Positions 1-64,000 of a stretch of 64,000 nt of DNA are shown one piece after another; positions within the stretch are counted from its first letter, which is position 1; each line of letters starts with the position of its first letter. The notes beneath the pieces are model-generated. The model did no database searches and was not told where the DNA came from. It was given only the letters and a program-made list of their open reading frames with translations. The stretch is from IMG/VR virus record IMGVR_UViG_3300037421_000106; one strand, written 5' to 3'. The DNA comes from a virus (lineage: Duplodnaviria > Heunggongvirae > Uroviricota > Caudoviricetes). Made by a program: the position numbers and the translations under genes.

Positions 1-82
1 GATGACAGGGGCATTTTTCAAGGGATCCTCGGTGCGACCGAACCGCCGCCTCGCAAGCGTTGTCGGGAGGGTCTCTTGAAAA

Positions 83-1960
83 ATGAAAAACGTTCATCAT
101 TGCCGATCGTGTGATCGAGGCTACTACACCGAGGCGCAGTATTGCCCCTGGTGCGGTGCCGACAACGCTACCTCCGTGACGGAAGAGCGTGTAGCACGCA
201 CCGTCGACACCGAGTGCTACCCTGATTACTGGCTCTGCAAAGTCGATCCGCCGCTGCCCGGCCACTCGGGCGAGTACCAGATGTTCCCCGGTCACCCGCT
301 CGATGCGTACGGCCTGCATCGATGCCTGTCGCTGTCCACTGCAATCACGTTCAACGGCAACCACTATGACTTACCGATGATCACGTTGGCGATCGCTGGT
401 GCCGACAATGCCACGCTGAAACGGGCGAACGATGAGATCATCCAGGGTAACCTTCAACCGTGGCAATTCTACGATCGCTGGCGGCTGCAGCCGCCGACGT
501 GGATCGACCACGTCGATATGATCGAGATCGCGCCAGGCCAGGACTCACTCAAGATCTACGGCGGCAAGATGCACAGCCGCAAGATGCAAGACTTGCCGAT
601 CGACCCGAGTCAGTCGATCAGCTGGTACGACCGCCTCGTGCTGCGGGAGTACTGCGGCAATGACTTGCAGGTTACGCGCGACCTGTACAACACGTTCCCG
701 GCCCAGATCGAATTGCGTGAGCACATGAGCTCCGAATACGGGATCGATCTGCGAAGCAAGTCCGATGCGCAGATGGCCGAAGCAATCATGAAGAAGTTGA
801 CCGGCGTGAAGTACCGCGTCGAGGTCGCGCCGGGAACTCAGTTTTACTATCGCCCACCGTCGTGGATGAAATTCCAGAACCTGAATGTCCTGGATCTTAT
901 AGCACGCTCACCATTCACGGTGCTGTCGACCGGTAGCGTCGACATGACGGACGAGCTCAAGAAGACGCATATTCGCATTGGCAAGTCGACCTATCACATG
1001 GGGATCGGCGGCCTCCACTCAACCGAAACAGGAGCGGTCCATGTCGCCGATGATCAGTATTCTCTGCAAGATGTGGACGTGGCATCGTACTATCCATCTC
1101 TCATTATTCAAACGGGGATTTATCCTCCAGCTATCGGTGACCAGTTTCGTCCTATCTACAAAGGTTGGTTCGACCGACGAATCGCCTGCAAGCGAGCCGG
1201 AAACAAAAAAGACGCCGACTCTTTGAAGACACTGCTCAATGGTACGTTCGGGAAGCTCGGATCAAAGTGGTCGATCTTCTACGCCCCGAGTGAATTCATC
1301 CAAGTGACAGTCGGCGGCCAGCTGTCGCTTCTGATGCTGATCGAGATGCTGGAGGTTTGCGGGATCAGCGTGGTCAGCGCGAACACCGACGGCATCGTGA
1401 TCAAGTGCCGGCGCGACATGGAATGGCTGCGCGACCAGATCGTGAAGTGGTGGGAAGAGATCACGGGTTTCGAGACCGAGGCTGTGTCGTACCGCGCCAT
1501 TTGTTCACGGGACGTCAACAATTACATGGCGATGCCGGCCGACTTGAAGAAACCAATCAAGCGCAAAGGCACGTATGCCCCGCCGGTCCCCGTGGCCACC
1601 TCCTGGCCGGCGCCGAGTGGTGAGGTTTGCCAGGATGCCTTATGTGCGTATTTCACGAACGGCACGCCTTTGGCGGAAACGATTCGGGCATGCAATGATA
1701 TTCGCAAGTTCGTGTACGTGCGTCGGGTGACGGGCGGCGGCATGTGGAACGGTGACTATTTGGGTAAAGCGGTGCGCTGGTTTTATGCCACGGGTGAGAC
1801 TGCCCCGATCCTGTATCGCAGCGACGGTCGCAAAGTTGCGGACAGCGATGGGTGCCGTCCGCTCATGGAGTTGTCGGATTCAATGCCGACGGACATCAAC
1901 TACGACAAGTACATCGCTGACGCACGTGCGATGCTTGCCGATCTGGGGGTTCAAGGGTGA
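83..1960 (+). CDS. Putative DNA polymerase (family A-like palm motifs) with N-terminal CxxC...CxxC zinc ribbon
   Basis: 625-aa ORF; AQIELRE (motif A-like), KTLLNGTFGKLGS (motif B-like K..FGKLG), NTDGIV; N-terminal C-x2-C...C-x2-C. No exonuclease motifs recognised. Confidence 0.45.
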   Translation: MKNVHHCRSCDRGYYTEAQYCPWCGADNATSVTEERVARTVDTECYPDYWLCKVDPPLPGHSGEYQMFPGHPLDAYGLHRCLSLSTAITFNGNHYDLPMITLAIAGADNATLKRANDEIIQGNLQPWQFYDRWRLQPPTWIDHVDMIEIAPGQDSLKIYGGKMHSRKMQDLPIDPSQSISWYDRLVLREYCGNDLQVTRDLYNTFPAQIELREHMSSEYGIDLRSKSDAQMAEAIMKKLTGVKYRVEVAPGTQFYYRPPSWMKFQNLNVLDLIARSPFTVLSTGSVDMTDELKKTHIRIGKSTYHMGIGGLHSTETGAVHVADDQYSLQDVDVASYYPSLIIQTGIYPPAIGDQFRPIYKGWFDRRIACKRAGNKKDADSLKTLLNGTFGKLGSKWSIFYAPSEFIQVTVGGQLSLLMLIEMLEVCGISVVSANTDGIVIKCRRDMEWLRDQIVKWWEEITGFETEAVSYRAICSRDVNNYMAMPADLKKPIKRKGTYAPPVPVATSWPAPSGEVCQDALCAYFTNGTPLAETIRACNDIRKFVYVRRVTGGGMWNGDYLGKAVRWFYATGETAPILYRSDGRKVADSDGCRPLMELSDSMPTDINYDKYIADARAMLADLGVQG

Positions 1961-2313
1961 CAATGAAAAAATGCATCAAGTGCGCAAGGTTTTTGCGTAA
2001 CTACGGGGATCACGAATGCGTCGCGAATGTCGGTGAGTATCATCGAGAGACACACGAAAAGTATCGGACAAATCCGCCGGCCGTGCCGGTCGAACGAGTG
2101 CGCGCACTTCACAGCGACGGGGCCTATGCCATGAAACTGAACGATTTGCAGATCCTGTACATGTCACAAGAGGCGGGGCTAAGCGATGCCCCACTGCCGG
2201 CTCTGAAACGATTCGCGGATCTGGTTCGAGCCGATATGCGTTCGGAAATTAATGCCGAATCGCTGCGAGCGATCGAGCAGCGTGCGGCCGCGGTGGGGGT
2301 GACCCTAAAGTGA
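1957..2313 (+). CDS. Hypothetical small Cys-containing protein
   Basis: 118-aa ORF, start overlaps upstream stop (translational coupling), CIKCARF...HEC. Confidence 0.35.
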   Translation: MTMKKCIKCARFLRNYGDHECVANVGEYHRETHEKYRTNPPAVPVERVRALHSDGAYAMKLNDLQILYMSQEAGLSDAPLPALKRFADLVRADMRSEINAESLRAIEQRAAAVGVTLK

Positions 2314-2933
2314 TCGATCCCCGGGCCCAGGAAGCCTCTGAGCGGGGCCTGGCCGCCATCCGGGCGTCTGACTGGCCCGCGGCCGCCCAAGCCTTCTTGG
2401 AGGCCGTGCAGCTGGCCCCGGGAAGCGTCCAGGCCTGGTACAACCTGGCGAATGCCCGCACGCGCGCTGGCGATCATGCTGGAGCCCTGCCGGCGGTGCT
2501 GCGGGCCTTAAGACTCGAGTCTCGGTTCCCGAACCTCCAATTGCTGGCAGGAAACATCCACGCCGAGCTTGGGCAGTATCCGGCGGCCGTGGAGCGCTAC
2601 GTGGCCGCGGTGGAGCAAGATCCCCGCCAAATAATCGCCAGCATCAACCTAGCGGTCGCCTTCGAGCGACTGAGCCTCCACGAGGAGGCCTGTGAATGCT
2701 ATGAGGTAGCGATTATGCTCGGGGCCGATCGCAGCACGGCACTGTCTTCCATGTATTACGCAGCACAGTCATGCGGCCGGTGGGATATCTCGGCCGACGC
2801 GCAGGCACGGTTCGATCAATACGTTCGGGAAGGTGGCGAGAATCGCGCAGCACCGTTCCAGATGCTGACGATGGAATCAACCCGAGCCATGCAGCTGGAA
2901 GCGGCGCGCAATTACGCGAAACGAATGTTATAG
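2310..2933 (+). CDS. TPR-repeat protein
   Basis: Repeated 34-aa A/L/Y-rich units (AWYNLANARTRAGDHAGAL..., AELGQYPAAVERYVAAVEQDP) typical of tetratricopeptide repeats. Confidence 0.55.
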   Translation: MIDPRAQEASERGLAAIRASDWPAAAQAFLEAVQLAPGSVQAWYNLANARTRAGDHAGALPAVLRALRLESRFPNLQLLAGNIHAELGQYPAAVERYVAAVEQDPRQIIASINLAVAFERLSLHEEACECYEVAIMLGADRSTALSSMYYAAQSCGRWDISADAQARFDQYVREGGENRAAPFQMLTMESTRAMQLEAARNYAKRML

Positions 2934-3007
2934 AACCGGAGCGGCGTCATTTGTATGATGAGAGGACGATGTCATCCCGTCGCGATGAATATGCAAATAG
3001 ATCTTTT

Positions 3008-3559
3008 TCATGGCAGAAGCTCATCCCTATCCGCGGCGACTATGGCTTGGAGGGCTCGGACTTGGTCGGCGAGGCGCTCAGCGTCTGTTGCGAGGCCGCT
3101 CGCCAGGTTGTCACACGACCCGAGTATGTTCCCGAGGGTTGCGGCGGGGTCATCAGTGTAGGATCCACTTGGGATTGGGCCGGGCAGTCGCTTACTTTCA
3201 GCGGCGCTGATATAGGCGGCAATGGTGCGCTGGAACACGCCATGATCAGCAGCGAGCTGAGCAGCGAGAGCATCAGTGCGCTGTTTTGCGACTTCGTTCT
3301 TTGCTTCGAGTGCTCGTTCATTTCGGTTACGCTCCTCTTCCTTGGCTTTCGCTTGGGTGACGAAATCGTCGTGATCCTTTTGGGACGCGACGGTCATGTT
3401 GGCAATCTTCACATCACGCGACGCGATCTCGGGCTTGGCGTATACCCATACGCATAGCGCTGCGCCGGCTGCGGCAGCCGCAACGTAGGTCGCTAGTTTG
3501 AACCAGATGCTCGTCAATAGGGCAGCGGGATTCAAAAGCTTCAGTAGCCCAAACATCAT
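3008..3559 (-). CDS. Rz-like i-spanin (inner-membrane spanin)
   Basis: N-terminal TM segment then long charged coiled-coil (EEERNRNERALEAKNEVAKQRTDALAAQLAAD); last gene of lysis cassette at end of late operon. Confidence 0.5.
   Translation of the reverse strand: MMFGLLKLLNPAALLTSIWFKLATYVAAAAAGAALCVWVYAKPEIASRDVKIANMTVASQKDHDDFVTQAKAKEEERNRNERALEAKNEVAKQRTDALAAQLAADHGVFQRTIAAYISAAESKRLPGPIPSGSYTDDPAATLGNILGSCDNLASGLATDAERLADQVRALQAIVAADRDELLP
3040..3273 (-). CDS. Embedded Rz1-like o-spanin lipoprotein (+1 frame inside Rz)
   Basis: ORF fully inside Rz gene in another frame; LLSSLLIMAC lipobox-like signal followed by Pro-rich sequence (APLPPISAP...MTPPQPSG); start at internal Met estimated. 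Confidence 0.45.
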   Translation of the reverse strand: MLSLLSSLLIMACSSAPLPPISAPLKVSDCPAQSQVDPTLMTPPQPSGTYSGRVTTWRAASQQTLSASPTKSEPSKP

Positions 3560-3783
3560 CGATCCCCTTCAATGTGCTGCTTCATCACGATAGCCGCAAG
3601 CACCGCGGCCGCGCCGAGTCCGAAAGCTTGGAAAGCATCGCCAGTGATCGGCGTCATCTGCAAGAATTTCCAGCCCATGACTCCAAGCGTTCCGTATCCC
3701 CCAAGACGGACGGGGCACGTGGCGGTCGGATCCTTCGACTCATTGAAGATGTCTGCAGCTTTCTGCTTGATCCAAGCCCACAT
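3556..3783 (-). CDS. Holin-like small membrane protein
   Basis: About 75 aa with two hydrophobic segments (LGGYGTLGVMGWKFL; FQAFGLGAAAVLAAIVM), charged C-terminus, sits between putative endolysin and Rz; start at Met adjacent to upstream stop. Confidence 0.4.
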   Translation of the reverse strand: MWAWIKQKAADIFNESKDPTATCPVRLGGYGTLGVMGWKFLQMTPITGDAFQAFGLGAAAVLAAIVMKQHIEGDR

Positions 3784-3784
3784 G

Positions 3785-4246
3785 TCACGCGTCCTTCCAT
3801 TTATATTCGACCTCAATCTTGGGCGCGCCATTGGCAGCCGTCATGAAGGCTTTGAAGGCGTCGCCACTATGTACGACGGCCATCTGTAGCGGTTTCCCAG
3901 GCGGCGCGAGCTGGCCATGGGACGTGCCGAACACCGTACACCCCTCGACGTCCGAATGAAATCCGAGCGCCACGTCACCAGCCCAATTGCCGATGTGCAA
4001 CTCACATGCGACACGGTTAGGCACGTCTTCGAGTTCGTACACGGGATAACCAAATTTCGACGTCGGGCGCAGATGCGCCAAGTACAGGCCGGGCGGCACA
4101 CACGAAAGCCCCGACGCGTTGTCGCGCCACGGAAGCTCCAACGAGAATCCTGTCCAGAGTTCAATGCCGGCAGGATGAACAAGTTCGGCGGTACCGGGCG
4201 TGCCCTGGTCCGTCGAGGGGTCACGCACGATGATCAGACGATCCAT
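3785..4246 (-). CDS. Putative endolysin (peptidase-like; family not resolved)
   Basis: 153-aa soluble protein immediately upstream of holin/Rz; H-x6-D (HIGNWAGD) and downstream His (VVHSGD) reminiscent of metallopeptidase lysins; assignment is positional. Confidence 0.3.
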   Translation of the reverse strand: MDRLIIVRDPSTDQGTPGTAELVHPAGIELWTGFSLELPWRDNASGLSCVPPGLYLAHLRPTSKFGYPVYELEDVPNRVACELHIGNWAGDVALGFHSDVEGCTVFGTSHGQLAPPGKPLQMAVVHSGDAFKAFMTAANGAPKIEVEYKWKDA

Positions 4247-4250
4247 GATG

Positions 4251-4601
4251 TCAGCCGAGACTCAGAGGAATGTGAAGCAGCTTGATTGCTGCAATGGTAA
4301 CGCTACCCGTGGCAATATGCGAAACTGCGGAAGCGATACGCGCGCGGACTTTGCTTGCACCCTCGCGCTCACGCATACCATTCAGCACCAGATCGAACTT
4401 GCCATTCATGCTGTCGAATTTACCACTCATCGACGCCAGGCCTGAACGCATTTCATCCCGCACCTCTACGACTCTCTCCGAGAGGTTGTCGTAGTTGGTT
4501 TGCAGGACTGCGATTGAGACCCGAGCATCCACGAGTTGATCTTCCACGATGACCCTTACTGTGCTTGAAGCCAGTACGGCATATTGCCAGAAGCCGCGCA
4601 A
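4251..4601 (-). CDS. Hypothetical protein (coiled-coil)
   Basis: 116-aa ORF in late operon; start uncertain (overlaps upstream gene). Confidence 0.35.
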   Translation of the reverse strand: MRGFWQYAVLASSTVRVIVEDQLVDARVSIAVLQTNYDNLSERVVEVRDEMRSGLASMSGKFDSMNGKFDLVLNGMREREGASKVRARIASAVSHIATGSVTIAAIKLLHIPLSLG

Positions 4602-4963
4602 GTCACCGTGCCGGTAACCTGCACCTCGTAATCATACGTCGGTACGGTCGCGACAGTCTCATCACAACCTTCCCAGTGCGTCCGGGTGTTGCTGAAGCAG
4701 TGACCAGGTGCGCTGTTCACGGTCATGGTGCTCAGATTCATGCTGCCGATCCGGCTCGCCGCCACGGAGGTGGAACTATTGGTGGCTTGGAAGACCTGTA
4801 CGTCCGAGAACGAGCTACCCGGCGCGGTGCAGTACACGTTGAACTGAACCGCCGGCCCTACCGTGAACGTCGGCGGGAAGGGGCAGGGGATCAGTCCACA
4901 TTGCTGCGCGAACGCCGGAACGGACAGGGCCAGGGCAATCAGGAACAGGGCAATTCGTTTCAT
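4556..4963 (-). CDS. Secreted protein with signal peptide
   Basis: MKRIALFLIALALSVPAFA-QQC signal peptide; Cys-containing mature part; resembles the N-terminus of 36470-37333. Confidence 0.45.
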   Translation of the reverse strand: MKRIALFLIALALSVPAFAQQCGLIPCPFPPTFTVGPAVQFNVYCTAPGSSFSDVQVFQATNSSTSVAASRIGSMNLSTMTVNSAPGHCFSNTRTHWEGCDETVATVPTYDYEVQVTGTVTCAASGNMPYWLQAQ

Positions 4964-4975
4964 GGAGATCTCCGA

Positions 4976-5881
4976 TTAATAGAAGATAGCGACGTTGAAT
5001 CCTGCATCGGCGGCAGACCCGCCTGCGGAATTGAATGTTTGCATGATGAAGCTTCCGGCAGCCAAACTTGCGGGATCCTCTGTGGCCGTGAAGAATCCGC
5101 TATTAGTTGTCGCGATCACGGCATAGTTCGCATTTGGCATCGCGGTCCCGAAGGTGATCGTATAGACACCTGTGCCGGTATGCGACACACTGATCGTGTT
5201 GGGCCCATTTTGGTGCTGAATCACTCCGGATGAATTGACTCGGGCGATAACCTGTGCTCCGAGGCCGTTGGCAGTCACGAAGGCCGTATTCGCAAGCTTG
5301 GTGGAACTGTCACCAGCTGCGGCCGTCGGACCGTTTTGAAAACCACCGGCATTCGACATCAAAACGAATGACGTGCCTACCGACGTGTAAATCACCGTGA
5401 CCATAGCGTTGGCGATGAGTTCGCCGCCAACGAGGGCGCCGTTGTCCTGATTCACTATCGCATGCGCGGGCGATCCGTTTATCGAAAGTGTCGATGCACC
5501 CGTGTTCGAATGATTGGGCCGGAACGAATAAACCGCACCGTCGGTCAACGAAGCTGCGGGCGTATACGTCAAACTATACGAATTGGCAATAGAGCTCTGA
5601 TCCACTTGGAATTGACACGCTTGAATCGCCGACAACAGATTGGTAAGCAATGTCGAAGTCGTGCCATCGTCGACCGAATTCTGCCCCGTGACATCGGCGA
5701 TGAATTGCGCCAGCACCGCGGCAATGATCGACGCCTGGCGCCAGGTCTTGTTCAGCTGGTTCGACTCGGCGATACCCGTCTGGTATCCAGGTCCAAGCGC
5801 CGCCATCGATGCATAGGTCGATTGGGGGACGACATTGGCACCGCTGGCGGCGGCGAACGGGAGAAAATCGTTGGAGGGCAT
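4976..5881 (-). CDS. Tail fibre protein
   Basis: N-terminus MPSNDFLPFAAASGANVVPQSTYASMAALGPGYQ...WRQASIIAAVLAQFIADVTGQ is the conserved tail-fibre N-terminal attachment motif; follows baseplate genes. Confidence 0.6.
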   Translation of the reverse strand: MPSNDFLPFAAASGANVVPQSTYASMAALGPGYQTGIAESNQLNKTWRQASIIAAVLAQFIADVTGQNSVDDGTTSTLLTNLLSAIQACQFQVDQSSIANSYSLTYTPAASLTDGAVYSFRPNHSNTGASTLSINGSPAHAIVNQDNGALVGGELIANAMVTVIYTSVGTSFVLMSNAGGFQNGPTAAAGDSSTKLANTAFVTANGLGAQVIARVNSSGVIQHQNGPNTISVSHTGTGVYTITFGTAMPNANYAVIATTNSGFFTATEDPASLAAGSFIMQTFNSAGGSAADAGFNVAIFY

Positions 5882-5915
5882 GGGGGATCCTTAGGCAGGT
5901 GAATTATAGCGGGAA

Positions 5916-6971
5916 TCACGTCACGGTGGCGGTGGCCGCCGCGGTATCGGCACCTTCTAGGATGGCGGCGCTGCCGACGGACGAATCGGTGTCGGTTCCA
6001 TGTACGGTGTCGTGCCGCTCGGTCACAGCTACCGTACCGGAAGAGATCTTCTGCGCACTGGCGGCCGCTATGTCATGCGACTCGTGCGGCGTCCCACTGA
6101 GAGTGGCGTACGTAGACCCAGTCGACGCGGATACGACAGTGTCATGCCCTTCCGTGACGGCGGCGGTCCCGGCGATCGACGTATTAAACGCATGAACCTG
6201 ATCATGAGACTCGAGAATTGCGCCGACGAGAACGCCCGGGGTGAAGCTACCTGCAGCCACTCGGTCGTGACCTTCATGAATCGCACCACTCATGAACACG
6301 GCTGGTGCGATCGTAAAGGCTTCCGACGCCCACGCGCCTTGATCGAAACCCTGAATGATTGCGTCTTCGATATCGAAACCGAACAGCGGTGTGAACGGGA
6401 CACCGCCCGAACCTTGCGCAAAATAATGATTCGTGACACCTACGCCGGCCGCTACCACGTCGAGATAGCCGTTTTTGTAAAGCGACTGCGTGACAGCATT
6501 CGGAACTGGCCCGACCAGCAAAAATGCGATCGTCATGTCTTGGTGATCGATGATGTATTCGCTGTAGCCGAGCGGATTCCAGAATTGATTCAGCACTCGC
6601 TCGCCGCCAGGTACTGTGCCGTCCCAATGGTTGGCGGCCACGGTGGCGTACAGAAGCAAGCGGTATTCGTCATCGGGTAGCGGATAGAGAACCGTATTGC
6701 CGCCGACGATTGGCGCCCACGCGCCCTGATCGAAACCCAGGCCCGCGATGTCGAATGAGAAGAACAATCCCGTGATCGGTACGTTAACAAAGCGCGTCGG
6801 GCCGATCCATTGCCCGGTGGTATCGAGCTGCGACCCAATCGCCGTGTCGAGATCGTACAACGCAGGAATTCCGTTCGTAACATTCTGCTGATCGACGAGC
6901 GGCTGCAGCAACGCCTTCATCACTGCGACGAAGTCGGGCTGACTGAATGGTGCTTGCGGCAACTGGCTCAT
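5916..6971 (-). CDS. Baseplate/fibre-associated protein with C-terminal tandem T-E-[SG]-H-D repeats
   Basis: 351 aa; C-terminal ~120 aa made of ~15-18-aa repeats (ILESHDQVHAF, TEGHDTVVSAS, HESHDIAAASAQ, TERHDTVHGT, ILEGADTAAATATVT). Confidence 0.5.
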   Translation of the reverse strand: MSQLPQAPFSQPDFVAVMKALLQPLVDQQNVTNGIPALYDLDTAIGSQLDTTGQWIGPTRFVNVPITGLFFSFDIAGLGFDQGAWAPIVGGNTVLYPLPDDEYRLLLYATVAANHWDGTVPGGERVLNQFWNPLGYSEYIIDHQDMTIAFLLVGPVPNAVTQSLYKNGYLDVVAAGVGVTNHYFAQGSGGVPFTPLFGFDIEDAIIQGFDQGAWASEAFTIAPAVFMSGAIHEGHDRVAAGSFTPGVLVGAILESHDQVHAFNTSIAGTAAVTEGHDTVVSASTGSTYATLSGTPHESHDIAAASAQKISSGTVAVTERHDTVHGTDTDSSVGSAAILEGADTAAATATVT

Positions 6972-6973
6972 GA

Positions 6974-7825
6974 TCAGAACGCAAACGGATACGCCGGAGG
7001 CGTGAAATTGGACGTGTAACGAGCTACGTTGCTGAATCGAACTTCATCTATATTCCCGTCGAATATTTCTCCGATAGCTGCGATATCTCCGCCTATGGCA
7101 ATTGGGTGTCCATTCGTGGAAATAGTCCCCGTGAGTGTCCCACTGCCGAAAGAAGTGCCTTGAAAGAATGCAATCATTATTCCGGACGAACGAACAAGCG
7201 CACAATGCAACCACTGACCGGTCGGTACCGTAGGGCCAATTGCGGCAAATTGATATGCGCCAACACTGTTGCTTGCATAAAAATGAATGAGATGGTTTAT
7301 ATCGCATTGAAGCAGAAGCCATGACGCCCCACCCACCGTTCCTGTTTGACCTAAGAACGAAGTGTTGATAGCCATAGAAGTTATCGTGTTGAAATACACG
7401 AAACATTCAATCGTGAAATCTCCAACAAAATCCCATTGAGTTGCGTCAGGCGTAGTGATACGTTGATTAGTAGTGCTAAGAAGAGATGCTGTTCCAAATT
7501 TGAAGTTTGTAGTCGATAGTGCCGCACCGTTCACACCAGTCCAAGTGTTTCCATACACGTCCGTGAAAGTGGTTGAACCATTCGTACCATCAAGATGCAA
7601 CAACGCCAATCCGTTCGGCCCGGACTGCAACTGCCCAAATACCGTATCTGGAGATTCTTGTACTGCTACTCTTCCAATCGCATTCAAGAAAGAACGAGCA
7701 CTGACGCGATCATAGCCTTCGACAATCGACGCACGACCAAGTACTGGACCCAACGGTGGCGCCAATAATCCGCTGTTGTGCTCAGGCACAATCAGCTTGA
7801 TGTACTGATCAACCAATATCATCAT
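6974..7825 (-). CDS. Concanavalin-A/LamG-like lectin-domain tail protein
   Basis: LHLDGTNGSTTFTDVYG... FDGNIDEVRFSN matches LamG/laminin-G jelly-roll hallmark (DE.R.xN); paralog of 23988-25112. Confidence 0.5.
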   Translation of the reverse strand: MMILVDQYIKLIVPEHNSGLLAPPLGPVLGRASIVEGYDRVSARSFLNAIGRVAVQESPDTVFGQLQSGPNGLALLHLDGTNGSTTFTDVYGNTWTGVNGAALSTTNFKFGTASLLSTTNQRITTPDATQWDFVGDFTIECFVYFNTITSMAINTSFLGQTGTVGGASWLLLQCDINHLIHFYASNSVGAYQFAAIGPTVPTGQWLHCALVRSSGIMIAFFQGTSFGSGTLTGTISTNGHPIAIGGDIAAIGEIFDGNIDEVRFSNVARYTSNFTPPAYPFAF

Positions 7826-9018
7826 GTCACCGTGACGATAACATTGGCAGGCACACAGAATGCCGCAGCGTTGAATGCGATTGGAATATTCGCGGTACCC
7901 GTCGGACTTGGCGCCAGGCCCACCGTGAGTGCGGTGATGTAATACGTCGCACCCACGCCGATCGAATCAAGCTGCGCGGCAGGATACAGTTGCGAATAGA
8001 ACACCTCACCGCCGATTGGGAGAGACTCGAGAAATGCTGAAACTGCCGCTTGAATCGAACCTACGGTGCTACCCGCAAATCCAGGCAATGCTTTGATCGT
8101 GATGCTCACATAGATCGGAACTTCAGTCAGCACGTCGAAGTGAATCACGATCGGCAATCCTGAACCTTGATCGATAACCGTAAACGTCTCGGCTCCATAC
8201 GTACCTGTACCCTCAGACTTCGTCTTCTGAATCGTGTTGGCGATCGTCTGCAGATCCCCGCCGGCCACGATGACGTCGATCGAGTGACTCGGCACACCGT
8301 TGACATCCGTCGAGCTTGTGTTGTTCTCGTAAACCGTCCACTGCGTTACACCAGGCAGCTGCCCGATTGCCGCAAAGATTGCGGCAAGAGGTGACGTCGC
8401 CGGCAGTGCGACAGATTTGGACTGACGCACGCGAAGAGTCGCGTCAGTTTCAACAGGTGCGCCGGGCACTGCAATATGCACCGGGTTGTTCACTGTCGAC
8501 CATCCGAGTTGCGGATTGAATATGATGTTTACGCTGTTGGTCGTTGCGCTAATGGCTCCGATCTGTTGCGCCGTAGCGGTTTCGTCGATTGCGCCCGCGA
8601 GAGGGATCGTAACGCTCGCGGGCAGATTCCACAGATTTCCATTCGTGTCTTGCACCACACCATTGGTAATGGTGGTTCCAGCGGTACCCGTGATAGTTAC
8701 GACGACGGTGCTGTTCGTGGCCACGTCTCGCGTCAGACCGTTAATCCGAACCAAGCTCGACAGATTGGCCCCTTGAGCAAATGACGGACTGAAAGATTGA
8801 TATGCCGCTACGATGGCGTTGTTTCCGTCACTGATTGCCTTGGCAAATACAGCGAGCATGTTGCCATCCTGGCTGTCCGGAGAGATCACCGCATCGGAGC
8901 CGTAGATACCCTGGAAACTGGCCTGCAGCGACGCATAAACGTCCGCATACGTCGGGATAGTGATACCGGCGCTCGTGATGGTAGGGCCGAGCGTGGCGAG
9001 CGGATAGGGTCCAGCCAT
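7822..9018 (-). CDS. Baseplate J-like protein (Mu gp47 / P2 gpJ family)
   Basis: 398 aa, N-terminal ...TLGPTITSAGITIPTYADVYASLQASFQGIYGSDAVISPDSQDGNML typical of Baseplate_J; position after W-like protein. Confidence 0.6.
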   Translation of the reverse strand: MAGPYPLATLGPTITSAGITIPTYADVYASLQASFQGIYGSDAVISPDSQDGNMLAVFAKAISDGNNAIVAAYQSFSPSFAQGANLSSLVRINGLTRDVATNSTVVVTITGTAGTTITNGVVQDTNGNLWNLPASVTIPLAGAIDETATAQQIGAISATTNSVNIIFNPQLGWSTVNNPVHIAVPGAPVETDATLRVRQSKSVALPATSPLAAIFAAIGQLPGVTQWTVYENNTSSTDVNGVPSHSIDVIVAGGDLQTIANTIQKTKSEGTGTYGAETFTVIDQGSGLPIVIHFDVLTEVPIYVSITIKALPGFAGSTVGSIQAAVSAFLESLPIGGEVFYSQLYPAAQLDSIGVGATYYITALTVGLAPSPTGTANIPIAFNAAAFCVPANVIVTVT

Positions 9019-9028
9019 GGCAGTTTCC

Positions 9029-9376
9029 TCAAAGACTGAGCGTTATCGGCGCGGTGCCGTAAATCGTATCGATGGTTGCAGTGATCGTCAGGGCGCGACC
9101 ATTCAACTGCGACGAATAGTCCAGGATCTGATTCACTCCCGGCGTATTCAGGATCGCGCTTTGAATCGCCCCATCGCGGACGCCTGCAGTGCCGAATCCA
9201 ATCACTTGCTGCAAGTACGGTACTCCGACATTCGTATCGAGGAACCACTGACCTTGCCATAGGCGCAAACGCGTCAGGACCGCCTGAGCGACGCATTGCG
9301 GCGAGTTGACCAGGAACTGCGTGTGCCCGCTGAAGATCGTGCTATCGCCAGTTGGAGTGAGCTCGCGGTATCGCAT
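9029..9376 (-). CDS. Baseplate wedge protein (gpW/gp25-like, Mu gp46 position)
   Basis: 115 aa, size and position between spike (V) and J-like genes. Confidence 0.45.
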   Translation of the reverse strand: MRYRELTPTGDSTIFSGHTQFLVNSPQCVAQAVLTRLRLWQGQWFLDTNVGVPYLQQVIGFGTAGVRDGAIQSAILNTPGVNQILDYSSQLNGRALTITATIDTIYGTAPITLSL

Positions 9377-9384
9377 TTTTGTCT

Positions 9385-10122
9385 CTATGCTACGGGGCCA
9401 CTGTCGTCGCCGCCAGTTTGAACCAAAGTGTGGAGGTGGGTCTCGTCGATGCGATGGCCATTGGCAACCACTTCGCCCGCAAATGTGCTCGTGGCCGCGG
9501 TGATTCCTACAGCTGCAGCATCGATGATCGTGTTTCCTACGGATGCGACATTGACCTGACCCGCAGCATTCAGATTGATGTCGCCGCCCGCATTGATATT
9601 CACGTTGGCAGGCGTGTGAATGTTCACAACGTGGCCGCCGGCAATCTCGATGTACGCCTGGCCATCATCTGAGCGCAATTGTACCGTATTCGTGCTGACG
9701 CTTGGCAGGGCATGCGGAAGACTGGAAACGCCCACGCGGACGAATCCATCGGACAGATCGTGCATCCGAAGATCCCCTTGCTGACTCATTTGGCCAGTCG
9801 ACCACCACCCGTCGATGCAGCGACTGGAAAATGCCACTGTGCATTCATCTCCGGGCTGAATGGGGAATGTCAGGTGATATCCCCCTCCTCCTGGAAACTC
9901 CACGGGGCAATCGGCGATCACTGGCATCTGAATGTGTGCGGGCGAGCCTGTCCGAGGATCATTCCACTGGATGATGATCTGGGGCTGAACCTGACACGTT
10001 TGTTTCACCGCGTCGTAACTGACGATCTTCGCCGGCAGAAGAGTCCATATGTTCGCCTGACGGCCGCGGATCGCCGCAATCACGGCGCTTCGCAAGTCGT
10101 TTACGCGTTCGCGCGGATCCAT
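9385..10122 (-). CDS. Baseplate assembly protein V / central spike (Mu gp45-like)
   Basis: 245 aa; N-terminal OB-like region and C-terminal G/N/V/A-rich beta-helical repeats (VNIHTPANVNINAGGDINLNAAGQVNVASVGN) typical of gpV spikes. Confidence 0.55.
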   Translation of the reverse strand: MDPRERVNDLRSAVIAAIRGRQANIWTLLPAKIVSYDAVKQTCQVQPQIIIQWNDPRTGSPAHIQMPVIADCPVEFPGGGGYHLTFPIQPGDECTVAFSSRCIDGWWSTGQMSQQGDLRMHDLSDGFVRVGVSSLPHALPSVSTNTVQLRSDDGQAYIEIAGGHVVNIHTPANVNINAGGDINLNAAGQVNVASVGNTIIDAAAVGITAATSTFAGEVVANGHRIDETHLHTLVQTGGDDSGPVA

Positions 10123-10123
10123 C

Positions 10124-11137
10124 CTAACCTCCGGTCAATGGGTTCGTTAGAACCGTCGAGGTGGTTTTGTCGGTGGCCAGGCACGTTAAATTGGCGTACC
10201 ACTTCTGACCGCGCGTGTCACCTTCGTACTCGATGACATATATACGGTAAACGCCGTCGAACGTCGTCTTTGCAACGTAATCGATGTCCTTGCCTCGGCT
10301 GCGAAAACTGACACCTGCCGAACCGCCCTGTGCCAGGTTAATCGAACTACCGATGAAGGTGTTGATCAGATCGGCGTTCAGTTGAATCGTGCCGCCAACT
10401 TGTAGCAGCGGGTTAATCAAACACTGAATCTTGAGACCCTCATTTGTCGCTTCCGGAATGCCGACTACGCCTGTCTGTGTCGACATCTGGATCGGAGGCC
10501 CCGGCAGATATCGGTTAACCGGAATCAATTGCAGCACGCCTTGCTGGATTGACCACGAGACATTCAAAGTAGATGCCAGCGTATGGATCGTGTCGCGTGC
10601 CGCTCCGAACAACACTTTCGAACGAGGATTCGCGATACCTGTTTTCAAAGTGTCAAAGTCATCACGAACGACAACGGATGTCTCGCCATTACTCACATTG
10701 CTGATAGCTTTGTTTCCTGCGGCAACTGCAGCCGCTATGACTTGCTGCGGCGTATTGCCTTTCGCCAGAGAAGTGCTCACAAAGCCTTGGTTGTAAAACA
10801 CGTCAGCGTCGGAACATAGCAAATCAAGATACGTGCGCGTGGCAGTCTCTTTGCCTTTTCGAAATTGTTTGATCGAACCTGCAAAGATCGCAGCGAATGG
10901 GCCATTCTGATAGCCGGCCTGCAGAGTCACCGTTGTGAATTCGAGCAGGATTTTATTCATCGTTTCGGGTTTCAAGTTGTATACCCGAATGACGGCCGTG
11001 TTGGGGTGATCAATGTCCGCAGCCTCAATGCTGAACACGATGCGGAATTCTGACAAATCAAGTGTTTCACCTGCTGCACTGGTTATTTGCAGCACGCATT
11101 TTCTATTGAACAAACCTATCTGATCGGTAGTCATCAC
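10124..11137 (-). CDS. Baseplate hub protein (Mu gp44 / P2 gpD-like)
   Basis: 337 aa, position between tape-measure-proximal genes and spike in Mu-like order. Confidence 0.4.
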   Translation of the reverse strand: MMTTDQIGLFNRKCVLQITSAAGETLDLSEFRIVFSIEAADIDHPNTAVIRVYNLKPETMNKILLEFTTVTLQAGYQNGPFAAIFAGSIKQFRKGKETATRTYLDLLCSDADVFYNQGFVSTSLAKGNTPQQVIAAAVAAGNKAISNVSNGETSVVVRDDFDTLKTGIANPRSKVLFGAARDTIHTLASTLNVSWSIQQGVLQLIPVNRYLPGPPIQMSTQTGVVGIPEATNEGLKIQCLINPLLQVGGTIQLNADLINTFIGSSINLAQGGSAGVSFRSRGKDIDYVAKTTFDGVYRIYVIEYEGDTRGQKWYANLTCLATDKTTSTVLTNPLTGG

Positions 11138-11463
11138 GGCACCGTGATGAAGTAAAGATTTCCGTTGTCGCCCAGATTGCTATATGTCGGCACCGCGTCG
11201 GTGTCGTAGTCAGTCATGGCTACGAGCGACCCTCCGAAATTCAAGTAACCGTACTGTCCGAGGAGATCACAACCTGTGACCAGCGCGATTCCTGTAACGA
11301 TGTTATTTCCCGACTGATCGGCAATATCGAGTGTCCAGCTGTTCGCATTGGAATTGAAATTGAGCGTCAGCGTGTATACCGTGCCGCCCAATGAGATACC
11401 CAACTGCTGCTGAGAGCTGGTCAAAGGAATACGATAGGGGGTCATGGCGCCACTCCTATCCAC
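11134..11463 (-). CDS. Hypothetical tail protein
   Basis: 109-aa ORF, translationally coupled in tail module. Confidence 0.35.
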   Translation of the reverse strand: MDRSGAMTPYRIPLTSSQQQLGISLGGTVYTLTLNFNSNANSWTLDIADQSGNNIVTGIALVTGCDLLGQYGYLNFGGSLVAMTDYDTDAVPTYSNLGDNGNLYFITVP

Positions 11464-12116
11464 ACGCCTGCGGCGGTCGCATTGAAGTTGGGTGCGGCCG
11501 CAACCGACAAACGACCCGTTAACTGCACCGGATTCGTATCCTGAGGAGATTGTTGAGCGGACTGAGGCGCAGCCACCGTGACAATTTGCGTTAGCGCAAT
11601 CAGCACTTGACGCATGTGCAACGTCACTCCGAGCATGTTGACTTTCTCTTTATCCGATTCGGTAGAGATCCCTTGGATCATCATTTGCGGATACTGGCGC
11701 TTGCTAGTGACAACCGTATAAAGCACGCGTGCTGTCTGACCTTGAATCAGCTGCGTGTAAATAGCAGCCAATTGTGCAATGTATTCCGCACCGGGAGTGC
11801 TGTTTCCAATTCGACCGAGATCGAACAGCTGTTGCCCTGACCATCCAATATGTAGAGTGAGCTCGGCCGGCTTCTTGAATGAATGATCGGTGATGGGCGC
11901 ACCCTGTTCGATCGGGTGAGCCTCGATCTCCATCTCGTCGTGATGAATTTCTTCGAGCGTGACTTGGCCGATGAACTGAGGGTTGTTTGCTTGTGAGGCC
12001 GGCAGCCCATTCTGCAGGATGTTGTCCTGACCCACGAGCGCGCCCGTCGTACCGACCTCGGGGTAGAGGCCGCGAACGAGTTGCAGACCGGGCACTGGCG
12101 CGTTTGTGAGAGGCAT
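11442..12116 (-). CDS. Tail protein (Mu gp43 position, function unresolved)
   Basis: 224-aa ORF directly downstream of tape measure gene. Confidence 0.35.
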   Translation of the reverse strand: MPLTNAPVPGLQLVRGLYPEVGTTGALVGQDNILQNGLPASQANNPQFIGQVTLEEIHHDEMEIEAHPIEQGAPITDHSFKKPAELTLHIGWSGQQLFDLGRIGNSTPGAEYIAQLAAIYTQLIQGQTARVLYTVVTSKRQYPQMMIQGISTESDKEKVNMLGVTLHMRQVLIALTQIVTVAAPQSAQQSPQDTNPVQLTGRLSVAAAPNFNATAAGVWIGVAP

Positions 12117-12118
12117 GA

Positions 12119-13552
12119 TTAATTCGCAAAAAGACCGACACCATCGCGGAACAGATCCGCATTTGTACGTCGCACTTTCGATTGTACAACCTCACCGACG
12201 GCACCCGCATCGGAGCCGCTGATGTTGAAATTCTGCGTTACTTGGGGTGCGAACACCTTCGAACCTTCGCCTCGAACTTGCGCATTTACATCGCCGAGAC
12301 GCGTATTGCCCAGAATTTTGTTGGGATACTCGGTAGTCTCTTTCGTCAGCGGGCCATATTTCTTGCCTCCGGCCAACTGATCGTCTATGCGGCCCGATCC
12401 TGCATTGTAGGCTTGTAACGCCAAGCGGTAATTGCCTTTGTATTTGTCCAGCAACTCTTTCAAGAATTTCGCCGCTTCGAAGATGTCACGCATCGGATCC
12501 TGTCCCGCTTCAAACCCACGGCCGCGCGCAGTGGCCGGCATGAATTGAGCCACACCTTTGGCACCCGCAGGGCTTTCGGCGGTTGGATTCCACGCGGATT
12601 CTTGCTTGAGCATGCGCATGAATATGTTCGGATCGAGCCCAAATTTCATTGCATCCTTCTGCGCTTCGATTTGCAAGTCCTGCGTGGATATGTTGCCGAA
12701 CTTCGGTTTCTCCAAACCGCCAGCGGCTCTCAAACGTGCCTCGTCTTCGGGTTTCAGTTTCATTGTCGGGAATGCGTTCTCGAACAAATGGCCCCAATCA
12801 CCTTTCAGCATATGGCCGAGCACCGAAGACGCCTTCTGGGCAGTATCCACTGCATCGTTCATGTAGCTATTCAGCCCGAGCCATTTCGCACCAAGGCCCG
12901 AAATCTCTTGTCCGATGATTCCCAATTGCCGATTGAATTCGGCACCTTGCGACGCGGCGGTCTGATAGTTCTGACCGCTCAGCTTCATTATCTCCTGCGA
13001 CTTCTTGAACTGCTCGTCCAGCACCGGCAACTCTTTGACCAGCTGCACGAAGTTGCGCTCATTCATGTGCAACCAGTCTTGAGCCAGCTGGAGGGCCGTG
13101 TAGCGCTCGCCGCCGCCTCGGTTGAACATGGCGGCCAACATATGCTCCACGTCCTTAGCAACGAACTCGGTTGGTTGTTTGGTATTGATGCCCCATCCGC
13201 GCAACAAGCTCTCAGTGCCCGGCTTACGTAGCATGTCGCCGATCGCCTCAATGGCCTCAGTGGCCACGCCGGCCTGCAGTCCCACGCCTTGGAATGCCGC
13301 CTCAGTGGCCTTCAAACCGGCGACTGTTGCGCCTGTACGCTCGCTGATATAGAAAAGACGTGACAGGCCGTCGGCCATGGACTCTACGAACTTTTCCACC
13401 GCCAGACCGACACCGATCATGGTGCCACCGAGAGCCATCGCGCCCTTGGTGGTCTCGCTGAGTTGCGAGCGAAACTTCTTGCCACCAGCCTCGTCAATCT
13501 TGAAGCCGATGGCAATCAGAAACTCTTTTAGGATTTCGGATTCAGTGGCCAT
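12119..13552 (-). CDS. Tape measure protein with C-terminal lytic transglycosylase (SLT) domain
   Basis: 477 aa, alpha-helical N-terminus (TMP-like); SLT motif MLKQESAWNPTAESPAGAKGVAQFMPATAR...YNAG; downstream of chaperone pair. Confidence 0.6.
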   Translation of the reverse strand: MATESEILKEFLIAIGFKIDEAGGKKFRSQLSETTKGAMALGGTMIGVGLAVEKFVESMADGLSRLFYISERTGATVAGLKATEAAFQGVGLQAGVATEAIEAIGDMLRKPGTESLLRGWGINTKQPTEFVAKDVEHMLAAMFNRGGGERYTALQLAQDWLHMNERNFVQLVKELPVLDEQFKKSQEIMKLSGQNYQTAASQGAEFNRQLGIIGQEISGLGAKWLGLNSYMNDAVDTAQKASSVLGHMLKGDWGHLFENAFPTMKLKPEDEARLRAAGGLEKPKFGNISTQDLQIEAQKDAMKFGLDPNIFMRMLKQESAWNPTAESPAGAKGVAQFMPATARGRGFEAGQDPMRDIFEAAKFLKELLDKYKGNYRLALQAYNAGSGRIDDQLAGGKKYGPLTKETTEYPNKILGNTRLGDVNAQVRGEGSKVFAPQVTQNFNISGSDAGAVGEVVQSKVRRTNADLFRDGVGLFAN

Positions 13553-13823
13553 GGGAATTCGTGTATTCGGTTATGCGATATCGGTTTTCTTCCTCGACAT
13601 CGAGAGCCTCATTGGCGAGGACGATGTCCTGTAGATCAAGGGTACCATCTTTCAGGTCCCTCAACGTACACATGCCTGCGCGCACCGGCCGGTAGAGAAA
13701 ATCTTCCCCGCCCGACATGGTTACGAGGTCTACGAGGTTCCCTGCGTCGCTTCCTCGACGTTCGATGGGCCGTCGAGGAGGCCCGACAAGAAAGGGCGAA
13801 AATGCTCCATCAGGACCGCCCAT
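13542..13823 (-). CDS. Tail assembly chaperone -1 frameshift extension (GT-like product)
   Basis: ORF in -1 frame overlapping 13730-13823; canonical slippery heptamer CCCTTTC (minus strand, 13790-13796) within overlap. Confidence 0.45.
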   Translation of the reverse strand: MGGPDGAFSPFLVGPPRRPIERRGSDAGNLVDLVTMSGGEDFLYRPVRAGMCTLRDLKDGTLDLQDIVLANEALDVEEENRYRITEYTNSHGH

Positions 13824-14158
13824 ACGATCTGCAGCATGGTTGGCAGATCCATCTCACCAAACATCGGGCGTCCATTGACGATCAGCTTCAAAGGCTTCCC
13901 GTCGGTCTGCACTTCGACAACGGACAGGCACTTGTGGATGACGTAGTTCATCTGCTCGTCGGGAATCTTGGACATGTCATCCGACATGACCATCATCATC
14001 GCGATCTTGCTGACGGGGATGCCGGCCTGCGCCTGTTTCAGCGACATCAGGATCGGGCTGATCAGCGGCATCACTCGACGGAGGACGTGAAACTGGTCCT
14101 CACAATTCAACTTGCCAATCAGATAGGTCTTGCCGCCGAAATCAAATTCGGTGGCCAT
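13730..14158 (-). CDS. Tail assembly chaperone (G-like), upstream ORF of frameshift pair
   Basis: Starts MATEFDFGGKTY 2 nt after tube stop; between tube and tape measure; overlapped at 3' end by -1 frame ORF. Confidence 0.5.
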   Translation of the reverse strand: MATEFDFGGKTYLIGKLNCEDQFHVLRRVMPLISPILMSLKQAQAGIPVSKIAMMMVMSDDMSKIPDEQMNYVIHKCLSVVEVQTDGKPLKLIVNGRPMFGEMDLPTMLQIVWAVLMEHFRPFLSGLLDGPSNVEEATQGTS

Positions 14159-14160
14159 GA

Positions 14161-14610
14161 TTAGACCGCTACTCCGAGCACTTGGGTCGCATCGCCGACC
14201 AGGAATGTCCACTCGAACATTTTGCCGGTTTTGTCATATGTGTTGTCGGGAATTTTCTCGAACGCCACCTGGGACGCCGTCACTTCGTCACCAGTGGCGA
14301 AGTTCGTGATGGAGATCACATTGCGGCCCCAGAGTGCCCCGGAGGTCCGCTGGACTTCGACCAGGGCCATCAACTGTGCATTGACCGGGGATGTTTTCAG
14401 GAGGCGCAGGGTCATGCGCGCGCCGCGAGTGGCCTGCAGAACCTGCATAGCCGTGGCATCCGCACCGATCTGCATGTGGCCGACATTGTCGACCTGGGCC
14501 ACGGTGATGCCTTCTTCTGCGACGCCGGCCGTCGAGCCGATGCCGATATTCGCCCCCGTGGAGGCGTCCACGAGAGTGGCGTGGACGTCGATGAAGGAAT
14601 AGGTTGCCAT
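14161..14610 (-). CDS. Tail tube protein
   Basis: 149 aa, directly downstream of sheath gene, upstream of chaperones (canonical sheath-tube-chaperone-TMP order). Confidence 0.55.
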   Translation of the reverse strand: MATYSFIDVHATLVDASTGANIGIGSTAGVAEEGITVAQVDNVGHMQIGADATAMQVLQATRGARMTLRLLKTSPVNAQLMALVEVQRTSGALWGRNVISITNFATGDEVTASQVAFEKIPDNTYDKTGKMFEWTFLVGDATQVLGVAV

Positions 14611-14622
14611 GAACGTTCCTTG

Positions 14623-16122
14623 TTACTGGTTGACAGTGACTGCGACGTTGACGGTTTGAACCGCCCCCGCCAGCTTGATTGCGACCTGGATCGGCACCGA
14701 TTTGCGCGCGAGGCGATCGGTCGGATTCTGCACGTTAACGGATGGCGCGAAAATGTAGAAACCGGTCGGCATGAAGTCACCTTGCTTCAGCGTCCCGAAG
14801 CCGCCCACGTTCCACACCCCTGGCGCGATGAACCCATTGTTGACGTACTGCACGCAATCCTTCTTGATCACCGCGGTGATTTGATGCGTACCCGGGTCGG
14901 TCTGCGGGATCTTCGTCGGCGACAGATAGAGCAGGTTGTAGAGATCGGTCTGCATCTGAATGGCAAAGTTGTCCGAACCGATCAGAACGTCAGCATACAG
15001 ATTCGACGCGCTCACAAACGACTCGAGAATTGCCGTGTTGTTGTTGTAGGCCGCAAACACATTCGCATTGAACCCTTGCAACGTCGCAAGCTGCGTCGCG
15101 TTCAGGTTCTCCGCGGAGATCAGCGGTTCCTGCTTGTACATCAGCGTGATGACCGTGTTGTTGCCGCCGTAGTTCGTGGTCAGGATCCGTGCGAAAGGGC
15201 TGGTGGCCGAGTATTGCGTGTAGGTGCGATTCAGCTTCAGCTGCTTCAGCAAATACGCCACATTGGTCGTGTCCGACGGATTGTTGATGATCGCGCCTTC
15301 ACTGGTAGTGACGCCGTAGATATGCTTGTTGCCCGAGCCTTCGATGTAACTGGCAACGGCCACATGATCCGTGTCGCTCGTGATCGTCGGCATGGTCAGT
15401 GCGTACCACGTTTGACCGAACAGATTGTCGAACAGCGTTGCGGCGCTCACGGCGCTCTCGGCAGCCAGGCCCGGTGCCACATACGCGCCCGAGCTCGCGT
15501 CGCTCGACAGACCTTCCATCGGACCCGAGATGTCGGTGCCAGTCGTACCGGCGGTCAGGAATGAAACCGTACTTGCCGAGCCGGTCGTGCCCGAATAGAT
15601 CTCGAAGCGGGTAAAATTGGCGTTGTACACGCACGTTGCGGTATTGCTGAATGTGGTACGAATTGCGGCCTGAATAACGGCAGCGACACCATTCAGACTC
15701 AGCGCGGCCGCGAACGGCGTACCGCTCATCACGACTTGCGTCACCGACCCACCATCGAACGCCACTGCAAATGATGCACTGGTCAGTGCAGTCCAGTAAC
15801 TGAGCAGCAATTGCGCGGGTTCCAGAACGCCAGCAATCAGCGCGCCATTGGTTGCAGTCTGTGCCCACCGGCCGATCGCGATGCTAGTCGGCTGCGGGGT
15901 CTGAGCGAACCACAGATTGGCTGCCAGATACTCGGGCGCGCTCGTGCCGAAGTCAGCGGCGACGGCACCCAAGGTCGTGTAATAACGAATGCGAGTGATC
16001 GTGTCGATCACCGCCGAATTGCCAAGCACTAGTTCAACGGACGTATTTTGCGCCTGCGCGGCGGCCGGCGACAGATTGACCGAGACCTGGATCAGGGCGT
16101 CAATGGAAAGAGTTGCGGGCAT
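14623..16122 (-). CDS. Tail sheath protein
   Basis: About 499 aa starting MPATLSIDALIQVSV with GGGAG SD 6 nt upstream; size/position typical for Mu-like (gpL) sheath. Confidence 0.6.
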   Translation of the reverse strand: MPATLSIDALIQVSVNLSPAAAQAQNTSVELVLGNSAVIDTITRIRYYTTLGAVAADFGTSAPEYLAANLWFAQTPQPTSIAIGRWAQTATNGALIAGVLEPAQLLLSYWTALTSASFAVAFDGGSVTQVVMSGTPFAAALSLNGVAAVIQAAIRTTFSNTATCVYNANFTRFEIYSGTTGSASTVSFLTAGTTGTDISGPMEGLSSDASSGAYVAPGLAAESAVSAATLFDNLFGQTWYALTMPTITSDTDHVAVASYIEGSGNKHIYGVTTSEGAIINNPSDTTNVAYLLKQLKLNRTYTQYSATSPFARILTTNYGGNNTVITLMYKQEPLISAENLNATQLATLQGFNANVFAAYNNNTAILESFVSASNLYADVLIGSDNFAIQMQTDLYNLLYLSPTKIPQTDPGTHQITAVIKKDCVQYVNNGFIAPGVWNVGGFGTLKQGDFMPTGFYIFAPSVNVQNPTDRLARKSVPIQVAIKLAGAVQTVNVAVTVNQ

Positions 16123-16135
16123 GCTGGACTCCCAA

Positions 16136-16792
16136 TCAAGTGACCGTCGCCATGGCGGACACGGTATCGAAACCTTCACCTATCGACGCGTCCCCATCAG
16201 GCCGAGCCAGCAGGATGGTGGTCGTGTACGACTCGTTATTTACGGTCACATTGATGGCGACAAGGTCCTGAATCGCATACCAACGGACAATCTGACGACG
16301 TATTCTAACAGGCAAATCCACGCGATAGAGCCAGCGCTCCTTCACAAGGGAGGGTACTGTACGAAGTTCCCCGGTGTCGACCAGGCTCGCATTTTGGGTA
16401 TTCAAGATGGCTAGATTTTGCGGGATGTACAGCCCATCGCGCAATAGCGCCGCATAGTAATCGGCGGTACCGTCAGGGCTGTAGAACGACACCAGAATCT
16501 CAAGCGTCTCGTGTGTCTGGAACTCGTCATGCTCGGGCATGTTGCCCGACTGCGGCACGTGTCGTTGATAGGAGAACTTCGGATTCGAACGCTTTACAAC
16601 ACCAAACGCCGCCCATGGACCTGTTGGCAGATTCGCGACATCCGGGAATTGCCACCGCGGGAAAAACGATGTGCCAGGCAGACCAGTGATACCGACGAAG
16701 ATGGGCTGAAGGAAGCGGAATAGATCCTGACCTTCGAGAGGTGCGGGCGCATTGTACGGCAGCAGGTAACCGCTGGTTGCCGAGGTGTTCAT
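16136..16792 (-). CDS. Hypothetical virion protein (neck/tail completion region)
   Basis: 218 aa; C-terminus IGEGFDTVSAMATVT resembles one copy of the E-x-H-D repeat of 5916-6971. Confidence 0.4.
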   Translation of the reverse strand: MNTSATSGYLLPYNAPAPLEGQDLFRFLQPIFVGITGLPGTSFFPRWQFPDVANLPTGPWAAFGVVKRSNPKFSYQRHVPQSGNMPEHDEFQTHETLEILVSFYSPDGTADYYAALLRDGLYIPQNLAILNTQNASLVDTGELRTVPSLVKERWLYRVDLPVRIRRQIVRWYAIQDLVAINVTVNNESYTTTILLARPDGDASIGEGFDTVSAMATVT

Positions 16793-17205
16793 CGCGTCAC
16801 CGTTGCATCAATACGATCCACACTCGTGGCCACGACGCGCACCCATCCTGGGCCAAAATGGTTCCACGGCAGCACTTGCACGAGCATGAATGTGTCACCG
16901 CTCCAAAGTAGCAAATCAGGTTGCCGCTGCGTGGGCGGAATCGTATTCAGCTGTACCGCAGCAGTGTTCAGCAACGCCCTCGTGAAAATCACTATGTTGC
17001 GTTGCCCGTACTGTATGTCGTCGCGTCGCTTCAGATCCGCCGGCTTGGCTGGCGTTACCACACCGAGTATGTTGCGCGTGATTGTGTCGTTGGTACTGAC
17101 CTCTCCGAGATTGCTGACGCTCTGCACGCGCTGGACGACATCGAACCGATCCGTAAACTGCGGATCCAGAAGCATGATGCTCGGATCGAGGAACGGCCCG
17201 GCCAT
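16789..17205 (-). CDS. Hypothetical virion protein
   Basis: About 138 aa from MAGPFLD; stop overlaps next start (ATGA); C-terminus ...VDRIDATVTR. Confidence 0.4.
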   Translation of the reverse strand: MAGPFLDPSIMLLDPQFTDRFDVVQRVQSVSNLGEVSTNDTITRNILGVVTPAKPADLKRRDDIQYGQRNIVIFTRALLNTAAVQLNTIPPTQRQPDLLLWSGDTFMLVQVLPWNHFGPGWVRVVATSVDRIDATVTR

Positions 17206-17209
17206 GGCT

Positions 17210-17755
17210 TTACCTGCTGCGTCGAGCGTACAGAATCCCAAGCGCAGTCAGGTCGGTACCGCTGTTTACAGTAACGTTCAGCACAAGATAGACGGTGGTT
17301 GGAGTCGACACATTGAACGGTTGCGGTGCAGGTACATCCGACACAGGTGTCGCCAACGCGATGCCGTAGACGTCCGACGCACAGAGATACGCTGCCGGCA
17401 ATACCCCCGTCGTGGTGCTGATGCCGACAGTCGCTTGCGCAGGCACCGCAGAACCGCCCGTACTGGTCAGAACCATCGAGCCCCACACATCCCAATCACC
17501 CGCCGGTAGTGTCAACGAAATCAGGTTGTGAGTGCCAGTGGCAGCGAATGCCACGGGGCTCGCAGTTACGGCCTGAAGCAACTGCCCCACGGTTCCTGCC
17601 GCAGCAGCGCTGCCGTCGGTGATTCCGGGAATTTGCCCGATCGGCGAAAACACGGACAATCCTTGTGCGGTTTGAATCCCCGACGGAATGCCGTTGGTCA
17701 GCTGTAGCAGGCAAATTTCGCCGGCAATTCCAAGATCGATGTATGCAACGGCCAT
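17210..17755 (-). CDS. Hypothetical virion protein
   Basis: 181-aa ORF in head-tail joining region. Confidence 0.4.
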   Translation of the reverse strand: MAVAYIDLGIAGEICLLQLTNGIPSGIQTAQGLSVFSPIGQIPGITDGSAAAAGTVGQLLQAVTASPVAFAATGTHNLISLTLPAGDWDVWGSMVLTSTGGSAVPAQATVGISTTTGVLPAAYLCASDVYGIALATPVSDVPAPQPFNVSTPTTVYLVLNVTVNSGTDLTALGILYARRSR

Positions 17756-17764
17756 GTCGTTCTC

Positions 17765-17992
17765 CTACTGGTTCTTGACCAGATCTGTGCGCTCGCGCTT
17801 CTGCTTTTCAGAACGCTCGCCCGGATGCGAACCCGGTGTGAACACCCCCGCACCATTGCGCGGATGTTCTGATTTCTGCAGCGGTTTTCCGGGGCCCGAT
17901 CCAAACTGTCCGCGACCACCTCGCGGATGTTCCTTTGGATCGAAATCGACTGTCCGCGTGCCGGTACTGTCGTGGATGTGGATTTTGATCAT
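17765..17992 (-). CDS. Small hypothetical protein (His-rich N-terminus MIKIHIHD)
   Basis: 75-aa ORF; N-terminus similar to neighbouring 18030-18284 ORF. Confidence 0.3.
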   Translation of the reverse strand: MIKIHIHDSTGTRTVDFDPKEHPRGGRGQFGSGPGKPLQKSEHPRNGAGVFTPGSHPGERSEKQKRERTDLVKNQ

Positions 17993-18029
17993 TCGTTATT
18001 CCCGAATCGCGAATACTTCCGTTCGGAGT

Positions 18030-18284
18030 TTAAAGCATCGGGTTGCGAGCTTTCGCCTTTTCATGGGCGGCCTGGCGCGCGGCTTCGACAGCTTCGCGCG
18101 AATGCTTCGCAGCATACGCGGCCGCACCAGTGGCAGGAGTGCGCGCAGGGGCGGTTCCGGTTTTGGTCGCGAATTTGCCGCCTTCCCGTTTGTGCTTGTT
18201 TTCTTCGAATGCACCGGCATCCGCGACGTGTTGTTCGAACATGCCTGGATGCAAATGCAAATGAATGTGGGTCACGCGCGCCAT
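18030..18284 (-). CDS. Small hypothetical protein (His-rich N-terminus THIHLHLHPGM)
   Basis: 84-aa ORF, basic/Ala-rich C-terminus. Confidence 0.3.
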   Translation of the reverse strand: MARVTHIHLHLHPGMFEQHVADAGAFEENKHKREGGKFATKTGTAPARTPATGAAAYAAKHSREAVEAARQAAHEKAKARNPML

Positions 18285-18286
18285 GA

Positions 18287-18856
18287 TTAGCCTCGGCTTT
18301 TGTCTCTGACTATGTATGTTACAGCATTGCGCATCTCTGCCTCGTCGACCAGAGTGTTTGTTCGAGTTACCCCACGAGCGCGCCGATCGGCCAGTGTGCG
18401 TTCCGCCAGCGGCGGGGGCGTATTCGAGTTAATCATCTCTTTTATCGAATCGGCTGCCGCCAGTCCTGCGGCATGCATTCCTTGATCGACTGACTGCGCA
18501 TTACCGGCCATGGCCGCGCGCGCTACGGATGCCATCCGTTTGTTGATTTCTTCTCGGGCCGCCTCGATACCAGGCATCACCGTCGGACGCGCCGGGATAT
18601 TGGCCTCAGGCGCGCCGTACTCGCTGATGTACAGCCGAGCGGCATTGTTCAGACTTTCACCGTCCTGACGATCAGCCTTATCGGACGGAATCCCCACGAG
18701 CACCTCTTGCTTTACGAGGTCATCCAGAGCCTGCAAAACGACCTGTGAGCGATCCTTCGTCTGGGATGCGCCGTTGCCGCCAATGACTTTGAACGCGTTA
18801 CCCAGGCGCCCCGCAATCGCGCGCAAGGCCGCTTCATCAAACTGAGGGCCGGCCAT
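18287..18856 (-). CDS. Hypothetical head-tail joining protein
   Basis: 189-aa ORF in head-tail connector region. Confidence 0.35.
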   Translation of the reverse strand: MAGPQFDEAALRAIAGRLGNAFKVIGGNGASQTKDRSQVVLQALDDLVKQEVLVGIPSDKADRQDGESLNNAARLYISEYGAPEANIPARPTVMPGIEAAREEINKRMASVARAAMAGNAQSVDQGMHAAGLAAADSIKEMINSNTPPPLAERTLADRRARGVTRTNTLVDEAEMRNAVTYIVRDKSRG

Positions 18857-18859
18857 GGA

Positions 18860-19342
18860 TCACTCCGAGAAGTCTTCAAACCGAGGACCCGACCAGGCAG
18901 GCCCCATCGGGAAGAAGACTCCGCCGAATTGCCCGGCCGGCGCAAATCCCGGACGTGTTTGGATCGGCCCGGATCCAAATTGACGTGCCAGCTTAACGAA
19001 CATCGTGCCATAGCGCGTATTCGACCACGGGCCATCTTCCGCGTTCGTTCCGAGAGCCGTGTCGTAGGCGATCGTGAGTTCGCCGACCGTCTTGCTGGAG
19101 ATTGGGCCGACCGTCATCCCCGGGGGCGCACCATTGCCGCCCTCGGCCGTAGAGAGCCCTTGCATCGAGATCTGATGCGCCGTATACAGCTGAGCACCCA
19201 AATCGATCGCCGTCTTCCAACGCCTGGTCGACAGGAACGTGTAGGCCCATTGCAGCCACATGTTCACCATCGAGTCAGGATAGACCGTGGCTGCCGTGAA
19301 CTCCGGAAAGTTGGCGCGAAATTGCGCTACGCTGATTGCCAC
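18860..19342 (-). CDS. Head-tail connector-like protein (DUF4054-like N-terminus)
   Basis: GTG start (19342) right after upstream stop; begins (M)AISVAQFRANFPEFTAATVYPD, the characteristic DUF4054 N-terminus. Confidence 0.4.
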   Translation of the reverse strand: MAISVAQFRANFPEFTAATVYPDSMVNMWLQWAYTFLSTRRWKTAIDLGAQLYTAHQISMQGLSTAEGGNGAPPGMTVGPISSKTVGELTIAYDTALGTNAEDGPWSNTRYGTMFVKLARQFGSGPIQTRPGFAPAGQFGGVFFPMGPAWSGPRFEDFSE

Positions 19343-19350
19343 GATACACC

Positions 19351-19701
19351 CTATTGCGGCGTGACGATGCCGTTGGAGTTCTCCGGATCGTGCTCGTTGG
19401 CACCCCACATCTGGTGCACGCGATTCGCATATTCCAGCGTGTCGCATTTAACCGGCATGTGGCTGCCGTCGTGACCCATACTTGAGCCTTCGCCGTAGCC
19501 GAAGTCCATCACCCGCGCGGCCGGGCTGGCGGCACCTGGCGCCTTTGCTTCGAACGGGCACTCGTGATCCTTGTTCGCTTCGCGCTTCGTGTTTTCCGCG
19601 ATGGCGATGGCTTGTTTCATCGGCATGTCGGGATGCGCATGCTTCTCGATGCTGATGTTTTCGCCGACCGATTTCTCGGTTCCTGTTTTGACCAGAGGCA
19701 T
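19351..19701 (-). CDS. Hypothetical protein
   Basis: 116-aa ORF downstream of capsid gene. Confidence 0.35.
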   Translation of the reverse strand: MPLVKTGTEKSVGENISIEKHAHPDMPMKQAIAIAENTKREANKDHECPFEAKAPGAASPAARVMDFGYGEGSSMGHDGSHMPVKCDTLEYANRVHQMWGANEHDPENSNGIVTPQ

Positions 19702-19711
19702 GATGCTCTCC

Positions 19712-19897
19712 TTACCTGATGAAACCTGCAGCGCGGAGTTCTACTTCAGTCCAACCCGCGGCCAAGAAATCCTTGATTGATATCCCTTGGGCCTTACTCG
19801 TCATGCGGATATCCTGGAATTGACTATGCGGTACGGTGCCACCGGCAGGCCGATTTGGATCGACACTAGGGGCCTTATGGGTAGCGGGTAACAGCAT
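19712..19897 (-). CDS. Small hypothetical protein
   Basis: 61 aa with strong SD (CAGGAGAATGAAATG) just after capsid-gene hairpin. Confidence 0.35.
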   Translation of the reverse strand: MLLPATHKAPSVDPNRPAGGTVPHSQFQDIRMTSKAQGISIKDFLAAGWTEVELRAAGFIR

Positions 19898-19906
19898 TTC
19901 ATTCTC

Positions 19907-19933
19907 CTGAAAGTGAAACGGCCTGGGGGTCGC
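19907..19933 (-). terminator. Hairpin (11-bp stem) downstream of major capsid gene, possible attenuating terminator
   Basis: AACGGCCTGGG-GGTCG-CCCAGGCCGTT perfect inverted repeat followed on minus strand by TTTCACTTTC. Confidence 0.35.
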
Positions 19934-19996
19934 CCAGGCCGTTCCGTTTGCGACCGCGGTGAGGACGGCCGAGTTCGGCTCGCGGAAAGGACTCTC

Positions 19997-21085
19997 TTAC
20001 ACGCCGTAGCGCGAACCCGCAGTCTCGGGGTACACGACTTCTACGACGCCGAGCCGGCAGAAGTAGGTCGTCATGTGCCAGATACCGCTGTACTGGATCG
20101 GCGTACGCTGAAGCGTGGTCATCGGGAAACGAACCCGGTTGTACTGCTTCGTGTAGCAGAACATCACGTCGTTCGAGCTCGTCTTCGTACCCGGGACACC
20201 GAAGTTCGGGCTCGGCAGACCGGCGTTCAGACCGACCAGCCACTTGCACGGGAAGATCTGCAAACCACCGCCCTTTTGCGCGCGCACGGTGATGTTGTTC
20301 TCTTCCAGGTAGCGCAGGATCGACACGTTGCCGGCATTCGATACCTTCTGCGTGCTGATGTAGCCGAAAACGATCGGCGGAAGCAGCAGACGGTTCGGCA
20401 TCACTGCCCACGCCGAGGCGGTCCAAACGCTGGTGATGAGCTCGTTCACGTCGGCCAGGATTTCATCCGGCTGCTTGCTCACCCACGGGGTTGAACCCGA
20501 GGCGCCCGTCGCCACGATCTTGGTGTTCGTAATCAGCGAGGAGTTCAGCAGGCCGGTATCGCCCGTGCCCAAGTCACCGACGTACACTTGCTCGTCGATG
20601 TCCATCTGGTGCTTCAGCTGCAGGAATTCGAATTTCTGCTGGTCGACAGGACGGCCCGTCTTCGCAGCGCTTTCGAGTTCCAGGATCGTGAACTTGACTT
20701 CCTGTTCCCAGATCCGCAGCGGGTTGGTGATCTTCGCGATGTCCAGCGACTGCGCACCGACCTGATTGGTCTGCTTGCCAGCCCACGACTTGCCACGGCC
20801 GACGGTGTTGCCGGTGCCGAGGCCGCCCGGCGAGCCGCCGGTCGACAGCGTGAACGAGGAGAGCTCGTCGGCGATCGTCACGTCGGAGCGCAGATCGATG
20901 TCACGGTGCCAGGTGACCGAAGCCAGCGGCATGTGCAGCGTCTGATCCAGACGTTCGAGCTCGCCCACCATGAACGCGCCGGTCGAGTCGACCGTGCGAA
21001 TCACTTGCCCCTTGGAGTCACGCACCTTACCGGGTTGCGACAGGGGATACCCATTGGGGCCCAGTTGAAGATTCGTCATGTCCAT
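19997..21085 (-). CDS. Major capsid protein (DUF2184-type)
   Basis: 362 aa, downstream of scaffold/protease and decoration-like gene, followed by hairpin; sequence character consistent with DUF2184 capsid family as recalled. Confidence 0.55.
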   Translation of the reverse strand: MDMTNLQLGPNGYPLSQPGKVRDSKGQVIRTVDSTGAFMVGELERLDQTLHMPLASVTWHRDIDLRSDVTIADELSSFTLSTGGSPGGLGTGNTVGRGKSWAGKQTNQVGAQSLDIAKITNPLRIWEQEVKFTILELESAAKTGRPVDQQKFEFLQLKHQMDIDEQVYVGDLGTGDTGLLNSSLITNTKIVATGASGSTPWVSKQPDEILADVNELITSVWTASAWAVMPNRLLLPPIVFGYISTQKVSNAGNVSILRYLEENNITVRAQKGGGLQIFPCKWLVGLNAGLPSPNFGVPGTKTSSNDVMFCYTKQYNRVRFPMTTLQRTPIQYSGIWHMTTYFCRLGVVEVVYPETAGSRYGV

Positions 21086-21125
21086 TGCAGTTTCCTTGGT
21101 TGTGCGCTGTCAGGCGTCAGATGGA

Positions 21126-21701
21126 TTAGCCGCCCAGAACAACTTCGGCCACGCCGAATTGGTCCGCCGGTCCGTTGTAGTACGCGTCGTCGACGATCAG
21201 CTGTGAGGTGGCTTGGGGATCGACCACCGATTCGAAGCCGCCAACCGGCAGAGTCGTAAAGCCGGTGCTGGCCGAAGTGGCTACACGGACGTACACGGGG
21301 GCGCCCAGTTGAACCGCAGCTGCGTAGGTGCCAGTCGGTTCGTTGACCGTAACCAGAACCCCGCCCGAAAGCGACAGCACATCAACCACTTGACCGGCGG
21401 TCGGGCCGCCCGCGTTGAACGCAGTGGCGCCAAACGTCTCGCCCGAACCGTTGTCTTGGGTCGGATACGGACGCGTGGTGATGCCGGCGATGCGGACCTT
21501 CGTGTTGCCTTTGGCGGTGTCGTCGGTGGTGTCGACGGCACGGACCGTGTTGGTCGCGCCATGGAACAGCACAGCCTGTCCGAAATACGTGGCCGGATTC
21601 GAGCCCGACGCGTCATTCATGAACGCACGGACCGAGCCGGGATGGATACGGGTGATTTCACCGGGACTGCCGGCGCCCATGCGATACGGAAAAGCGGCCA
21701 T
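21126..21701 (-). CDS. Putative head decoration/structural protein
   Basis: 191-aa G/T/A-rich protein between scaffold and capsid genes. Confidence 0.35.
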   Translation of the reverse strand: MAAFPYRMGAGSPGEITRIHPGSVRAFMNDASGSNPATYFGQAVLFHGATNTVRAVDTTDDTAKGNTKVRIAGITTRPYPTQDNGSGETFGATAFNAGGPTAGQVVDVLSLSGGVLVTVNEPTGTYAAAVQLGAPVYVRVATSASTGFTTLPVGGFESVVDPQATSQLIVDDAYYNGPADQFGVAEVVLGG

Positions 21702-21732
21702 GTTGATTCCTTGTCGTGGTCAAAAGTGGTTG

Positions 21733-23343
21733 TTACTCGGCAGTTTGTTGAGCCCAATGCTCTTCGTTCATCCGCTGCACGTCGGCGATCGAGAGAGGTC
21801 CGGTGCGACCCGCGCCAGCGCCCGTCTTTTCGGAGTCCGAGAAGCTGCGCATATCGGCGTGGCTCGTTTGAGCCTTGTGAATCGCGACGGCCGCCCGGAA
21901 AGTGCTGGTCACTTCACGGCAGCTACAGCCGGCGAAATCGAGATTCCGCGTGACTTGCGACAGGACTTTCTTGCCGTCTTCGCTCGCCGAGAACAGAATC
22001 AGGGCGTTCTTGCGCAGATTGCAGAGAGTGTCATACCCTTGGGCTGTCGGCAGCTTCGAGTCGAATGTCGGGATGCTGATGGTCGGGGCCAGGATCGCCG
22101 CGTCGCGCACCGTGTCAGCGAAAGATTCGACCAGCATTTCGGAGTCCCGCGCCTTGATCGCATCGCCCGTGTACTGGGGCGCTTCTTCTTTCAACTCGCC
22201 TTCAATCTTGCGATTGGCCTTCTCGTGCGCCGGCTCTTCGCCTTCGACTGAATCGACATGCTTGCCAGCCGCCTTGGCCATCTCTGCCATGTTGTCAGCC
22301 ATCTTCTTCATTTCGGCAAACCCGTCTTCGCACGTCTTCTTGATGTGCTCGATCGCGTCATCCTGGGCCTTCATCTTCTCGTGAAAAGCCGCGTTGGTCT
22401 CGGCATCCGCGAAAAACACTTTGCCACCGAAGGTCGCTGCATGTTCGCCGCCGACCGTGCCGGCGTTGTCTTTGGCTGAGCTCACGCGTTCTTCTCCTGT
22501 TTCGGGCAGCCCACCTTCGGGCTTGGTCGTTTCTGGCGCACCCAGATGGACGTGGATGTGCGTCGTCGATTCGTTGTGCTCGGGGTCACCGGTGAGTTTC
22601 ATGATGCCGTCGCTGTCTTCCATGGCCGCCTTCAGGGCAACCTTGTCGTCGCGCAACACGGCATCTTTGACTCGCTTCATCCAATCGGCAACCACTCGCA
22701 TAGCACTGTCCTCAATTCGGTGGGTTGTTTCTGCACCACAGGAACAGAGTATATCGGAACAATTCGCGTGCGTGCGCTGGCCCCACAAGTCGGGTCCTTC
22801 CGGCTGCATGGCGGAATCTCGCACGGCGCATCGAGTGCCGCATCGACCGGGAATATTGCGCAAGAACGCAACATGATTGATTCGGATCTGTCGTTGTGCA
22901 GCGTGACCCGGCCCGTAAATCTCATAGCGCGATTCGTAGCCACAGGAGAGTTCCTGTGTCGGATCCGCTTCTACTGCTGCGATCGCATCGGGGTGTTTGA
23001 AGATCAAATCCGCGAGCAGCAGATCATCCTCGATACCAGTGCCGCGCCGGATGTTCTGCATGTGACCACGCGACAGCATTGACCAATTGTCAGGAACAAC
23101 ATCGACGCCCGGATGATTGTCGACAATGTCTTTCCCTTCGGCACTAGCCATAGCCTCGGGCGCGAACACCTCTTCGGGATCGCGCTCGATCTTTATGATG
23201 CCGTCGGGGCCAGGCTCCAGTCCAACCTCATTGACGCTGTACAGCTGAAATCCGGTGCGCGCGATGGCGCACCCGGAGATCACGAGGAATCCCTCGGGCG
23301 TCTTTGAGCGATGCTCGGTGAGTTTGACTGGCGTATAAAACAT
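21733..23343 (-). CDS. Prohead protease/scaffold-like protein (DUF2213-like)
   Basis: 536 aa; globular N-terminus then long charged alpha-helical/coiled-coil C-terminal half (E/K/A-rich) as in scaffolds; upstream of capsid. Confidence 0.45.
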   Translation of the reverse strand: MFYTPVKLTEHRSKTPEGFLVISGCAIARTGFQLYSVNEVGLEPGPDGIIKIERDPEEVFAPEAMASAEGKDIVDNHPGVDVVPDNWSMLSRGHMQNIRRGTGIEDDLLLADLIFKHPDAIAAVEADPTQELSCGYESRYEIYGPGHAAQRQIRINHVAFLRNIPGRCGTRCAVRDSAMQPEGPDLWGQRTHANCSDILCSCGAETTHRIEDSAMRVVADWMKRVKDAVLRDDKVALKAAMEDSDGIMKLTGDPEHNESTTHIHVHLGAPETTKPEGGLPETGEERVSSAKDNAGTVGGEHAATFGGKVFFADAETNAAFHEKMKAQDDAIEHIKKTCEDGFAEMKKMADNMAEMAKAAGKHVDSVEGEEPAHEKANRKIEGELKEEAPQYTGDAIKARDSEMLVESFADTVRDAAILAPTISIPTFDSKLPTAQGYDTLCNLRKNALILFSASEDGKKVLSQVTRNLDFAGCSCREVTSTFRAAVAIHKAQTSHADMRSFSDSEKTGAGAGRTGPLSIADVQRMNEEHWAQQTAE

Positions 23344-23349
23344 GACGTG

Positions 23350-23619
23350 TTACTCGATGTCGTACGTGTCGCCCGATGCGCCGGCAAACAGAACCTGACC
23401 AATAGGTCCGTTGTAATTCAACAGGATCGCGCCGGCAACAGTGGCAGTCGGCGTCATCGTAACGAAATGCGCGCCACCATCCATACTCAAACTGATCGCA
23501 CGACTGGCGTTCGTCGAGTTCAGCTGGATGCTAAACGGAGGCGAGCCTGCGCCCACACCGGTCGCGACCGTGCCGCCAGCGGGGATAGTTCCGGATGAAA
23601 ACAGAGCGGGAGTGTCCAT
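23350..23619 (-). CDS. Hypothetical protein
   Basis: 89-aa ORF. Confidence 0.3.
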   Translation of the reverse strand: MDTPALFSSGTIPAGGTVATGVGAGSPPFSIQLNSTNASRAISLSMDGGAHFVTMTPTATVAGAILLNYNGPIGQVLFAGASGDTYDIE

Positions 23620-23649
23620 GATTGTGATCCTTTCAGGTGGAATTGTATC

Positions 23650-23979
23650 TCAAATATTTTCAGTGACGATGAGGCGAAACCCTCGGGGCTCGATACGACC
23701 ACCGACGGTGTAGATCGTGTTTAGGATGAAATAAGTGCCAATCGTGGGTGACGAGATCCACGTCGTGGTCACATTGGTTGGGATGTTTGTCGCGGGCGAG
23801 CTCGCGACATTCGGTGCTGGAACAGACCACGTGGAGCGTGCGATCTGATCGAGCGGGGACATGCCGGGCACCGCCGGCAAACCTGCAAGAAAATCGGTCC
23901 AATCAAGGCTGTAATCGCGAAACTCGCCTGGCGCCACGACGATGTACCAACCTTGTGCATCTTGAATGAAATCGCCCAT
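23650..23979 (-). CDS. Hypothetical protein
   Basis: 109-aa ORF. Confidence 0.35.
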   Translation of the reverse strand: MGDFIQDAQGWYIVVAPGEFRDYSLDWTDFLAGLPAVPGMSPLDQIARSTWSVPAPNVASSPATNIPTNVTTTWISSPTIGTYFILNTIYTVGGRIEPRGFRLIVTENI

Positions 23980-23987
23980 GACGGTCC

Positions 23988-25112
23988 TCAGAAGGGTAGC
24001 GACACTATACCGGTATCGCGATACTGCGCCGACACGCGAAGGACACCAGATGCCGCGGGAAGTCGAAGTGCGGGCCTTGCGATGTACGCCATACCGATTG
24101 CACGCACGATGTCATTTGTTTCTTGAATGATCGCAGTGGTCACCGGAAGCTTTGCTTTGGCGATGACCGCGTCTACAAGTTCGCGGATCGCTGCAGTGCC
24201 TGATGAAATGACTGTACCGCCCGAATGCGCAATGTCATTATGTTCTTTGATCAGGGCCTGGCCAATCGACGCAACTGTCGCGTGCGACAGCACCGAGTCG
24301 ATACGTTCGCGAATCGCTGCAGTACCTGTTGCTATAGGTGAGGCTAACGCGCGAAAAATATCATGAGACTCGAGAATTGCGGCAGTTCCTTGATTGGCAA
24401 TGGAAGTGGCCGAGCCTTGCGCGCGGTCCTGCTGTTCGAGCATGCTCTGCACTGAAAATGGTGCAGATGGCGGAGTGAAGTTCGCGGTGTAAACCGCTTT
24501 CCCCATCGTAATACGGGCTTCATCGATGAAACCATTCCAGGTACTGCTGGGAGAACCGTTAGCGGACCCGATCGCTTGACCGGTCATGCCTTTGATGATC
24601 GACCCACTGTATGAACCGGTTGGCGTTTGCGCGACACCGTCAAGGTACATGGTAAAAGTCGGACCGTATCGCACCCACGCGCCATGGTGCCATGATCCTG
24701 TGGATAGAACCGCACTCGGTGTACTTATCGCAACGCTCCAATTGGTAGAGCCGTCAGCGCTACCGCAGAGCATGAACATGTCGCCGTTATTGAAAAAGCA
24801 GAGACATCCCGAGAAGCCGGAGCCCTGAGATCCAAATACAACGGTTGATCCGCTAAGGCTGTTCGCGTATACCCAGGCCTCGAATGTCCAATCCTGAGTC
24901 AGCGGGGCGAAGATGTCATTGCTCGTGCTGATTAGCACACCACCACCGAGGCCTAGCGATGACGGGCCAAATTTTTGCTGAGTGGTGGAAAGTGCGGCAC
25001 CGCCAACAGCCGACCACGAGCTACCGAAGACATCGGTGAATGTGGTCGAGCCGTTGGTTCCGTCGAAGTGCAGTAGCGCTGTCGACGGGTCGGTGTAGAG
25101 GGTAGCGGCCAT
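23988..25112 (-). CDS. LamG/ConA-like lectin-domain protein with internal I-x-E-x-[HN]-D repeats, located in head module
   Basis: LHFDGTNGSTTFTDVFG...NGFIDEARITMGKAVY (LamG hallmark) plus repeats ILESHDIFRAL / IRERIDSVL / IKEHNDIAH / IRELVDAVI / IQETNDIVRAIG; paralog of 6974-7825 with repeat type of 5916-6971. Confidence 0.5.
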   Translation of the reverse strand: MAATLYTDPSTALLHFDGTNGSTTFTDVFGSSWSAVGGAALSTTQQKFGPSSLGLGGGVLISTSNDIFAPLTQDWTFEAWVYANSLSGSTVVFGSQGSGFSGCLCFFNNGDMFMLCGSADGSTNWSVAISTPSAVLSTGSWHHGAWVRYGPTFTMYLDGVAQTPTGSYSGSIIKGMTGQAIGSANGSPSSTWNGFIDEARITMGKAVYTANFTPPSAPFSVQSMLEQQDRAQGSATSIANQGTAAILESHDIFRALASPIATGTAAIRERIDSVLSHATVASIGQALIKEHNDIAHSGGTVISSGTAAIRELVDAVIAKAKLPVTTAIIQETNDIVRAIGMAYIARPALRLPAASGVLRVSAQYRDTGIVSLPF

Positions 25113-25124
25113 GCGCCGCTCCTA

Positions 25125-25727
25125 TTACGCGCCGTTGGCAGTGATCGTCATCGACGAAACTGCGACGGTCTGAGGGGCAGTGATCGTCGTCGAGTTCATC
25201 GACATGTCGCCGCCGAAGGTGATAGTCGTGGTGTTGGACACGCCGGCCGTGCTGGTGACGCTGATAGTTACCGTCGTCCCGCTGACCGCATCAACCACGG
25301 TATTCGGCAGAATGCCGGTGCCCGATACGGTCATCCCCGCCACGACACCCGTGGTCGACGTGAACGTCAGAACGTTACCATTGGCAGCGGTAGCCGCGCT
25401 GGTCGTCAGAGTGGTCGTCTGATAGATCGTGCCCTGCGCGATGACCGTGGTGCCGGCCGAGCTCGTGCAGATCCGCCAATAGCCGGCCGTACCGCTATTG
25501 CCGGCCGCCGCGCTGGTGATGGCCGACATGGTCAGCACACCGGCAGACGCCGCGCCGGCAATCGGATTGGACATGGGCAGCGACGCGAGCAGTGTACCCG
25601 TCGCGCCTGTTGCGCAACTGGCCGGCACCGCACCCGAATAAATCAACAGGAAGGCCGTCGTCGACGCCAGCGTGGTGATGTCATTCATGTTGTCGTTCTG
25701 ATGGGTAACACTGTATTGCACCGACAT
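25125..25727 (-). CDS. Ser/Thr/Ala/Gly-rich putative structural protein
   Basis: 200-aa low-complexity T/S/A/G-rich ORF. Confidence 0.35.
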   Translation of the reverse strand: MSVQYSVTHQNDNMNDITTLASTTAFLLIYSGAVPASCATGATGTLLASLPMSNPIAGAASAGVLTMSAITSAAAGNSGTAGYWRICTSSAGTTVIAQGTIYQTTTLTTSAATAANGNVLTFTSTTGVVAGMTVSGTGILPNTVVDAVSGTTVTISVTSTAGVSNTTTITFGGDMSMNSTTITAPQTVAVSSMTITANGA

Positions 25728-25730
25728 GGT

Positions 25731-26025
25731 TCATCCTTCATGCGCAAATTTGCGCTTTTTCCAAATTTCTTTTAACAGAGCCGACTGTTTTGCTCTGACC
25801 GCGGGATCTTGATATCGTCGCTTATGAGTATCGGACATTTTCTTCCGAGTCTCTTCAGATGCGACGTATGTTACCACTCCGACATGCGCTGCCGCAATTC
25901 TAGCACGATGTTCGGCAGACTTCGGGATACCCTTTCTTTTTCGCAAAGCCTGTAAACCTGCAGCCTTTTCCGATATAGAAAGGCGTGCCGTCGGGTTTAT
26001 GATGCGAATACGTATAAAACATCAT
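25731..26025 (-). pseudogene. Degenerate GIY-YIG/NUMOD3 homing endonuclease remnant (frameshifted, internally deleted)
   Basis: Frame A: MMFYTYSHHKPDGTPFYIGKGCRFTGFAKKKGYPEVCRTSC* (GIY-YIG-like Y..Y...YIGKG) then a 1-nt shift into frame with two NUMOD3-like repeats (IPKSAEHRARIAAAHVG; SEETRKKMSDTHKRR). The catalytic core of the GIY-YIG domain is missing (compare the intact copy at 49661). Confidence 0.5.
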
Positions 26026-26795
26026 TCAGGTTCCGGTAGAACCACCTGAGGCCAACAGCGACAATTGGCGTTACACCCGGGATGACTGCGAAATCCTGAT
26101 CGTTTATCCACGATGGGTGGTTCGTCCCATCGATGGAATGTACCGTCAAGTTCGTTATGATCCTTTCGCACATCCGAATCCTTTGATGTGCGCCAGAAAT
26201 AGCCAGGTGATCCCACATACAACGCCCTGGATTCAACCAGCGTCGAGGACGCGGTTGAGACAGCAGATCTCGCGAGCATGCGCGCCCGGGCAACCGTGAC
26301 GTCTTCGGTGCGGAGAATCTCTTCCGCAATCTCCGCGCTGCGCCGGCCGCCGGCATGTGCTTCCATCGCGAGATTGAAGACGCGGCTCGCCGCTTCGAGT
26401 GGAATGCTTTTGATTTCGTCGACCTGATCCGCGATCAGCGTTTGCATCGTGTGACCGATTGGCGTCGACTCGATCGCGTGACGCAGGTTCTGCCCGAGCT
26501 CTTGCGCCGTCGCATTCCATGCGTTTGCATCGCGACGCGCGACCTCTTCGACCATGCGCGCAGCTGTGGCGCGCGCCCACGGATCAAGCACGTCCGAATA
26601 TTTCTCCAGCGTGGTCACGAGGTCTGTCGGCCGGTGCGCGAGGCCTCGAATGATTGTGCCGACCTGGCGACCGACGGCGACCAGCTGGCGACCGTAACTC
26701 TTCTCCGCGTTTCGCACGCGCATGAAGTGCAGGCGCAAATTACGCGCCATTTGCTTGAAGGAAGGTTTCGCGTCAGTGATCATAAAATTGCCCAT
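26022..26795 (-). CDS. Phage head morphogenesis protein (Mu gpF / SPP1 gp7 family)
   Basis: C-terminal SDVRKDHNELDGTFHRWDEPP...HPGCNANCRC is the Phage_Mu_F signature; follows portal. Confidence 0.65.
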   Translation of the reverse strand: MGNFMITDAKPSFKQMARNLRLHFMRVRNAEKSYGRQLVAVGRQVGTIIRGLAHRPTDLVTTLEKYSDVLDPWARATAARMVEEVARRDANAWNATAQELGQNLRHAIESTPIGHTMQTLIADQVDEIKSIPLEAASRVFNLAMEAHAGGRRSAEIAEEILRTEDVTVARARMLARSAVSTASSTLVESRALYVGSPGYFWRTSKDSDVRKDHNELDGTFHRWDEPPIVDKRSGFRSHPGCNANCRCWPQVVLPEPE

Positions 26796-26825
26796 TAAGC
26801 CAGATAATGGGAAATATATGTTACA

Positions 26826-27050
26826 TCAGACGACACGATTCAGACTCGGATTCAGCGTGGGGTCGAGCGACGCTTCAGCTTCGCCCGTCATCATCAGCAC
26901 GTGTTCGAGCTCGGATTTCTGGGACTGTTCGACGTTCTCTTCAGCGGCTTGCTGATAAAAATCCTGTACGAGCGAATCCCACGTGCGAGCGCCGTAGGCC
27001 GAGGTATACCCCTCGACCTTCGCCATTGCTTCGCGATCAAGCTTTTCCAT
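26826..27050 (-). CDS. Small hypothetical acidic protein
   Basis: 74-aa ORF between portal and Mu-F genes. Confidence 0.3.
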   Translation of the reverse strand: MEKLDREAMAKVEGYTSAYGARTWDSLVQDFYQQAAEENVEQSQKSELEHVLMMTGEAEASLDPTLNPSLNRVV

Positions 27051-29196
27051 ATGGCTTCCTAAGGTGACCGGTTCCGAGCCAGGTCTTGAACTCGTTCATC
27101 GACACGCGATGTACGGACATGATGCGGTCGACGCCCTGCAGATCACTGTAGCTGGACACGTAGGCCGCACACGCGCGTGCCTGCGATGAGAACCCGAGCA
27201 TGCACTTGTGCTCATCAAAAAATCCGGTGCGCAGATCCTTCTGGTTGATGATGTACACGGTGTCCGCGCCGCGATCGGGCCCGAGGAAGCAATCCATTCC
27301 TTCGTCCGGACCTTCGGCCGAACCCGTGCCAATTACATAACCATAATCGGCCGCAAGAATAGCGCGCCATGGATTTTGTGGATCCCTAGAAACGCGTTCG
27401 GTGCCGCGCTGATTCTCGATGTGCAGTTTCAAACCATGAAACTCACACGTCACGGGGCCGCGCGCAGCATCATCGAACGGCCGCGCACCAGGCATCACCC
27501 CACTCGGCATGACATCGGGCTCGGGCAAAACGTTCGGCGGGTAGCCAGGCTCGCTGTACGGAATAGCGTGTCTCTTGTTGGTCGCGCCCGCGGAACCTGT
27601 CCATGCGGCGTCGCGATTCTTTTGATTCGGAGCGGCTGGCTTTTTGCCGGCCGTCGGCCCTCCAGGAACGGGCGGCTCATCTTCCATGCCCGGCATGACG
27701 ATCCCCGCGGCCGGAACCGGCACGTCAGCGGCCGCTTCGATGTCCTCCTCCGTGATGTTTGTCCACACGCCAGTTTCGTGCGATTGCTGCTTGAGCTCCT
27801 GCATCGCGGTCTTCGTGGACACGGTGCCCTTTTCTTCGGCGGCCAGGACGGTCTCGGTGATGGTCTTGGCGATAGTGGCCTTTTCGAGCTCGGTCGGTTG
27901 CCACAGGGGCTTGAACGCGATGCTCATCTCTTCATTCCACTTGATCCCGAGCGATTGCGCCATCAGCTGATACACGATCGTCATCGGATACAGCAGATCG
28001 GCGATTTGGCGCGCCTTGATCATGTCGTAGTAGTTGCGCATGTCCGATTCACCCGTGGCGTTCATGCCGGCGGGTGACGTACCGAACAGTTTCGTCTGCG
28101 GCATCTGCAGGGCGCCCGACAATTGCTGCCGGAACTCTTGCAGAATCTCGGCCAGCCCCGCGAACGCGGCGTGCTCATGACCTTCGTATTCGTCTTCCAG
28201 GTCCATCAGGGTGACGCCCTCGATCCCCTGCTGCGAACGCATCACTTCGAGCAGCACGCGCACGCCTTCCATCGCGACATCATTCGACCCGACTAGCTCT
28301 TTCAGGCCCTTCAACTTGTACGTGCGAATGAAAGACTTGTCGATCAGCTGCGCGGCACCGCTCGATCCGATATCAAATGCATTGATTCGGTCCTGAATCG
28401 TTTCGAGCACGGACAGGCCCCAGAGATTCTCCTGGATCGCTTGCCAGTACGGAAGCTCGTTCCCGAGCAATCGGATCACGCGCGAATGATGAATCTTCAT
28501 GCGCGGCAGGGCCGGCGCATCCGCAGTCACGCGGTAGAACATCGGCTTGCCGAATTGCGGGGAGGCGAAGTCCGTGACCAGCAATTCCAGGCTCGGGTCG
28601 ACCATCCAACGATCGAGCGGAAAAATTCCCTTGAACTGGTCTTTGCCGACGGTCTCGATCCTCAGCGGCGTGGAGGGGTCCTGATTGGCGACGATGATGA
28701 ATCCGAGGCACCCGCCGTACAGGCGCGACCACTTAAGGACGGAGCGGACGTTTGTCCAAATATTAAGTTTCGTGGCCTCGGCATCCATCTTACGGATGTC
28801 TTTCGGCTTCATCGGGCCGTTAAGAATGACCCCTTGGCGAGTCATGTCTTCCGGAATCACGTCGATGGCATTCTTGCAGACGAACTGCCCGCGGTACATC
28901 CACTCGACCAGCGTGCGGATCCGGGTCAGCGGGTTGAAACTTGAACTGGAGCTTGAAAGGATGTTCTGCGCGCCGAGCCCGAGCCGGTGCGTGTAGTTGA
29001 CGAACGAGTCCTGGAATTTGCCGCCGGCCGTCGCTTTCGCCATCGGGGTAACGGCGTCCATGCCGATACTCTCACGAGCCTTGCTGTCGGCGACTCTCGC
29101 GGAGCGTGCTACCTGAGTGACACCCACTCGTTTTGGCGCGCCGGCACCGTTACGCTTCCCGCCCCATCCGTTCGCCATCTTGAAACCTCGATTCAA
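27037..29196 (-). CDS. Portal protein with Pro-rich linker and ~190-aa C-terminal extension domain
   Basis: 719 aa, upstream of Mu-F-like gene in canonical terminase-portal-MuF order; residues ~500-560 Pro-rich (PVPAAGIVMPGMEDEPPVPGGPTAGKKPAAPN...YPPNVLPEPDVMPSGVMPG) followed by a separate globular domain (CEFHGLKLHIENQRG...GMDCFLGPDRGADTVYIINQKD). Confidence 0.55.
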   Translation of the reverse strand: MNRGFKMANGWGGKRNGAGAPKRVGVTQVARSARVADSKARESIGMDAVTPMAKATAGGKFQDSFVNYTHRLGLGAQNILSSSSSSFNPLTRIRTLVEWMYRGQFVCKNAIDVIPEDMTRQGVILNGPMKPKDIRKMDAEATKLNIWTNVRSVLKWSRLYGGCLGFIIVANQDPSTPLRIETVGKDQFKGIFPLDRWMVDPSLELLVTDFASPQFGKPMFYRVTADAPALPRMKIHHSRVIRLLGNELPYWQAIQENLWGLSVLETIQDRINAFDIGSSGAAQLIDKSFIRTYKLKGLKELVGSNDVAMEGVRVLLEVMRSQQGIEGVTLMDLEDEYEGHEHAAFAGLAEILQEFRQQLSGALQMPQTKLFGTSPAGMNATGESDMRNYYDMIKARQIADLLYPMTIVYQLMAQSLGIKWNEEMSIAFKPLWQPTELEKATIAKTITETVLAAEEKGTVSTKTAMQELKQQSHETGVWTNITEEDIEAAADVPVPAAGIVMPGMEDEPPVPGGPTAGKKPAAPNQKNRDAAWTGSAGATNKRHAIPYSEPGYPPNVLPEPDVMPSGVMPGARPFDDAARGPVTCEFHGLKLHIENQRGTERVSRDPQNPWRAILAADYGYVIGTGSAEGPDEGMDCFLGPDRGADTVYIINQKDLRTGFFDEHKCMLGFSSQARACAAYVSSYSDLQGVDRIMSVHRVSMNEFKTWLGTGHLRKPYGKA

Positions 29197-29221
29197 ATTG
29201 AATCAAGATGGTATCACCGAA

Positions 29222-29458
29222 TCAAGGCATGCAGTGCTGGTCTAGATCTTCGAGGAAGGGTTTCATCAGCCGGGCGAATTTTTCACCATCAAATTCGCCG
29301 GAGGAGGTGCATTGTGTGAATGCTCCGAGAAGAATCTGGGCGCCACAGCTGAAGCCTGTTTTGTACCCTGCGCACGCCGCCTGCCGAGTGGCCAGGCTGG
29401 CATTTTCACATGCCGTCATGGAGAATTCGGCCAACGACCCCGTGAGCGTGCGAATCAT
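29222..29458 (-). CDS. Hypothetical protein
   Basis: 78-aa ORF, accessory island. Confidence 0.3.
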   Translation of the reverse strand: MIRTLTGSLAEFSMTACENASLATRQAACAGYKTGFSCGAQILLGAFTQCTSSGEFDGEKFARLMKPFLEDLDQHCMP

Positions 29459-29721
29459 TTCCGTCCCATATTTCGGACCTTCTTATCGAAGGCTTCAAGA
29501 GTTGGCGCCGGTTGCCGATGGATGCTGTCGGTATCGAGCTTGGCCGCCGGCCGGGTCAAAGTTACGGTCAGACGATCGCCGACGCGCGCCATGTCCACAA
29601 TGATTGTGCTGGCTTCGCCGAGGCCGCCCTGCATACGATACGTGCGGTTGTCCTCGGCGTCAAGCTGGACCGCCGAATCGAGAGACAGCGCCTCGATGCG
29701 GACCAGGCTCATGACGGTCAC
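29455..29721 (-). CDS. Hypothetical protein
   Basis: 88-aa ORF, translationally coupled. Confidence 0.3.
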   Translation of the reverse strand: MTVMSLVRIEALSLDSAVQLDAEDNRTYRMQGGLGEASTIIVDMARVGDRLTVTLTRPAAKLDTDSIHRQPAPTLEAFDKKVRNMGRK

Positions 29722-29915
29722 GCAAACTGACTGGTATTCACGGTCTGCGGATTAAACACCGCAGAAGCACCACCAAGGGCCAGCAACACGTTCGCGACCG
29801 CGTCGGCCGCATTGTCCGTGTTCAGCGTGACGACGACCTGGGTGATGGTCTGCGCGCCGCTGAGCGCGTTCGTGACGTTGACCGGAATGGTCATGGTATG
29901 GGAAGCGACGGGCAT
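29718..29915 (-). CDS. Hypothetical protein
   Basis: 65-aa ORF. Confidence 0.3.
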   Translation of the reverse strand: MPVASHTMTIPVNVTNALSGAQTITQVVVTLNTDNAADAVANVLLALGGASAVFNPQTVNTSQFA

Positions 29916-30023
29916 GTGATTCTCCTAAGGAATAGGTGGAGTAGCGTGATAACCCACGCCGGTCACCTTACAACTCCGGGCAACCTTTCGTTGGTACGCA
30001 CGGGCTCTGTCTGCCGGTCTATT

Positions 30024-30620
30024 CTACGCGATCCTGTGCGTCGGTTGGGGCAGACGTGAGCTTGCGCCCAGAACCGGCCTCTGATCGAATGCTTCGCCGG
30101 CATTGGGTGCCACAATGACGGTGGTACCCGGATCGGCCAACACCGGGGGCGCGATCTCGACTGTGCCACCACCCGCCCGCACAACCTCGCCAGTGCGCGG
30201 ATCGACAGCATGGGGAACGCCAGTCTCGCGTGTCAGGCGACCGGCTTCAACGTCGCCGGCCGGATTAAGCCAGGTGCCGATCTCGACCATTTCACCTTCG
30301 CCATTCTGCGCGAAGCGGCCAGTACCCTTGAAATGTTTCCCCGTAGTTGCCGGGATTTGCGTCACTTGCAAATCCTTCGATTGTAGGATCGGATCTCCGG
30401 CTAGCGCTGATGCCTTCTTAGTGGGGCGCGGCGCGCCGCCACCTGATTCTTTCTTCGAGCGTGGGGCCGTAACGAAATCAAGCGCGGCCTGCAGCTGTTC
30501 ACGCCATACATGGTCATGAGGCGACCCGGGCTCATTTTCGTAGACAAATGACTGCAGCGGATCCATCTGCCCTGTGCGAGCCAGTGCGTCGTTGCATTCA
30601 TCCCAGGTCGGCAGTATCAC
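30024..30620 (-). CDS. Hypothetical protein
   Basis: 198-aa ORF. Confidence 0.35.
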   Translation of the reverse strand: MILPTWDECNDALARTGQMDPLQSFVYENEPGSPHDHVWREQLQAALDFVTAPRSKKESGGGAPRPTKKASALAGDPILQSKDLQVTQIPATTGKHFKGTGRFAQNGEGEMVEIGTWLNPAGDVEAGRLTRETGVPHAVDPRTGEVVRAGGGTVEIAPPVLADPGTTVIVAPNAGEAFDQRPVLGASSRLPQPTHRIA

Positions 30621-31420
30621 TTCGTTCCTCCACGTCGAGCGGCATTCGCGGCCACGATGGTCGGAAGTGCCAAGTCCAGCATGTTTCGACGCTGCGCAGC
30701 CTTACGATCCTCGACTGCCTTGTGATCGCCAAACAGCAGTTGTTTGATTCGCTTCTGGTTGTCGCGCGCGCCGGGAATGTTACTGTCGGGCCGGGCCATG
30801 CGTTCCCAGATCGAACGCTTCGCCGGGTTGTCGACGGGCTCTGGACCTGGATCTGGCAGGTATGGTGCTCGTAGATACGCGATCAGCTCGGGCCTGAAAT
30901 TGTCGATTGCCATGCGGAGCTCGATTGGAATCTGCGATCGCTGCATATTCACGTAGTCGGCATCTGGAAAAGTCGCGGTATCGATCAGTGCGCTGATCTC
31001 TGGCGGTGCGCCAACCCACGGCAGAGGGTTGTCCTTAGGATTCCCGTTCGCCACATCCTTCGGATCAGGAACCATGCGGGTCACCCACGGGGTAATGACC
31101 TTGATCATACCCATTGGGTCCGGATGATCGAGCATGATGGTGATTCCCATCGCGGCCGCAGTACTGATGATCGTTTCGGCGATCGAGGGTTTGGCAGGCT
31201 CGGGAGGCGGTAGATCATCGATCGTGAGCTCTTGCCCACCCCCATCGCGCTCCTCGATGAACTCTATCAGATCCGCGCGACATTTTCGAATCTCTTGCAG
31301 CAGGTCTGCCGGAACCTTACGCTTCGGAGTAGCCGTGAGTTTTCCATCCGTGGGATTGATGCGCAGCTTGACACCGCGCTTTTCGCAGGCCTCTACGATC
31401 TCAGCGGGCTTCACGTTCAA
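30617..31420 (-). CDS. Protein with TubC_N-like N-terminal docking motif
   Basis: N-terminus AEIVEACEKRGVKLRINPTDGKLTATPKRKVPADLLQEIRKCRADLIEFI matches TubC_N pattern (L..GV.L...G.L....P.G.L...L...L..L...L). Confidence 0.35.
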   Translation of the reverse strand: MNVKPAEIVEACEKRGVKLRINPTDGKLTATPKRKVPADLLQEIRKCRADLIEFIEERDGGGQELTIDDLPPPEPAKPSIAETIISTAAAMGITIMLDHPDPMGMIKVITPWVTRMVPDPKDVANGNPKDNPLPWVGAPPEISALIDTATFPDADYVNMQRSQIPIELRMAIDNFRPELIAYLRAPYLPDPGPEPVDNPAKRSIWERMARPDSNIPGARDNQKRIKQLLFGDHKAVEDRKAAQRRNMLDLALPTIVAANAARRGGTK

Positions 31421-31815
31421 TCACCGTCGAAATCGCCGTCGGTATCAAGCACCGGCAGCGGAGGATATTGGACACCACGCACGGCGCCGATTATGGATTC
31501 ACGCGCATTGCTGATCAAAGCCTGCAGTTCGGCCGGCAGCGGCGTCGGAGTGTTGTCGGGTTGGAACGGCATCGTGACCGTCATCGTGGTGAAGTTGTTC
31601 GACAGAATGACATCGCCTCCGAGCGCCCGAATCCAGTCGAGCGCATACTGGCCTTTTGTCACTCGCAAACCTGGCGTACCTCCATTGAACATTCCGTCAG
31701 GGGCCCCATTGGGCTCGAACACGTTAGGCGGGTACGGCATATCAGGCTCCGTGCAAATCAGGCAGTTGAAACATGAACCGGAATTGCTCAGCATTGTCAG
31801 GATCACACTCACCAA
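31417..31815 (-). CDS. Hypothetical protein (C-terminus DTDGDFDGD)
   Basis: ORF with overlapping neighbours; start uncertain. Confidence 0.3.
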   Translation of the reverse strand: MVSVILTMLSNSGSCFNCLICTEPDMPYPPNVFEPNGAPDGMFNGGTPGLRVTKGQYALDWIRALGGDVILSNNFTTMTVTMPFQPDNTPTPLPAELQALISNARESIIGAVRGVQYPPLPVLDTDGDFDGD

Positions 31816-32137
31816 GGACCGCTTCTCGCACCATTCGCGGAGTCACTTCGTCATCCATGTCCCATAACGAATGAACGGTTTCGCGCACGCGAGACACGTC
31901 TTCTTTGTCTCGGACGTATGTAAACCAACGACCGTCTTCGAACATCTTCCGCAGACCTTCGTCCGCTTCGTCGACCGACCAACCCTGTATTTTCAGAGTC
32001 ATGAATCGTTCGGCGTCGGATGCATACGATACACATTCACCCGGCTGCAGGGTATGTGCGTGCGAGCCGCAGGACACTAAAACAAACATGCTACCGAGAA
32101 TCGATGCTGTCCAGAAGGCTCGCGTCAATACGACCAT
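31742..32137 (-). CDS. Putative lipoprotein
   Basis: MVVLTRAFWTASILGSMFVLVSC-GS signal peptide with lipobox (LVSC). Confidence 0.4.
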   Translation of the reverse strand: MVVLTRAFWTASILGSMFVLVSCGSHAHTLQPGECVSYASDAERFMTLKIQGWSVDEADEGLRKMFEDGRWFTYVRDKEDVSRVRETVHSLWDMDDEVTPRMVREAVLGECDPDNAEQFRFMFQLPDLHGA

Positions 32138-32138
32138 G

Positions 32139-32522
32139 TCAATCCTTATTCGGCACACCGTGCGATTGGCGCAACGACTCCATCAACCGCTCTTTGCAGT
32201 TGCTCTCCACTATATCATGGACCTGTTTCGCCGACAGCGTAAGATTACCGTAAATCCAATTCAGGGTATTGATTGCCTGCTGATCGTCGTCGTCGTCTTT
32301 GTAGATGCACGTCAGCCGATGAGCGGGATCGCGACAGATCTCCAGAGTCGCCGCCATCACACCGAGTTGCATCTTGAGGGACGCGTTCTTGACGTCGAAC
32401 GCTTCCTGCTTCGCGTCCCACGCGAACGCGTGGCATTCGGTTTCGTTCATCGTGTGGGCAACGGCGGCCCCGGCAACAGCATAGATCGCGAGCATGATCG
32501 AAAACGACAGGCTTCTCATCAC
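32139..32522 (-). CDS. Secreted protein (signal peptide)
   Basis: MMRSLSFSIMLAIYAVAGAAVA-HT signal peptide; Cys-containing, poly-Asp stretch. Confidence 0.4.
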   Translation of the reverse strand: MMRSLSFSIMLAIYAVAGAAVAHTMNETECHAFAWDAKQEAFDVKNASLKMQLGVMAATLEICRDPAHRLTCIYKDDDDDQQAINTLNWIYGNLTLSAKQVHDIVESNCKERLMESLRQSHGVPNKD

Positions 32523-33193
32523 AGGGTCCTTTCAAATGCGGCCACAGCCGCGGGAACGTATGGGCGAATCAGGTCGAGCATGGCTTCGGCGTAGACCCGT
32601 ATTTCAAACTGCGCATGCTCGTGCAAACGAAGCCTAAGGAAACCGAACAAGTTGTGCAGATCGACGGTCGCGAAGTGCTTGCTGTACGTGTTCAGTGGCA
32701 GCACGCCGCGCGCGAGCTCGCGGGGGCAACCGAGCGACAGGAGTTTTCTGTAGCTCCGGAACGATTCCACACACGCGCATCGGATCTCGTCCTGTATCTC
32801 AGCCGCATTCTCATTTACCTCGTCAGTCCGCATCTGCTTGTTGTGTTTCGACTGCGTCGTGATTTGGTCGAGCTCCGGCACGTAGAAACACTCTTCGAGC
32901 TCGCTGTAGCGTCCGGACTGCTCGTTGTACTTCCAGGTGCGGTGCCGATGCCACTGGCGGAAGTTGAAGATCGGAGCCTTCGCCTCGAAACAGAAGATCA
33001 CATGCTCGAATGGCGACGTGTGCTTGTTCTCCATCAGGTAAGCGATCAGCTTCTCGTCCGATCCGTCGTTGCGCGGCGCGGCGTTGTACGACACCCGGGC
33101 CGCGCGAACGATCATCTGGTCGTCGCCCATGTGGTCGACCAGGCGCACCATGCCGTGATCCAGCACGGCGCGCCAATTGAGGATAGGCTCGCT
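32519..33193 (-). CDS. thyX: Flavin-dependent thymidylate synthase ThyX
   Basis: ThyX signature RHRTWKYNEQSGRY (RHR-x7-S-x-RY) plus C-terminal ...RELARGVLPLNTYS; start taken at MSEPIL (upstream part of ORF is overlap). Confidence 0.75.
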   Translation of the reverse strand, partial: SEPILNWRAVLDHGMVRLVDHMGDDQMIVRAARVSYNAAPRNDGSDEKLIAYLMENKHTSPFEHVIFCFEAKAPIFNFRQWHRHRTWKYNEQSGRYSELEECFYVPELDQITTQSKHNKQMRTDEVNENAAEIQDEIRCACVESFRSYRKLLSLGCPRELARGVLPLNTYSKHFATVDLHNLFGFLRLRLHEHAQFEIRVYAEAMLDLIRPYVPAAVAAFERTL

Positions 33194-33633
33194 CATTTCG
33201 TCAGGTACGCCAGGGTCGACTCGATCGCGGCAACGTGCGCCGCGGGTACGAAGATCATCTTGCCGTCGGCCGGCGCCGGGCTCTGGCCAGGTTCGAAACC
33301 TGCGGCATCTCGCACCGCGGTCCAAAGTGCCGTGGCATCCACGGGGCGATCGGCGGTCCACACGGCCGCGTAGTAGAGTGCAGTCACGGCGGCGAGCAGT
33401 GCCCCACCGTCGTTCTCGTTGACATACTCGGTCAGCAGCACTATGGCGCGCGCCATGTACGACAGGTTCTCCGAATACAGACCTTCTCGATAGAATCCAT
33501 CGATCGACAGCCGCATCTTCTCGACTAGTTGCTCGACAGGCATCGCCACTATATGGGGAAACTCTTTCGGAGGCGCCGTTTCAATGGTCGCGACCAACTT
33601 GCTCTTCGGTGTCATGCTACCTCCATAGTGCAT
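33193..33633 (-). CDS. Hypothetical protein
   Basis: 146-aa ORF coupled to thyX. Confidence 0.35.
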   Translation of the reverse strand: MHYGGSMTPKSKLVATIETAPPKEFPHIVAMPVEQLVEKMRLSIDGFYREGLYSENLSYMARAIVLLTEYVNENDGGALLAAVTALYYAAVWTADRPVDATALWTAVRDAAGFEPGQSPAPADGKMIFVPAAHVAAIESTLAYLTK

Positions 33634-33932
33634 TGCAGGGGATGTCTGTGATTGCTTGCCGTGCCACGAACTTGGTAGACTCGAGTCTCGGCAATTTGAT
33701 GAGAATATACACCGGCCACGGCACGCCCTTCAGTATGAACCTTGAGCATGATATCGACCGCTTCGAAAGCGGTCTTGCCGAAGATCTGGATCAACAACTC
33801 AACCACGAACTCGGCCGGTGTGATGTCATCATTGATCAGAATCACAGCCCACAGTGGGGGCGGGGCTGGGGGTTGGATTTGACTGATCATACCCGGAACG
33901 ATTTCGCCGGGCACTGCGTAGGTGGCGCTCAT
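33612..33932 (-). CDS. clpS: ClpS-like ATP-dependent Clp protease adaptor
   Basis: WAVILINDDITPAEFVVELLIQIFGKTAFEAVDIMLKVHTEGRAVAGVYSHQIAETRVYQV...HPLQCTMEV aligns by eye with E. coli ClpS core ([24 protein letters not shown]...[25 protein letters not shown]...HPLLCTLE). Confidence 0.65.
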   Translation of the reverse strand: MSATYAVPGEIVPGMISQIQPPAPPPLWAVILINDDITPAEFVVELLIQIFGKTAFEAVDIMLKVHTEGRAVAGVYSHQIAETRVYQVRGTASNHRHPLQCTMEVA

Positions 33933-33933
33933 T

Positions 33934-34092
33934 TCATTCCCCACTGAGACGCGTATAGGCGCCCGCACGTTCGAGCTCTTCGATCTCTTCCTCGACTTCT
34001 TCGAGCGTCTCGCGATGACCGAGCCCAGTACGTAACGCCACGCTGACGCGAACCAGAATACCCCGCAGTCGGTTGCGATCCTCGGGAGTCAT
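33934..34092 (-). CDS. Small hypothetical protein
   Basis: short ORF, start at internal Met estimated. Confidence 0.2.
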   Translation of the reverse strand: MTPEDRNRLRGILVRVSVALRTGLGHRETLEEVEEEIEELERAGAYTRLSGE

Positions 34093-34298
34093 CGCGTCGT
34101 GTCCCGAGTGATCAACAGATCCGGGAAGTGACCCCATGGATGCACACTCATACCGAACGCGTAGTTACGGCATTGCTCCATGTCAATGAAATCTTTCGAA
34201 TGACTAACTTCCAGTCGTCCGTCGTACCAAACCTCCCGGCGACTGCTGGTACAGTTGTCGAACGTACCGGTTGGATGCTTCGGTTTCGTGGCCATCAC
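34089..34298 (-). CDS. Hypothetical protein
   Basis: 69-aa ORF. Confidence 0.3.
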   Translation of the reverse strand: MMATKPKHPTGTFDNCTSSRREVWYDGRLEVSHSKDFIDMEQCRNYAFGMSVHPWGHFPDLLITRDTTR

Positions 34299-34405
34299 TC
34301 AGTATCCTTCCAGTTGAATTCGCTCGGAGTCACTCGAACGAACATCCATGCAAGCAGGACGCCGAACATGACCAGTAATGATAGGAACACTTGATCGGGA
34401 GTCAT

Positions 34406-34603
34406 TCAGTCCTCCACGAATTGCCGGATCTCGGCGTCGAATTGGGTGTCGCGCTCGCGGGCGCCCAGGATGTGCTTGGCCTCTTCGAGAGACTTGAACT
34501 TGTCGCGCGTGCGACGGCCGGCGCGCTCGGGCGGGTTGAGCATGTTGCGGATGTTCCGCTCGACCGCTTCTTCGTACCGCTGCTGTCGGGTCTTAGCCAT
34601 CAC
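34406..34603 (-). CDS. Hypothetical protein
   Basis: 65-aa basic ORF. Confidence 0.3.
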   Translation of the reverse strand: MMAKTRQQRYEEAVERNIRNMLNPPERAGRRTRDKFKSLEEAKHILGARERDTQFDAEIRQFVED

Positions 34604-34959
34604 TTCCCCTTGGCGAGCCGACTGACACGGGCGCGTTCTTTCTTCGCCACCTTCAGCAGATCGCTCCAGACGTCCTGCTCGATGCGTATGCGCAACCGCT
34701 CGATGAAATTCATCGCATTGACGGCCTGCTCCATGACCATCACCGGGCGGGCGGGTTTGTTGCCGATGTCGAACCAGGCGAGCAGAACGTCGCGCAGGGC
34801 GTCGATCTCGCGGACATTCAGGCGGATGTTTCTGATTGCGGTCGCGGTGAGTCTGTTGCGGTCCGGCATGTATTGATACAGATCAGAATCGACCGACTTC
34901 ATAGGCGTTGCCTCCATCGAGTGAACAGTCATTATGGCAGTAAATGACGGTCGTGTCAA
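34600..34959 (-). CDS. Hypothetical protein
   Basis: 119-aa ORF. Confidence 0.3.
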   Translation of the reverse strand: MTRPSFTAIMTVHSMEATPMKSVDSDLYQYMPDRNRLTATAIRNIRLNVREIDALRDVLLAWFDIGNKPARPVMVMEQAVNAMNFIERLRIRIEQDVWSDLLKVAKKERARVSRLAKGK

Positions 34960-34967
34960 TAAATATC

Positions 34968-35099
34968 GTCGTCATTCTGATCAGCAATCTGCCGGATCAG
35001 ATCCAGGATCCAACAGCCGGCCGCCACGAGGGCTGCAGCGCACATTCCTGCAGTAACTGCTTGACAAACCGTCAGATCGTCGATCATCAGAATTTCCTC
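34968..35099 (-). CDS. Small membrane protein (43 aa), not in ORF track
   Basis: GAGGAA SD then MIDDLTVCQAVTAGMCAAALVAAGCWILDLIRQIADQNDDDIY*; one TM segment. Confidence 0.3.
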
Positions 35100-35236
35100 A
35101 AAACGAACATCAGATGATCGTACGCTTCGCGCGGAGTGGATCCTCTACGCGCAACCCATCCTAGCCGGCAATACCATACACCGCACTCGCGCCAAAGACG
35201 AGGCTTATGAGCCATTCGAATCACTCCGCGAAAAAA

Positions 35237-35833
35237 TTAAAACTCGGAACGAAGCGACAGGCTGAAAACGCCCCATCCCAATCCTTGGTACTGCGTCTGT
35301 ACCGAACCAACGTGGACATTCTCCGTGCGCAAGAGACGATAGTTGAAAATCAATTCCGCCACGGGAGTGCGATATCCGATCCCCGCCAGCGGTGACACAA
35401 GGGTTTGAGTGTTGTCCACTCGTAGACCCTGATGCGGCTTGACCGTCCCATCGGTCCAATCGGGGATATTCATCGCGAATCCCGAACGCGCGACGCCCAC
35501 CCCGATCTGCGCGAACGCCGGGCCCCAGTGAGGCTCGTACGCCGCCCAAATCCCATACGGATGCTCTACCCCGTACCAGTGGCTGTACGGAACACGCCCG
35601 TCACGACAGGCCGGCTCGTCTGCGCCACATGCGATCGCAGACGATGTCATCCTCCCCAGGCGCTCTGCCGACACGCTCCAGTTTGAGCCGACCAGCGTGA
35701 CACCATATGCCACACCTTCGTTGCGAAACGAATGAGGCTTCTCGGCTTGGTACCACGTACCATTCGGAGGATTCGTTTCGTAGGAGCCGCCGAGCAGCAG
35801 CTGCAGACATGCGGTAAACAGGCAATTCGTCAT
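35237..35833 (-). CDS. Outer-membrane beta-barrel protein (moron-like)
   Basis: Signal peptide MTNCLFTACLQLLLGG; aromatic-rich alternating pattern; C-terminal ...LSLRSEF ending in Phe (OMP C-terminal signature). Confidence 0.45.
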   Translation of the reverse strand: MTNCLFTACLQLLLGGSYETNPPNGTWYQAEKPHSFRNEGVAYGVTLVGSNWSVSAERLGRMTSSAIACGADEPACRDGRVPYSHWYGVEHPYGIWAAYEPHWGPAFAQIGVGVARSGFAMNIPDWTDGTVKPHQGLRVDNTQTLVSPLAGIGYRTPVAELIFNYRLLRTENVHVGSVQTQYQGLGWGVFSLSLRSEF

Positions 35834-36018
35834 TGCGTGGACTCCCTAATTGCTTGACGGGCCAGGTCGAGAATCTCGCCCGGAGTTATAGTTGGGCCGC
35901 CGAACGGACAGCGCGCGTGGCGTGCCTTGATCCATTCGAGATGCTTCCGGTCGAGTGCAGCGAGAAGCACAACGGCTTGCGCAGGACTGAGTGTCGGAAC
36001 CCCAACGGTGTTGAACAT
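35830..36018 (-). CDS. Hypothetical protein
   Basis: 62-aa ORF. Confidence 0.3.
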   Translation of the reverse strand: MFNTVGVPTLSPAQAVVLLAALDRKHLEWIKARHARCPFGGPTITPGEILDLARQAIRESTQ

Positions 36019-36033
36019 GTCGTTACCCCCGAT

Positions 36034-36190
36034 TCATACGTGAACCCACAGAATGACTGCGCAGAGTACTGCAACAAGCGCGTAGTCGAACGCCGCGCCG
36101 TGATGAGCGTATTTCCCGTACGAGAATTCCATGAGGGCGCGCAGAGTATAAATTGCGCATGTGAAGTAAAGCAGCCAGTGCACCTTCATC
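36034..36190 (-). CDS. Small membrane protein (52 aa), not in ORF track
   Basis: MKVHWLLYFTCAIYTLRALMEFSYGKYAHHGAAFDYALVAVLCAVILWVHV*; two hydrophobic segments. Confidence 0.3.
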
Positions 36191-36436
36191 TCCGGTTGCG
36201 GATCCAATGCAAGTGATGATGCTGGTCAAGTGATTCGGCGCGGCGCGACCGCCTGCATTGGCCTATGAACGGTGTGCCCGGCAAAGCCAGGTATTCCACC
36301 GAAAGTTCGGCACGTCGGGCGGGTCACAGGTAATTAGCGCCTCGCCGCTTCGACTCGCAACCGGCGGCGCCGCCGGCCCTATCACTTGAACAGCATCATC
36401 GAGAGCGAGACTGTAGCACATGATCCGATCTGATGC

Positions 36437-36466
36437 AAGAAAAAAATAGGCCCCGAAGGGCCTATT
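36437..36466 (-). terminator. Rho-independent terminator (minus strand)
   Basis: AATAGGCCC-CGAA-GGGCCTATT hairpin followed on minus strand by TTTTTTTCTT, immediately after stop of 36470-37333. Confidence 0.7.
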
Positions 36467-36469
36467 AGG

Positions 36470-37333
36470 CTATCGCCTAACTGCGTCATCTCCACCACCG
36501 CCCCCGCCGCCACTCGGCGGAGAGACGTAATGCTGCTGCAGACCATTCCCCCAAATCGGAATGTAGGAGAAGAACGTAGCATTGTCGAGGATGCCGCAAT
36601 TGAATCCACCGCATCCCGAACCCGTGAACGTCACCAGATACGTTCCCGGCTGCAACACGTTCCCCGTGCTTTGGTTCAGGACCCATTCGTCGCACTGCAC
36701 CCAGGTGTTGCAGGCGTAGGTGGCGTGATTGAATTGCGCCACCGTCCCATCGCCCAAAAGAGCCGGCTGACCCGTCGAGACCCATTGCTGCAACATGCAA
36801 GGGGATCCGCCGCAGAAGCCCTGCCCCATCACCGGAACCGTGTTTCCGTTGGCATCAGTCGTAGTCTCCGGCACCGCCTGAACGATCGAGACTAGAGGCG
36901 CGCCATTAACGTCTGTTGCCGGCATGTATGTCAGATACGTCGGCGGAGGACATCCGCGCCCTGAACACACGCCTCGCCCTTCCTGACCGTACAACGTCCA
37001 CGGCATGTTGGTGATGACCCATCCGCCGCCAGCTGCCGTAGCTGCCGCGTCTGACGTGTAATAGCCGGAGAAACTGGCCTGGATAGCACCGGAGAAATCT
37101 TCAGTCACCAGAGGGTTGCCAGTGCCGCCAATGCGGAAAGTGGTCTGCGTGTATGTGCCGTTGACCAGTGCCCCTTGATAGATAGTCTCACGTCCGCTGT
37201 TACCCGCGGTGCTGATCTGCGGCGGAAACGGATTGGGGGTAGGACCCGCGCATGGCGCAGCGTGAGTGCACGTCTGCGCGAGCGCAAACGTCGAAAACAG
37301 CAATGCGAAACATCCTGCAATGAATTGCTTCAT
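36470..37333 (-). CDS. Secreted Cys-rich protein with poly-Gly C-terminus
   Basis: MKQFIAGCFALLFSTFALA-QTC signal peptide; many Cys; ends SGGGGGGGDDAVRR; own terminator. Confidence 0.45.
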   Translation of the reverse strand: MKQFIAGCFALLFSTFALAQTCTHAAPCAGPTPNPFPPQISTAGNSGRETIYQGALVNGTYTQTTFRIGGTGNPLVTEDFSGAIQASFSGYYTSDAAATAAGGGWVITNMPWTLYGQEGRGVCSGRGCPPPTYLTYMPATDVNGAPLVSIVQAVPETTTDANGNTVPVMGQGFCGGSPCMLQQWVSTGQPALLGDGTVAQFNHATYACNTWVQCDEWVLNQSTGNVLQPGTYLVTFTGSGCGGFNCGILDNATFFSYIPIWGNGLQQHYVSPPSGGGGGGGDDAVRR

Positions 37334-37438
37334 TTTCCCGCTTCCTTTATTCAACATCCCGAGAACCGCTCGGTACGGTGGTTCGATAGCCTGATCTTAC
37401 CCGAAATCAAAGTCAACTCATCCGATCGGTTGAGGGTG

Positions 37439-37464
37439 AAAAAAATCCCCGCATATGCGGGGAT
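37439..37464 (-). terminator. Rho-independent terminator (minus strand)
   Basis: ATCCCCGCA-TA-TGCGGGGAT hairpin followed on minus strand by TTTTTTTCACC. Confidence 0.65.
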
Positions 37465-37603
37465 TGTCAGTTGGTTGTCACCACGACTGTAACTGAGATC
37501 GGTATCGTGGCGTAAATGCGACGGTGTCTCCGTCTTTCTCGCCATCTCCGCCACTTGGGTGAGTACCGCCAGTTAAGCTCGCGGACTAGCCCAAGGACCG
37601 AGC

Positions 37604-37915
37604 TCACGACAACGTGACTGTCACGGACAGCGGAATCGTCGCCGTCACATTCGGCACCGTAAACGGCAGCGAGACCACCGCGGGGGCGGCCGGGCGGGCC
37701 GTTTGCGCGTCAATCCGTTCCGCCGAGATCGTGTAGGTGCCAGGGGCAACGTTGTTGAACGTGACCGACACTTGCGTGCCCGTGCCCGTGGTGTCTTGCC
37801 CACTTTGCGTGGACACGATCGCGCCGGTGCTGTCCAGCAGATTGAAGTTGACCGGCCCTACCAGACCCACGTTAACCGGGCTGCCGAGGCTGGCGACTGC
37901 GTTTGCATTCATCAT
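37604..37915 (-). CDS. Hypothetical protein (possible Ig-like fold)
   Basis: About 103 aa from MMNANAVASLG; T/S/V-rich beta-strand character. Confidence 0.3.
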   Translation of the reverse strand: MMNANAVASLGSPVNVGLVGPVNFNLLDSTGAIVSTQSGQDTTGTGTQVSVTFNNVAPGTYTISAERIDAQTARPAAPAVVSLPFTVPNVTATIPLSVTVTLS

Positions 37916-37987
37916 GGTGATTCCTTTCGAAGAAGTGAATCGAGAGTATGCCACGCTGCAGTGCAGCGTGGGGACCCTCTGATTCGA

Positions 37988-38155
37988 TTACAGCTTTTTC
38001 ACTGCTGATTGAGCAGCTGCCACATCGGCCTTGATCTTTTGAGCGATCATCGGATGCTTCGCCTGCACGAACACGCCAACCACGACAGCGGCTGCGTGAG
38101 TGCTGATCAGCAATGCGTTGGTAGCCAGAAATGCGTACACGGAACTGAACATGGG
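37988..38155 (-). CDS. Small membrane protein (55 aa), not in ORF track
   Basis: GGAG SD then MFSSVYAFLATNALLISTHAAAVVVGVFVQAKHPMIAQKIKADVAAAQSAVKKL*. Confidence 0.35.
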   Translation of the reverse strand, partial: PMFSSVYAFLATNALLISTHAAAVVVGVFVQAKHPMIAQKIKADVAAAQSAVKKL

Positions 38156-38334
38156 ATTCTCCCAAAAGAATGAGCCTGCGATGGTACTCCGAATTTGACT
38201 GTTGCGCGGATGCCACTTTCGCGTGTCAACTGTCTGGAAGTATCGACCCTGTATCCCGCCAGCAAGTGATATATGGTTACCAGTAGGTCTTTGGCTGATT
38301 GGCGGAACAGGACACCATAGTTCTAGACAGTCGA

Positions 38335-39981
38335 CTACACCTCATCCTCGTCAGGTAGATACCCCACGCGAGTGGGTGTCTCTCCGTCGGCGCGCTCGCG
38401 CACCAGGCCGTCGGTGAACTTGAATTGCGCCAGGCGTTGCACATTTGCAACAGCCTTCAGCTTCTCCAGCGTCTCTTCATCCGGAATGGCCAGCACCGCA
38501 TAGGCGTCAGCGCACGCGTCGACCCCGTCATCGTGGCGGCAGTCTGGGAACGGCCGGAAGTGATCCTTGACAGCGTCGGCGCAGTGTGCCATGACCGCGA
38601 CCCACCCCACGTTCAGCTGCGAGGCGAGTGGGTCTGCGCGTGTCTGTTTATCCGATCGCGCAGGGCGCTCCACAACTGTGTAACCGTCAAGCAGCTGTGT
38701 GATGGTCATGAATTGGTCGGTGCCTGCCTGGCCCGGCTCCACCGGCACCGCTATCTTCACGTCACGTCCGTCGCGATGTGCTGTTGCCTTCATCCGCGCC
38801 TTTACCTCATCCGGGCGCGCGCGAAACAGCATGAATTCCTCGATGACGTAGATGTGCACCTGGGGGTAGTACGCCAGCAGCACGCTCGCTGTGAAGTCGG
38901 GCTCGGTCCTACCCGCCTTGAGCTCACGCGCGGCCAGGTCCCATCCGCGGCAGGCTAGGCGAGGACCCGGCGGCCGCACCGTGATCACCGGCATAGCGTC
39001 GACCTTGAATGTCGTACCCGACACGTTGTACGGCTGCTGCATATACTGCGTGGCGAACTCCCACGGTTTCTGCAGGCGATACGCATGCAGCCACTCTGTA
39101 GTGGCGCCGCCTTCCCATCGCGAGTTGTCGTTCTCGTCGAGCGCGGTCAGAGTCAGGTTATGGAACTTGACGCCCAGGATGCTGGTCATGTCCTGACGCC
39201 CATGTTCATCTGGTAGATGAAGCTTCGAGAAAATGTCGTCCGTGGCGGCCCGCTGACCGATCACCAGGAACGGCGTGCGCGTCGTCTCGTTGCGTCGCGA
39301 GTTCACGACACCGCCGACGACGCTCAGCACTTCCTCCTTGCTGAGCTCGCTCTTGGCCTCCTGCAGTTTATGCAAGTCGTCCATGATCAGCGCGCCCGAG
39401 AAGCGATCGAGCACACCTTTGATGCCGACGCCGAAGCCCGTGATCTGGCCGTTGATGCCGACGAACTTCATGTTGCCGCCCTGCGTCGTCTTCGACACCT
39501 CCTTACTGTCGTTCTTCCGGTCGATGACGGTCCGCGGAAACAGCCGCTTGTACAGCGCTGATCCCATCATGTCGCGACGAATCAGGTCCGACGAGTCATT
39601 GGCCAGCTTCTCCGTCGAGCAGATATACATGATGTTACTGTCCGGGAAGCGCCCCATCCCGAACGCGATCCACATGCACACGATGTACGTCTTACCGAAC
39701 CGCGGCGGGATGTTGATGTCGGCGCCCAGGTACTTCCCCTCGAAGCACTGCTGTAAGAATTGCATGAGCGTCGTGTGGAACTCCTGCTCGTCAAACGGCC
39801 GCCCGTCGGAGAGCTCCATGTGCATCAGGTGCACGAAACTGCGGAAGTCCTGCCGGGCCATTGCCTCGCGCACGGCCTGGTGCTGCTCGGGCGTGAGTGC
39901 CTGCTCTGGCCCGGGCTCCTCGGGCGGCAAGACACCGTATGGCGTCACCTCCCACAGGATCGGATCATCTTGCAATCGCAT
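38335..39981 (-). CDS. Terminase large subunit
   Basis: Walker A-like PRFGKTY, DD-containing ATPase core (GALIMDDLHK), C-terminal nuclease-like region; preceded by TerS-like gene; start taken at MRLQDDP (upstream segment overlaps membrane-protein gene). Confidence 0.65.
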   Translation of the reverse strand: MRLQDDPILWEVTPYGVLPPEEPGPEQALTPEQHQAVREAMARQDFRSFVHLMHMELSDGRPFDEQEFHTTLMQFLQQCFEGKYLGADINIPPRFGKTYIVCMWIAFGMGRFPDSNIMYICSTEKLANDSSDLIRRDMMGSALYKRLFPRTVIDRKNDSKEVSKTTQGGNMKFVGINGQITGFGVGIKGVLDRFSGALIMDDLHKLQEAKSELSKEEVLSVVGGVVNSRRNETTRTPFLVIGQRAATDDIFSKLHLPDEHGRQDMTSILGVKFHNLTLTALDENDNSRWEGGATTEWLHAYRLQKPWEFATQYMQQPYNVSGTTFKVDAMPVITVRPPGPRLACRGWDLAARELKAGRTEPDFTASVLLAYYPQVHIYVIEEFMLFRARPDEVKARMKATAHRDGRDVKIAVPVEPGQAGTDQFMTITQLLDGYTVVERPARSDKQTRADPLASQLNVGWVAVMAHCADAVKDHFRPFPDCRHDDGVDACADAYAVLAIPDEETLEKLKAVANVQRLAQFKFTDGLVRERADGETPTRVGYLPDEDEV

Positions 39982-40253
39982 CAGAGGACCCAGACCAGCA
40001 CCGTCAGCGCGAATCCGATGCAGTAACCGCCGAAGTCGATCCACCCTGATTGAATTGACGCACCTTCTTCATGCAAGTCGAACCAGAACTCCTTCCACGC
40101 TGTGAACGCCACCGCGGCCGCGAGCCCGTACCAGCGCAGGCCGGGCAGCCAATGCGACCACAGCGCCAGCACCGTGAAGATCATGAACGCGTGCAGCTCC
40201 AACGACGTCGTGACGGGCGACAACATGTATTTCTTGAACCAATTCACGAACAT
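39981..40253 (-). CDS. Small integral membrane protein
   Basis: 90 aa with 3 hydrophobic segments between TerS and TerL. Confidence 0.4.
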   Translation of the reverse strand: MFVNWFKKYMLSPVTTSLELHAFMIFTVLALWSHWLPGLRWYGLAAAVAFTAWKEFWFDLHEEGASIQSGWIDFGGYCIGFALTVLVWVL

Positions 40254-40420
40254 AGTCTCACCTCTTTAGGGTCACACCACATTTCACCTTCGTCGAATCG
40301 AACAGCTATCAGATCGAACTCGACACGCGTCACCTCACCGCGGGCGCCGGCATGTAGGTACGGCAACCCGCAGCCTTCCGGCAACTTGATTATTTGAATC
40401 GTGTCGCCCACCTTGATCAT
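40250..40420 (-). CDS. Small hypothetical protein (56 aa), not in ORF track
   Basis: GGAG SD then MIKVGDTIQIIKLPEGCGLPYLHAGARGEVTRVEFDLIAVRFDEGEMWCDPKEVRL*. Confidence 0.3.
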
Positions 40421-40422
40421 GA

Positions 40423-41106
40423 TTAACTCCTAAGGATTGGATCGTCCGCCAGTCTAATTGGGGACGTAGTAGACGAGACCGAAACGGGCCTGCCCGTAAC
40501 GACCGTGGCGTCAGTGGCCCGCGCATTCATCGTCCGCAGCCACAGGGAGGCTGCGTGGTCGATCTGAGCCTGGGTCATCCCGGCCGCCGGATCAACCGGC
40601 GTGTCGACCTTCACGCGCGTGGGCGCGTCGATGCCCAGGAGCATGGCGCGTCGATGCCACAGCTTCAGCAGCAGGCCTATGGCTTCGTTCTGAGGCCCCT
40701 CGTCGACCATCTCCTCCAGGACCGGCTGTAGCTGCCCCGTGTTCACGTTGCGCTCCAACAGCACCTGGCCATCAGCGCCCTTCACCGGGATCATGACGAC
40801 CTGGCCGGCGTTCACCTTGATGTACTTGCGCTGCGTCTTCTTGAACAGCTGTGCCTCGACTTTGTCGTATTTCTCCAACTCCATCTCGCGAAACTCCTCG
40901 GCGGCCTGCGAGGGGTTGTCCTGCATGTAGCGCCTGATCATCTTGCTGCAGCCCGAGACGCTAAGCCCCAGCTGATCTGCGCATTCCTTAAGGGTAAGCC
41001 CCTTCAGGCGCAATTCCAGCACTTGCTTCGTTCGCTCGTTGCGCTCGATGGCCGCTACGGTAGTCTTCCCGTGAGAAGGAGCGTGTGGTGTGTGCGATGT
41101 TGACAT
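40423..41106 (-). CDS. Terminase small subunit (HTH-containing)
   Basis: 227 aa; N-terminal HTH-like LKGLTLKECADQLGLSVSGCSKMIRR; first gene of late operon, immediately upstream of membrane protein and TerL. Confidence 0.5.
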   Translation of the reverse strand: MSTSHTPHAPSHGKTTVAAIERNERTKQVLELRLKGLTLKECADQLGLSVSGCSKMIRRYMQDNPSQAAEEFREMELEKYDKVEAQLFKKTQRKYIKVNAGQVVMIPVKGADGQVLLERNVNTGQLQPVLEEMVDEGPQNEAIGLLLKLWHRRAMLLGIDAPTRVKVDTPVDPAAGMTQAQIDHAASLWLRTMNARATDATVVTGRPVSVSSTTSPIRLADDPILRS

Positions 41107-41224
41107 TTCAGGGCCTTGAATTATTTGAGAAATTTTGAAAATTTTGTAGCACTTTCGTCAATTGTAGCATGTCTATAGCCGAGCGCCCGATGCTTATCGC
41201 GACCCTGACCCTAAATCCGGTACC

Positions 41225-41430
41225 TTTTTTTGTGCAACGCATCATTAGTGAGCACTTACTCGTTGTATCGGCGCAACAATGTCGCATTTCTGCCATGCAG
41301 CAAATGACGCAATGCAGCAAATGTTGCATTTGCGCCACTGTCGCATTTTGGAGACACAATGTCGCATTTTAGAGACATGTATCATTTGTGCCACTGTTGC
41401 GCATTCGCAACATTTGCTGCATTTCGGCGT
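41225..41430. promoter_or_regulatory. Divergent control region: array of ~10 GCAAATG/CATTTGC half-sites plus palindromes (iteron/operator-like)
   Basis: TGTCGCATTT x3; perfect palindromes GCAAATG-TTG-CATTTGC (about 41308-41324) and TGTTGCG-CATT-CGCAACA (about 41394-41411); lies between late operon start and first early gene. Confidence 0.5.
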
Positions 41431-41651
41431 TTGCGGGAGAGGGCGGCCGTTCGTCTGGTAGCCCTACAGTCAGAGACGAAAATGTGGCATGTGTCGGGCT
41501 ATCACGCGACGATTGCCACGGGTTCGGTTTTGTAGTAGACTGTCCGTATGTATAGGGTTTGCATTCCCCAGCTAGGACAGTATTTAACCCAAGGGGTTGT
41601 TTTGCTGACCGGGGGAAACGGAAAGCCGTTCATAAGGACAGTAGGCTACAT

Positions 41652-42455
41652 ATGACAGAATTGCTCGAACAGCTACTAGCACCGCACGACGTAATTCCGG
41701 CCCCTTGGGTGTCGCAAATGTTGCGCACGTTGGGATTGCCAAAGCTACATACTCGCGCGCTTACCGACGCTATGAGCGCCGCGGGATTCGAGCGGATCGA
41801 TCGCCCTCGGCTAGGCGCAATGGTGAACAGCGCGTATCGGGGTCGACGCTTTGATACTAGGTCGTGGCCTATACCCGGGGTAGGTCACTGCACTGTCTAC
41901 GTGCGAAATACCGCGGGTGACGCTGAAACGATGGTTCGCAAATACGGGCAAAATATCCCGATCCGTGGTCATGCGGCGCGGGTGTTTCAATGGCTCGATA
42001 CGTTCCCGCGCAAACCTGATGGGCGTCAAACCCGGTTCGAGGATAAACCAGGACGGCGCACGTTGGCGCGTCTGGCAATGGGTGAGATTCTCTATCATGC
42101 TAAACGTTCAGCAGCAAAGGGCGGAAAGCGCGGGCCGGCGCGAGCGACAATCTGTCGCGTTTGCGGGGTCAATCCGCCTACCCATGCGGGTGCGCGATGC
42201 AAAGAGTGTTTGTTGGTATGGCGCCGTGCATTCGACTATCCAGCGCAACGCATCAAACCCGCAAGTGACGCAAGCGCGCCAGTGATCCCCCTTGGACGCA
42301 AGCGGGCGCTCGCGCGTCAGACGGCGCGTATCGAGTCAGAGCGACAAGTGGCAGAGGGCCGCGCATTTGCTGCTGATCTGGCGCGCCGACGCGCCGCGGG
42401 TGAGGCAATCCCGCCCCCTGTCAAACCTTACTGGGTTAGTGACAATGACACGTAG
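41652..42455 (+). CDS. Hypothetical early protein with C-terminal Cys4 ribbon (CRVC...CKEC)
   Basis: First gene rightward of control region; start at MTELLEQ with AGGA SD; ORF-track start 41559 is probably too early. Confidence 0.4.
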   Translation: MTELLEQLLAPHDVIPAPWVSQMLRTLGLPKLHTRALTDAMSAAGFERIDRPRLGAMVNSAYRGRRFDTRSWPIPGVGHCTVYVRNTAGDAETMVRKYGQNIPIRGHAARVFQWLDTFPRKPDGRQTRFEDKPGRRTLARLAMGEILYHAKRSAAKGGKRGPARATICRVCGVNPPTHAGARCKECLLVWRRAFDYPAQRIKPASDASAPVIPLGRKRALARQTARIESERQVAEGRAFAADLARRRAAGEAIPPPVKPYWVSDNDT

Positions 42456-42473
42456 CTCTAAGAGGGTGATAGG

Positions 42474-42752
42474 GTGAGCGCCGCTCTGACGCCGATTGCT
42501 CGTTACCGCGCCGCCGTGGCTACGGTGCGACAGCGCGCTACATTGCCACGGGTGATAGATGCGCCGCTCCTGGAGTGCTTGGACGCGGGGCGCGCCTTCT
42601 GCTTCCTGCGGACCCTGGATAATGTCGAGAGGGTCGCACTGCGTCAGACGTGGGAACAGCATCGGCGCGACACGTGGGCAGCTGACGCAATTGCCCGGTA
42701 TCGAGACATCCGACACATGGCGCTAGGCCAGCATGTGGACACGACGGCATAG
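42474..42752 (+). CDS. Hypothetical protein
   Basis: 92-aa ORF (GTG start). Confidence 0.3.
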   Translation: MSAALTPIARYRAAVATVRQRATLPRVIDAPLLECLDAGRAFCFLRTLDNVERVALRQTWEQHRRDTWAADAIARYRDIRHMALGQHVDTTA

Positions 42753-42852
42753 GCGACAGACGGTAGGTTTGACCCGACGAACGGCGTCATGTTGCAGTGC
42801 ATTCTGTCCGATAATGCATGTGTAGCGCAACCACTCACTCGGAGTCATTCAA

Positions 42853-43467
42853 ATGGCACGTATCAGCAAACCCCGCAAGTCAATCACGACCATGTGGACG
42901 GACCCCCACACGGGAGTCCAATACACGGTTCAAGCGCAACACGCTTTGAGCGCTGCCGAAATGCGCGAAATGTGTGTATGGACCGCGCGATTGCAAGATG
43001 ACTTGCGTAGCGGCGCGAAGCAGATGATCACAACCCCGCACGACGCAAGCGCCGAAACTCCCGCATATATCATGCAGGGGAAGGTTGACGCCATCATGGA
43101 CAATCGCAGCAACCTGAAAGGGCGCGCTATCGGTCAATACCTGGATACGGTTGCGCGCAAGATGATGCAACAGCCGGTTCAACAGCAACAGTCGCAAGCG
43201 CGTGCTGACCGCTATGCAGAATTCGAATGGACCCCGCAAGCTACGTCACTGCTGGCGGATCGGTTCGAGCGTATGCCGCATGCGGGTGACCGGGTAGTGA
43301 TCGGGAATGCCCCGCACATGGTCTTGGAAGTGTGGAGCGCATTCGGGCAGACGCGTATGCGCGCCCAATGCGTCATCGGTATGGAAGGGGTACGCACATT
43401 CGAGCGGATCGCTCGCAATCAATGGCGCGCATTCCAAGACCCAAGTGCGCCAGTGTTCAGCCTGTAA
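42853..43467 (+). CDS. Hypothetical protein (poly-Gln stretch)
   Basis: 204-aa ORF. Confidence 0.4.
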   Translation: MARISKPRKSITTMWTDPHTGVQYTVQAQHALSAAEMREMCVWTARLQDDLRSGAKQMITTPHDASAETPAYIMQGKVDAIMDNRSNLKGRAIGQYLDTVARKMMQQPVQQQQSQARADRYAEFEWTPQATSLLADRFERMPHAGDRVVIGNAPHMVLEVWSAFGQTRMRAQCVIGMEGVRTFERIARNQWRAFQDPSAPVFSL

Positions 43468-43489
43468 CCCTCACTTGGAGACACACAAT

Positions 43490-43706
43490 CATGCACGGCA
43501 CAATCGTCAGTAAGGTTCGCGTCACTCTGTCCGACGGGTCACATGTGTTTGACGTGGTTATGTCCCGCCCGGGCGCTGAAATGGTTCGGTTCAATTGTCC
43601 TGATGAACCGGACGCAGATTCGTTCGTTACGGGTTTACATACGCTCCTCAACTATCACACGCTAGACTGCGCGCATCGTGGTCTTGACCGTGAGGAGAAT
43701 TGCTAA
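43490..43706 (+). CDS. Small hypothetical protein
   Basis: GGAGA SD; MHGTIVSKVRVTLSDG...; 72 aa; stop overlaps next start. Confidence 0.35.
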
Positions 43707-44704
43707 TGAACAAGTACGAATTGATCGGCGAACCGAATGAATGCGGATTGCGGCGCATTCGGTATCTGTCGGACGGTAGTTTAGGGGGATGGCTGGAAAG
43801 CGAAACGAATTTGTCGCAATCAGGCGATGCCCGCGTGTTCGGCGATGCCCGCGTGTACGGCAATGCCCGCGTGTTAGGTAATGCCCGCGTGTACGGCAAT
43901 GCCCGCGTGTTAGGTAATGCCCGCGTGTTCGACAATGCCTGCGTGTTAGGTAATGCCCGCGTGTTCGGCAATGCCCGCGTGTTCGGCAATGCCCGCGTGT
44001 TAGGCACTGTCGAGGTGTTCGACAGTGCCCGCGTGTTCGGCAATGCCCGCGTGTTAGGCAATGCCCGCGTGTACGGCGATGCCCGCGTGTACGGCAATGC
44101 CGAGGTGTTCGACAATGCCCGCGTGTTAGGCACTGTCGAGGTGTACGACGATGCCCACGTGTTCGGCGATGCCCGCGTGTTCGGCGATGCCAGCGTGTTC
44201 GACAATGCCCGCGTGTTCGGCAATGCCCGCGTGTACGACGATGCCAGCGTGTTCGGCAATGCCTGCGTGTTAGGCACTGTCGAGGTGTTCGACAATGCCC
44301 GCGTGTTAGGCACTGTCGAGGTGTTCGACAGTGCCCGCGTGTTCGGCGATGCCAGCGTGTTCGGCAATGCCCGCGTGTTCGGCAATGCCCACATGTACGA
44401 CGATGCCCGCGTGTACGGCGATGCCCGCGTGTACGGCAATGCCGAGGTGTTCGACAATGCCCGCGTGTTCGGCAATGCCGAGGTGTCGAAAACCCCCATT
44501 TGTTTGAGTGGTTTACAGTGGTATATTACGATAACCGAAAATCACATGTTTATTGGGTGCCAAGGTCACACACATGCCGAATGGGCGTCATTTGACGATG
44601 ACACTATCAAACGCATGGATGTTCGGCATGCGCTCAAATTTTGGAAAGACAACGCGCGTATTCTTCTCACTCTTTGCGAGCGTCAAGCAAATGCCGCACT
44701 TTAG
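43700..44704 (+). CDS. Hexapeptide-repeat (left-handed beta-helix-like) protein; ~37 tandem NARV[FYL]G repeats
   Basis: 334 aa; unique N-terminus (50 aa) and C-terminus (~55 aa, Cys/His-containing) flank a perfectly periodic 6-aa repeat A-R-V-[FYL]-G-[ND], encoded by 18-bp tandem DNA repeats GGCAATGCCCGCGTGTTC (about 43800-44490). Confidence 0.55.
   Translation: MLMNKYELIGEPNECGLRRIRYLSDGSLGGWLESETNLSQSGDARVFGDARVYGNARVLGNARVYGNARVLGNARVFDNACVLGNARVFGNARVFGNARVLGTVEVFDSARVFGNARVLGNARVYGDARVYGNAEVFDNARVLGTVEVYDDAHVFGDARVFGDASVFDNARVFGNARVYDDASVFGNACVLGTVEVFDNARVLGTVEVFDSARVFGDASVFGNARVFGNAHMYDDARVYGDARVYGNAEVFDNARVFGNAEVSKTPICLSGLQWYITITENHMFIGCQGHTHAEWASFDDDTIKRMDVRHALKFWKDNARILLTLCERQANAAL
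43800..44490. repeat. 18-bp tandem repeat array (about 37 copies) inside 43700-44704
   Basis: Consensus gGcaATGCCCGCGTGTtc repeated head-to-tail with point variants (CGAGGTG, CAGCGTG, TACGAC variants). Confidence 0.85.
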
Positions 44705-44924
44705 CGTTACCCATGCCGTACCGGGCGCCGTGGTTGAATCGATCGTCTTGGATGCACCCACGGCAGGGGCCGCTTGCACGCTGGCCGCAGAGTGGCTATC
44801 CGTGCCCTTCCCGGACATTCTAGTGGGACAGGTAACGCTAGAGTCAGTGCGACAGATCAGCGACCGCGAAGCGTGGTCACCCGTAACCGACGAACGGCAG
44901 GTTCTACCCGACGAACGGGCTTGA
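44691..44924 (+). CDS. Hypothetical protein
   Basis: 77 aa from MPHFSVTHAV; start overlaps upstream stop. Confidence 0.3.
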   Translation: MPHFSVTHAVPGAVVESIVLDAPTAGAACTLAAEWLSVPFPDILVGQVTLESVRQISDREAWSPVTDERQVLPDERA

Positions 44925-45037
44925 TTGCTGCACCGCACACGCCGATAATATAGGTATCACTTCGGAGCGCGCAAAATGTCAATCACTGTACTTCTGATTA
45001 CTGCGGCAATCGAGCTAGCCCTTTGGGTGCGTCGATA

Positions 45038-45277
45038 ATGGCGACTTACAAGTATCGCGGGTATACGCTCAAGTCTGAAGGGCGCCATAGCGGATGCTCA
45101 GTGTTTGATCCGACTGGCGTAGATGTTACCCGCAAAGTTACCGGGTACAGTTACGTATGGTCGCTGCAAATAGCGCGCGATTGGATTGATAGCCGGCCCG
45201 ATGCGTTGCCTCGCGTGATTCGCACTCGCGCAGTCGTTAAGATCAAGACCCCGCGTGTTGTGTCGGATGGCGCATAA
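45038..45277 (+). CDS. Hypothetical protein
   Basis: MATYKYRGYTLKSEGRH...; ~79 aa. Confidence 0.35.
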   Translation: MATYKYRGYTLKSEGRHSGCSVFDPTGVDVTRKVTGYSYVWSLQIARDWIDSRPDALPRVIRTRAVVKIKTPRVVSDGA

Positions 45278-45492
45278 TGGACAATCAAGGTACCGGCCTT
45301 ATGGCCACAATGCCCGACATGCTGCCGGCGCTGCAACAGACGCACGCGGCCAAGGTCGCTGAATACGCAGTCGGCCCCGTCAGCTTAGGTGATCTGTTGC
45401 ATGTCCACATGCTGCGGGATCTGGCGCGCGGTATCGAAGTGACTGAGCGGCCAGCATCATGGTTCGAACACTTGATGGGGCGCCCATCATGA
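45277..45492 (+). CDS. Hypothetical protein
   Basis: 71-aa ORF. Confidence 0.3.
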   Translation: MDNQGTGLMATMPDMLPALQQTHAAKVAEYAVGPVSLGDLLHVHMLRDLARGIEVTERPASWFEHLMGRPS

Positions 45493-45779
45493 TCGGATAC
45501 AGTGTCAAGCGTGCGGATCTATGCGAAGCGGGCCGCAAGGGATGGGCTTGCGTAGACTCGAACGGCGCACCCGTTGAATACTTCGAAGAGTACAAGCATG
45601 CGGCCGAACGTGCGAAGCTTGAAAACGATACGGCGCGCAAACCGCGCAAGCCCCGAGCCGATCAGAGTATACGCGACGCGCGTAAACTGCGGCGCTATCT
45701 TGGGAGTGCGTCGCCATCAACCGTCGGTAACTGTGACGGTCTAAATTTTGACAACTTGGGCGAAAGCCCTGACTATTGA
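45489..45779 (+). CDS. Hypothetical basic protein
   Basis: MIGYSVKRADL...; ~96 aa. Confidence 0.3.
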   Translation: MIGYSVKRADLCEAGRKGWACVDSNGAPVEYFEEYKHAAERAKLENDTARKPRKPRADQSIRDARKLRRYLGSASPSTVGNCDGLNFDNLGESPDY

Positions 45780-45786
45780 GGCAACT

Positions 45787-46473
45787 ATGAGCAACCCCGC
45801 CGAATATTCGCAATTGTTCGAAGCCCACGGGCACCCGTTCAAGCTTGAAGTATTCCATGACGCGCACGCGGCCGCCCCGTGGGAAATGTCGGACGGACAC
45901 GGACCCGTGCGCGCAATCCCGCGCAATTCAGCGAGCGGCAAACGTCCGGGGGAAAGACCGCTTGATACGTACAGCGACGGATCCCCGCATTTGCTTTATG
46001 ACTGGGGCACTGCGCACGCCACCGCGATGCGCGACGGATGGCGTCCGAGTATCACTCCCGACGGCGTGCAGACACGGCGCACGCTTGCCGCTGCAGCGGT
46101 CGCAGAGGATTTTGCGTACTTGCGCGCGTGGTTGCGCGACGAATGGCACTATGTCGGCGTATGCGTCACTCACGAGGCAAGCGGCGCACATGCTTCCCTT
46201 TGGGGTATCGAGTCAACCGATACCGCGTATCACTTGACGGTCGCGAACGAGCTAGCCGCGGACATTTGCGCCGATCCCAAATTCAAAGCATGGCGCCAGT
46301 TATTGGCGGATTGTGAACGCGCGTTAGACTGCGCGGACCGTTTGAATGATTGGGCGTTCAAGACTGAGCGTAAACGCGAGCAATTCGGCCGCAACGTTCA
46401 CGCGGATCGATTCTGCCAAGACATGCGCGACGCGGCCGCACTGCTTAGCACACTCGCAAAGGGGAAAGAATGA
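45787..46473 (+). CDS. Hypothetical protein
   Basis: MSNPAEYSQLFEAHGHPFKLEV...; ~228 aa. Confidence 0.4.
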   Translation: MSNPAEYSQLFEAHGHPFKLEVFHDAHAAAPWEMSDGHGPVRAIPRNSASGKRPGERPLDTYSDGSPHLLYDWGTAHATAMRDGWRPSITPDGVQTRRTLAAAAVAEDFAYLRAWLRDEWHYVGVCVTHEASGAHASLWGIESTDTAYHLTVANELAADICADPKFKAWRQLLADCERALDCADRLNDWAFKTERKREQFGRNVHADRFCQDMRDAAALLSTLAKGKE

Positions 46474-47021
46474 GTACCGAACGTAACACAGCAATCGAAA
46501 CGTACGTATCAATGTTAGGCGTGCACTACGCGGCGGAATTCGTACCGTTCAGCAAGTCACGCAACGCGAAGCCCGCGGCTAAGCTGTCGGAATTGTCGCT
46601 CAATTGGCGCGTGACGCTTTCGAAGCGGTCGCCCATCGATGGACAAACGACGCAGCAATTTACGACGGACTATCAGGCGGGCATTGGGCATATCCCGGGT
46701 TTGCCGTACAATGCGCGCCCGGCGTGCGTCCGTAATTCCTGCGAACATGGGTCGAGTTACGTTGATTCGTCTAGCGGCGTCATTCGCGGGCGCCCGTTGA
46801 GTGCGCCAGCGCTGGCGGATGTACTGTACTGTCTGATCAGCGACGCGGACGCAATCGAGTATCCCACGTACGAATATTGGGCTTCGAACATGGGCTATGA
46901 CACAGACTCACGCAAGGGTGAGGCAACCTATCGCGCATGCCTTGAAATTGATTTGAAGCTTCGCGCCTTGATTGGCGACGGCGCGCTGACCAAATTGCGC
47001 GAATTGTTTCAGGACTATTGA
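46470..47021 (+). CDS. Hypothetical protein
   Basis: 183-aa ORF. Confidence 0.4.
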   Translation: MSTERNTAIETYVSMLGVHYAAEFVPFSKSRNAKPAAKLSELSLNWRVTLSKRSPIDGQTTQQFTTDYQAGIGHIPGLPYNARPACVRNSCEHGSSYVDSSSGVIRGRPLSAPALADVLYCLISDADAIEYPTYEYWASNMGYDTDSRKGEATYRACLEIDLKLRALIGDGALTKLRELFQDY

Positions 47022-47022
47022 C

Positions 47023-47241
47023 ATGACTTGCATCGTTGAGCTACCGAGTAAGAAAGCACTGCGCGAACGCATCGCGACGGCGCCCGAACGTGTCTACATC
47101 ACGGATCCGTCGATATTCAAGCCACGCTATTTTACCGCGTCCGAAATGACGATCGGTCAGCGGGAAGTGGTAACCAATCATCCGAAACGATCATGGTTCG
47201 CTCAGATCACGCGGACTGCGACAGGGTTTAAGGTGACGTGA
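47023..47241 (+). CDS. Hypothetical protein
   Basis: 72-aa ORF. Confidence 0.3.
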   Translation: MTCIVELPSKKALRERIATAPERVYITDPSIFKPRYFTASEMTIGQREVVTNHPKRSWFAQITRTATGFKVT

Positions 47242-47453
47242 TGCGAGTACGCACAGGGTCTTGGTACCGATTCGAGCCTATCGGCATGGACGTATGGCGC
47301 CCCGCACATCGCGGGCTGCAACGCGGGGATGTCGTGCGGGTGGTCAACCTTCACGGGTGTCCGCCGGCTAACACCATGGGGCATTGCCACGTTGAAACAC
47401 TCGCGGGCGAATTCGCGGGCTTGGTATTCTGTAACTCACTGCAAAGGGTTTGA
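47238..47453 (+). CDS. Hypothetical protein
   Basis: 71-aa ORF. Confidence 0.3.
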   Translation: MMRVRTGSWYRFEPIGMDVWRPAHRGLQRGDVVRVVNLHGCPPANTMGHCHVETLAGEFAGLVFCNSLQRV

Positions 47454-47660
47454 GTATGACTGAGCTACGTACAGACTACGCGGCCGATCGTTTGCGCGCC
47501 GTGTCCGAATGCCTCGACACGATGAATGCGGGAAAGGCGGATCCGCTCGAAACACTTGAGGCAATCGCGGGCGCTATCTATGACGACCTTGTTTGACAAG
47601 GTTCAAGGCGCTTTAGATTTTTCAGAGGTGCACGCGCAAATGATCGAATTGCGACAGTAA

Positions 47661-47690
47661 CCCGCGTCTCTAGACGGCGCGGTTTTGTTG
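47661..47690 (+). terminator. Possible weak terminator (short GC stem + TTTTGTT)
   Basis: CCGCG...CGCGG followed by TTTTGTTG after short ORF ending 47597. Confidence 0.25.
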
Positions 47691-47830
47691 AGGGTGCGCA
47701 CGGCGCGCTAAGCCGGATGATCCGAGGTGCAACATGCGTAACTGATCGATCGACCCATTAACCAGTGTGAGAGTTACGCGGCCCGCGCAATCAAGCGGGT
47801 CGCTTTGCGGTCACATTGAAAGGGTAACCG

Positions 47831-48277
47831 ATGATCGATTGTTCCGATTTATCCGCGCGATCGCATGTTTCGATCGCGTTGCAATTTCTAAAATACGCAC
47901 GCGACGCGCTCAAAGCGGCAGAATGCCCCAATACGTTAGCACGCGTGCGCGCCGCGATCGACTCGTGCGAGGGTGCGTTACGCAATCAAGCGCACCGCGA
48001 CGCGTTCCCGGATCGCAAGCGTATCAAGACACCCAAAGCGCGCAACGTCGGCGCCCGTCAACGTCAGATACGCGCGGACGAAATGCGTACGGATCCGCAC
48101 GCGGCAGATATGCCATGTCCGCATTGGGATGATGTGCAAGCGGCAATAGACGCACCGCGTGATCGATACGGCAACCCGTTACCGGATGCACGCACACATG
48201 TTTATCCGGACGCGACACGCACCGCACCGCATACACAATTTGTGCGCGGCGCGTGGCGCGCGAAGCGGGGCGACTAA
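47831..48277 (+). CDS. Hypothetical protein
   Basis: 148-aa ORF after intergenic gap. Confidence 0.35.
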   Translation: MIDCSDLSARSHVSIALQFLKYARDALKAAECPNTLARVRAAIDSCEGALRNQAHRDAFPDRKRIKTPKARNVGARQRQIRADEMRTDPHAADMPCPHWDDVQAAIDAPRDRYGNPLPDARTHVYPDATRTAPHTQFVRGAWRAKRGD

Positions 48278-49017
48278 TGAAAAAACCCACCGGTTACGTG
48301 ATCTACCGGGGTCCGTCGCAATTGGATGGCGCGCCCATCGTTGCGATTGCCACGATGAAAAGCGACAATCGCAAGACGGGCAACATGGTGCAAACGTGGA
48401 TTTTGCGCGACGATCGGTCGCCCATGGAAACGTCCAAAGCGGGCGCCGATGGTTCAGTGTGCGGCGACTGTAAGCATCGATGGTCACTCGGTGGCGCGTG
48501 TTATGTCAACATCGGGCAGGGTCCGGGCGCGATCTTTCGCGCGTTCCAGCGCGGTAATTATCAAGACTTGACGCAAGCGAATTCCCCGCTTTGGGCAATC
48601 GCTCAGATCACGCGCGGCCGCACGGTGCGACTCGGCGCATACGGTGATCCCGCAGCGGTTCCCGTGCACGTCTGGGAAGCAATCACGGCGGAATCCGACG
48701 GGCACACGGGCTACACGCACCAATGGCGCAACCCCGTCGCTGAACCGCTGCGCGGGCTTTGCATGGCCAGCGTCGACACTCCCGATGAATACGCGGCCGC
48801 GCAGCGCGCGGGGTGGCGCACGTTTCGCGTGCGGTGCACGGATGACGATAGCGTTATGCCCCGTGAATTCGAGTGCGTCAGCGACACCAAGGGAACCGCT
48901 TGCGCCGATTGCCGCGCATGCGACGGTGCGGCGCGCGGCCCGGGTCAGGCATCGGTCTTTATCACGGTGCACGGGTCGTTAAAAAGCCGGTTCCCGGTAA
49001 CGATCGCCCGCGCGTGA
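48277..49017 (+). CDS. Hypothetical Cys-rich protein
   Basis: MKKPTGYVIYRG...; ~246 aa; CGDCKH, CADCRACDG clusters. Confidence 0.4.
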   Translation: MKKPTGYVIYRGPSQLDGAPIVAIATMKSDNRKTGNMVQTWILRDDRSPMETSKAGADGSVCGDCKHRWSLGGACYVNIGQGPGAIFRAFQRGNYQDLTQANSPLWAIAQITRGRTVRLGAYGDPAAVPVHVWEAITAESDGHTGYTHQWRNPVAEPLRGLCMASVDTPDEYAAAQRAGWRTFRVRCTDDDSVMPREFECVSDTKGTACADCRACDGAARGPGQASVFITVHGSLKSRFPVTIARA

Positions 49018-49591
49018 AACACCCCGCGCCACGGCGCGCCACGGGTCCGCCAGCGCGGGCCGGCCCGCTTTTGGTTATCCGCGCACCTCCCGAGCAAATG
49101 CGGGGCGCCAGCGCGCGCCTACGCGGCCGCGCGGGGTATCCGGATGCAGGCTATAGCTTGCCGTTTGCGCTCGAATGTGCAGGCTGTAGCCTGCCCGTGG
49201 GGTGTTGCGAAAACGCCACCGCAGCAAATGGTGCGGTGCGGATGAACGGTCGGTTTGATAGTGAGTACTGACATTTGGTGCAATGCAGCACGGCTGTCAG
49301 GGATTGCTGACAGGGAACCCCTACATGGGGACAGAGACGACTCGAGCCTGGAGGCCGACTATGGCGTCGCGCGCGGCATCATCGCGAACAGAGAACTCCG
49401 TAGAGACTGGCGCTTACAGCCGGCGCTGTGCGCATTTATCGAGTGCCAGTGGACGCGGGAGGATACAGACACTCTACGCCTACTCTGCAGTGGATGCATC
49501 GACGCACCTATGTGCGTGCCGACCGGATCTACGCTTGCGAATGCGATGAATGAGACATACGTGCGCGGAGTGCCTCGGTGACGACCCCTTA

Positions 49592-49652
49592 CCATCCATC
49601 CACCGGTATGTAAGCCATCCATCCACCGGTATGTAAGCCATCCATCCACCGG
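49592..49652 (+). repeat. 23-bp direct repeat (2.65 copies) immediately upstream of homing endonuclease start
   Basis: CCATCCATCCACCGGTATGTAAG x2 + CCATCCATCCACCGG; the last copy supplies GGAG SD for 49661. Confidence 0.8.
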
Positions 49653-49660
49653 AGATATCA

Positions 49661-50230
49661 ATGCGCATTGGCATTCTGTACATGCACGTGGGTCCAACTG
49701 GGAAGATCTATATTGGAAAGACATGGCAGCCAAAAGGCGAGCGCTTCAACGGAAATTGGGCGCGTCAATACACCAAATCCATGGCGGCCGATGCGTTGCG
49801 TTACGGCCGTAAAGCTTTCGAAACGATCGAGCTCTATCGGATAGAGAGCGAGGACCCGTCATATGACGACCAGCAACTGGCGATGCTGGAGATCATGGCT
49901 ATTGAATTATTCAACAGCAGGACTCCGCGCGGATACAACATCGCCCGAGGCGGCGGCCGAGCGCCAAGCGCGCCTGAAACATGCGCCAAGATCAGCGGCG
50001 AAGGAAACCCGATGTTCGGTCGGAAACACACGAAGCGAACAGTGAAACAAATGACAGAGGCGCGTCGGGCAGAAAATCTCCCGGAAGAACAACGCATAGC
50101 GATGCGAGAGGCAAATAAGTTGCGTCCGCGCAACGCGCGCGGGCATTATATCAAACTCGGGACTGAGTATCATCCCAATACACTTAAGCGGCGAGGTATA
50201 AAACCCTTGACCATCCAGCCGGGGGTATGA
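49661..50230 (+). CDS. GIY-YIG homing endonuclease with NUMOD3 repeats
   Basis: GILYMHVGPTGKIYIGKT...YNIARGG (GIY-YIG core) followed by NUMOD3-like repeats (PETCAKISGEGNPMFGRKHTKRTVKQM). Confidence 0.75.
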   Translation: MRIGILYMHVGPTGKIYIGKTWQPKGERFNGNWARQYTKSMAADALRYGRKAFETIELYRIESEDPSYDDQQLAMLEIMAIELFNSRTPRGYNIARGGGRAPSAPETCAKISGEGNPMFGRKHTKRTVKQMTEARRAENLPEEQRIAMREANKLRPRNARGHYIKLGTEYHPNTLKRRGIKPLTIQPGV

Positions 50231-50285
50231 TACAGTCGCACCCACGCTGACAGGTTCGTCAACAACCACCGAGGAGATACCCGAG

Positions 50286-50608
50286 TGACAAGCGAAGTGT
50301 TCAAGGACATGTCCCAAGTGGCGAAGGCCGGCGCGGCCTACGCCAAGGCCCAGGCGGAATTCAATGCCGCTGCCAAGCAGTGCGGCCTCATCATGAAGCC
50401 CCTGCACGATGCCGTCCAGGATGCCGATCAGCAGCTGAAGCTGGCGCTGAATAAGGCCGCCGAAGACGAAGCCAAGACCATCAAGGTCGACCTGGCTGCG
50501 TTGCTGCAAAAGGCGCTGGACGAGCAGGTTGCTGCGGCAGCTGTTGCCGCTGCGGCTGCGCAGCAAGGTGTGCCGGAAGGCGCCAACGGCCCCGCTGCAA
50601 ACGAGTAA
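50286..50608 (+). CDS. Hypothetical Ala-rich coiled-coil protein
   Basis: 107-aa ORF (start approximate). Confidence 0.35.
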
Positions 50609-50807
50609 CCATCCCTCCGGGGCGCCACGACGGGCCCACCAATTTCAGGAGATCACGGAATGATGACCGAAATCAAGATTGTCACTCCCGCCATTCGCGT
50701 CGTTGGTGAATTGGTTTGGAGTGACTGATGATGACCTTCTTATGCGTTCTAGCATACGCGCTGGTCGCATCATGGTTCATCGCATTCCTCTACCACTGGA
50801 GTAAGTG

Positions 50808-50945
50808 ATGGCAATCTTCAAAGGCGTCGAGACCGAAAAGTCGCAACGCAAGCCGAACAGGCAGGCGCGCAAAAAGCTTCGCACCAGACGCACCAAGATC
50901 CAGCAGATGATTCTGGCCAAGGTCAGAGCGCAGGGGAAGCGATGA
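50808..50945 (+). CDS. Small basic protein (45 aa), not in ORF track
   Basis: MAIFKGVETEKSQRKPNRQARKKLRTRRTKIQQMILAKVRAQGKR*. Confidence 0.25.
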   Translation: MAIFKGVETEKSQRKPNRQARKKLRTRRTKIQQMILAKVRAQGKR

Positions 50946-51307
50946 GCTCGCTACCGGTCGATTCAAAAGCACGCAAAGAGATGCCGATGGCGCGGGGTTT
51001 GTTGGATTACTTCACAGCTGCTCTAGCTGCCGTTGCTGAAGTAAGTTTCCACGGCAATCAGAAGCATAATCCTGGCGAACCGATGCATCACGCACGCGGT
51101 AAATCGGCAGACCATGCGGACTGCGTTGTTCGTCATTTATCAGAACGAGGAACGTTCGACGAAGAGGAATATCCTGGCGGCCCCCGATTGCGTCACAGTG
51201 CCAAGATGGTATGGCGCGCGCTCGCATTGCTCCAGCAGGAACTAGAAGATGCCGGCGAGGCTCCATTGGCCAGAGGGGCACGTCTACCTGAGGACACCCC
51301 GCGATGA
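50942..51307 (+). CDS. Hypothetical protein (possible dATP/dGTP diphosphohydrolase-like N-domain)
   Basis: 121 aa; LLDYFTAALAAVAEVSFHGNQKHNPGEPMHHARG...RHL pattern vaguely recalls phage dNTP diphosphohydrolase N-domains; unverified. Confidence 0.25.
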   Translation: MSSLPVDSKARKEMPMARGLLDYFTAALAAVAEVSFHGNQKHNPGEPMHHARGKSADHADCVVRHLSERGTFDEEEYPGGPRLRHSAKMVWRALALLQQELEDAGEAPLARGARLPEDTPR

Positions 51308-51639
51308 TAGTCGGTGCTGCGTTTCAACAGCTGTTCGCCGGCATCGGCAAGGTCATTCACAACGTCTTCGTGTCGCTCGACTACGCAGGCTCGATGATCC
51401 TGTGGCTGAACGAGGAGGAACCTATGACCGTCAGCAGCCGCTGCGGCCTGGCATTACGTCAGGAGCTGCCTGGCTTACAGCAAGCGGCTCTGCGCGATTT
51501 GGGACGCATGTTGAACCTGCTCGATCGTGCTGCATTGAGACGAGGGTCGACTCACTGCGAAGAATCAATCGGTGCCGACATCGATCGCGCCGATCGCTCC
51601 AAAGCACGACTCATGACCCATCCCTCCACCGGAGAATGA
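51304..51639 (+). CDS. Hypothetical protein
   Basis: 111-aa ORF. Confidence 0.3.
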   Translation: MIVGAAFQQLFAGIGKVIHNVFVSLDYAGSMILWLNEEEPMTVSSRCGLALRQELPGLQQAALRDLGRMLNLLDRAALRRGSTHCEESIGADIDRADRSKARLMTHPSTGE

Positions 51640-51640
51640 C

Positions 51641-51907
51641 ATGGAACTCGAACAAATGGTTGATCTGTTAGTAGCGGCCGCCAAAAAGGCATCCGAATCT
51701 ACCGGCAAACCTTTGTCAGAACTTGGCACGGACAAAGCTAGGTTTATAGCCGATATGCAGAGTGAGCCCGAAATCTTTGCACTCTTCAATGAGTTCGGAA
51801 AGCTTTATACGAATGCCGAGCTCGCGCAATTGAATCAATCCGGAGAGCTCGCCGGTAAAGCTGCAACACTCGATGCGCTGCTGTCGCGCGGGGTGTCATT
51901 CACGTGA
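51641..51907 (+). CDS. Hypothetical protein
   Basis: 88-aa ORF. Confidence 0.3.
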   Translation: MELEQMVDLLVAAAKKASESTGKPLSELGTDKARFIADMQSEPEIFALFNEFGKLYTNAELAQLNQSGELAGKAATLDALLSRGVSFT

Positions 51908-52365
51908 TGAAGCATTCATTGAAATGGGACAAACGGTTCCTTCATCTGGCTGAGGTCGTGGCCAGCTGGAGCAAGGATCCGTCGACCCAGGTCGGGGCCG
52001 TCATTGTCGACGCTGATAAGCGCATCGTCAGCGTCGGCTTTAACGGATTCCCTCGTCACATGCAAGACGGTGCTGAGCTCTATGCCAACCGCGAGTTCAA
52101 GTACAGTCGCATCATCCACGGGGAAATGAATGCGATCTTGCATGCGCGCGAATCGCTAGCCGACATGACGCTATATACTTGGCCGGTGCTACCGTGTGAT
52201 CGCTGCGCGGTGCATGTGATCCAATCTGGCATCGCGAGAGTAGTGGCGCCGACGTGTCCTGCGCACATGGTCGAACGGTGGGGATCATCGCTTGCCAAGA
52301 CTCGAGAATTCTTTAGAGAGGCTCGCGTGTCATTCAACGAAGGTGGAGCGGGGTACGACGTATGA
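51904..52365 (+). CDS. dCMP (deoxycytidylate) deaminase
   Basis: Zinc-binding cytidine/dCMP deaminase motifs HGEMNAI and PCDRCA. Confidence 0.7.
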   Translation: MMKHSLKWDKRFLHLAEVVASWSKDPSTQVGAVIVDADKRIVSVGFNGFPRHMQDGAELYANREFKYSRIIHGEMNAILHARESLADMTLYTWPVLPCDRCAVHVIQSGIARVVAPTCPAHMVERWGSSLAKTREFFREARVSFNEGGAGYDV

Positions 52366-52595
52366 GCGAAGGAATGATGCTAGATGCGGCGCCGCAGGCC
52401 CCACAACCGCTATCTGCGCAGGAAATCCAGCTGTATGCGGCCAGGTGGTTGTTCTGCAGCCGATACGGATTTCCGACGAAGGGTCAAAATGATCGTCCCG
52501 CATGGACCGCATATGCTGGTGATTTGCGTGCCGGCGGCGCCACGCCAGCCGACGCAATCGACAGTTTGATGCGCACGATGGGATTGATCAAGTGA
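52362..52595 (+). CDS. Hypothetical protein
   Basis: 77-aa ORF. Confidence 0.3.
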   Translation: MSEGMMLDAAPQAPQPLSAQEIQLYAARWLFCSRYGFPTKGQNDRPAWTAYAGDLRAGGATPADAIDSLMRTMGLIK

Positions 52596-52700
52596 ACTAT
52601 TTCATCGTAAATGTTGGTGATGGCTTGCAACGATTGTATCGCATGCGCATTTACGCCGATGGGCGCCGAGAAATAATCTCAATCCACTGAGGAGCAAATC

Positions 52701-53096
52701 ATGAACGTTAACATCAACAAAGCTCGCGGCGACGCGATCATCGCAGAGCTCGCGCGGTACGGTTACGAAGCGTACGTCTCGGGTGATCCTGCAACCAGCG
52801 CGCAAGTCCTGGTGCGGCCGATTCTGCATGCGGACTACGACAAATGTCGGACGCAAACCCTGCCGATCGAGCTCTCTTCCCAGTTGAACAATGCGCGTGG
52901 TTCGGTTCTCATCGCGCTACGTATCAAAATGGCAGCACAGATGGCCGAAACGGCAGCCGCTAAAAAGGCTGAGACTGAGGCCGCTGCGCAAGCCGTGGAA
53001 GCGGCGATCGTGAAAGCACCCGGCTTCGGTGATGGTCCGAGCGGCCTGAAGCATGATCCGATTTTGCGTGCCGGCGAAGACTTCGGAGCCGAATGA
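52701..53096 (+). CDS. Hypothetical protein
   Basis: 131-aa ORF. Confidence 0.35.
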   Translation: MNVNINKARGDAIIAELARYGYEAYVSGDPATSAQVLVRPILHADYDKCRTQTLPIELSSQLNNARGSVLIALRIKMAAQMAETAAAKKAETEAAAQAVEAAIVKAPGFGDGPSGLKHDPILRAGEDFGAE

Positions 53097-53473
53097 TGAA
53101 GCCGCTTATTATCGACACAACGGTACACGGCCTGGTCGTGATTGATCACTCCGCGGGTGACAAGGAATCTACCGCTGCTGAAGGCGTAGCAGAGACGCAA
53201 AAATGGGTTGATGCAGCCACGAAGATCTTTGCCGATTTCGGTTTCGTTTTGACCAACGGTTGGTGGAAACACGAGGAGTCGGGCGTCTACGCGGCGGTCG
53301 ACGATGCGCGTATGGGTCCGGGGCGTGTAGCGGCGGTATACGCCCATCGGATCGATTCGGTCGGGACCGACTACATGCAAGGGCTTGTCACAATGCCATG
53401 GTACGGCGATGGTGCCGACATCGAGACGTGCAAACGCCTGCTCAAAAACGCCATCGCAACCGTACGAGGCTGA
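53093..53473 (+). CDS. Hypothetical protein
   Basis: 126-aa ORF. Confidence 0.35.
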   Translation: MMKPLIIDTTVHGLVVIDHSAGDKESTAAEGVAETQKWVDAATKIFADFGFVLTNGWWKHEESGVYAAVDDARMGPGRVAAVYAHRIDSVGTDYMQGLVTMPWYGDGADIETCKRLLKNAIATVRG

Positions 53474-53474
53474 T

Positions 53475-53744
53475 ATGCGAGGAGTCAAAGCAAAACGTTG
53501 TCGTCAAGTCGCACGCGCTACGTGTGATGCATCAATCACCGAAATGTCCGGACGAGGTTTTAAGATACCTGAAGTTCTCGGCAAAGACATCAATGGCGAC
53601 GTTGTTCTGCAAGACGGAAAGCCCATTGTCCTGACTGCAGCATACATTCGCTACACGATGTTCTGGCCACGCAATTCGTATCGCCGTTCGTTGCGCGAGA
53701 CGAAAACCGGAAAGCCTTGCGCTTGGATCAATGAGCGTAGCTAA
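53475..53744 (+). CDS. Hypothetical protein
   Basis: about 89 aa from MRGVKAKRCRQV. Confidence 0.3.
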   Translation: MRGVKAKRCRQVARATCDASITEMSGRGFKIPEVLGKDINGDVVLQDGKPIVLTAAYIRYTMFWPRNSYRRSLRETKTGKPCAWINERS

Positions 53745-53987
53745 ATGAGCCGCGTCTATTACGCACTAGCCTTCGCGGGCCGAGTGTTGCATGTTGACAA
53801 CAATGCCGTAGAGTGTAATAAGGTCCGCGACAAGGTTCGGGAAGAGTTCCCCGAGCAGGCTGAATGCATCGTCGTGCGACAGTTGCCTTATCCATCAACA
53901 AACACCGTCGAAGGCGCATTCGAATGGATCAATTCCTTGCTCTCAGGCGAGGTTTTGAGTACACTGTCGGATCAGGAGGTAGCGTAA
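53745..53987 (+). CDS. Hypothetical protein
   Basis: 80-aa ORF. Confidence 0.3.
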   Translation: MSRVYYALAFAGRVLHVDNNAVECNKVRDKVREEFPEQAECIVVRQLPYPSTNTVEGAFEWINSLLSGEVLSTLSDQEVA

Positions 53988-54392
53988 ATGGGGCAAGCAA
54001 AGAACCGCGGTACCAAGGAGCAACGCATCGCAGCAGCAGTTGCTGCGGGCCGCCACGCTGGTGCACCCGAGCGCACCAAACCGTATGCGAACCGCATGCC
54101 GTTGACCACCCCGATGTTGAACTATCTGTGGGGGCAATTCAAGGTCGTGGGCGACCGGACGATCAATGAGATCCGCTCCGAGGCGCTGCTAGCCCAGAAG
54201 GCGGCGCAAGCGCGGCGCTTCGCCGAATCGCAGCAGGCTTCGGCACAGAACCTTGTCGACGAGAAGACGTTTAAGACGAACGCGCGCGTCATCGAGGAGA
54301 TGATTAAGGGTCCAGCGCAAGCGGAATTGCTGCAGCTGGACAGCGGCATCGATCAAGGGGCCAAAGACCTGATGGATATGCTCCATGCGTAA
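53988..54392 (+). CDS. Hypothetical protein
   Basis: 134-aa ORF. Confidence 0.35.
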   Translation: MGQAKNRGTKEQRIAAAVAAGRHAGAPERTKPYANRMPLTTPMLNYLWGQFKVVGDRTINEIRSEALLAQKAAQARRFAESQQASAQNLVDEKTFKTNARVIEEMIKGPAQAELLQLDSGIDQGAKDLMDMLHA

Positions 54393-54828
54393 ATCGAAGC
54401 GGATCTATCTCATCGGATCGCTACGCAATCCTGAGGTGTGCAACCTTGCCGAGTCTCTGCGTGAACAAGGATTCGAGGTATTCGACTCATGGATGGCCGC
54501 CGGTCCGGAGGCCGATGACTGGTGGATGCGATATGAGCAGGCACGCGGGCATTCATACGCGCAAGCGCTTGACGGATACGCGGCCAAACATGTTTTTGAA
54601 TTTGACAAATATCACCTGGATCGCAGCGGCATCGGTATTCTGCTGTTGCCGGCCGGGCGTTCCGGTCACCTCGAACTCGGTTACATGAAAGGACAGAAGA
54701 AGCGCTGCTACATCTGGAAGACCCCGCAAACCGAGCCCGATCGTTGGGACGTCATGTATCGTTTCGCCGACGCAGTTGTCAGCGACATGGCGTCATTCCT
54801 TCGGGCTCATAGAGGAGTGAAGAGATGA
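54385..54828 (+). CDS. Nucleoside 2-deoxyribosyltransferase-like protein
   Basis: N-terminal KRIYLIGSLRN (IYLAGP-like motif) and SGHLELGYMKG... fits NDT/Rcl-like Rossmann fold; tentative. Confidence 0.35.
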   Translation: MRKSKRIYLIGSLRNPEVCNLAESLREQGFEVFDSWMAAGPEADDWWMRYEQARGHSYAQALDGYAAKHVFEFDKYHLDRSGIGILLLPAGRSGHLELGYMKGQKKRCYIWKTPQTEPDRWDVMYRFADAVVSDMASFLRAHRGVKR

Positions 54829-55640
54829 CCCCGTATCTGCGCGACAATCTCCACAACTGCCTGCTCACGCTCGCGGTGGCATTCATCGGCATTGCCATCG
54901 GTTATTTTATTGCGCCTCAAGCAGCGCCATGTGAAGCCACGAAAACCGTTCTTACGATTCCGGGCGAGGGTTATTCCGTCGCACTGCCGGCAACGTTCAC
55001 GCGCGATCAGATGGAATTGCTCGACCTGGCACGTCAGACCGCCGTTGCCGATCAGCTGCCTCATCCACAGCTGTTGCAGGGCATTCTAATGCAAGAGACT
55101 CTGGCCGGCGCGCTACCGGCCTATAAGGTCGCAGGACAGGAGGCCGGCCTCCGACCCAATGAAAGGTACTACGGCGTCTACCAAATCAAGCTGGCGGCCG
55201 CCCGTGACGTCCTGAAGCGCTTTCCGGAGCTATGGGCCCAATACGATTTCCAGACACACATGGATGAAGAGGTGATTGCGCAGCTGATCGAGAACGATGC
55301 GTTCAGCACCGCGGTAGCCAGCAAGTATCTTAAGATTCTGTCGGACTCGGGCTATCACTCTGCCGGCGCCATGGCCGTGGCCTATAACAAAGGGCCAGGC
55401 GGAGCCATGGGCGTGATAGTCAGCGCTGACTCTTACGCAGTAGGGGTGTCCCGCCATATGGCGAAACTGGCACCTATCGCGCCGGCCGTGTATCATGTTC
55501 AACCTGGCGATTCGCTTAGCAAGATTGCGGCAGCTGTCCACAAGGACATGGCTGCCATTTTCGAGCGGAATCGATGGGCGTTCGTCAAAGGGGATCCGAA
55601 TACCCTAATGGCAAGTGTCGACATTCAACTGCCTCGCTGA
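54825..55640 (+). CDS. Membrane-anchored lytic transglycosylase (SLT domain) with C-terminal LysM
   Basis: N-terminal TM (LLTLAVAFIGIAIGYFIA); SLT motifs LLQGILMQETLAG, YYGVYQI, AYNKG; C-terminal LysM (YHVQPGDSLSKIAAAV). Confidence 0.6.
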   Translation: MTPYLRDNLHNCLLTLAVAFIGIAIGYFIAPQAAPCEATKTVLTIPGEGYSVALPATFTRDQMELLDLARQTAVADQLPHPQLLQGILMQETLAGALPAYKVAGQEAGLRPNERYYGVYQIKLAAARDVLKRFPELWAQYDFQTHMDEEVIAQLIENDAFSTAVASKYLKILSDSGYHSAGAMAVAYNKGPGGAMGVIVSADSYAVGVSRHMAKLAPIAPAVYHVQPGDSLSKIAAAVHKDMAAIFERNRWAFVKGDPNTLMASVDIQLPR

Positions 55641-55646
55641 GCCGCT

Positions 55647-56177
55647 ATGTTTGATTGGCTGAAGACGATACTGGACGGCCTATGGGGACATCTGCTTCCG
55701 TTCACGGTGATCCACCAATACGAGCGAGGCGGCGTGTTTCGGTTGGGGCTTTACAACAGAACGCTGGAGCCAGGTTTCCATTGGAGATGGCCGTTAGCTG
55801 AGCAGATCGTGACCGAACATACGGTCACGACGACGCTAGCGCTGGAGCCGCAAACGATCACGACGAAGGATAACAAGTCAGTCGTGGTGAGCGGTATTGT
55901 GCGATACCGGATCGTTAATGTTCAATCGTTCGTATGCGAAATCAGCAGTCCGCATGACGTCCTGCGCGATACGAGTATGGGCTCGGTTCTGAAACAGACG
56001 CGACAAATCGAATTGCGCACACTGCTGGACGAACCGCCTGAAAGCAAAATTGCCTCGGACATTCGTCGACAGGTCAAAGAGTTCGGCATCGAAATCGATT
56101 CGTTTACTTTCATCGACATCGGGCAGATCCGCACCTTGCGTCTGATCACTCACACCCACGCGCTTCCGGGGGTATGA
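55647..56177 (+). CDS. SPFH/band-7 (stomatin/HflKC-like) domain protein
   Basis: HQYERGGVFRLG..., EPQTITTKDNKSVVVSGIVRYRIVN pattern of SPFH domain. Confidence 0.5.
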   Translation: MFDWLKTILDGLWGHLLPFTVIHQYERGGVFRLGLYNRTLEPGFHWRWPLAEQIVTEHTVTTTLALEPQTITTKDNKSVVVSGIVRYRIVNVQSFVCEISSPHDVLRDTSMGSVLKQTRQIELRTLLDEPPESKIASDIRRQVKEFGIEIDSFTFIDIGQIRTLRLITHTHALPGV

Positions 56178-56179
56178 CT

Positions 56180-56350
56180 ATGAAGTGGATTCTGTGTTTC
56201 GTCGCAGGCGCATTCGTCGGAGCAGCGTTTGTTGCTCTCGGGGAAAACATAGCAGTCGATGCGGTTGTCGAATGCATCAAACAACCCGACTCATGCGGCA
56301 TCGAGGAAGAAGATTTCGACCCGCAAGAACAGTTGGTTCCCGCTTAATCC
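56180..56350 (+). CDS. Small membrane protein (56 aa), not in ORF track
   Basis: MKWILCFVAGAFVGAAFVALGEN... then acidic tail. Confidence 0.3.
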
Positions 56351-56365
56351 ACCTCAGGAGCAGCA

Positions 56366-56653
56366 ATGGCCGCCAAGCCTTTCAAGAATGCAATGACCCT
56401 CGATGAATTCGGAACGAAGCACGACAGAACCGTTTTCATTCCGGCGCGCATCACGCAGACGTTGAAGATGCTCGGTGATGCAGGAATGTATGACATGGAT
56501 TTCCTTCGCGAAGCCAAGGTTTCGACGAATGATATCGGACCTTTCCGAGAACAATTTGAAGGTCACACGGTCATTGTCCGCGAGAACGGCAAATCCAAGA
56601 TCGTGTGGTTTGGAACAATCGCAGCAGCGGCAAAGGCCCGCGACAAGGTGTAA
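56366..56653 (+). CDS. Hypothetical protein
   Basis: 95-aa ORF. Confidence 0.35.
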   Translation: MAAKPFKNAMTLDEFGTKHDRTVFIPARITQTLKMLGDAGMYDMDFLREAKVSTNDIGPFREQFEGHTVIVRENGKSKIVWFGTIAAAAKARDKV

Positions 56654-56655
56654 GC

Positions 56656-58128
56656 ATGAAAACAATAAGCCTCGAAGAATTTGAACGCCGGCACCACCCG
56701 ATGCACGATGAGGGTGAACAGATCCATCAATTCGATCTGGACATCCGCTCGGGGACGAGGTTTATCGTTACTGCAGCCCAGAACGCCACTCCGGTTCATC
56801 CGGAGTGGTGGTCCTGTCTTACCGGCATGGCAAAGGCGAAAGACGCGCAATTAGTCGTCATTCCGTTGCGCTACAAGAATCCGACGAGCCGCTGGACCGG
56901 CAGTCAGCGCAACGACGATTACTGGGTCAGCGCGGTCATGCCATACTTGTTCAACGGCCGGCACGAGTTCAACAAGAACCTCATGCTGCTCGGTGATATC
57001 AAGATCCAGCCGACGGCGACCAGCCCGCTGACAGGATCGGACGCACTATCGTTCGCCTCGTCAGGCATCATCGGTCACACGAAAATGCAGTTGCGCTCGA
57101 TCGCCACTCCTAGCAATCGCATGGCGAAGATCCTGACCACGACGGGCGCCTGCACGGTGGAAAACTACACCGATTCTCGAGCCGGCAAGACCGGCGAATT
57201 CCACCACTCGCTGTCGGCGATCATGGTCGAAGTCGTTGGTTCGAAGTTCTTCCTGCGTCAGCTGCACTTCGACAAGAAAACGAAATCGTGTACGGATATC
57301 GGCATGCAGTACTTCGCCGACGGATCGTTCGGCGTGGCCCCGCGCGCGCTGGCCCTCGTCATGGGTGACACGCACGTCGACTTCGTGGATCCGGGCGTCG
57401 AGCATGCGACCTGGGGCCGCAACGGTATCGTTGAGGTAATTCGGCCCGAGCACGTCGTATGGCACGATACACTCGATGCGTACAGCTGCTCGCCACATCA
57501 CGCCGGGGATCCGTTCATAGCCCGCGCGAAGCAGATGAGTGGTCGGCACAATGTGCGTGCCGAAGTGGAACGTGCGATCCAGTACGTTGCCACACACACC
57601 TCGGATCACTTCAAATCCATCGTGATCGCCAGCAACCACGACGATATGCTGGCCCGATGGGTCAAGCGGCACGATTGGAAGACGGATCCCTCGAACGCCG
57701 AGTTCTACCTGGAGCTCGCGCTGCGCATGCACCGCGGTACCCGGATGACGGATCACGGCACCGAGCATCCGGATCCGTTCGCGATGCTGTTGCGGGAAGC
57801 GAACATCCCGACGCTGCGAGTGCTGGACCTGGACGAGTCGTTTGTGCTCGGCAATGTCGAGCTCAGCATGCACGGCGACAAGGGCCCGAACGGTGCGCGC
57901 GGTTCGATCAAGAACATCCGCAGGCTCGGCATCCGCTCGATTATCGGCCACAGTCACATTTACGGAATTGACGAGGGTTGCTACCAGGGCGGCACATCCT
58001 CGCGGCTGCGCCAGGATTGGAATCATGGCGCGAGCGCGTGGTTGAACGTACATATCCTGTTGAATCACGACGGTAAGCGTCAAGGTTTGGTGATGATCGA
58101 AGGTTTATGGAGAGGTGTGACAAAATAA
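56656..58128 (+). CDS. Calcineurin-like metallophosphoesterase family protein
   Basis: Motifs MGDTHVDF (GDxHxD), IASNHDD (GNHD/E), MHGDKGPNG, IIGHSHI (GHxH); start at MKTISLEEF. Confidence 0.55.
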   Translation: MKTISLEEFERRHHPMHDEGEQIHQFDLDIRSGTRFIVTAAQNATPVHPEWWSCLTGMAKAKDAQLVVIPLRYKNPTSRWTGSQRNDDYWVSAVMPYLFNGRHEFNKNLMLLGDIKIQPTATSPLTGSDALSFASSGIIGHTKMQLRSIATPSNRMAKILTTTGACTVENYTDSRAGKTGEFHHSLSAIMVEVVGSKFFLRQLHFDKKTKSCTDIGMQYFADGSFGVAPRALALVMGDTHVDFVDPGVEHATWGRNGIVEVIRPEHVVWHDTLDAYSCSPHHAGDPFIARAKQMSGRHNVRAEVERAIQYVATHTSDHFKSIVIASNHDDMLARWVKRHDWKTDPSNAEFYLELALRMHRGTRMTDHGTEHPDPFAMLLREANIPTLRVLDLDESFVLGNVELSMHGDKGPNGARGSIKNIRRLGIRSIIGHSHIYGIDEGCYQGGTSSRLRQDWNHGASAWLNVHILLNHDGKRQGLVMIEGLWRGVTK

Positions 58129-58173
58129 GATGGGCTAAAGAATTCTTAAAACAATACGGATATAAGGTTCAGC

Positions 58174-58536
58174 GTGGATAAGGATGAAAAGGCCAAATTC
58201 CATCAGCGCCCGGCATGTTGTACGCCGGAAGCTTGGGAAGATTGGTCGATGCCGGCATACGTAGATCCAGCCAATTCATTTGATTGGATCTGTGGCGACT
58301 GCAACCCGGCATACAAAGCGAAGATGATGGCGCAAGGCAAGTGCGACTGGCCTTGCGTCGAGTTTTTTCTGATGCCGATCATCGACAATGGTCGCGTCAT
58401 TGGCAATGAGATTCAAGGTCGGCGCATGTCGATTCCAAACTATCGAGGGTATCCGGAGGGTCGAAAAATAATTCGCATCGTGGACGCGAAGAAAGGTGTG
58501 TACGATCTCGAACCCGAAAAACCAAAGACACTTTGA
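58174..58536 (+). CDS. Hypothetical Cys-rich protein
   Basis: 120-aa ORF, CC..., CGDC, C..C. Confidence 0.35.
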   Translation: MDKDEKAKFHQRPACCTPEAWEDWSMPAYVDPANSFDWICGDCNPAYKAKMMAQGKCDWPCVEFFLMPIIDNGRVIGNEIQGRRMSIPNYRGYPEGRKIIRIVDAKKGVYDLEPEKPKTL

Positions 58537-58612
58537 TCATGTCTGAAAAGATCTATCAAGGGAAGATATGTATGAAGCATCCTGATCGTTGGTGGCCGGA
58601 TATGGGAGTGTC

Positions 58613-60286
58613 ATGAGACTTCGCCCATATCAAGCCAAACTTGAAAACGATATCTATGCCGCATGGGACCAAGGGTTCCAAAATGTATTGGCAGTGGCCG
58701 CCACTGGTTCGGGTAAAACGGTAATTTTTGCGGATGTCGTACAGCGTCATCGCGGCGCCAGTGTGTCTGTAGCGCACCGTCAAGAGCTCGTGGGTCAAAT
58801 CAGCTTGGCGATTGCCCGCAATGGCGTACGGCATCGTTTAATCGGTCCTACATCGGTTGCAAAGGACTGCATGCAGCTGCATATATTGGAGCTCGGGCGC
58901 AACTACATTGAACCAGGAGCGCCGGCCGCGGTAGCCGGCGTGGATACGCTGATCCGGATGAATCCACGCGATCCTTGGTTCCGGCAAGTTACTCTGGGTG
59001 TACAAGATGAAGCTCATCATCTTTTGAAAGAAAACAAGTGGGGCAAAGCTGCGGCGATGTTCCCCAATGCAAAGTGGCTCGGGGTGACGGCCACGCCAAT
59101 GCGTGCCGACGGGCGCGGGCTCGGACGCAATGCTGAAGGAATTTTCGACACAATGGTTCAGGCGCCGGGCATGCGGGATTTGATTCGCATAGGGTACCTG
59201 ACCGATTACCGAATATTCACCGTCCCATCTGACGTGGATTTGAGAAATGTTCCTATCTCTGCTGGTGGTGATTTCAGTCCAGAGCCACTCCGGAAAGCTG
59301 TCCACCGAAGTCACATTGTCGGGGATGTTGTCCAACACTATCACCGAATCGCGGGTGGAAAACTCGGAGTCACTTTTGCCGTTGACGTCGAATCAGCCAC
59401 GGCCATCAATACCGCCTTCAACGCCTCAGGAGTCAAATCGAAGGTCGTTACTGCTGACACCCCAAACCGAGAGCGCGTTCAAGTTTTGCGAGCGTTCAGG
59501 AGACGTGAACTATTGCAATTGGTGAACGTGGATCTATTCGGCGAAGGATTCGATTTACCGGCGATCGAAGTCGTTAGTTTCGCCCGGCCGACGCATTCGT
59601 TTCCATTATATGCGCAGCAATTCGGTCGCACGCTACGAGTGATGGTCGACGATATCTATTGGCCGTACTGGGACACATATTCCGATTTTGAACGGCTACA
59701 GATTATCGCGGCATCCTCGAAACCGAATGGCATCATCATCGACCACGTGGGGAACGTCGGACGCCATGGTCTGCCCGATCGCGCCCGAGGCTATAGTCTC
59801 GAAGGTCGCGACAAGCGCAGCAAGTCCGTCGCGGTCATCCCCGTGAGCACGTGCGGCAATTGCGGAGCAACCTATGAACGAATCGAGATTCGCTGTCCGT
59901 ACTGCAGTACCTCCCCACTCGTTGTCGGACGTGGTTCCCCAGAGTTGGTTGACGGTGATTTGCATGAGCTCGATGCGGCCACACTGGAGCGTATGCGAGG
60001 CGAGATCGATGCTCCTCCAAATATCTGGTTCGGAGCACCGCCCGCGGTGGTTCAAGGTCTAACCGGCAACTATTGGAAGAAGCATCATGCGCAACAGCCG
60101 CTGCGCGCCGCCATTGCACAGTGGTGCGGTTATCGCACTCAGGATCCAGATCCCGCGAGCGACTCGGTGCGCCGGGCGATGAAAGAATTCTATTTGACAT
60201 TCGGAGTCGATGTGATGAGCGCGCAGGCGTTGCCGGCCAGCGAGGCTACCGATCTGGCAGAACGTATTCAACGGAGCATCTCATGA
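58613..60286 (+). CDS. Superfamily-2 DEAD/DEAH-box helicase
   Basis: Walker A AATGSGKT, motif II VQDEAHH, motif III VTATP, C-terminal Cys4 (CGNCG...CPYC). Confidence 0.7.
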   Translation: MRLRPYQAKLENDIYAAWDQGFQNVLAVAATGSGKTVIFADVVQRHRGASVSVAHRQELVGQISLAIARNGVRHRLIGPTSVAKDCMQLHILELGRNYIEPGAPAAVAGVDTLIRMNPRDPWFRQVTLGVQDEAHHLLKENKWGKAAAMFPNAKWLGVTATPMRADGRGLGRNAEGIFDTMVQAPGMRDLIRIGYLTDYRIFTVPSDVDLRNVPISAGGDFSPEPLRKAVHRSHIVGDVVQHYHRIAGGKLGVTFAVDVESATAINTAFNASGVKSKVVTADTPNRERVQVLRAFRRRELLQLVNVDLFGEGFDLPAIEVVSFARPTHSFPLYAQQFGRTLRVMVDDIYWPYWDTYSDFERLQIIAASSKPNGIIIDHVGNVGRHGLPDRARGYSLEGRDKRSKSVAVIPVSTCGNCGATYERIEIRCPYCSTSPLVVGRGSPELVDGDLHELDAATLERMRGEIDAPPNIWFGAPPAVVQGLTGNYWKKHHAQQPLRAAIAQWCGYRTQDPDPASDSVRRAMKEFYLTFGVDVMSAQALPASEATDLAERIQRSIS

Positions 60287-60606
60287 ACATGGAAGAGTAT
60301 GAATTGACGCTGCTATCCGAAGAGCTTGGCGAGACGATCGATGAATGTCTGCAGGCGCAGAAGCGCATCAGCAAGTTGAAGCGGTTTGGACCCGATGAGG
60401 TTATGCCAGGTCAGCTTGTCGACAATGCCGCTCGATTGCGTAACGAGATACTCGATGTATTGCTCTGCGTGGAAATGCTGACCGAGCGCGGTCTATTCAA
60501 ACGCATTACGCAGCAGGACGTGAATCATGCGTATTTCGAACGCAAAGCCAAGATCGACAGCAATTTGGAGCGCTCGATTGTACAGGGTCGAGTCAATCCC
60601 ACATGA
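60286..60606 (+). CDS. MazG-like nucleotide pyrophosphohydrolase (small)
   Basis: LSEELGETIDE... EEXXE-type metal-binding helix; about 106 aa. Confidence 0.4.
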   Translation, partial: NMEEYELTLLSEELGETIDECLQAQKRISKLKRFGPDEVMPGQLVDNAARLRNEILDVLLCVEMLTERGLFKRITQQDVNHAYFERKAKIDSNLERSIVQGRVNPT

Positions 60607-61067
60607 GTCCATATGACGATTGGGCCGCCCGCTGGCCGCTGGCCGCCGCTGAGCTCCGAGCCATCGCGCTGCCTGCAATCGTGTCCACGGCACCCGCAGG
60701 GGCTGGCGAGGATTACGCGCAGGCCCAGGTGCGTCTAGAGGCCTCGAAGAAGGGCGGCCGCCTGTTCCGGAACAACGTCGGTGCGGCATACCTTACCGAC
60801 GGTACGTTCGTTCGCTTCGGGCTGGCGAACGACAGCCCAGCGGTGAACAAGACCCTGAAGTCGGGCGATCTGATCGGCCCGATGCCGGTGCTGATCACGC
60901 CGGCCCATGTGGGTACAGTGATCGCCCAATTCACCAGCCGCGAGATCAAAAAGCCTGGCTGGAAGTATACCGGTACCGAGCGGGAGAAGGCTCAGCTGAA
61001 TTGGGCGAACATGGTGAACAGCTTGGGCGGTAATGCCGCATTTGCCACGGGACCTGGCAGTCTTTGA
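60603..61067 (+). CDS. VRR-NUC domain nuclease (PD-(D/E)xK)
   Basis: GDLIGPMPV...FTSREIKKPGWKYTGTEREKAQLNWANMVNSLGG matches VRR-NUC D...E.K...Q pattern. Confidence 0.45.
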   Translation: MSPYDDWAARWPLAAAELRAIALPAIVSTAPAGAGEDYAQAQVRLEASKKGGRLFRNNVGAAYLTDGTFVRFGLANDSPAVNKTLKSGDLIGPMPVLITPAHVGTVIAQFTSREIKKPGWKYTGTEREKAQLNWANMVNSLGGNAAFATGPGSL

Positions 61068-61113
61068 CGCTACCGTCAACATGTGATATACTAGTCAGAA
61101 CCGCGGAGTCCCA

Positions 61114-61416
61114 ATGACCAAACGTCTAGAACCGCTCGTTCGTCTCGAACAAATCCTCGATGCCGCCCTTCGCATGAGCCGCTTATACGGTTACCGCGAC
61201 ATGACTCGGAAAGACGTAGCGGGTGCCGCAAAGTGTTCCGAAGCGCTGGTCTCATCATACTTCGGTACCATGGTTCAATTGCGACGGGCCGTCGTCAGAG
61301 CGGCCATTGATCAGAAGGATCTCGCGATCATTGGACAGGCACTAGCGGCAAAAGACAAGCACGCCCAAAAGGCGCCGCTCGATTTACGTGTTGCTGCTCT
61401 AGCTTCGCTCGCATAA
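61114..61416 (+). CDS. Small HTH protein (TetR-like N-terminal DNA-binding motif)
   Basis: YGYRDMTRKDVAGAAKCSEALVSSYFGT resembles TetR HTH. Confidence 0.35.
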   Translation: MTKRLEPLVRLEQILDAALRMSRLYGYRDMTRKDVAGAAKCSEALVSSYFGTMVQLRRAVVRAAIDQKDLAIIGQALAAKDKHAQKAPLDLRVAALASLA

Positions 61417-63893
61417 TGCTTCGTTCGGCACTCTCGCCAGGCGGTGCTCTCGCAGCACTTGCCGCATATCGGCGATTCATCGTATACAAGCTCGTGTGGA
61501 TGCCCGAGAAGGGTAAGTTCGACAAGGTTCCAGTCGACTACAAGTCCGGACACGCGGCGAATGCGCACGATGAAAAAATACAGGTCAATTGGGAAAAGGC
61601 AATTGCCGCTGCTGAGATGCTCGGCAAAGATTTCGGAGTTGGATATGTCTTCGTTGCAGCTGACGGATTCTTTTTCCTTGACATCGATTCGTGCGCTACG
61701 CCCACGGGTTGGTCCGAGCTCGCGCTACGCCTGGTCGGGATGCTGCCCGGCGCAGCAGTGGAGCATTCCGTCAGCGGTAAAGGTCTTCACGTCTTCGGGC
61801 GCGGCACCATCCCTGCGCACGGATGCAAAAATGTCCCATTGCATCTGGAGTTTTATCATGAGGCTCGATTCGTCGCTCTTACCGGCGCGAGCGCCATTGG
61901 AAACGCTGGAGCGGATTGTTCGGTGGGGCTGGCGGCAGTGGTCTCGGAATATTTCCCTCCCGTAGCAGAAACCGCATTTGCCTGGAATGATCTGAACGTC
62001 CCTGTCGATCAGGACGAGGCTCTGATCGCGCGCATGATCTCGTCGCGCTCGGTGTACTCATTCTTCGGTGACAAGGCCGCATTTGCCGACCTGTGGTTCG
62101 CGAAGGAAGATGTGCTTGCCCGGAACTATCCGGATGCCGGAAAGCGCACGTTCGATGCGAGCTCGGTCGACATGGCAATCTGTCAGCACCTGGCATTCTG
62201 GACGCGCAAAGACTGTGCGCGCATGTGGCGCATTCTGTGGAATCCCGAATGTAAGCTGCGCCGGCCGAAATGGTCCGAGCGCCCCGAGTACGTGCGCGAC
62301 ACGATCCTGACCGCCTGCGCGCGTCAGACCGAGGTGCTGAGCGAGCGTATGCAACCGGTGCTGCCAGGATCTTCGCCGCCGGCACAGGCACTTTCTGGCG
62401 TTGCAGAAATCGCAGCCCGAGCCCCCGTGGCGTTGTGCCTAACGACCGATCAGGGCAACGCCGTACGCATATCCAAAGCGTTCGGCACTCGCATCATGTT
62501 CAGCGCGGGAGGCTGGTTCGGGTGGGACAACACGCGTTGGGTGCCCGATATGAACTATGTGTGGGAATGCGCGCAACAGCTGTCTACGCTGGTCCGCGCC
62601 GAGGCTCAGCACTGGCGCGCTCGGGCAGAAGCCATGCGTGCGGCGAATCATCCGGAGGGCGGAATGAAAGAGGATCAGAACGCCGACAACCTGGAGAAGT
62701 ACATCCCGCAGGCAGAGTCCCACGAGAAGAAGAATCTGGCATTGGCTGAACTCTCGAAGCTGTCAGCCATCAACATCGACGAGATCGATTCACACGAATT
62801 CATACTCAACACGCTGTCAGGTCATGTCGATTTGCGTACGGGTGGTCTCAGCCCACATGATTCGTCACGACGCATTACGAAGGTGGTGCCAGTTAAATTT
62901 GACGCAAATGCGACGTGCCCGCAATTTGAAGAGTTCTTGGCGCAGATCATGCTTGAAGATCATCTACCACAGCATCAACGGTTGAAGGTCAAATTCCTGC
63001 AGCGGTGGTTCGGTTATGTTTCTACCGGATCGTGTAAGGAACAAAAATTTGCAGTGCATTTCGGCAACGGATCCAACGGCAAATCCACTTTGATTGATGT
63101 AATTGGTTCGATTTTAGGCACGCAGTATGCATGTGAGGCGGCACCTGACATGCTAACGGGTAAGGGTGAGTCTAAACACCCAACAGATATTGCGGACCTC
63201 CGGGGTAGACGTATGGTCACGAGCTCAGAAAGCAAATTCGACGAACTTTTAAAAGAGGATTTCATCAAGCGAGCTACAGGTGGCGATCGACTAAAAGGTC
63301 GTCTTATGCGCCAAGATTTTTTCGAGTTCAAACCTACGCACAAACTACAACTATTAACCAATCACAAACCTCGCATCATGGGAACTGATTATGCTATTTG
63401 GCGAAGAGTGATGCTTATTCCATATCTCGCTTCATTTGGAACAAAAGAAGAACTCGCAAGGGGACTTGTTACGCGAGTTAAAAATGAAAATCTTTCAGAA
63501 CAATTAAAAGCTGAACGTCAAGGTATATTGAATTGGATTATCGCAGGCGCAGTTGAATGGTTTGCCGGAGGTCTAAATCCGCCCGAAGAGGTTTTAGCAG
63601 CAACCGATGAATATCGTAATGACCAAGATTCCATTGGACAGTTTGTTCGCGATCAGTGTGAACTTGGCCCGGATTTCTGCGTGCCGTTACAAGGCACTAC
63701 CGGGTTTACGGAGTGCTTGTTCCCGAGGTATGTTGTATGGGCCAAAGAGAATGGCATGATGCCGATGGGTTCGCGTAAATTCGAATCTGAGATCAAACGA
63801 TGCGTACCTGCCGCTAGGATTTATCGAGAATCACGAAAGTCCGAAGTTAATGGTAGAACTACTCAATTAATTATGATAAAAGGCATACGTTAA
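61416..63893 (+). CDS. Primase-helicase (prim-pol N-terminal domain + D5/P4-type SF3 helicase C-terminal domain)
   Basis: 825 aa; N-terminal bifunctional primase/polymerase-like region (YVFVAADGFFFLDIDS... LHVFGRGT), C-terminal Walker A GNGSNGKST and P4-primase-like motifs; true start may be at MPEKGKF (~61500). Confidence 0.65.
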   Translation: MLRSALSPGGALAALAAYRRFIVYKLVWMPEKGKFDKVPVDYKSGHAANAHDEKIQVNWEKAIAAAEMLGKDFGVGYVFVAADGFFFLDIDSCATPTGWSELALRLVGMLPGAAVEHSVSGKGLHVFGRGTIPAHGCKNVPLHLEFYHEARFVALTGASAIGNAGADCSVGLAAVVSEYFPPVAETAFAWNDLNVPVDQDEALIARMISSRSVYSFFGDKAAFADLWFAKEDVLARNYPDAGKRTFDASSVDMAICQHLAFWTRKDCARMWRILWNPECKLRRPKWSERPEYVRDTILTACARQTEVLSERMQPVLPGSSPPAQALSGVAEIAARAPVALCLTTDQGNAVRISKAFGTRIMFSAGGWFGWDNTRWVPDMNYVWECAQQLSTLVRAEAQHWRARAEAMRAANHPEGGMKEDQNADNLEKYIPQAESHEKKNLALAELSKLSAINIDEIDSHEFILNTLSGHVDLRTGGLSPHDSSRRITKVVPVKFDANATCPQFEEFLAQIMLEDHLPQHQRLKVKFLQRWFGYVSTGSCKEQKFAVHFGNGSNGKSTLIDVIGSILGTQYACEAAPDMLTGKGESKHPTDIADLRGRRMVTSSESKFDELLKEDFIKRATGGDRLKGRLMRQDFFEFKPTHKLQLLTNHKPRIMGTDYAIWRRVMLIPYLASFGTKEELARGLVTRVKNENLSEQLKAERQGILNWIIAGAVEWFAGGLNPPEEVLAATDEYRNDQDSIGQFVRDQCELGPDFCVPLQGTTGFTECLFPRYVVWAKENGMMPMGSRKFESEIKRCVPAARIYRESRKSEVNGRTTQLIMIKGIR

Positions 63894-63922
63894 TGTCTCG
63901 TAAGATTTCGATTTGAGACGCT

Positions 63923-64000
63923 GATGGCCTGTGAATTCATCTGCGACGGTTGCGGCAAGCGCGCGCCGGGTTGGGCGAATCGCACCGGCGAGTGGTTCAA
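63923..64000 (+). CDS. Partial ORF (runs off window) with CxxC...C zinc-ribbon start
   Basis: MACEFICDGCGKRAPGWANRTGEWF...; truncated by window edge. Confidence 0.2.

Follow-up and report, generated by a model that had tools for sequence, protein, structure and literature searches.

A 21-residue repeat shared by wedge, terminator and LamG proteins of a soil phage, and its possible role in accessory fibres

Do head-side and tail-side proteins of one phage share the same short repeat and, if so, what might it do there? We addressed this question in a 64,000-nucleotide stretch of DNA from a soil phage (the window). A preliminary description had proposed that repeats of about 15 residues are shared by a tail protein, a LamG protein of the head module and the C-termini of two other virion proteins, as an oligomerisation or attachment tag or a receptor-binding element exchanged by recombination. 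The sharing is genuine and goes beyond chance, yet the period is 21 residues rather than 15. The unit reads G-[TS]-A-A-I-T-E-x-x-D-T-V-[AS]-A-[TS]-G-x-[VL]-x-[VI]-x, and its carriers in the window are four: B (5916-6971, six units), H (23988-25112, five), T (6974-7825, two) and N (16136-16792, one). Their features, together with those of the genes flanking H, are collected in Table 1.

To compare the carriers, HMMs made from the units of one protein were run against the six-frame translation of the whole window. Units of B found those of H (E 5e-8) and vice versa (1e-5), those of T found B (5e-9) and N (0.013), and that of N found T (0.003), while nothing beyond the unit carriers scored in the six frames. 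In the family profile Glu7 and Asp10 are 99% invariant across 1,109 units, the glycines at positions 1 and 16 are about 80% conserved and position 8 is Gly in 34%; in the window, Glu7 and Asp10 are present in all 14 units and the two main glycines are less regular. One could suspect a resemblance by chance, or Ala/Thr/Ser-rich low-complexity stretches of separate origin, given that A, T, S and G abound in the unit regions and that a dozen other proteins of the window contain lone [ILVTH]-x-E-x-x-D matches. This is refuted by the strength of the cross-protein matches in an otherwise silent window, by the strict period and the two near-invariant positions, and by the 56 clusters that the units retrieve at E<=1e-10 from a library of 1.84 billion proteins.

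Table 1. Repeat units and associated features in the window.
Feature	Position	Strand	Evidence
Six tandem 21-aa units, C-terminus of B (aa 227-351)	5919..6293	-	unit HMM, 20-26 bits each
DUF2612/Phage_Wedge1 core of B	6294..6971	-	Pfam PF11041, E 1.3e-38, profile positions 12-180 only
LamG (Laminin_G_3) domain of T	6977..7612	-	Pfam E 2.5e-18
Two 21-aa units of T (aa 30-71), between wedge peptide and LamG	7613..7738	-	20.8 and 20.5 bits
N-terminal peptide of T (MMILVDQYIKLIVPEHNSGLLAPPLGPVL)	7739..7825	-	residues 6-17 match the N-terminal segment of intact DUF2612 wedge proteins
Single unit, extreme C-terminus of N (aa 200-218; GDASIGEGFDTVSAMATVT, then stop)	16139..16195	-	unit HMM, 22.4 bits
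Gp77-family Ig-like 'fiber-tail adaptor'/collar protein, immediately downstream of H	23650..23979	-	Pfam PF23148, E 1.5e-9, 38.7 bits (cut-off 27)
28-aa C-terminal tail of H, after the units; candidate virion-proximal anchor	23991..24074	-	translation
Five 21-aa units of H (aa 242-346)	24075..24389	-	unit HMM and cross-protein HMMs
N-terminal LamG part of H (aa 1-241)	24390..25112	-	Pfam E 4.1e-16
p200, PHROG-3758 small virion structural protein, immediately upstream of H	25125..25727	-	PHROG 3758, E 6e-17

Most of the carriers proposed beforehand hold. B does end in six tandem units (starting at residues 227, 248, 268, 292, 312 and 333, with the protein terminating in AAATATVT), and the label of tail protein is correct as to side; more exactly, B is a DUF2612/Phage_Wedge1 baseplate wedge subunit (133 bits against a cut-off of 23.5). 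H has the five units that were described (starts at 242, 263, 284, 305 and 325) behind a Laminin_G_3 domain (PF13385, 59.9 bits; cut-off 27.6), and N ends in one, placed outside its Phage_tail_terminator_9 domain (PF23961, 81.3 bits against 27, aa 22-185). The two N-terminal units of T, whose LamG domain scores 67.1 bits with the same Pfam model, were absent from the earlier list. The C-terminus of 16789-17205 (VDRIDATVTR), which was on it, has to be removed: it scores only 3.0 bits (E 13), forms the end of a conserved domain, and the tail differs in a 73%-identical homologue. The LamG domains of T and H are 36.6% identical and both begin with the block LLH[LF]DGTNGSTTFTDV[YF]G, as noted before, but this block is the conserved start of the whole LamG subfamily and not peculiar to the pair.

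We sought to clarify whether the units are a mobile element. The nearest homologues of each host protein have no units (51-69% identity for LamG, 61-65% for DUF2612, 34-40% for the terminators; the closest homologues of H are 223-226 residues long), suggesting that units were grafted as modules onto unrelated head- and tail-side proteins. This part of the original proposal stands. Recent exchange of the units does not, because they are diverged at the DNA level: identity between units is at most 71%, and the sole identical tract is 22 nt long, between B unit 2 and H unit 1. Cassette-type rearrangement is real, with a 98%-identical relative bearing an extra LamG cassette flanked by a 62-nt repeat. 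Copy number varies among close relatives too: an 87%-identical homologue of N (in L023) has two units at the same place instead of one, and B of a 73%-identical relative (L010) has 6-7 while keeping the ATATVT end. Distant terminators have none.

Beyond the window, an exhaustive HMMER search with a profile made solely from the window units matched 170 protein clusters at E<=1e-3 in the library of 1.84 billion proteins. The 150 best representatives of these clusters contain 1,281 units, of which 832 successive spacings are exactly 21 residues, in arrays of 1 to 25; the resulting family HMM finds the units of B, T and N again in relatives. Metagenomic phages carry the family in abundance, and among cultured phages it occurs in at least one, a Vibrio myophage whose baseplate module includes a protein with about 15 units. 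The 21-residue unit is described in none of Pfam, NCBIfam, the PDB and the literature searched, and is thus a previously undescribed repeat, widespread in metagenomic phage fibre-like proteins. The sole catalogued family covering it is PHROG 38872, whose profile positions from about 204 to 351 match database arrays and a protein of Vibrio phage 367.14; its entry holds neither function nor structure nor a description of the repeat. The window proteins do not match this PHROG at E<=0.001 because their units are divergent.

Many members consist of a short N-terminal peptide, the units and a C-terminal domain, and most members of the family have separate distal domains, among them LamG, PKD, Ig, SGNH esterase and PASTA. 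LamG and units occur together in 9 of 114 clusters. The order can be reversed, as in P0272, where a distal domain is followed by 17 units and a terminator domain, in a gene just before the sheath gene; P0183 repeats the arrangement of B, with DUF2612 followed by six units. Because the typical architecture runs from anchor through units to distal domain, the units are most likely the stalk of an accessory fibre. Stalk repeats of fibres govern the reach and mounting of receptor-binding domains. In our full proposal, to which we give about even credence, tailed phages would share an accessory-fibre system that is widespread and mobile; the unit would be its stalk module, assembled with the help of a PHROG-3758 protein or by it. 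Each unit would be a short beta-forming segment in which the invariant Glu7 and Asp10 flank a turn, and 1 to 25 of them would connect a virion-embedded anchor to a distal domain, copy number setting the reach.

Would such units fold alone? Two AlphaFold2 runs on units alone gave two strands per unit, both at low confidence (pLDDT 42 and 48), and the one with eight units and an in-register 30-row alignment gave no solenoid. Foldseek returned nothing significant (best E 0.035; TM-scores mostly at or below 0.3), the weak matches being beta-rolls and beta-solenoids, and the units match the Pfam family LbR_Ice_bind weakly (E 0.0016). The units may have a beta fold, and the low-confidence models fit one that depends on a partner or on oligomerisation. 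Like the triple beta-spiral of adenovirus and reovirus, the triple beta-helix of T4 gp5 and the HxH needle of T4 gp37, the unit is a short, fixed-period, probably beta-forming repeat, and it shares with classical fibrous phage repeats the conserved Gly turns, the stalk position between anchor and distal binding domain and the variable copy number. It departs from them in period (21 against 8 to about 15-16 residues), in consensus and in its invariant acidic pair, and also in occurring singly and on proteins for which a monomeric state in the virion is expected; its trimeric folding is putative.

The units might nonetheless be a self-sufficient fibrous fold, homo-oligomeric or monomeric (for instance a triple beta-helix in which each face takes 7 residues, or a beta-solenoid with three sides), next to which PHROG-3758 would be a chaperone or an unrelated neighbour. 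Glycines at positions 1, 8 and 16, and an alternation of small with hydrophobic residues, suit three short strands per 21 residues, beta-rolls and beta-solenoids are the only weak matches, and phage fibre chaperones are commonly encoded beside fibre genes. Still, we regard this as rather unlikely: no solenoid appears even with the eight-unit alignment, the single unit of N or the double one of T cannot form a stable solenoid alone, and six terminator subunits would hardly trimerise through a 19-residue tail. Each wedge is moreover expected to contain a single B, judging from Pa193 gp46 and E217 gp45 (PMC11456595, PMC10329688), and the annotation of the PHROG-3758 protein of phage KPP25 is that of a virion component rather than of a chaperone.

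In the stalk proposal the units would probably not fold alone, and would most likely be assembled with, or by, the neighbouring PHROG-3758 protein. A PHROG-3758 homologue lies 0-2 genes upstream of a unit-bearing fibre-type protein in all seven contexts with enough flank, spanning myophage and siphophage modules. In the window this neighbour is p200, which may touch the units physically and, like H and T, is a predicted virion protein; its solved homologue is the KPP25 protein mentioned above (PDB 44nx_B). KPP25 and cyanophages have PHROG-3758 proteins and no units, so the pairing is not obligatory in that direction. On the other side of H, the Gp77-type collar gene is found directly downstream of a unit protein twice (H and P0144), and P0147 has a weak Gp77-like domain fused to units. 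We place H, tentatively, at the neck: p200, H (LamG, five units and the 28-residue tail, a conceivable anchor) and the Gp77-type Ig collar protein would be one module making LamG-tipped neck or collar fibres. If the PHROG-3758 neighbour is indeed a physical partner, this would be a compact modular system for mounting lectin-type domains at the neck, the baseplate and other sites, useful for annotating many 'hypothetical' phage structural genes and for host-range engineering.

The same synteny keeps alive the earlier idea of an attachment tag, with a partner other than the one then imagined. A precedent for the stalk proposal is offered by the collar-rope-whisker assemblies of GP4 and Bas63, whose bead subunits have incomplete beta-sandwiches that are completed by an extended 'rope' peptide; the podophage GP4 combines the fiber-tail adaptor gp77, the rope and Fiber-1, and the myophages Bas63 and Sf14 likewise have collar, rope and whisker (PMC12609058). 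The window has in common with GP4 and Bas63 a Gp77-family Ig collar gene, here directly after H (as after P0144), and where they thread a periodic rope through small beta-sandwich beads it encodes an extended periodic repeat, always accompanied by a small virion protein; the three adjacent genes p200, H and collar would fill the three GP4/Bas63 roles. By this analogy, which draws on collar homology and synteny only, the unit could be a portable donor-strand 'rope' tag and PHROG-3758 its cognate bead, so that any unit-bearing protein (here the wedge, the terminator, the LamG cassettes and the collar fibre) would be decorated with beads. Fibres would thus be built and relocated by a general tag-and-binder system, spread over unrelated myophages and siphophages. 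Within this lineage, the wedge protein would also have donated its N-terminal anchor peptide to exchangeable receptor-binding cassettes. We consider this extended version unlikely. A further point, which counts against the stalk proposal as well, is that at the sequence level the PHROG-3758 profile matches only KPP25 44nx and, weakly, SlpX among all PDB sequences, and neither GP4 Fiber-1 nor the Bas63 whisker; the unit profile finds no sequence match in the GP4 and Bas63 ropes or in any solved chain. H has a LamG head, which is not reported for either rope, and, unlike in GP4 and Bas63, units here also sit on baseplate and terminator proteins.

B (six units) and N (one unit) would be, in the stalk proposal, headless stalk stubs of the same module. 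Headless stalks are odd for a pure spacer, and this counts against the proposal. Another reading, to which the lack of a distal domain on these core proteins lends support, is that the units are a zipper, close to what the preliminary description had in mind: the C-terminal units of B and N would pair with those of T (or its extra copy T2) and H, for example by sheet extension or coil stacking, mounting the LamG proteins on baseplate and neck. Relatives with a unit-free wedge protein lack T as well, a relative with a unit-free head-module LamG protein has a terminator of 181 residues with no room for a unit, and B and N share the terminal motif [ST]A[TM]AT[VH]T-COOH, kept in a diverged relative. 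These co-occurrences are confined to one clade, however, so that common descent would account for them just as well. In the wedge peptide T has a plausible anchor of its own, and H has a C-terminal tail and a collar gene next to it; the family consists mostly of single fibre-like proteins, in whose flanks, as far as examined, no core protein bears a unit; and P0183 is a unit-bearing wedge with an intact N-peptide and no downstream fibre gene on its 5.7-kb contig, where the upstream gene is cut. Pairing of this kind is thus doubtful in our opinion.

The exposed ends of baseplate and neck proteins, where the units sit, would also suit an adhesin. The invariant Glu and Asp, joined in this clade by the His at position 9, would then hold cations or surface polysaccharide in a reversible first contact with the host. 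Each unit has two invariant acidic residues with no conserved basic partner inside it, and the clade-specific E-x-H-D motif is found in five of the six units of B. But there is no likeness to known cation-binding repeats in Pfam: the RTX calcium beta-roll nonapeptide (GGxGxDxUx) differs in period and consensus, and no HemolysinCabind-type family is among the matches. The separate distal domains of most members are better suited to binding, and PHROG-3758 synteny is left unexplained. An adhesive function is very improbable.

The canonical DUF2612 N-terminal segment, Y-x-x-L-I-x-x-E-H-N before QxPxF, is missing from B, in which homology resumes at SQPDF; relatives without T have an intact, unit-free DUF2612 directly after Baseplate_J. 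With a profile of canonical DUF2612 N-termini, the peptide of T is the top six-frame match in the window, at an E-value (0.33) that for so short a segment leaves its weight dependent on position. Judged by sequence, the segment missing from B stands at the start of the adjacent T. T would thereby be anchored in the baseplate wedge, as a LamG side-fibre with a two-unit stalk, held by the peptide that B lost to it.

This locus can be compared with the baseplate triplex of Pbunavirus, where the wedge protein (E217 gp45, Pa193 gp46) stands with two Baseplate_J conformers (PMC10329688, PMC11456595). The order Baseplate_J, wedge protein (DUF2612 in the window) and tail fibre is common to both, and neighbouring genes in the 99%-identical relative L005 have precomputed matches to Pfam families that bear the names of E217 and Pa193. 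B itself has no similarity detectable by phmmer to the solved E217 and Pa193 chains, its only match being 9zd7 gp89 (E 1.7e-5). Relative to the triplex, the wedge gene of the window is split: its N-peptide heads a separate protein (peptide, two units and LamG), and six units take the place of the wedge C-terminal domain. The split gene may be a concrete case of a core baseplate protein handing its anchor peptide to swappable receptor-binding cassettes. In L028 the extra cassette T2 is headed by the same peptide as T, and this peptide recurs inside a 722-aa ORF of L010.

A scan of all genes in the window for the motif [ILVTH]-x-E-x-x-D returned clusters only in the DUF2612 baseplate wedge protein (B; five matches plus one HESHD unit), the head-module LamG protein (H; five), the tail LamG protein (T; two, N-terminal), the tail terminator (N; one), and an unrelated gene of hexapeptide repeats. 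When the six-frame translation was searched with an HMM of the unit, 14 units scored 20-26 bits each, the best other score being 7.4 bits. To avoid circularity, HMMs built from the units of a single protein were then searched against the window: B units recovered H (E = 5e-8) and H units recovered B (1e-5), while T units recovered B (5e-9) and N (0.013), and N units recovered T (0.003). The arrays in B and H and the single unit in N had been placed largely correctly in the preliminary description, which did not list T as a carrier. What stands of that description is a real and modular repeat; its period of ~15 residues is replaced by one of 21, with Glu at position 7 (E7) and Asp at position 10 (D10), and one proposed carrier is lost. 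The C-terminus of the 16789-17205 product scores 3 bits only and is not a unit; it is part of a conserved domain, and a homologue at 73% identity ends in different residues. The block LLH[LF]DGTNGSTTFTDV is common to T and H, as had been proposed, and represents the conserved beginning of their LamG subfamily; the LamG parts of the two proteins are 36.6% identical.

Coordinates of the features of the window discussed in the text
Feature	Position	Strand	Characteristics
Structural module of a myophage	4976-29196	-	
B, wedge protein	5916-6971	-	DUF2612
B terminal peptide	5919-5942		AAATATVT, then stop
36-nt pair, B unit 2 and H unit 1	6187-6222 / 24346-24381		contains the 22-nt tract
22-nt exact tract	6201-6222 / 24360-24381	+	ATCATGAGACTCGAGAATTGCG; encodes AILESHD
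Equivalent of 62-nt repeat of L028	6965-7027		
T, tail LamG protein	6974-7825	-	
N, tail terminator	16136-16792	-	
N terminal peptide	16139-16162		SAMATVT, then stop
181-aa protein	17210-17755	-	similar to C-terminal part of PHROG 11393, annotated 'tail fiber protein', E 1.6e-23
Gp77-family gene	23650-23979	-	38.7 bits
H, head-module LamG protein	23988-25112	-	
p200, small virion protein	25125-25727	-	PHROG 3758
71-aa ORF	25731-25946	-	NUMOD3 DNA-binding motif, E 4e-4, just over Pfam cut-off
Portal protein (Phage_portal_3)	27037-29196	-	C-terminal inorganic pyrophosphatase-like (InPase) domain, E 1.7e-28
334-aa hexapeptide-repeat ORF	43700-44704	+	non-structural region
18-nt tandem repeat	43823-44479		36.5 copies, consensus GGCAATGCCCGCGTGTTC
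23-nt tandem repeat	49592-49652		perfect, 2.7 copies, CCATCCATCCACCGGTATGTAAG

A HMMER profile built from six double units of the window was run against 1.84 billion representative proteins and found 170 clusters at E<=1e-3, 56 of them at E<=1e-10. The best 150 of the 170 representatives hold 1,281 units, up to 25 per protein, with 832 successive spacings of exactly 21. The consensus of 1,109 units, with percent conservation, is G81 [TS] A A I66 T64 E99 x x D99 T60 V50 [AS] [AG] [TS] G78 x [VL] x [VI] x. Scanning unit-rich proteins with Pfam, PHROGs and NCBIfam gave no described family apart from PHROG 38872, which covers the unit and whose function is not known; unit profiles gave spurious matches only among PDB sequences, a full-text literature search for unit peptides such as AITEGAD found no papers, and the names of the clusters of ten family members were uninformative. 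Protein homologue searches with a 64-row unit alignment and with the first 75 aa of T came back empty, the word index being seemingly unsuited to such queries. Among 50,697 sequenced phages, the only tblastn match was a 542-aa protein with ~15 units in the baseplate module of Vibrio phage 367.14, in a search where the low-complexity filter may have masked much of the query. A candidate unit in Burkholderia phage Magia was discarded: the tblastn extension of the B match beyond residue 228 crosses a stop codon. The repeat family is real, widespread and undescribed, and we count it as a kind of phage fibre repeat.

A typical member consists of a short N-terminal peptide or domain, the array, and a C-terminal domain. 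The domains attached to units include LamG (9 of 114 clusters), DUF2612 (2), PASTA, PKD, fn3 and SGNH esterase. For instance, one database protein (P0272) runs from a distal domain through 17 units to a terminator domain; its gene immediately precedes the sheath gene in another phage, one in which adjacent genes match Pfam families named after E217. A second protein (P0129), with 15 units, belongs to the head module of another phage, close to a homologue of the small virion protein p200. From these architectures it follows that units serve as a link between anchor and distal part, whichever way round, as a stalk does. The best-supported reading is therefore that the unit is the stalk module of a mobile accessory-fibre system; a main rival takes it for an adhesin acting directly.

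Another main rival sees in the unit a self-sufficient oligomeric beta fibre. AlphaFold2 models of a whole 570-aa family member and of an in-register 8-unit segment (30 rows) had low confidence (pLDDT 42 and 48); they place two beta strands in each unit, with turns at E7-x-x and positions 17-19. A Foldseek search of the PDB with the 8-unit model gave no significant match. We read these models as suggesting that the fold of the unit would depend on partners or oligomerisation. The T4 gp21 rule made the I-x-E core a candidate for cleavage by the prohead protease. In myophage assembly, tail parts such as baseplate and terminator proteins are not expected inside the prohead, and because the unit is carried by such proteins this candidate was rejected. 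A comparison of the C-terminal tail of H with canonical terminator C-termini found no relation.

The idea that the repeat is modular proved largely right, since units are lineage-specific additions to B, H and N whose nearest homologues are free of them. The closest homologues of H (51-69% identity) have 223-226 aa and end directly after the LamG domain, DUF2612 homologues at 61-65% identity carry no units, and terminators with 34-40% identity stop at around residue 190. Within the clade, units are retained despite divergence and vary in copy number: the 73%-identical homologue of B shares its ATATVT end and carries 6-7 units, and the terminator of the same relative (87% identical) has two units and ends in ATATHT. 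This type of end, near-identical in B and N, is kept in the diverged relative (followed by a stop in both proteins) and absent from all other proteins of the window. A further main rival makes the unit a zipper between core and accessory proteins, as units on B co-occur with T and units on N with H, yet both co-occurrences come from one clade only.

At the DNA level the units of the window are old, with at most 71% identity for any pair, which gives no support to a recent exchange of modules by recombination. B unit 2 and H unit 1 are the sole pair sharing an exact tract of 22 nt; codons are identical for all eight amino acids that the two have in the same place, the background being 36%. This speaks modestly for a single short conversion event, which is possible.

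The wedge gene itself appears to be split. Intact DUF2612 proteins of relatives and of phage Magia start with ...(I/L)T(P/E)Y(T/L)(S/A)L(I/V)xxEHNQxPxF(M/I)AV..., whereas B starts with MSQLPQAPF-SQPDFVAVM and lacks the first part of this segment, consistent with a Pfam match beginning at profile position 12. The gene of T, directly upstream of B, abuts the stop codon of Baseplate_J in exactly the way that the intact DUF2612 genes of relatives do, and T starts with MMILVDQYIKLIVPEHN, followed by a Pro-rich linker, the two units and the LamG domain. In relatives that lack T, an intact, unit-free DUF2612 gene comes directly after Baseplate_J. A profile of the canonical N-terminus, run against the six-frame translation of the whole window, had its best, weak match at the T N-terminus (E = 0.33). 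As a putative wedge N-peptide, this segment of T is weak by sequence alone and compelling by position. A 98%-identical relative (L028, IMGVR_UViG_3300037852_000220) has an extra cassette, T2, at 4855-5718 between T and B, in which a T-type wedge N-peptide precedes two units and a LamG domain sharing 42% identity with that of T; the indel is flanked by a 62-nt repeat made of conserved gene ends. In the 73%-identical relative L010 (IMGVR_UViG_3300050821_002102), a 722-aa ORF at 7831-9996 has a LamG-PKD part, then the wedge N-peptide with units, and finally an unrelated C-terminal domain of about 300 aa, an arrangement resembled by the PKD, peptide and units of database protein P0212. We infer that the wedge N-peptide anchors exchangeable LamG cassettes in the wedge. 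By analogy with Pa193 gp46 and E217 gp45 (PMC11456595, PMC10329688), B would be expected at one copy per wedge. A DUF2612 homologue without units (L011, 8454-10049) is extended differently at its C-terminus, by about 300 aa in which a ...YTYSG... motif recurs, making the wedge C-terminus a general site for appended repeat domains.

From the portal on, the head-side genes of the structural module encode the portal with its InPase domain, a Mu-F-like protein, p200, H, a Gp77-like protein, a DUF2213 scaffold-like protein and the major capsid protein; connectors, N, sheath, tube, baseplate genes, Baseplate_J, T, B and the tail fibre follow. Megablast of the 21-kb structural region against the 50,697 phage genomes gave zero matches, so there is no close sequenced phage at the DNA level. 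Contigs near-identical to the window come from soil metagenomes, and their precomputed Pfam matches are to families named after Pbunavirus phages E217 and Pa193. The soil metagenomes in which this phage clade occurs are JGI 3300021479, 3300037852 and 3300050821. Relatives have other fusions to portal or scaffold in place of InPase, namely ddrB-ParB on the portal and NUDIX on a Pa193_gp24-like protein. The 181-aa protein, whose gene lies with those of the connectors and a little upstream of that for the terminator, could be a further neck appendage.

The gene directly after H belongs to the Gp77 family of Ig-like fibre-tail adaptor or collar proteins (PF23148). A Gp77-family gene is likewise next downstream of the unit protein P0144, and in P0147 the domain C-terminal to the units is weakly Gp77-like (23.7 bits, under the cut-off); small genes downstream of other unit proteins had no Gp77 match in Pfam, except in L042. 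In podophage GP4 and myophages Bas63/Sf14, an Ig-like Gp77-type protein forms the collar, and collar fibres hang on an extended 'rope' that threads bead-like whisker dimers and completes their incomplete sandwiches (PMC12609058). By analogy, p200 could be the bead, H the rope with its head, and the Gp77-like protein the collar. The collar alone is homologous at the sequence level, unlike the window's candidates for bead and rope, and the likeness is therefore one of mechanism, not membership.

Immediately upstream of H lies p200. Seven contexts reach far enough upstream to be informative (the window, L035, L015, the Vibrio phage L037, L036, L041 and L042), and in every one of them a p200-like profile placed a member 0-2 genes upstream of a unit-bearing protein of fibre type. 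These contexts take in head, neck and baseplate modules of myophages as well as siphophage modules. Such p200-like genes are few in sequenced phages: tblastn matched 3 records when queried with p200, and 9 when queried with the KPP25 protein. The latter, ORF006 of Pseudomonas podophage KPP25, is a PHROG-3758 member that bears the annotation of virion structural protein; its structure has been solved (PDB 44nx), and a full-text search for that code found no papers. Unit-free PHROG-3758 genes exist in KPP25 and in cyanophages, where they adjoin other fibre-like genes. The stalk module probably works with the PHROG-3758 protein. Between the Mu-F-like gene and p200, the 71-aa ORF may be a homing-endonuclease remnant bordering the p200-H-Gp77 cassette.

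Two other repeats were seen in the window. The 334-aa ORF encodes hexapeptide-type repeats such as RVLGTVEVFDSARVFG, and its product looks like a left-handed beta-helix or bactofilin-like protein. The 23-nt tandem repeat looks iteron- or operator-like.

Follow-up and report, generated by a model that had tools for sequence, protein, structure and literature searches.

In phage lambda, the W gene is located between the genes for the large terminase subunit (TerL) and the portal protein. The late operons of lambdoid phages contain internal terminators that are read through by antitermination. In cultured relatives of the phage described here, among them Burkholderia phage Magia, Salmonella phage SEN34, and Bups phi1, the genes for TerL and portal are adjacent or no more than 850 bp apart. 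In this report, we describe a 64,000-nucleotide stretch of DNA (the window) from an uncultured soil myovirus in which these two genes are separated by 9,138 bp (29197–38334), in agreement with the gap of about 9 kb claimed in an earlier note on this DNA. We consider it likely that this interval is a layered plasticity region, built stepwise at the junction of two independently exchanged modules for packaging (TerS-TerL) and for the head.

All of the genes and elements described below are on the minus strand. The upstream boundary is TerL (38335–40044; Terminase_6C, E = 2.5e-5; phrog_38, E = 9e-56), whose true start is probably the ATG at 39981, which abuts the stop codon of an ORF for a 90-aa membrane protein. 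The downstream boundary is the portal protein, which carries an InPase domain at its C-terminus (27037–29196; Phage_portal_3, E = 3.6e-92; phrog_146, E = 2e-115; InPase, E = 1.7e-28), and the earlier portal assignment was thus correct. The same portal-InPase fusion is found in L044, L047, and L049, three of the metagenomic relatives designated here by L numbers. The interval contains 23 small ORFs, slightly fewer than the approximately 25 genes first counted. Relative to two genomes that are 95–99% identical, 13 of the ORFs have an excess of substitutions at the third codon position, and the overlapping plus-strand ORFs were rejected by the same comparison. For the remaining 10 ORFs the substitutions are too few for this comparison; among these, g116, g43, g67, g127, g138, and g78 are backed by protein-level homologs in diverged relatives. 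No functional assignment was obtained for 19 of the 23 genes. The signal peptides, lipobox, and transmembrane segments given below were predicted using sequence heuristics.

The interval was compared with those of about 15 metagenomic relatives. The distance between TerL and portal is 0–0.85 kb where the portal proteins are 37–49% identical, about 1 kb at 52%, 2.2 and 6.1 kb at 61–62%, about 8.4 and 10.3 kb at 80%, and 9.1 kb at 95% or more. At two more distant loci (portal 29–32%) it is 1.0 and 1.9 kb. Since TerL and portal adjoin or are separated by no more than 850 bp in the cultured relatives and in those with 37–49% identical portals, the interval is a lineage-specific expansion. The TerL proteins of L001 and L002 are 96–99% identical to that of the window. 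At the same portal identity of 80%, L044 has a TerL with 45% identity and L048 one with 72%. In L008 the Terminase_6C protein is replaced by a TerL of the Terminase_3 family, and the identity tracts among near-identical genomes are mosaic. The divergence of TerL is decoupled from that of portal, and the site between them is therefore best viewed as a module junction.

The portal-proximal 5.7 kb (29222–34959) contains 15 genes, from g119 via ClpS and ThyX to g78, that keep the same order in at least five lineages with 76–80% identical portals (L044–46, L047–49, L055, L056, and L057). The first gene of this block, g119 (34600–34902), encodes about 100 aa from MKSVDSD and has a homolog in L048 (blastp, 40% identity, E = 1e-17); the shorter start is backed by an indel upstream of M20 in L004. 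It is followed by the small conserved proteins g65a (34406–34603), g69 (34089–34298), and g67 (33934–34137), whose homologs are 46–76% identical and keep their order in L044 and L048. The substitutions at codon positions 1/2/3 are 1/0/9 for g65a and 0/0/5 for g69. The next gene (33612–33968, with a probable start at the ATG at 33932) encodes a homolog of ClpS, the N-degron adaptor of ClpAP (Pfam ClpS, E = 1e-29; E = 2e-23 to 6e-20 against the ClpS structures from C. crescentus and E. coli in the PDB). The NDD, TP, and H residues of the pocket are invariant among the relatives, and the gatekeeper is A, G, or M. The conserved protein g146 (33193–33633; substitutions 10/6/43) has homologs in L048 (57%) and L044 (31%), and its stop codon overlaps the start of ThyX (ATGA). 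The flavin-dependent thymidylate synthase ThyX (32519–33196, 225 aa from the ATG at 33196) was identified from the RHRX7S motif and profile matches to Thy1 (E = 5e-52) and phrog_85 (E = 3e-67), and it is found at the equivalent position in L044, L048, L055, and L057.

The remaining genes of the block lead to portal. The distant tandem paralogs g127 and g138 (31742–32522) cross-match by tblastn and are predicted to be exported, g127 with a signal peptide (AVA|H) and g138 (start ATG at 32137) with a lipobox (LVS-C). They are kept in L044, L047–49, and L055–57, and in L057 there are three 127-aa copies in tandem. The protein g132 (31417–31740, about 107 aa from MPYPPN; substitutions 2/0/10) is 51–73% identical in closer relatives and has homologs directly after TerL in L007 (53%) and L041 (47%). 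The adjacent TubC_N-domain protein (30617–31420, 267 aa) matches TubC_N with E = 2.3e-6 (28 bits, with a cutoff of 26), and its profile matches the docking domains of the NRPS Kj12 (E about 1e-3). An N-terminal docking-like domain (alpha-beta-beta-alpha-alpha) is accompanied by a second alpha-beta-beta unit, and the C-terminus is helical. The AF2 model (pLDDT 69, pTM 0.34) gave no significant viral fold match; there are 11 homologs, and the substitutions are 4/4/68. Both g132 and the TubC_N protein are kept in every relative with a portal identity of at least 61% and enough upstream sequence, and they appear to be the oldest residents of the gap. The portal-proximal genes g198b (30024–30620), g65b (29718–29915), and g88 (29455–29721) are conserved and have the third-position excess; g78 (29222–29458) is conserved as well. 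This region is colinear in L005, L006, L044, L047, L049, L055, and L056, except that L055 is without g88 and L044 is without g78. Only 25 nt separate the g78 stop codon from the portal gene.

The TerL-proximal 3.4 kb (34960–38334) is of a different character. The first gene, g54 (37988–38152; substitutions 2/0/10 against near-identical relatives), encodes a 54-aa protein with one transmembrane segment predicted from hydropathy (residues 7–32) and has no homolog in L044 or L048. The protein g116 (37604–37915, about 103 aa from an internal ATG) is beta-sandwich-like and lacks a signal peptide; its weak matches to GBD_IRG7_N and PPC are both below the Pfam cutoffs. A homolog is found in L044 (2989–3300, phmmer E = 7e-13) and none in L048. 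The stand-alone cassette g295 (36470–37333, 287 aa from MKQF; substitutions 4/3/17) encodes a protein with 11 Cys and a predicted Sec signal peptide, MKQFIAGCFALLFSTFALA|Q, with cleavage at ALA|Q. Only five cluster representatives were found among 1.84 billion proteins, and a 55% identical homolog adjoins ERF/NinB in the unrelated phage L050. Next is g57 (36034–36189, about 51 aa), a small protein with a predicted transmembrane segment and homologs in L048 (4389–4535) and L044 (5429–5572). The ORF g62 (35830–36018, 62 aa) shows 100% conservation among near-identical relatives, and neither L044 nor L048 has it; its stop codon overlaps the start of g198_35237 (35237–35833), a predicted eight-stranded outer-membrane beta-barrel with a C-terminal Phe. 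The model of this barrel is of moderate confidence only, and its signal peptide is atypical in lacking a basic n-region. The basic 45-aa ORF g45 (35087–35224) is present only in near-identical relatives, where there are no substitutions from which to judge coding. The last gene, g43 (34956–35087, 43 aa), has a predicted transmembrane segment and an acidic tail; it is 61% identical to a 38-aa ORF of L048, and L044 has a 42-aa ORF of the same position and design with no significant sequence match.

Only g116, g57, and g43 have counterparts in the variable parts of L044 and L048. Between TerL and the long hairpin described below (slot A), L044 has ORFs of 145, 138, 103, 216, 184, and 152 aa and L048 has ORFs of 186, 174, and 156 aa; of the nine, seven carry signal peptides of the form MK[KR]-h-region-AxA, and the majority are rich in Cys. 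In slot B, the stretch from the g57-like to the g43-like gene, L048 has nothing, L044 has ORFs of 197 and 64 aa, and the window has g62, the barrel, and g45. Since the content differs between relatives, parts have their own terminators, and g295 recurs in an unrelated phage, these comparisons support the TerL-proximal 3.4 kb behaving as a cargo hotspot. In composition this part cannot be told apart from the remainder of the genome and thus differs from the compositional anomaly that is the classical moron signature; this would fit an exchange confined to phages of similar composition. The earlier note had recognized an accessory-gene hotspot, and this holds for the TerL-proximal part but not for the conserved 15-gene block. 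The gene-level assignments made there were confirmed: ThyX, ClpS, and the TubC_N-like protein by profile matches; the signal-peptide, lipoprotein, and secreted Cys-rich proteins (g127, g138, and g295) by the heuristics given above, which also predict three small membrane proteins (g54, g57, and g43). The barrel ending in Phe is likewise predicted, from its fold.

Two strong intrinsic terminators reported at 37439–37464 and 36437–36466 are present on the gene strand. T1 (37437–37465), downstream of g116, consists of AATCCCCGCATATGCGGGGATT followed by TTTTTT, with a 9-bp stem that includes six GC pairs (stem and T run, 37465–37444). T2 (36438–36466), 4 nt past the g295 stop codon, consists of AATAGGCCCTTCGGGGCCTATT followed by TTTTT, also with a 9-bp stem (stem and T run, 36466–36445). 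These are two of the three strong intrinsic terminators on the minus strand of the window; the third, at 19941, follows the gene for the major head protein. A predicted sigma70-type promoter with an extended −10 element (34931–34959; TTGACA-17-TGcCATAAT) precedes the conserved block and is followed by a conserved leader and ribosome binding site. It matches the consensus at 11 of 12 positions in addition to the TG and ranks first among the sigma70 matches across the window. At the DNA level, L044 (6465–6493) and L048 (4723–4751) share this promoter, the leader TCAYTCGATGGAGG, and ATGAAGTCG, and the block is otherwise 27–80% identical at the protein level in these three lineages. In total, the region has no more promoter-like or terminator-like sites than expected from shuffling, and only these individual sites stand out; the promoter and terminator activities are predicted at the level of consensus.

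It was previously suggested that the entire interval is a single inserted island. If a genomic island or moron cluster of 9 kb had been gained recently in one piece, this would account for the close spacing of TerL and portal in distant and cultured relatives, the many orphan genes, and the two internal terminators, but this reading is largely refuted by the comparative series. The 15 colinear genes, the subset of g132, the TubC_N protein, g198b, g78, and g88 that persists down to 52–62% portal identity, and the intermediate gaps of 2.2 and 6.1 kb all argue against one insertion, and the interval has no anomaly in GC content or tetranucleotide usage and no integrase, tRNA, or flanking direct repeat. 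We regard a single island as very improbable. A chimeric contig, with the TerL region of one genome fused to the portal region of another, could be suspected from the metagenomic source and the mosaic identity to relatives. However, the 9.1-kb arrangement recurs in no fewer than three independently made assemblies (IMG/VR 3300037852 and 3300021479; Ga0210403), and several metagenomes are represented; other samples yielded diverged versions in Logan, NCBI, and JGI assemblies, and an assembly artefact is therefore hardly credible.

The portal-proximal genes, being conserved like portal, could be assembly factors, and most of the interval, or at least g132 to g78, may then belong to the morphogenesis module in the manner of lambda gpW between A and B. 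In favor of this are the identities of g65b and g88 among relatives (59–82%, compared with 76–81% for portal), the tight packing with stop/start overlaps that continues into portal with no intervening terminator, and the retention of g132 and the TubC_N protein noted above. However, neither these genes nor 56 orthologs and neighbors match a structural or assembly family in PHROG, Pfam, or the PDB. Relatives with 37–49% identical portals and the same portal and MuF families and TerL type are without them, g88 and g78 are each dispensed with in one relative, and the interleaved ThyX, ClpS, signal-peptide, and lipoprotein genes cannot be capsid assembly factors. This alternative is thus rather unlikely. 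The earlier note had allowed that conserved core morphogenesis genes in related phages would count against an island; since the block genes are conserved in relatives, this point is touched, but nothing marks them as morphogenesis genes. Another arrangement, unlikely but to be taken seriously, is one long late transcript from about 41.4 kb that covers the whole interval. A phage antiterminator would then override T1 and T2, which would act as attenuators; the promoter at 34959 would be fortuitous or minor, and the genes would be strictly late ones. The genes all share the strand of the structural genes with none opposing, promoter-like sites occur at 41394–41366 and 41161–41132, and lambdoid phages provide the precedent. 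However, the −35, extended −10, leader, and ribosome binding site (34959–34890) are conserved as DNA where neighboring genes have diverged or been replaced, which argues for function. No antiterminator homolog was found in a non-exhaustive search, and ThyX is normally required before late times. The position within the late operon, as first claimed, holds, but T1, T2, and the conserved promoter argue for separate transcription units.

In the layered reading that we favor, the block would be a lineage-fixed accessory layer, with g132 and the TubC_N protein, then g198b, g78, and g88, as its oldest members. The ClpS and ThyX genes, the g127/g138 pair, and several small genes would have been added before the radiation of the clade with 76–80% identical portals. 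The block runs without an intrinsic terminator into the genes for portal, MuF, protease, and the major head protein. We infer that host RNA polymerase can start at the 34959–34931 promoter, and the block would therefore be expressed independently of TerS-TerL. ThyX would supply dTMP, and the ClpS homolog would retune N-degron proteolysis by host ClpAP. The second layer would be a cargo hotspot that is still active and has two slots or more: slot A, with terminator-bounded cassettes for a small membrane protein and for exported proteins of the Cys-rich or beta-sandwich type, and slot B, anchored by the conserved g57 on the left and g43 on the right. Cargo would be swapped between relatives by recombination at conserved flanks and exchanged with unrelated phages by horizontal transfer. 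The exported cargo may remodel the host envelope, for example in superinfection exclusion or receptor masking, as an analogy with lambda Lom/Bor, HK97 gp15, and Cor suggests; the timing of expression and every cargo function are put forward as predictions. Expression from a prophage cannot be claimed, because neither an integrase nor a repressor was found in the window. About a third of the interval would thus be a swap-prone slot for predicted exported cargo, and the rest a block that related phages share. As an example of phage genomes gathering extra genes the interval is clear, though not without precedent, and it belongs to a known kind of plasticity or moron region.

Additional elements lie between the cargo genes. 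A perfect 10-bp palindrome without a T run, CCACGCTGCA c TGCAGCGTGG, was read from the sequence past g54 (37951–37971), and L044 has analogous hairpins with T runs and promoter-like sites between its cassettes. Between T2 and g57 is a conserved non-coding hairpin of about 186 nt (36215–36400), closed by 25-nt inverted arms, with an inverted repeat that is 88% complementary (MFE −107 kcal/mol, z = −4.5) and no match in Rfam. A homologous hairpin is found upstream of the g57-like gene of L048, with nine compensatory pairs, six of which are in the outer stem.

The genes for the large terminase subunit (TerL; 38335-40044, minus strand; Terminase_6C; phrog_38, E = 9e-56) and the portal protein (27037-29196, minus strand; Phage_portal_3, E = 3.6e-92, with an InPase domain at the C-terminus) were found to be separated by 9,138 bp (29197-38334). 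The large multi-gene interval claimed in the earlier note is thus confirmed, and its count of about 25 genes is adjusted to 23 minus-strand ORFs. The minus strand carries every gene from approximately 3.5 to 41.4 kb of the window. This arm is the myovirus structural module, with the baseplate wedge (7822-9018), tail sheath (14623-16179), major head protein (19997-21085), and head protease (21733-23343) all encoded on the minus strand and a Mu F-like gene following the portal. The plus-strand arm beyond 41.5 kb encodes a helicase and a D5/NrS-1-type primase-polymerase. The genome is about 72 kb in size, of which the window covers 64 kb and the other 8 kb lie outside. The ORFs scanned in the 64-kb window, many of them orphans, yielded neither an integrase nor a repressor, and a megablast search of a 13-kb region against 50,697 phage records returned zero matches.

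Adjacency of TerL and portal is common and not obligatory. The W gene of lambda, located between A and B, and genes 18 and 19 of T4, located between 17 and 20, show that this junction tolerates genes. Those intervening genes are structural or function in assembly and number one or two, whereas the 23 genes described here have no detectable structural signature and include metabolic, proteolysis-adaptor, and exported proteins. The Pfam, PHROGs, and PADLOC scans of all interval ORFs matched only ThyX, ClpS, TubC_N, and weak PPC-like entries, and the use of Pfam on 56 orthologs and neighbors added nothing further; 19 of the 23 products have no known function. By simple sequence rules, signal peptides are predicted for g295 and g127, a lipobox for g138, and transmembrane segments for g54, g57, and g43, in agreement with the exported and membrane proteins listed in the earlier note.

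The coding status of the interval was determined by counting substitutions at each codon position between the window and two IMG/VR genomes that are 95-99% identical to it. An excess at the third position was found in 13 ORFs, with counts at positions 1/2/3 of 4/4/68 for TubCN (the TubC_N-domain gene), 5/6/61 for g198b, 10/6/43 for g146, and 2/0/10 for g54. The remaining 10 of the 23 ORFs have too few substitutions for this test. For six of these (g116, g43, g67, g127, g138, and g78), homologous proteins are encoded by diverged relatives, and similar homologs back the weak substitution signal of g57. The support for g62, g45, and the outer-membrane barrel gene is their ORF structure, and the barrel gene has two homologs elsewhere (53% identical). 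Competing high-GC3 ORFs on the plus strand (for example, 34391-34876 and 35833-36216) were rejected because their substitution pattern is opposite to that of genes. The candidates g52_36263 and g68_36023 were ruled out by the codon-position test and by frame-breaking indels relative to L048, a diverged metagenomic relative.

Relatives were collected by searches anchored on the portal and TerL in IMG/VR, GTDB genomes, and JGI metagenomes, and from contigs encoding homologs of either the TubC_N protein or g295. In cultured relatives the annotated TerL and portal genes overlap; these matches (tblastn) are less than 45% identical and serve as a baseline for adjacency only. The uncultured relatives form one graded series at a module junction, with gaps from 0 to approximately 10 kb. 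The gap ranges from an overlap to 0.85 kb in relatives with portals 37-49% identical to that of the window (L010, L011, L013, L014, L017, L028, L029, L031, L032, L036, and L037) and is 1.0 and 1.9 kb in L021 and L018 (29-32%). It is about 1 kb in L008 (52%), 2.2 kb in L007 (61%), 6.1 kb in L041 (62%), 10.3 kb in L044 (80%), approximately 8.4 kb in the L048 and L047 composite (80%), and 9.1 kb in L003 and L004 (at least 95%). From this series of gaps, and from the overlap in cultured relatives, the interval is a lineage-specific expansion that has grown stepwise. In the synteny comparison proposed in the earlier note, TerL and portal are adjacent or nearly so in the distant relatives, and 15 of the genes are colinear in the closer ones.

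These 15 genes occupy the portal-proximal part of the interval (29222-34959), and a distance of 25 nt separates the g78 stop from the portal start. L044-46 and L047-49 are colinear with the window in the order g119/g65a-g69-g67-ClpS-g146-ThyX-g127-g138-g132-TubCN-g198b-g65b-g88-g78-portal, and L055, L056, and L057 are colinear over the part from ThyX to the portal. The protein identities within the block range from 27% to 82%, and g65b and g88 are conserved to roughly the same degree as the portal. Earlier stages of the series contain parts of the block: in L007, TerL is followed directly by g132 and TubCN, and in L041 the gap contains g132, TubCN, g198b, and g78, with ClpS and ThyX absent. 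L041 also carries, upstream of its portal (8374-9637), a DXD-motif glycosyltransferase (Gly_transf_sug, E = 1.3e-8) and a SAM methyltransferase-like protein (matches at or below the Pfam cutoffs). This cargo reveals one more variable slot, at the end of the gap that adjoins the portal. Within the block, g127 and g138 (31742-32522), which encode the signal-peptide protein and the lipoprotein, are distant tandem paralogs. Relatives differ in the copy number of these paralogs, and L057 (333-1481) has three 127-aa copies in a row.

The block begins at a predicted σ70-type extended -10 promoter (TTGACA-17-TGcCATAAT, 34959-34931) that is the best match in the window. DNA-level conservation in L044 and L048 extends over the promoter, its leader TCAYTCGATGGAGG, and the first codons ATGAAGTCG, and the genes upstream of the promoter differ in both. 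A scan of the window found no strong terminator between this promoter and the site after the major head gene, where the only minus-strand terminator of the whole window comparable to the two in the interval is located.

Two proteins named in the earlier note, ThyX and ClpS (33612-33968), are encoded within the block; both are of the kind regarded as auxiliary or host-takeover genes in phages. ThyX (PF02511) matches Thy1 with E = 5e-52 over 190 of 191 model positions and contains RHRTWKYNEQS (the RHRX7S motif); its true start is the ATG at 33196, which overlaps the g146 stop. ThyX is frequent in phages (1,711 of 50,697 records). ClpS (PF02617) matches its Pfam model with E = 1e-29 over 79 of 80 positions and PDB entries for ClpS with E = 2e-23, and it is annotated in only 19 of the 50,697 records, including PA5oct, Atu_ph07, and Phosso. 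Most of these are jumbo phages of 280-490 kb, whereas here the genome is about 72 kb and ClpS is located within the structural arm. We found nothing specific in the literature on phage ClpS. In an alignment with E. coli ClpS (N34, D35, D36, T38, and H66), the NDD, TP, and H residues of the N-degron pocket are invariant. The gatekeeper at the position of E. coli M40 is alanine in the window and in L048, glycine in the 92%-identical copy of L002, and methionine in L044. The change M40A/M53A relaxes the specificity of ClpS, and therefore the phage may retune the substrate choice of ClpAP. The best PDB match, 3g1b/3g3p, has alanine at the gatekeeper, and the second-best C. crescentus entry, 3dnj, which we take to be the wild-type protein, scores slightly lower.

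The TubC_N (PF18563) match is barely over the cutoff (28.0 versus 26 bits, E = 2.3e-6). TubC_N is the N-terminal αββαα dimerization domain of NRPS/PKS subunits, and the AF2 model of the phage protein has this order of elements over residues 5-59. Its profile matched only NRPS docking domains in the PDB (Kj12 NDDs, E of about 1e-3), and a Foldseek search of the model against BFVD gave no significant match. Since an NRPS context is absent, we treat this match as a resemblance in fold only.

The remaining part of the interval (34960-38334) is variable and contains at least two cargo slots. Slot A is directly downstream of TerL and in the window consists of g54 (37988-38152, transmembrane), a palindrome, g116 (37604-37915, β-sandwich-like), the terminator T1 (37437-37465), g295 (36470-37333, a predicted Sec signal peptide and 11 Cys by simple sequence rules), and the terminator T2 (36438-36466). 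In L044 the slot holds six ORFs of 145, 138, 103, 216, 184, and 152 aa, and in L048 three of 186, 174, and 156 aa. Classical MK[KR]-h-region-AxA signal peptides were found in seven of these nine, and most have 3-10 Cys. Two families are common to L044 and L048; the window shares one slot A family only, that of g116, and only with L044. A "GxYxxTFxG" motif linking g295 to secreted family C of L044 and L048 was dropped because it is not significant by phmmer. A stretch directly downstream of the TerL stop (CTGTTCCGCCAA..GCCAAAGA, approximately 38290-38315) is kept in L048 (approximately 2400-2425) despite the different cargo genes that follow, and may serve to anchor recombination at slot A.

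The g295 family has five cluster representatives among 1.84 billion proteins. A homolog that is 55% identical was found in L050, an unrelated phage recovered by the same sampling project, where it follows ERF and NinB and adjoins another secreted Cys-rich protein. This is direct evidence that cargo of the g295 type is exchanged horizontally. The neighboring Cys-rich protein of L050 is 282 aa in length and is encoded directly upstream of the g295 homolog; the same contig (1-14009) also encodes a lysozyme, a pectate-lyase-type tail protein, a C1q-domain protein, and a GARS (PurD-like) enzyme.

Slot B is located between two conserved small membrane genes, g57 (36034-36189) and g43 (34956-35087). 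It is empty in L048, holds ORFs of 197 and 64 aa in L044, and in the window contains g62 (35830-36018), the barrel gene g198_35237 (35237-35833), and g45 (35087-35224). From a model of only moderate confidence, the product of g198_35237 is predicted to be an 8-stranded outer-membrane β-barrel with a C-terminal aromatic residue, like the small barrels OmpW, OmpA-TM, NspA, and Ail/Lom. Its N-terminus, MTNCLFTACLQLLLGG|S, is hydrophobic and has no basic n-region, and there is no Pfam match to Ail_Lom, OmpW, or OMP_b-brl. For these reasons the protein is treated as fold-like and not as a member of a family.

Both putative terminators named in the earlier note are real sites on the coding strand, each with a 9-bp stem and a T run; T1 follows g116 and T2 follows g295, and their only common feature is the AAT...ATT framing of the stem. 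Upstream of g116 and g295, the sequence offers no convincing σ70 promoter. L044 has sites with a hairpin and a T run, as well as promoter-like sites, between its own cassettes. Between T2 and g57 there is a non-coding hairpin of approximately 186 nt (36215-36400, minus strand) that is closed by 25-nt inverted arms (MFE -107 kcal/mol, z = -4.5). A homologous element lies upstream of the g57-like gene in L048 (approximately 4185-4375). Between the two there are nine compensatory base-pair changes, six of them within the 20-bp outer stem, and frame-breaking indels exclude a coding sequence. No Rfam family matches the hairpin, and when IMG/VR was scanned for the exact pattern of its core, the two near-identical genomes were the only ones to contain it. 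The hairpin may serve as a cis-regulatory leader or as a processing site, or it may be what remains of a MITE-like element.

Why the interval has grown at this site is suggested by the behavior of its flanks. The portals of L044 and L048 are both 80% identical to that of the window, and the TerL proteins are 45% and 72% identical. In L008 the TerL (1202-2572) is of the Terminase_3/3C family rather than the Terminase_6C of the window, and thus the packaging ATPase gene is replaced as a whole beside a homologous portal. The near-identical genomes (27037-40044 versus L001/L003 and L004; 95-99%) are mosaics that switch between fully identical tracts (100%) and tracts of 77-93% identity; the segment 29854-30148, for example, matches one relative at 76.7% identity and the other at 100%. 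These tracts indicate frequent homologous recombination within the population. Because the divergence of TerL is decoupled from that of the portal, TerL has been swapped in L008, and the close genomes are mosaics, the TerL-portal boundary is a recombination joint between modules, where insertions interrupt nothing essential.

A site-specific island or mobile element would be an alternative, and the interval does not have the features of one. There is no integrase or transposase match in the interval by Pfam or PHROGs, no tRNA in the window, no Rfam family in the interval, and no flanking repeat beyond a 29-nt match that is 79% complementary. The longest direct repeats within 29000-38500 are 14-30 nt, which is chance-like, and no cassette is repeated. 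The GC content (0.575-0.580) is close to that of the window (0.572), and the tetranucleotide deviation (z from -1.4 to +0.3) gave a negative test for a compositional island. We infer accretion through recombination, either illegitimate or at short homologies, between phages alike in composition, and site-specific insertion is disfavored. We found nothing specific in the literature on TerL-portal insertions.

For slots A and B, the nearest concept is the moron, an extra gene that separates two genes found side by side in related phages (PMC3594210). [quoted passage not shown] Like morons, g54, g295, g62, g198_35237, and g45 are extra genes within a structural-gene arm that are missing from the same positions in L044 and L048. 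The g116 and g295 cassettes have their own terminators, T1 and T2, the products are predicted to be exported or in membranes, and spread is horizontal, with g295 common to an unrelated phage. The predicted barrel resembles Lom, and the small membrane proteins resemble gp15. The GC content, in contrast to that of typical morons, is that of the neighboring genes, and two-thirds of the interval is a conserved block; unlike Lom, the OMP-like protein falls outside Pfam Ail/Lom. A clear promoter was not found for the g116 and g295 cassettes. The 15-gene block does not consist of extra genes in this sense, as it is conserved. The moron or auxiliary-gene hotspot proposed in the earlier note thus holds for about one-third of the interval, the cargo slots, and fails for the two-thirds that is conserved in the lineage behind a conserved promoter.

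A similar situation is found in the hyperplastic regions of T4-type phages, in which PeSL cassettes (a σ70 promoter and a stem-loop) flank variable ORFs (PMC2839356). [quoted passage not shown] However, no single repeated cassette accounts for the promoter, terminators, and hairpin of this locus, the phage does not belong to the T4-like group, and the location (the TerL-portal junction) is different. We class the locus as a moron-type or plasticity region of a phage from an uncharacterized clade, at an uncommon position. Its layering is unusually clear, and nothing here contradicts current understanding.

In the expression scheme that we propose, a transcript from the divergent region near 41.4 kb would include TerS, a 90-aa membrane ORF, TerL, g54, and g116 and end at T1. 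The gene for g295 would be a separate cassette ending at T2, and the group from g57 to g43 would be preceded by the conserved structured leader. The promoter at 34959 would start the unit of the 15-gene block and could read into the portal and head genes. ThyX would supply dTMP, and ClpS with an alanine gatekeeper would retune the choice of ClpAP substrates. The exported cargo (barrel, Cys-rich protein, lipoprotein pair, and small membrane proteins) would most plausibly alter the cell envelope, with superinfection exclusion and receptor masking as the obvious candidate outcomes by analogy with Lom, Bor, Cor, and HK97 gp15 (PMC3594210). The exported orphan proteins and the phage outer-membrane barrel are accordingly named as candidate factors for superinfection exclusion or envelope remodeling. 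A more elaborate reading, which we regard as improbable, would join the hairpin (36215-36400), the promoter and leader (34959-34890), g57, and g43 into a dedicated scaffold on either side of the cargo slots. These elements would anchor the recombination that exchanges cassettes and would also act as a cis-regulatory RNA over an array of fast-evolving exported proteins, a previously undescribed class of periplasmic or outer-membrane effectors in soil myoviruses; alongside, the variable gatekeeper of ClpS could retarget host N-degron proteolysis.

The stepwise expansion at the TerL-portal locus pictures the growth of a phage accessory region with unusually good resolution: old additions are fixed behind a conserved promoter and the newest slot is still turning over. 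For annotation pipelines, a large TerL-portal gap is no error, yet it is not necessarily a recent island. Besides the exported proteins and the barrel, testable parts are the covarying 186-nt hairpin, which has no Rfam family, and ClpS, a rare case in a small phage, with a specificity residue that varies in nature.

The genes flanking the interval gave some further observations. The InPase domain of the portal (PF18823, E = 1.7e-28) spans residues 584-707, and the same fusion was also called in L044, L047, and L049 and seen in the MAG match L036; in PHROGs this domain is otherwise found within large minor-head or DarB-like proteins. The 90-aa ORF (39981-40253, minus strand) lies between a putative small terminase of the HTH/sigma70_r4 type (40423-41106) and TerL, abuts the probable TerL start codon, and is 98% conserved in L001. 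One transmembrane segment is predicted in its hydrophobic C-terminal segment (residues 71-90), and a membrane protein within a terminase operon is out of the ordinary. On the plus strand, the most deviant tetranucleotide usage of the window is found at 42500-45500, a region that includes an ORF (43700-44704) for a 334-aa protein with YdcK β-solenoid repeats and a bactofilin-like match.

What the first reader, a model, noticed from the sequence alone, without database searches (positions are those of the whole stretch)
33612..33932. Phage-encoded ClpS adaptor homolog
Clear ClpS core (ILINDDITP.EFVVELL...LKVHTEGRAVAGVY...AETRV...HPLQCT). ClpS delivers N-degron substrates to ClpAP and inhibits other ClpA substrates. 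A phage copy could redirect host proteolysis, for example to protect phage proteins or to destabilise host defense or antitoxin proteins. ClpS is rarely annotated in phages, and it sits next to thyX and unknown small genes in the accessory island.
Basis: partly seen in the sequence, partly recalled or inferred. Interest (0 to 1): 0.7.

Follow-up and report, generated by a model that had tools for sequence, protein, structure and literature searches.

The report
Phage ClpS with an open specificity gate
A mid-sized (about 72 kb) uncultivated phage carries an intact copy of the bacterial protease adaptor ClpS in which the one residue that normally stops the adaptor from marking valine- or isoleucine-started proteins for destruction is replaced by alanine or glycine, so the phage may rewrite which host proteins get degraded.

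Summary
The ORF at 33612-33932 on the minus strand (106 aa) is a full-length ClpS (Pfam PF02617, E=7.8e-30). Its predicted structure superposes on solved ClpS at 0.4-0.9 A. The window is a myovirus genome with no Clp ATPase or peptidase of its own, so the adaptor would have to use host ClpAP.

The gene is not decayed. Core dN/dS is 0.03-0.08. All alpha-amino-binding and pocket residues are kept. The N-terminal extension is 26 residues with a proline-rich junction.

The gatekeeper Met40 (E. coli numbering, which applies 1:1) is Ala here, Gly in one sister phage, and Ala in three further lineages of this clade (105-aa sister form; 69% and 66% identical). It is Met in 139/141 close and 141/148 representative homologs. 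The best sequence match in PDB is the engineered C. crescentus M53A mutant, which I recall (from memory) accepts N-terminal Val and Ile.

ClpS lies in a 9.15-kb island between the TerL and portal genes that 20 relatives lack. Its stop overlaps (ATGA) the start of a conserved 140-aa unknown gene.

Phage ClpS is already known in jumbo phages, and 248 IMG/VR contigs encode a relative. Open-gate ClpS also occurs in other virus-like contigs. Verdict: a new variant of a known kind. The mechanism is inferred, not shown.

The parts
33612..33932 (-). ClpS coding sequence (106 aa plus TGA stop). Residue numbering coincides with E. coli ClpS.
   Evidence: Pfam PF02617 E=7.8e-30. PDB phmmer hits to C. crescentus and E. 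coli ClpS at E=1e-23 to 1e-18. AF2 model with core pLDDT >93; Foldseek rmsd 0.4-0.9 A to solved ClpS.
33855..33932 (-). N-terminal extension, residues 1-26, predicted disordered, ending in the junction PPAPPP.
   Evidence: pLDDT <50 for residues 1-14. dN/dS is 0.33-0.72 here against 0.03-0.08 in the core. In E. coli the extension's length, not its sequence, matters, at least 14 residues are needed for delivery, and Pro-Pro at the junction protects ClpS from degradation (PMC8666677).
33612..33854 (-). Folded ClpS core, residues 27-106, with N34 D35 D36 T38 H66 (alpha-amino contacts) and L32 V43 M62 V65 L99 (pocket) all conserved.
   Evidence: Column counts against 141 close homologs and 148 cluster representatives. 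7-19 synonymous against 1-4 non-synonymous differences between the diverged variants.
33813..33815 (-). Gatekeeper codon: GCC = Ala40, where cellular ClpS has Met40.
   Evidence: Read directly from the sequence. Met in 139/141 and 141/148 homologs, with Ala only in members of this phage clade. Gly in sister contig UViG_3300021479, where it is the only core amino-acid change. The best PDB sequence match is the M53A mutant 3g1b.
33193..33615 (-). 140-aa ORF of unknown function. Its ATG overlaps the ClpS stop (ATGA), suggesting translational coupling.
   Evidence: The overlap is read from the sequence. The ClpS/ORF pair with ATGA overlap is conserved in lineages where the ORF is 83% and 61% identical. 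No Pfam, PHROG or PADLOC hit. The AF2 model is poor (pLDDT 62).
33934..34092 (-). 52-aa upstream ORF whose stop lies 1 nt before the ClpS start codon.
   Evidence: and JGI gene calls on near-identical contigs.
34931..34959 (-). Sigma-70-like promoter (TTGACA-17 nt-CATAAT, TG upstream, 11 of 12 matches) ahead of the tightly packed run orf100-orf64-orf36-orf68-orf52-ClpS-orf140-ThyX.
   Evidence: Consensus scan only. The sequence was read. It is identical in the close variants examined. It is not evidence of function on its own.
32519..33196 (-). ThyX (flavin-dependent thymidylate synthase), overlapping the end of orf140 by 4 nt.
   Evidence: Pfam Thy1 E=5.1e-52. Gene calls.
29179..38334 (-). 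Lineage-specific island of about 9.15 kb between the terminase large subunit and the portal gene. It holds about 25 mostly unknown small genes, including ClpS.
   Evidence: The TerL-portal gap is 9.15 kb in ClpS-bearing phages and 0-2.2 kb in 20 related contigs (major capsid protein 57-79% identical). None of those relatives has ClpS, ThyX or orf140.

Best explanation
This is a functional, phage-encoded ClpS-type N-recognin. Proposed sequence of events (inferred): the gene is expressed from a small-gene operon in an accessory island. The folded core docks on the N-domain of the host's ClpA. The 26-residue disordered N-terminal extension enters the ClpA pore. Proteins bound through their N-terminal residue in the ClpS pocket are then handed to host ClpAP. 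Directly recognised ClpA substrates (for example ssrA-tagged proteins) would be disfavoured at the same time, as with cellular ClpS. The special feature is the residue at the pocket entrance. Met40, which sterically excludes beta-branched side chains, is Ala here (Gly in a sister phage). The phage adaptor is therefore predicted to accept N-terminal Val and Ile in addition to Leu, Phe, Tyr and Trp. This is what the engineered M40A (E. coli) and M53A (C. crescentus) mutants do. Val is a residue that methionine aminopeptidase routinely exposes. The phage could therefore turn a class of normally stable host proteins into ClpAP substrates, or capture one particular Val/Ile-started target, while competing with the host's own ClpS. 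Shown here: homology, fold, residue conservation, purifying selection, clade-wide gatekeeper replacement, and absence of a phage Clp ATPase or peptidase. Inferred: ClpA binding, delivery, the widened specificity, and any benefit to the phage.
For: Family and fold: Pfam E=7.8e-30, PDB sequence hits at E=1e-23, and an AF2 core model with pLDDT >93 that superposes on solved ClpS at rmsd 0.4-0.9 A. Binding residues: N34, D35, D36, T38, H66 and pocket residues L32, V43, M62, V65, L99 are all present. N-terminal extension: correct length, disordered, with the junction PPAPPP, matching requirements described in PMC8666677. Selection: core dN/dS is 0.03-0.08 and the extension 0.33-0.72. Gatekeeper in this clade: Ala in the window and in lineages L118-120, L122-124/P0161 (69% identical) and P0162 (66% identical), and Gly in UViG_3300021479. 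Gatekeeper elsewhere: Met in 139/141 and 141/148 other homologs. Literature: Met40 is described as the residue that excludes beta-branched side chains (PMC12493166; bioRxiv 10.1101/2024.06.12.598358). PDB entries 3g1b and 3g3p are the M53A mutant and are the best sequence match. ClpA contact helix: E82 is kept, K84 is Arg, and E79 is Gln here but Glu in the L122 lineage. Dependence on the host: no Clp ATPase or peptidase was found in the window or in the remaining 4.7 kb of the sister genome. Conservation: the pairing with orf140 and the island position are conserved.
Against: There is no experimental evidence of any kind. The host is unknown and is only suggested to be betaproteobacterial, so the presence of host ClpA is assumed. 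E79, one of two acidic ClpA-contact residues, is Gln in this lineage, against D/E in 139/141 close homologs. Tyr/Phe37 next to the pocket loop is Ile/Val in the clade, and the effect of this is unknown. The claim that M40A/M53A admits Val and Ile rests on my recollection of Wang et al. 2008 and Roman-Hernandez et al. 2009. Neither paper could be opened here. If the phage avoided making itself a target, few of its proteins should start Met-Val. The count is 1/106 against 3.6% in ClpS-less relatives, which is in the expected direction but not significant (P=0.10). NCBIfam equivalog cutoffs are not reached.
Confidence: 0.6

Rival explanations
1. The protein acts mainly as a ClpA blocker rather than a delivery adaptor. 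By occupying ClpA N-domains and the pore with its extension, it shuts down ClpAP degradation of directly recognised substrates, such as phage proteins or ssrA-tagged products, and displaces host ClpS. On this view the pocket change is secondary.
For: Cellular ClpS is known to inhibit ssrA-tagged and other direct ClpA substrates and to lower the ClpA ATPase rate. This needs only the core docking surface and extension residues 12-25 (PMC8666677). The phage protein keeps the extension length, the proline junction and most of the docking helix.
Against: Every N-degron contact residue is invariant under strong purifying selection. The one pocket-entrance residue is specifically and repeatedly small across lineages 66-70% identical. 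Neither pattern is needed for a pure blocker. The two activities are not exclusive in cellular ClpS.
Confidence: 0.2
2. The gatekeeper change tunes the adaptor to one specific target instead of broadening specificity generally. The target could be a host defence or regulatory protein, or the product of the translationally coupled 140-aa gene. That partner might act as a co-adaptor, an anti-adaptor or a substrate.
For: The ATGA overlap and the ClpS-orf140 pairing are conserved in three lineages. P0162 is also followed by an ORF with a 4-nt overlap. Natural gatekeeper variants in other ClpS are associated with altered, not simply wider, selectivity: Arg in plant ClpS1 (PMC7966870) and Tyr in Leptospira ClpS1 (PMC12493166).
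Against: The conserved C-terminal domain of orf140 also occurs in small proteins of other phages that have no ClpS nearby, so it is not an obligate ClpS partner. No family or fold could be assigned. No candidate target is identifiable from sequence.
Confidence: 0.15
3. It is a passenger gene picked up from a bacterium, with no phage-specific role, or it is on the way to decay.
For: It sits in a lineage-specific island of small unknown genes that relatives lack. It scores below the NCBIfam equivalog cutoffs.
Against: Core dN/dS is 0.03-0.08. The gene is kept in at least four lineages down to 66% identity, at the same position in the island. The nearest cellular ClpS is only 59-63% identical over the core, so the capture was not recent. 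The clade is distinct by score: 125-130 bits against 96 or less for single-domain cellular homologs.
Confidence: 0.05

Closest known systems
Proteobacterial ClpS (E. coli ClpS, C. crescentus ClpS; Pfam PF02617)
   Same: Same length (106 aa, identical numbering to E. coli) and 44-52% identical in the core. Same fold (rmsd 0.4-0.9 A). The alpha-amino-binding and pocket residues are identical. It has a disordered N-terminal extension with a proline junction.
   Different: Gatekeeper Met40 is Ala/Gly, Tyr37 is Ile/Val, and Glu79 is Gln. The gene lies in a phage island rather than a clpS-clpA operon. It scores below the NCBIfam equivalog cutoffs.
Engineered gatekeeper mutants: C. crescentus ClpS M53A (PDB 3G1B, 3G3P) and E. 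coli ClpS M40A
   Same: The same substitution at the same position. 3g1b is the top sequence hit in PDB (E=1.2e-23), ahead of the wild type.
   Different: Those are laboratory mutants. This is a natural allele fixed in a phage clade, it includes a Gly variant, and it is accompanied by Y37I/V. The specificity of the natural protein is untested. The mutants' acceptance of Val and Ile is cited from memory (Wang et al. 2008 Mol Cell; Roman-Hernandez et al. 2009 PNAS).
ClpS of jumbo phages (PA5oct, Atu_ph07, Phosso, Serratia BF, Vibrio 2.275.O)
   Same: A virus-encoded ClpS homolog presumed to bring targets to host ClpAP (PMC7824862; PMC6102473). It is embedded among auxiliary genes.
   Different: Those genomes are 284-490 kb, and some also encode ClpA, ClpX or ClpP. 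Identity to this protein is only 32-44%. Their gatekeepers are Met (PA5oct, Phosso), Leu (Atu_ph07) or Phe (Vibrio, Serratia BF), and several lack canonical N34 or D36. This phage is about 72 kb and has no Clp ATPase or peptidase.
Natural gatekeeper variants in cellular ClpS: A. thaliana ClpS1 (Arg), Leptospira ClpS1 (Tyr)
   Same: They set a precedent that the gatekeeper position varies in nature and sets N-degron selectivity (PMC7966870; PMC12493166).
   Different: Those carry bulky or charged residues. Here the side chain is removed altogether (Ala/Gly), which is the change expected to widen specificity rather than shift it.
Other open-gate ClpS on virus-like metagenomic contigs
   Same: Ala/Gly at the gatekeeper with NDDxTP[AG][DE]F. 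The pattern found 7 IMG/VR stretches and 50 metagenome stretches, and 52 of the 57 are ClpS-like. The largest group (about 26 sequences, GC 31-41%) has no clpA in the fetched flanks. In two loci examined it sits near phage-type ClpX-like and IF-3-like genes.
   Different: These are unrelated clades (different GC, under 50% identical) with different residues at position 37. Two stretches have clpA adjacent and so are probably cellular (L325, L329). None has been characterised.

Membership tests
ClpS (PF02617) | Significant full-length match to the family profile | tested here: met
   Pfam E=7.8e-30, 102.9 bits against a cutoff of 23, profile positions 2-80 of 80.
ClpS (PF02617) | ClpS alpha/beta fold (three helices packed on a three-stranded sheet) | tested here: met
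   AF2 model with core pLDDT 93-98, elements E28-33 H40-51 H55-68 E70-76 H78-94 E100-105. Foldseek against PDB: TM (target-normalised) 0.86-0.99 and rmsd 0.4-1.0 A to E. coli and C. crescentus ClpS.
ClpS (PF02617) | Residues that bind the substrate alpha-amino group (N34, D35, D36, T38, H66) | tested here: met
   All are present. They are invariant or nearly invariant in 141 and 148 homologs.
ClpS (PF02617) | Hydrophobic specificity pocket (L32, V43, M62, V65, L99) | tested here: met
   All are present. The pocket list comes from PMC12493166.
ClpS (PF02617) | Gatekeeper Met40 that excludes beta-branched N-terminal residues | tested here: not met
   Ala40 (codon GCC at 33813-33815). Gly in a sister contig. 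Met in 139/141 and 141/148 homologs.
ClpS (PF02617) | ClpA N-domain docking residues (E79, E82, K84) | tested here: inconclusive
   Q79, E82, R84 here, and E79, E82, R84 in the L122 lineage. The role of the two acidic residues is described in bioRxiv 10.1101/2024.06.12.598358. No complex could be modelled.
ClpS (PF02617) | Disordered N-terminal extension of at least 14 residues with a proline junction | tested here: met
   26 residues with junction PPAPPP. pLDDT <50 for residues 1-14. The sequence is free to vary and the length is kept at 25-29 residues across lineages. Requirements are taken from PMC8666677.
ClpS (PF02617) | Genomic pairing with clpA (clpS-clpA operon) | tested here: not met
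   No ClpA, ClpP or Lon match among the window ORFs tested, nor in the remaining 4.7 kb of the sister genome. The neighbours are small unknown genes and thyX.
ClpS (PF02617) | [quoted passage not shown] | not testable with these tools
   This needs biochemistry.
NCBIfam ClpS equivalogs (NF000672, NF000669, NF000670 and others) | Score above the curated equivalog cutoff | tested here: not met
   The best score is 104.4 bits against a cutoff of 112 (NF000672). The others are further below.
Jumbo-phage ClpS (PHROG 27368 / 15940) | Match to the phage ClpS PHROG profile | tested here: met
   phrog_27368 E=3.3e-22 and phrog_15940 E=8.8e-08. Identity to cultured jumbo-phage proteins is only 32-44%.

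The most novel reading that the evidence does not exclude
The phage encodes an N-recognin that rewrites the host's N-degron code. With the gate removed, N-terminal Val (left on many normal proteins after methionine removal) and Ile become destabilising. Host ClpAP is thereby turned on a broad, predictable slice of the host proteome for shut-off, amino-acid recycling or removal of defence proteins. Phage proteins escape by rarely starting Met-Val. The recurrence of Ala/Gly gatekeepers in several unrelated virus-like ClpS clades would then be convergent evolution of a viral strategy.
Probability: 0.2. Interest if true: 0.8.

Novelty: new variant of a known kind. Interest (0 to 1): 0.6.

Why it matters
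ClpS is the bacterial reader of the N-degron code, and its specificity is thought to be guarded by one methionine. A natural ClpS lacking that guard, kept under strong selection in a phage that must rely on host ClpAP, would be the first indication that viruses alter the rule that decides which proteins are unstable, beyond simply using host proteases. The idea can be tested directly with established peptide-binding and X-GFP degradation assays and an A40M revertant. Naturally open-gate ClpS proteins are also potential reagents for binding N-terminal Val and Ile, as used in protein-sequencing chemistries that rely on ClpS-family binders (my own knowledge, not checked here). If the protein behaves like ordinary ClpS, the finding reduces to one more auxiliary host-derived gene in a phage.

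Tried and rejected
- Primary papers: those on the M40A/M53A mutants (Wang 2008, Roman-Hernandez 2009 and 2011, Schuenemann 2009) are not held. Text searches for M40A/M53A found nothing. That step rests on memory, on PDB entry titles and on secondary statements.
- Self-avoidance test: I made my own codon-model gene calls (106 genes, consistent with JGI calls on sister contigs). Val at position 2 is 1/106 against 35/968 in ClpS-less relatives, P=0.10, which is inconclusive. A first GC3-based gene caller was discarded because it missed ClpS itself.
- orf140: no Pfam, PHROG or PADLOC family. The AF2 model was too poor (pLDDT 62, pTM 0.30) for a fold search. Its conserved C-terminal motif also occurs in phages without ClpS, so it is not an obligate partner.
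- Host identification: no tRNA genes and no near DNA match among cultured phages. There are only weak hints. The nearest named cellular ClpS come from Sulfuricella and Usitatibacter. Capsid relatives occur in MAGs of Burkholderiales, Limnohabitans, Paraburkholderia and other betaproteobacteria, but also in Acidobacteriota and Nitrospiraceae.
- 'Ralstonia phage YO084_1', the best hit among cultured 'phages', was rejected as a phage ClpS. The record is UNVERIFIED_ORG, and clpS there is followed by a clpA N-terminus, so it is host DNA.
- Gatekeeper frequency in viral ClpS: the IMG/VR profile scan cannot give it, because its search pattern required Met at that position.
- Defence or anti-defence annotation of the island genes: no PADLOC hits.

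Full report
**1. What is there**

An upstream GTG at 33968 would add 12 residues. Three things favour the ATG:
- The preceding 52-aa gene stops 1 nt before it.
- A GGGGA element lies 5 nt upstream.
- Homologs on related contigs (105-106 aa) begin at the same place.

The protein matches Pfam ClpS (PF02617) over the whole profile: E=7.8e-30, 102.9 bits against a gathering score of 23. It matches PHROG 27368 at 3.3e-22. It also matches several NCBIfam ClpS models at up to 104 bits, but none of their equivalog cutoffs (112-149) is reached.

Against PDB sequences it hits C. crescentus and E. coli ClpS at E=1e-23 to 1e-18. An AlphaFold2 model built from 47 sequences has pLDDT 93-98 across residues 27-106 and below 50 for residues 1-14.

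**2. The setting**

The window is a myovirus genome. It encodes DNA polymerase, primase, helicase, large terminase, portal, major capsid protein, tail sheath and baseplate proteins.

- It is about 96% identical in DNA to IMG/VR contig UViG_3300037852_000220 (71.8 kb).
- It has no close cultured relative. There is no megablast hit, TerL is 34% identical or less, and the best capsid match is 61% to Edwardsiella phage vB_EpM_ZHS.
- ClpS lies in a run of tightly packed small genes: orf100, orf64, orf36, orf68, orf52, ClpS, orf140, ThyX.
- A near-consensus sigma-70-like promoter precedes this run at 34959..34931. This is a consensus match only, although it is identical in the close variants examined.
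- The whole block sits between the terminase and portal genes. That gap is 9.15 kb in the ClpS-bearing phages and 0-2.2 kb in 20 related contigs (capsid 57-79% identical). None of those relatives has ClpS, ThyX or orf140.
- No Clp ATPase or peptidase was found among the window ORFs tested, nor in the 4.7 kb of the sister genome that lies outside the window. Any ClpS activity must go through a host unfoldase.

**3. Intact or decayed**

Residue numbering coincides exactly with E. coli ClpS.
- The alpha-amino contacts N34, D35, D36, T38 and H66 are all present. The pocket residue list is from PMC12493166.
- The pocket residues L32, V43, M62, V65 and L99 are all present.
- The N-terminal extension is 26 residues and ends in PPAPPP. 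[quoted passage not shown]

Between the diverged natural variants of this phage, the core shows 7-19 synonymous against 1-4 non-synonymous differences (dN/dS 0.03-0.08). The extension evolves almost freely (dN/dS 0.33-0.72).

**4. The unexpected feature**

The top sequence match in PDB is not wild-type ClpS but 3g1b, the C. crescentus M53A mutant (entry titles). The phage protein reads NDDITPAEF where cellular ClpS reads NDDYTPMEF. The gatekeeper Met40 (Met53 in C. crescentus) is Ala, encoded by GCC at 33813-33815.

Distribution of the gatekeeper residue:
- Among 141 close homologs from the 5.8-billion-protein search, 139 have Met. The only other Ala is the sister phage.
- Among 148 representatives from an exhaustive search of 1.84 billion cluster representatives, 141 have Met. 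The only two with Ala (P0161 and P0162, 69% and 66% identical) are the query's nearest relatives. They score 125-130 bits, against 96 or less for all other single-domain hits.
- Both of those relatives lie on phage-like contigs with the same gene arrangement.
- In sister contig UViG_3300021479 the residue is Gly, and this is the only amino-acid difference in the whole core.

A small residue at this position is therefore an old, maintained trait of the clade.

The literature available here describes Met40 as the residue that lets Phe, Trp, Tyr and Leu in and keeps beta-branched side chains out (PMC12493166; bioRxiv 10.1101/2024.06.12.598358). From memory, the M53A/M40A mutants mediate degradation of substrates with N-terminal Val or Ile (Wang et al. 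2008; Roman-Hernandez et al. 2009). I could not open those papers.

Two further clade-specific changes are unexplained:
- Tyr/Phe37 is Ile/Val.
- Glu79, one of two acidic ClpA-contact residues, is Gln in this lineage but Glu in the L122 lineage. E82 is kept and K84 is Arg.

**5. Most likely mechanism**

The best-supported reading is a working adaptor that docks on host ClpA and reprograms ClpAP, with a pocket widened to admit Val and Ile as well as the canonical residues. Methionine aminopeptidase exposes Val on ordinary proteins (established knowledge). This could therefore destabilise a class of host proteins, or one specific target, while competing with the host's own ClpS.

Rivals:
- The protein is mainly a ClpA blocker that protects phage proteins. 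This is plausible and not exclusive, but it does not explain the selected pocket.
- The gate change is tuned to one target, possibly involving the translationally coupled 140-aa gene.
- The gene is a functionless passenger. This is disfavoured by the selection pattern and by its retention across lineages.

I tested one prediction of the broad-specificity idea, namely that the phage's own proteins should avoid Met-Val starts. The count was 1/106 against 3.6% in ClpS-less relatives, which is in the right direction but not significant (P=0.10).

**6. The coupled neighbour**

The ClpS stop overlaps the start of a 140-aa ORF (ATGA).
- The pair and the overlap are conserved where the ORF is only 83% and 61% identical.
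- The ORF has no family assignment, and its structure model is unreliable.
- Its C-terminal motif (LYYAAVW.ADRPVD..LWTAVRDAAGF.PG.SP) is invariant across 18 small phage proteins. Some of these sit next to RNA ligase genes in phages without ClpS. It is therefore not an obligate ClpS partner.

**7. Comparison with what is known**

Phage ClpS as such is not new.
- It is annotated in jumbo phages of 284-490 kb.
- Iyer et al. 2021 interpreted it as bringing targets to host ClpAP (PMC7824862), and it was noted in Atu_ph07 (PMC6102473).
- 248 IMG/VR contigs encode a relative.
- Cultured jumbo-phage copies are only 32-44% identical to this one. Their gatekeepers are Met, Leu or Phe.
- The best 'phage' hit, Ralstonia phage YO084_1, is really host clpS-clpA DNA.

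A pattern search for NDDxTP[AG][DE]FV found 7 IMG/VR stretches and 50 metagenome stretches. 52 of the 57 are ClpS-like and fall into several unrelated clades.
- The largest clade (about 26 sequences, GC 31-41%) has no clpA in the fetched flanks. In two loci examined it lies near phage-type ClpX-like and IF-3-like genes.
- Two stretches do have clpA next door and are probably cellular.

Open-gate ClpS is thus rare, recurrent and apparently mostly viral. I could not make an unbiased census.

**8. Verdict**

This is a real, intact, selected phage ClpS. As a member of PF02617 it passes the profile, fold, binding-residue and N-terminal-extension tests. It fails the gatekeeper and operon-context tests. 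The ClpA-docking test is inconclusive.

It is a new variant of a known kind. The function is inferred, but a simple biochemical experiment would settle it.

Noticed in passing
window 27037-29178 (-): The portal protein carries an extra C-terminal domain of about 135 residues (585-718). It matches PHROG 'minor head protein'/DarB-like families and is listed as Pfam InPase (PF18823) in JGI calls on sister contigs. It may be an ejected effector fused to the portal.
   Followed up: no
window 33193-33615 (-); loci L129, L131, L132: The C-terminal motif LYYAAVW.ADRPVD..LWTAVRDAAGF.PG.SP of the 140-aa ORF is invariant across 18 small phage proteins with no family assignment. In other phages these proteins sit just downstream of an RNA ligase gene.
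   Followed up: partly
window 33822-33824 (-), ClpS residue 37: Position 37 is Tyr or Phe in 143 of 148 representative ClpS but Ile/Val in this phage clade. In the AT-rich open-gate clade it is Ala, Ser or Arg. The co-variation with the gatekeeper is unexplained.
   Followed up: partly
window 51904-52365 (+) and 32519-33196 (-): The phage encodes a dCMP/cytidine deaminase (Pfam E=9.5e-21) in addition to ThyX, suggesting it makes its own dUMP and dTMP supply.
   Followed up: no
window 55647-56177 (+), 54825-55640 (+), 2310-2933 (+), 30617-31414 (-): Several auxiliary-looking proteins: an SPFH/Band 7 protein, a LysM-containing protein, a TPR-repeat protein, and a 265-aa protein with a TubC_N docking-domain-like N-terminus.
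   Followed up: no
L112 (GenBank ON170137.1, 'Ralstonia phage YO084_1'): This UNVERIFIED_ORG 'phage' record carries canonical clpS followed directly by the N-terminus of clpA. It is bacterial chromosomal DNA, not a phage ClpS.
   Followed up: yes
L113, L115, L116, L114, L117 (jumbo phages): In Atu_ph07 and Phosso, ClpS is flanked by thymidine kinase and a small heat-shock protein. In PA5oct it is flanked by a heat-shock protein. In Vibrio 2.275.O and Serratia BF it is flanked by IF-3. Here it is next to ThyX. ClpS recurs next to thymidylate-metabolism or proteostasis genes.
   Followed up: no
L310-L366 (pattern hits), e.g. L316 9275-11030, L354 7960-9688: A GC-poor (31-41%) clade of about 26 open-gate ClpS (FNNDDATPADF) occurs on contigs that also carry a ClpX-like AAA+ protein (phrog_4339) and an IF-3-like factor. 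These are probably fragments of large freshwater phages.
   Followed up: partly
window 61977-63886 and 54387-54813, compared with L150: The primase region is only about 80% identical in DNA to the sister contig, against about 96% elsewhere. The sister contig has about 0.9 kb where the window has about 0.4 kb (54387-54813). Both indicate local mosaicism.
   Followed up: no
window 49661-50230 (+): A 189-aa ORF has a weak NUMOD3 motif (E=8e-4), which may mark a homing-endonuclease-like gene in the replication module.
   Followed up: no
window 36445-36466 (-) and 37444-37465 (-): Two strong intrinsic-terminator-like hairpins (9-bp stems followed by a T-run) lie inside the TerL-portal island, upstream of the ClpS operon promoter. 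They suggest the island is split into separate transcription units.
   Followed up: no
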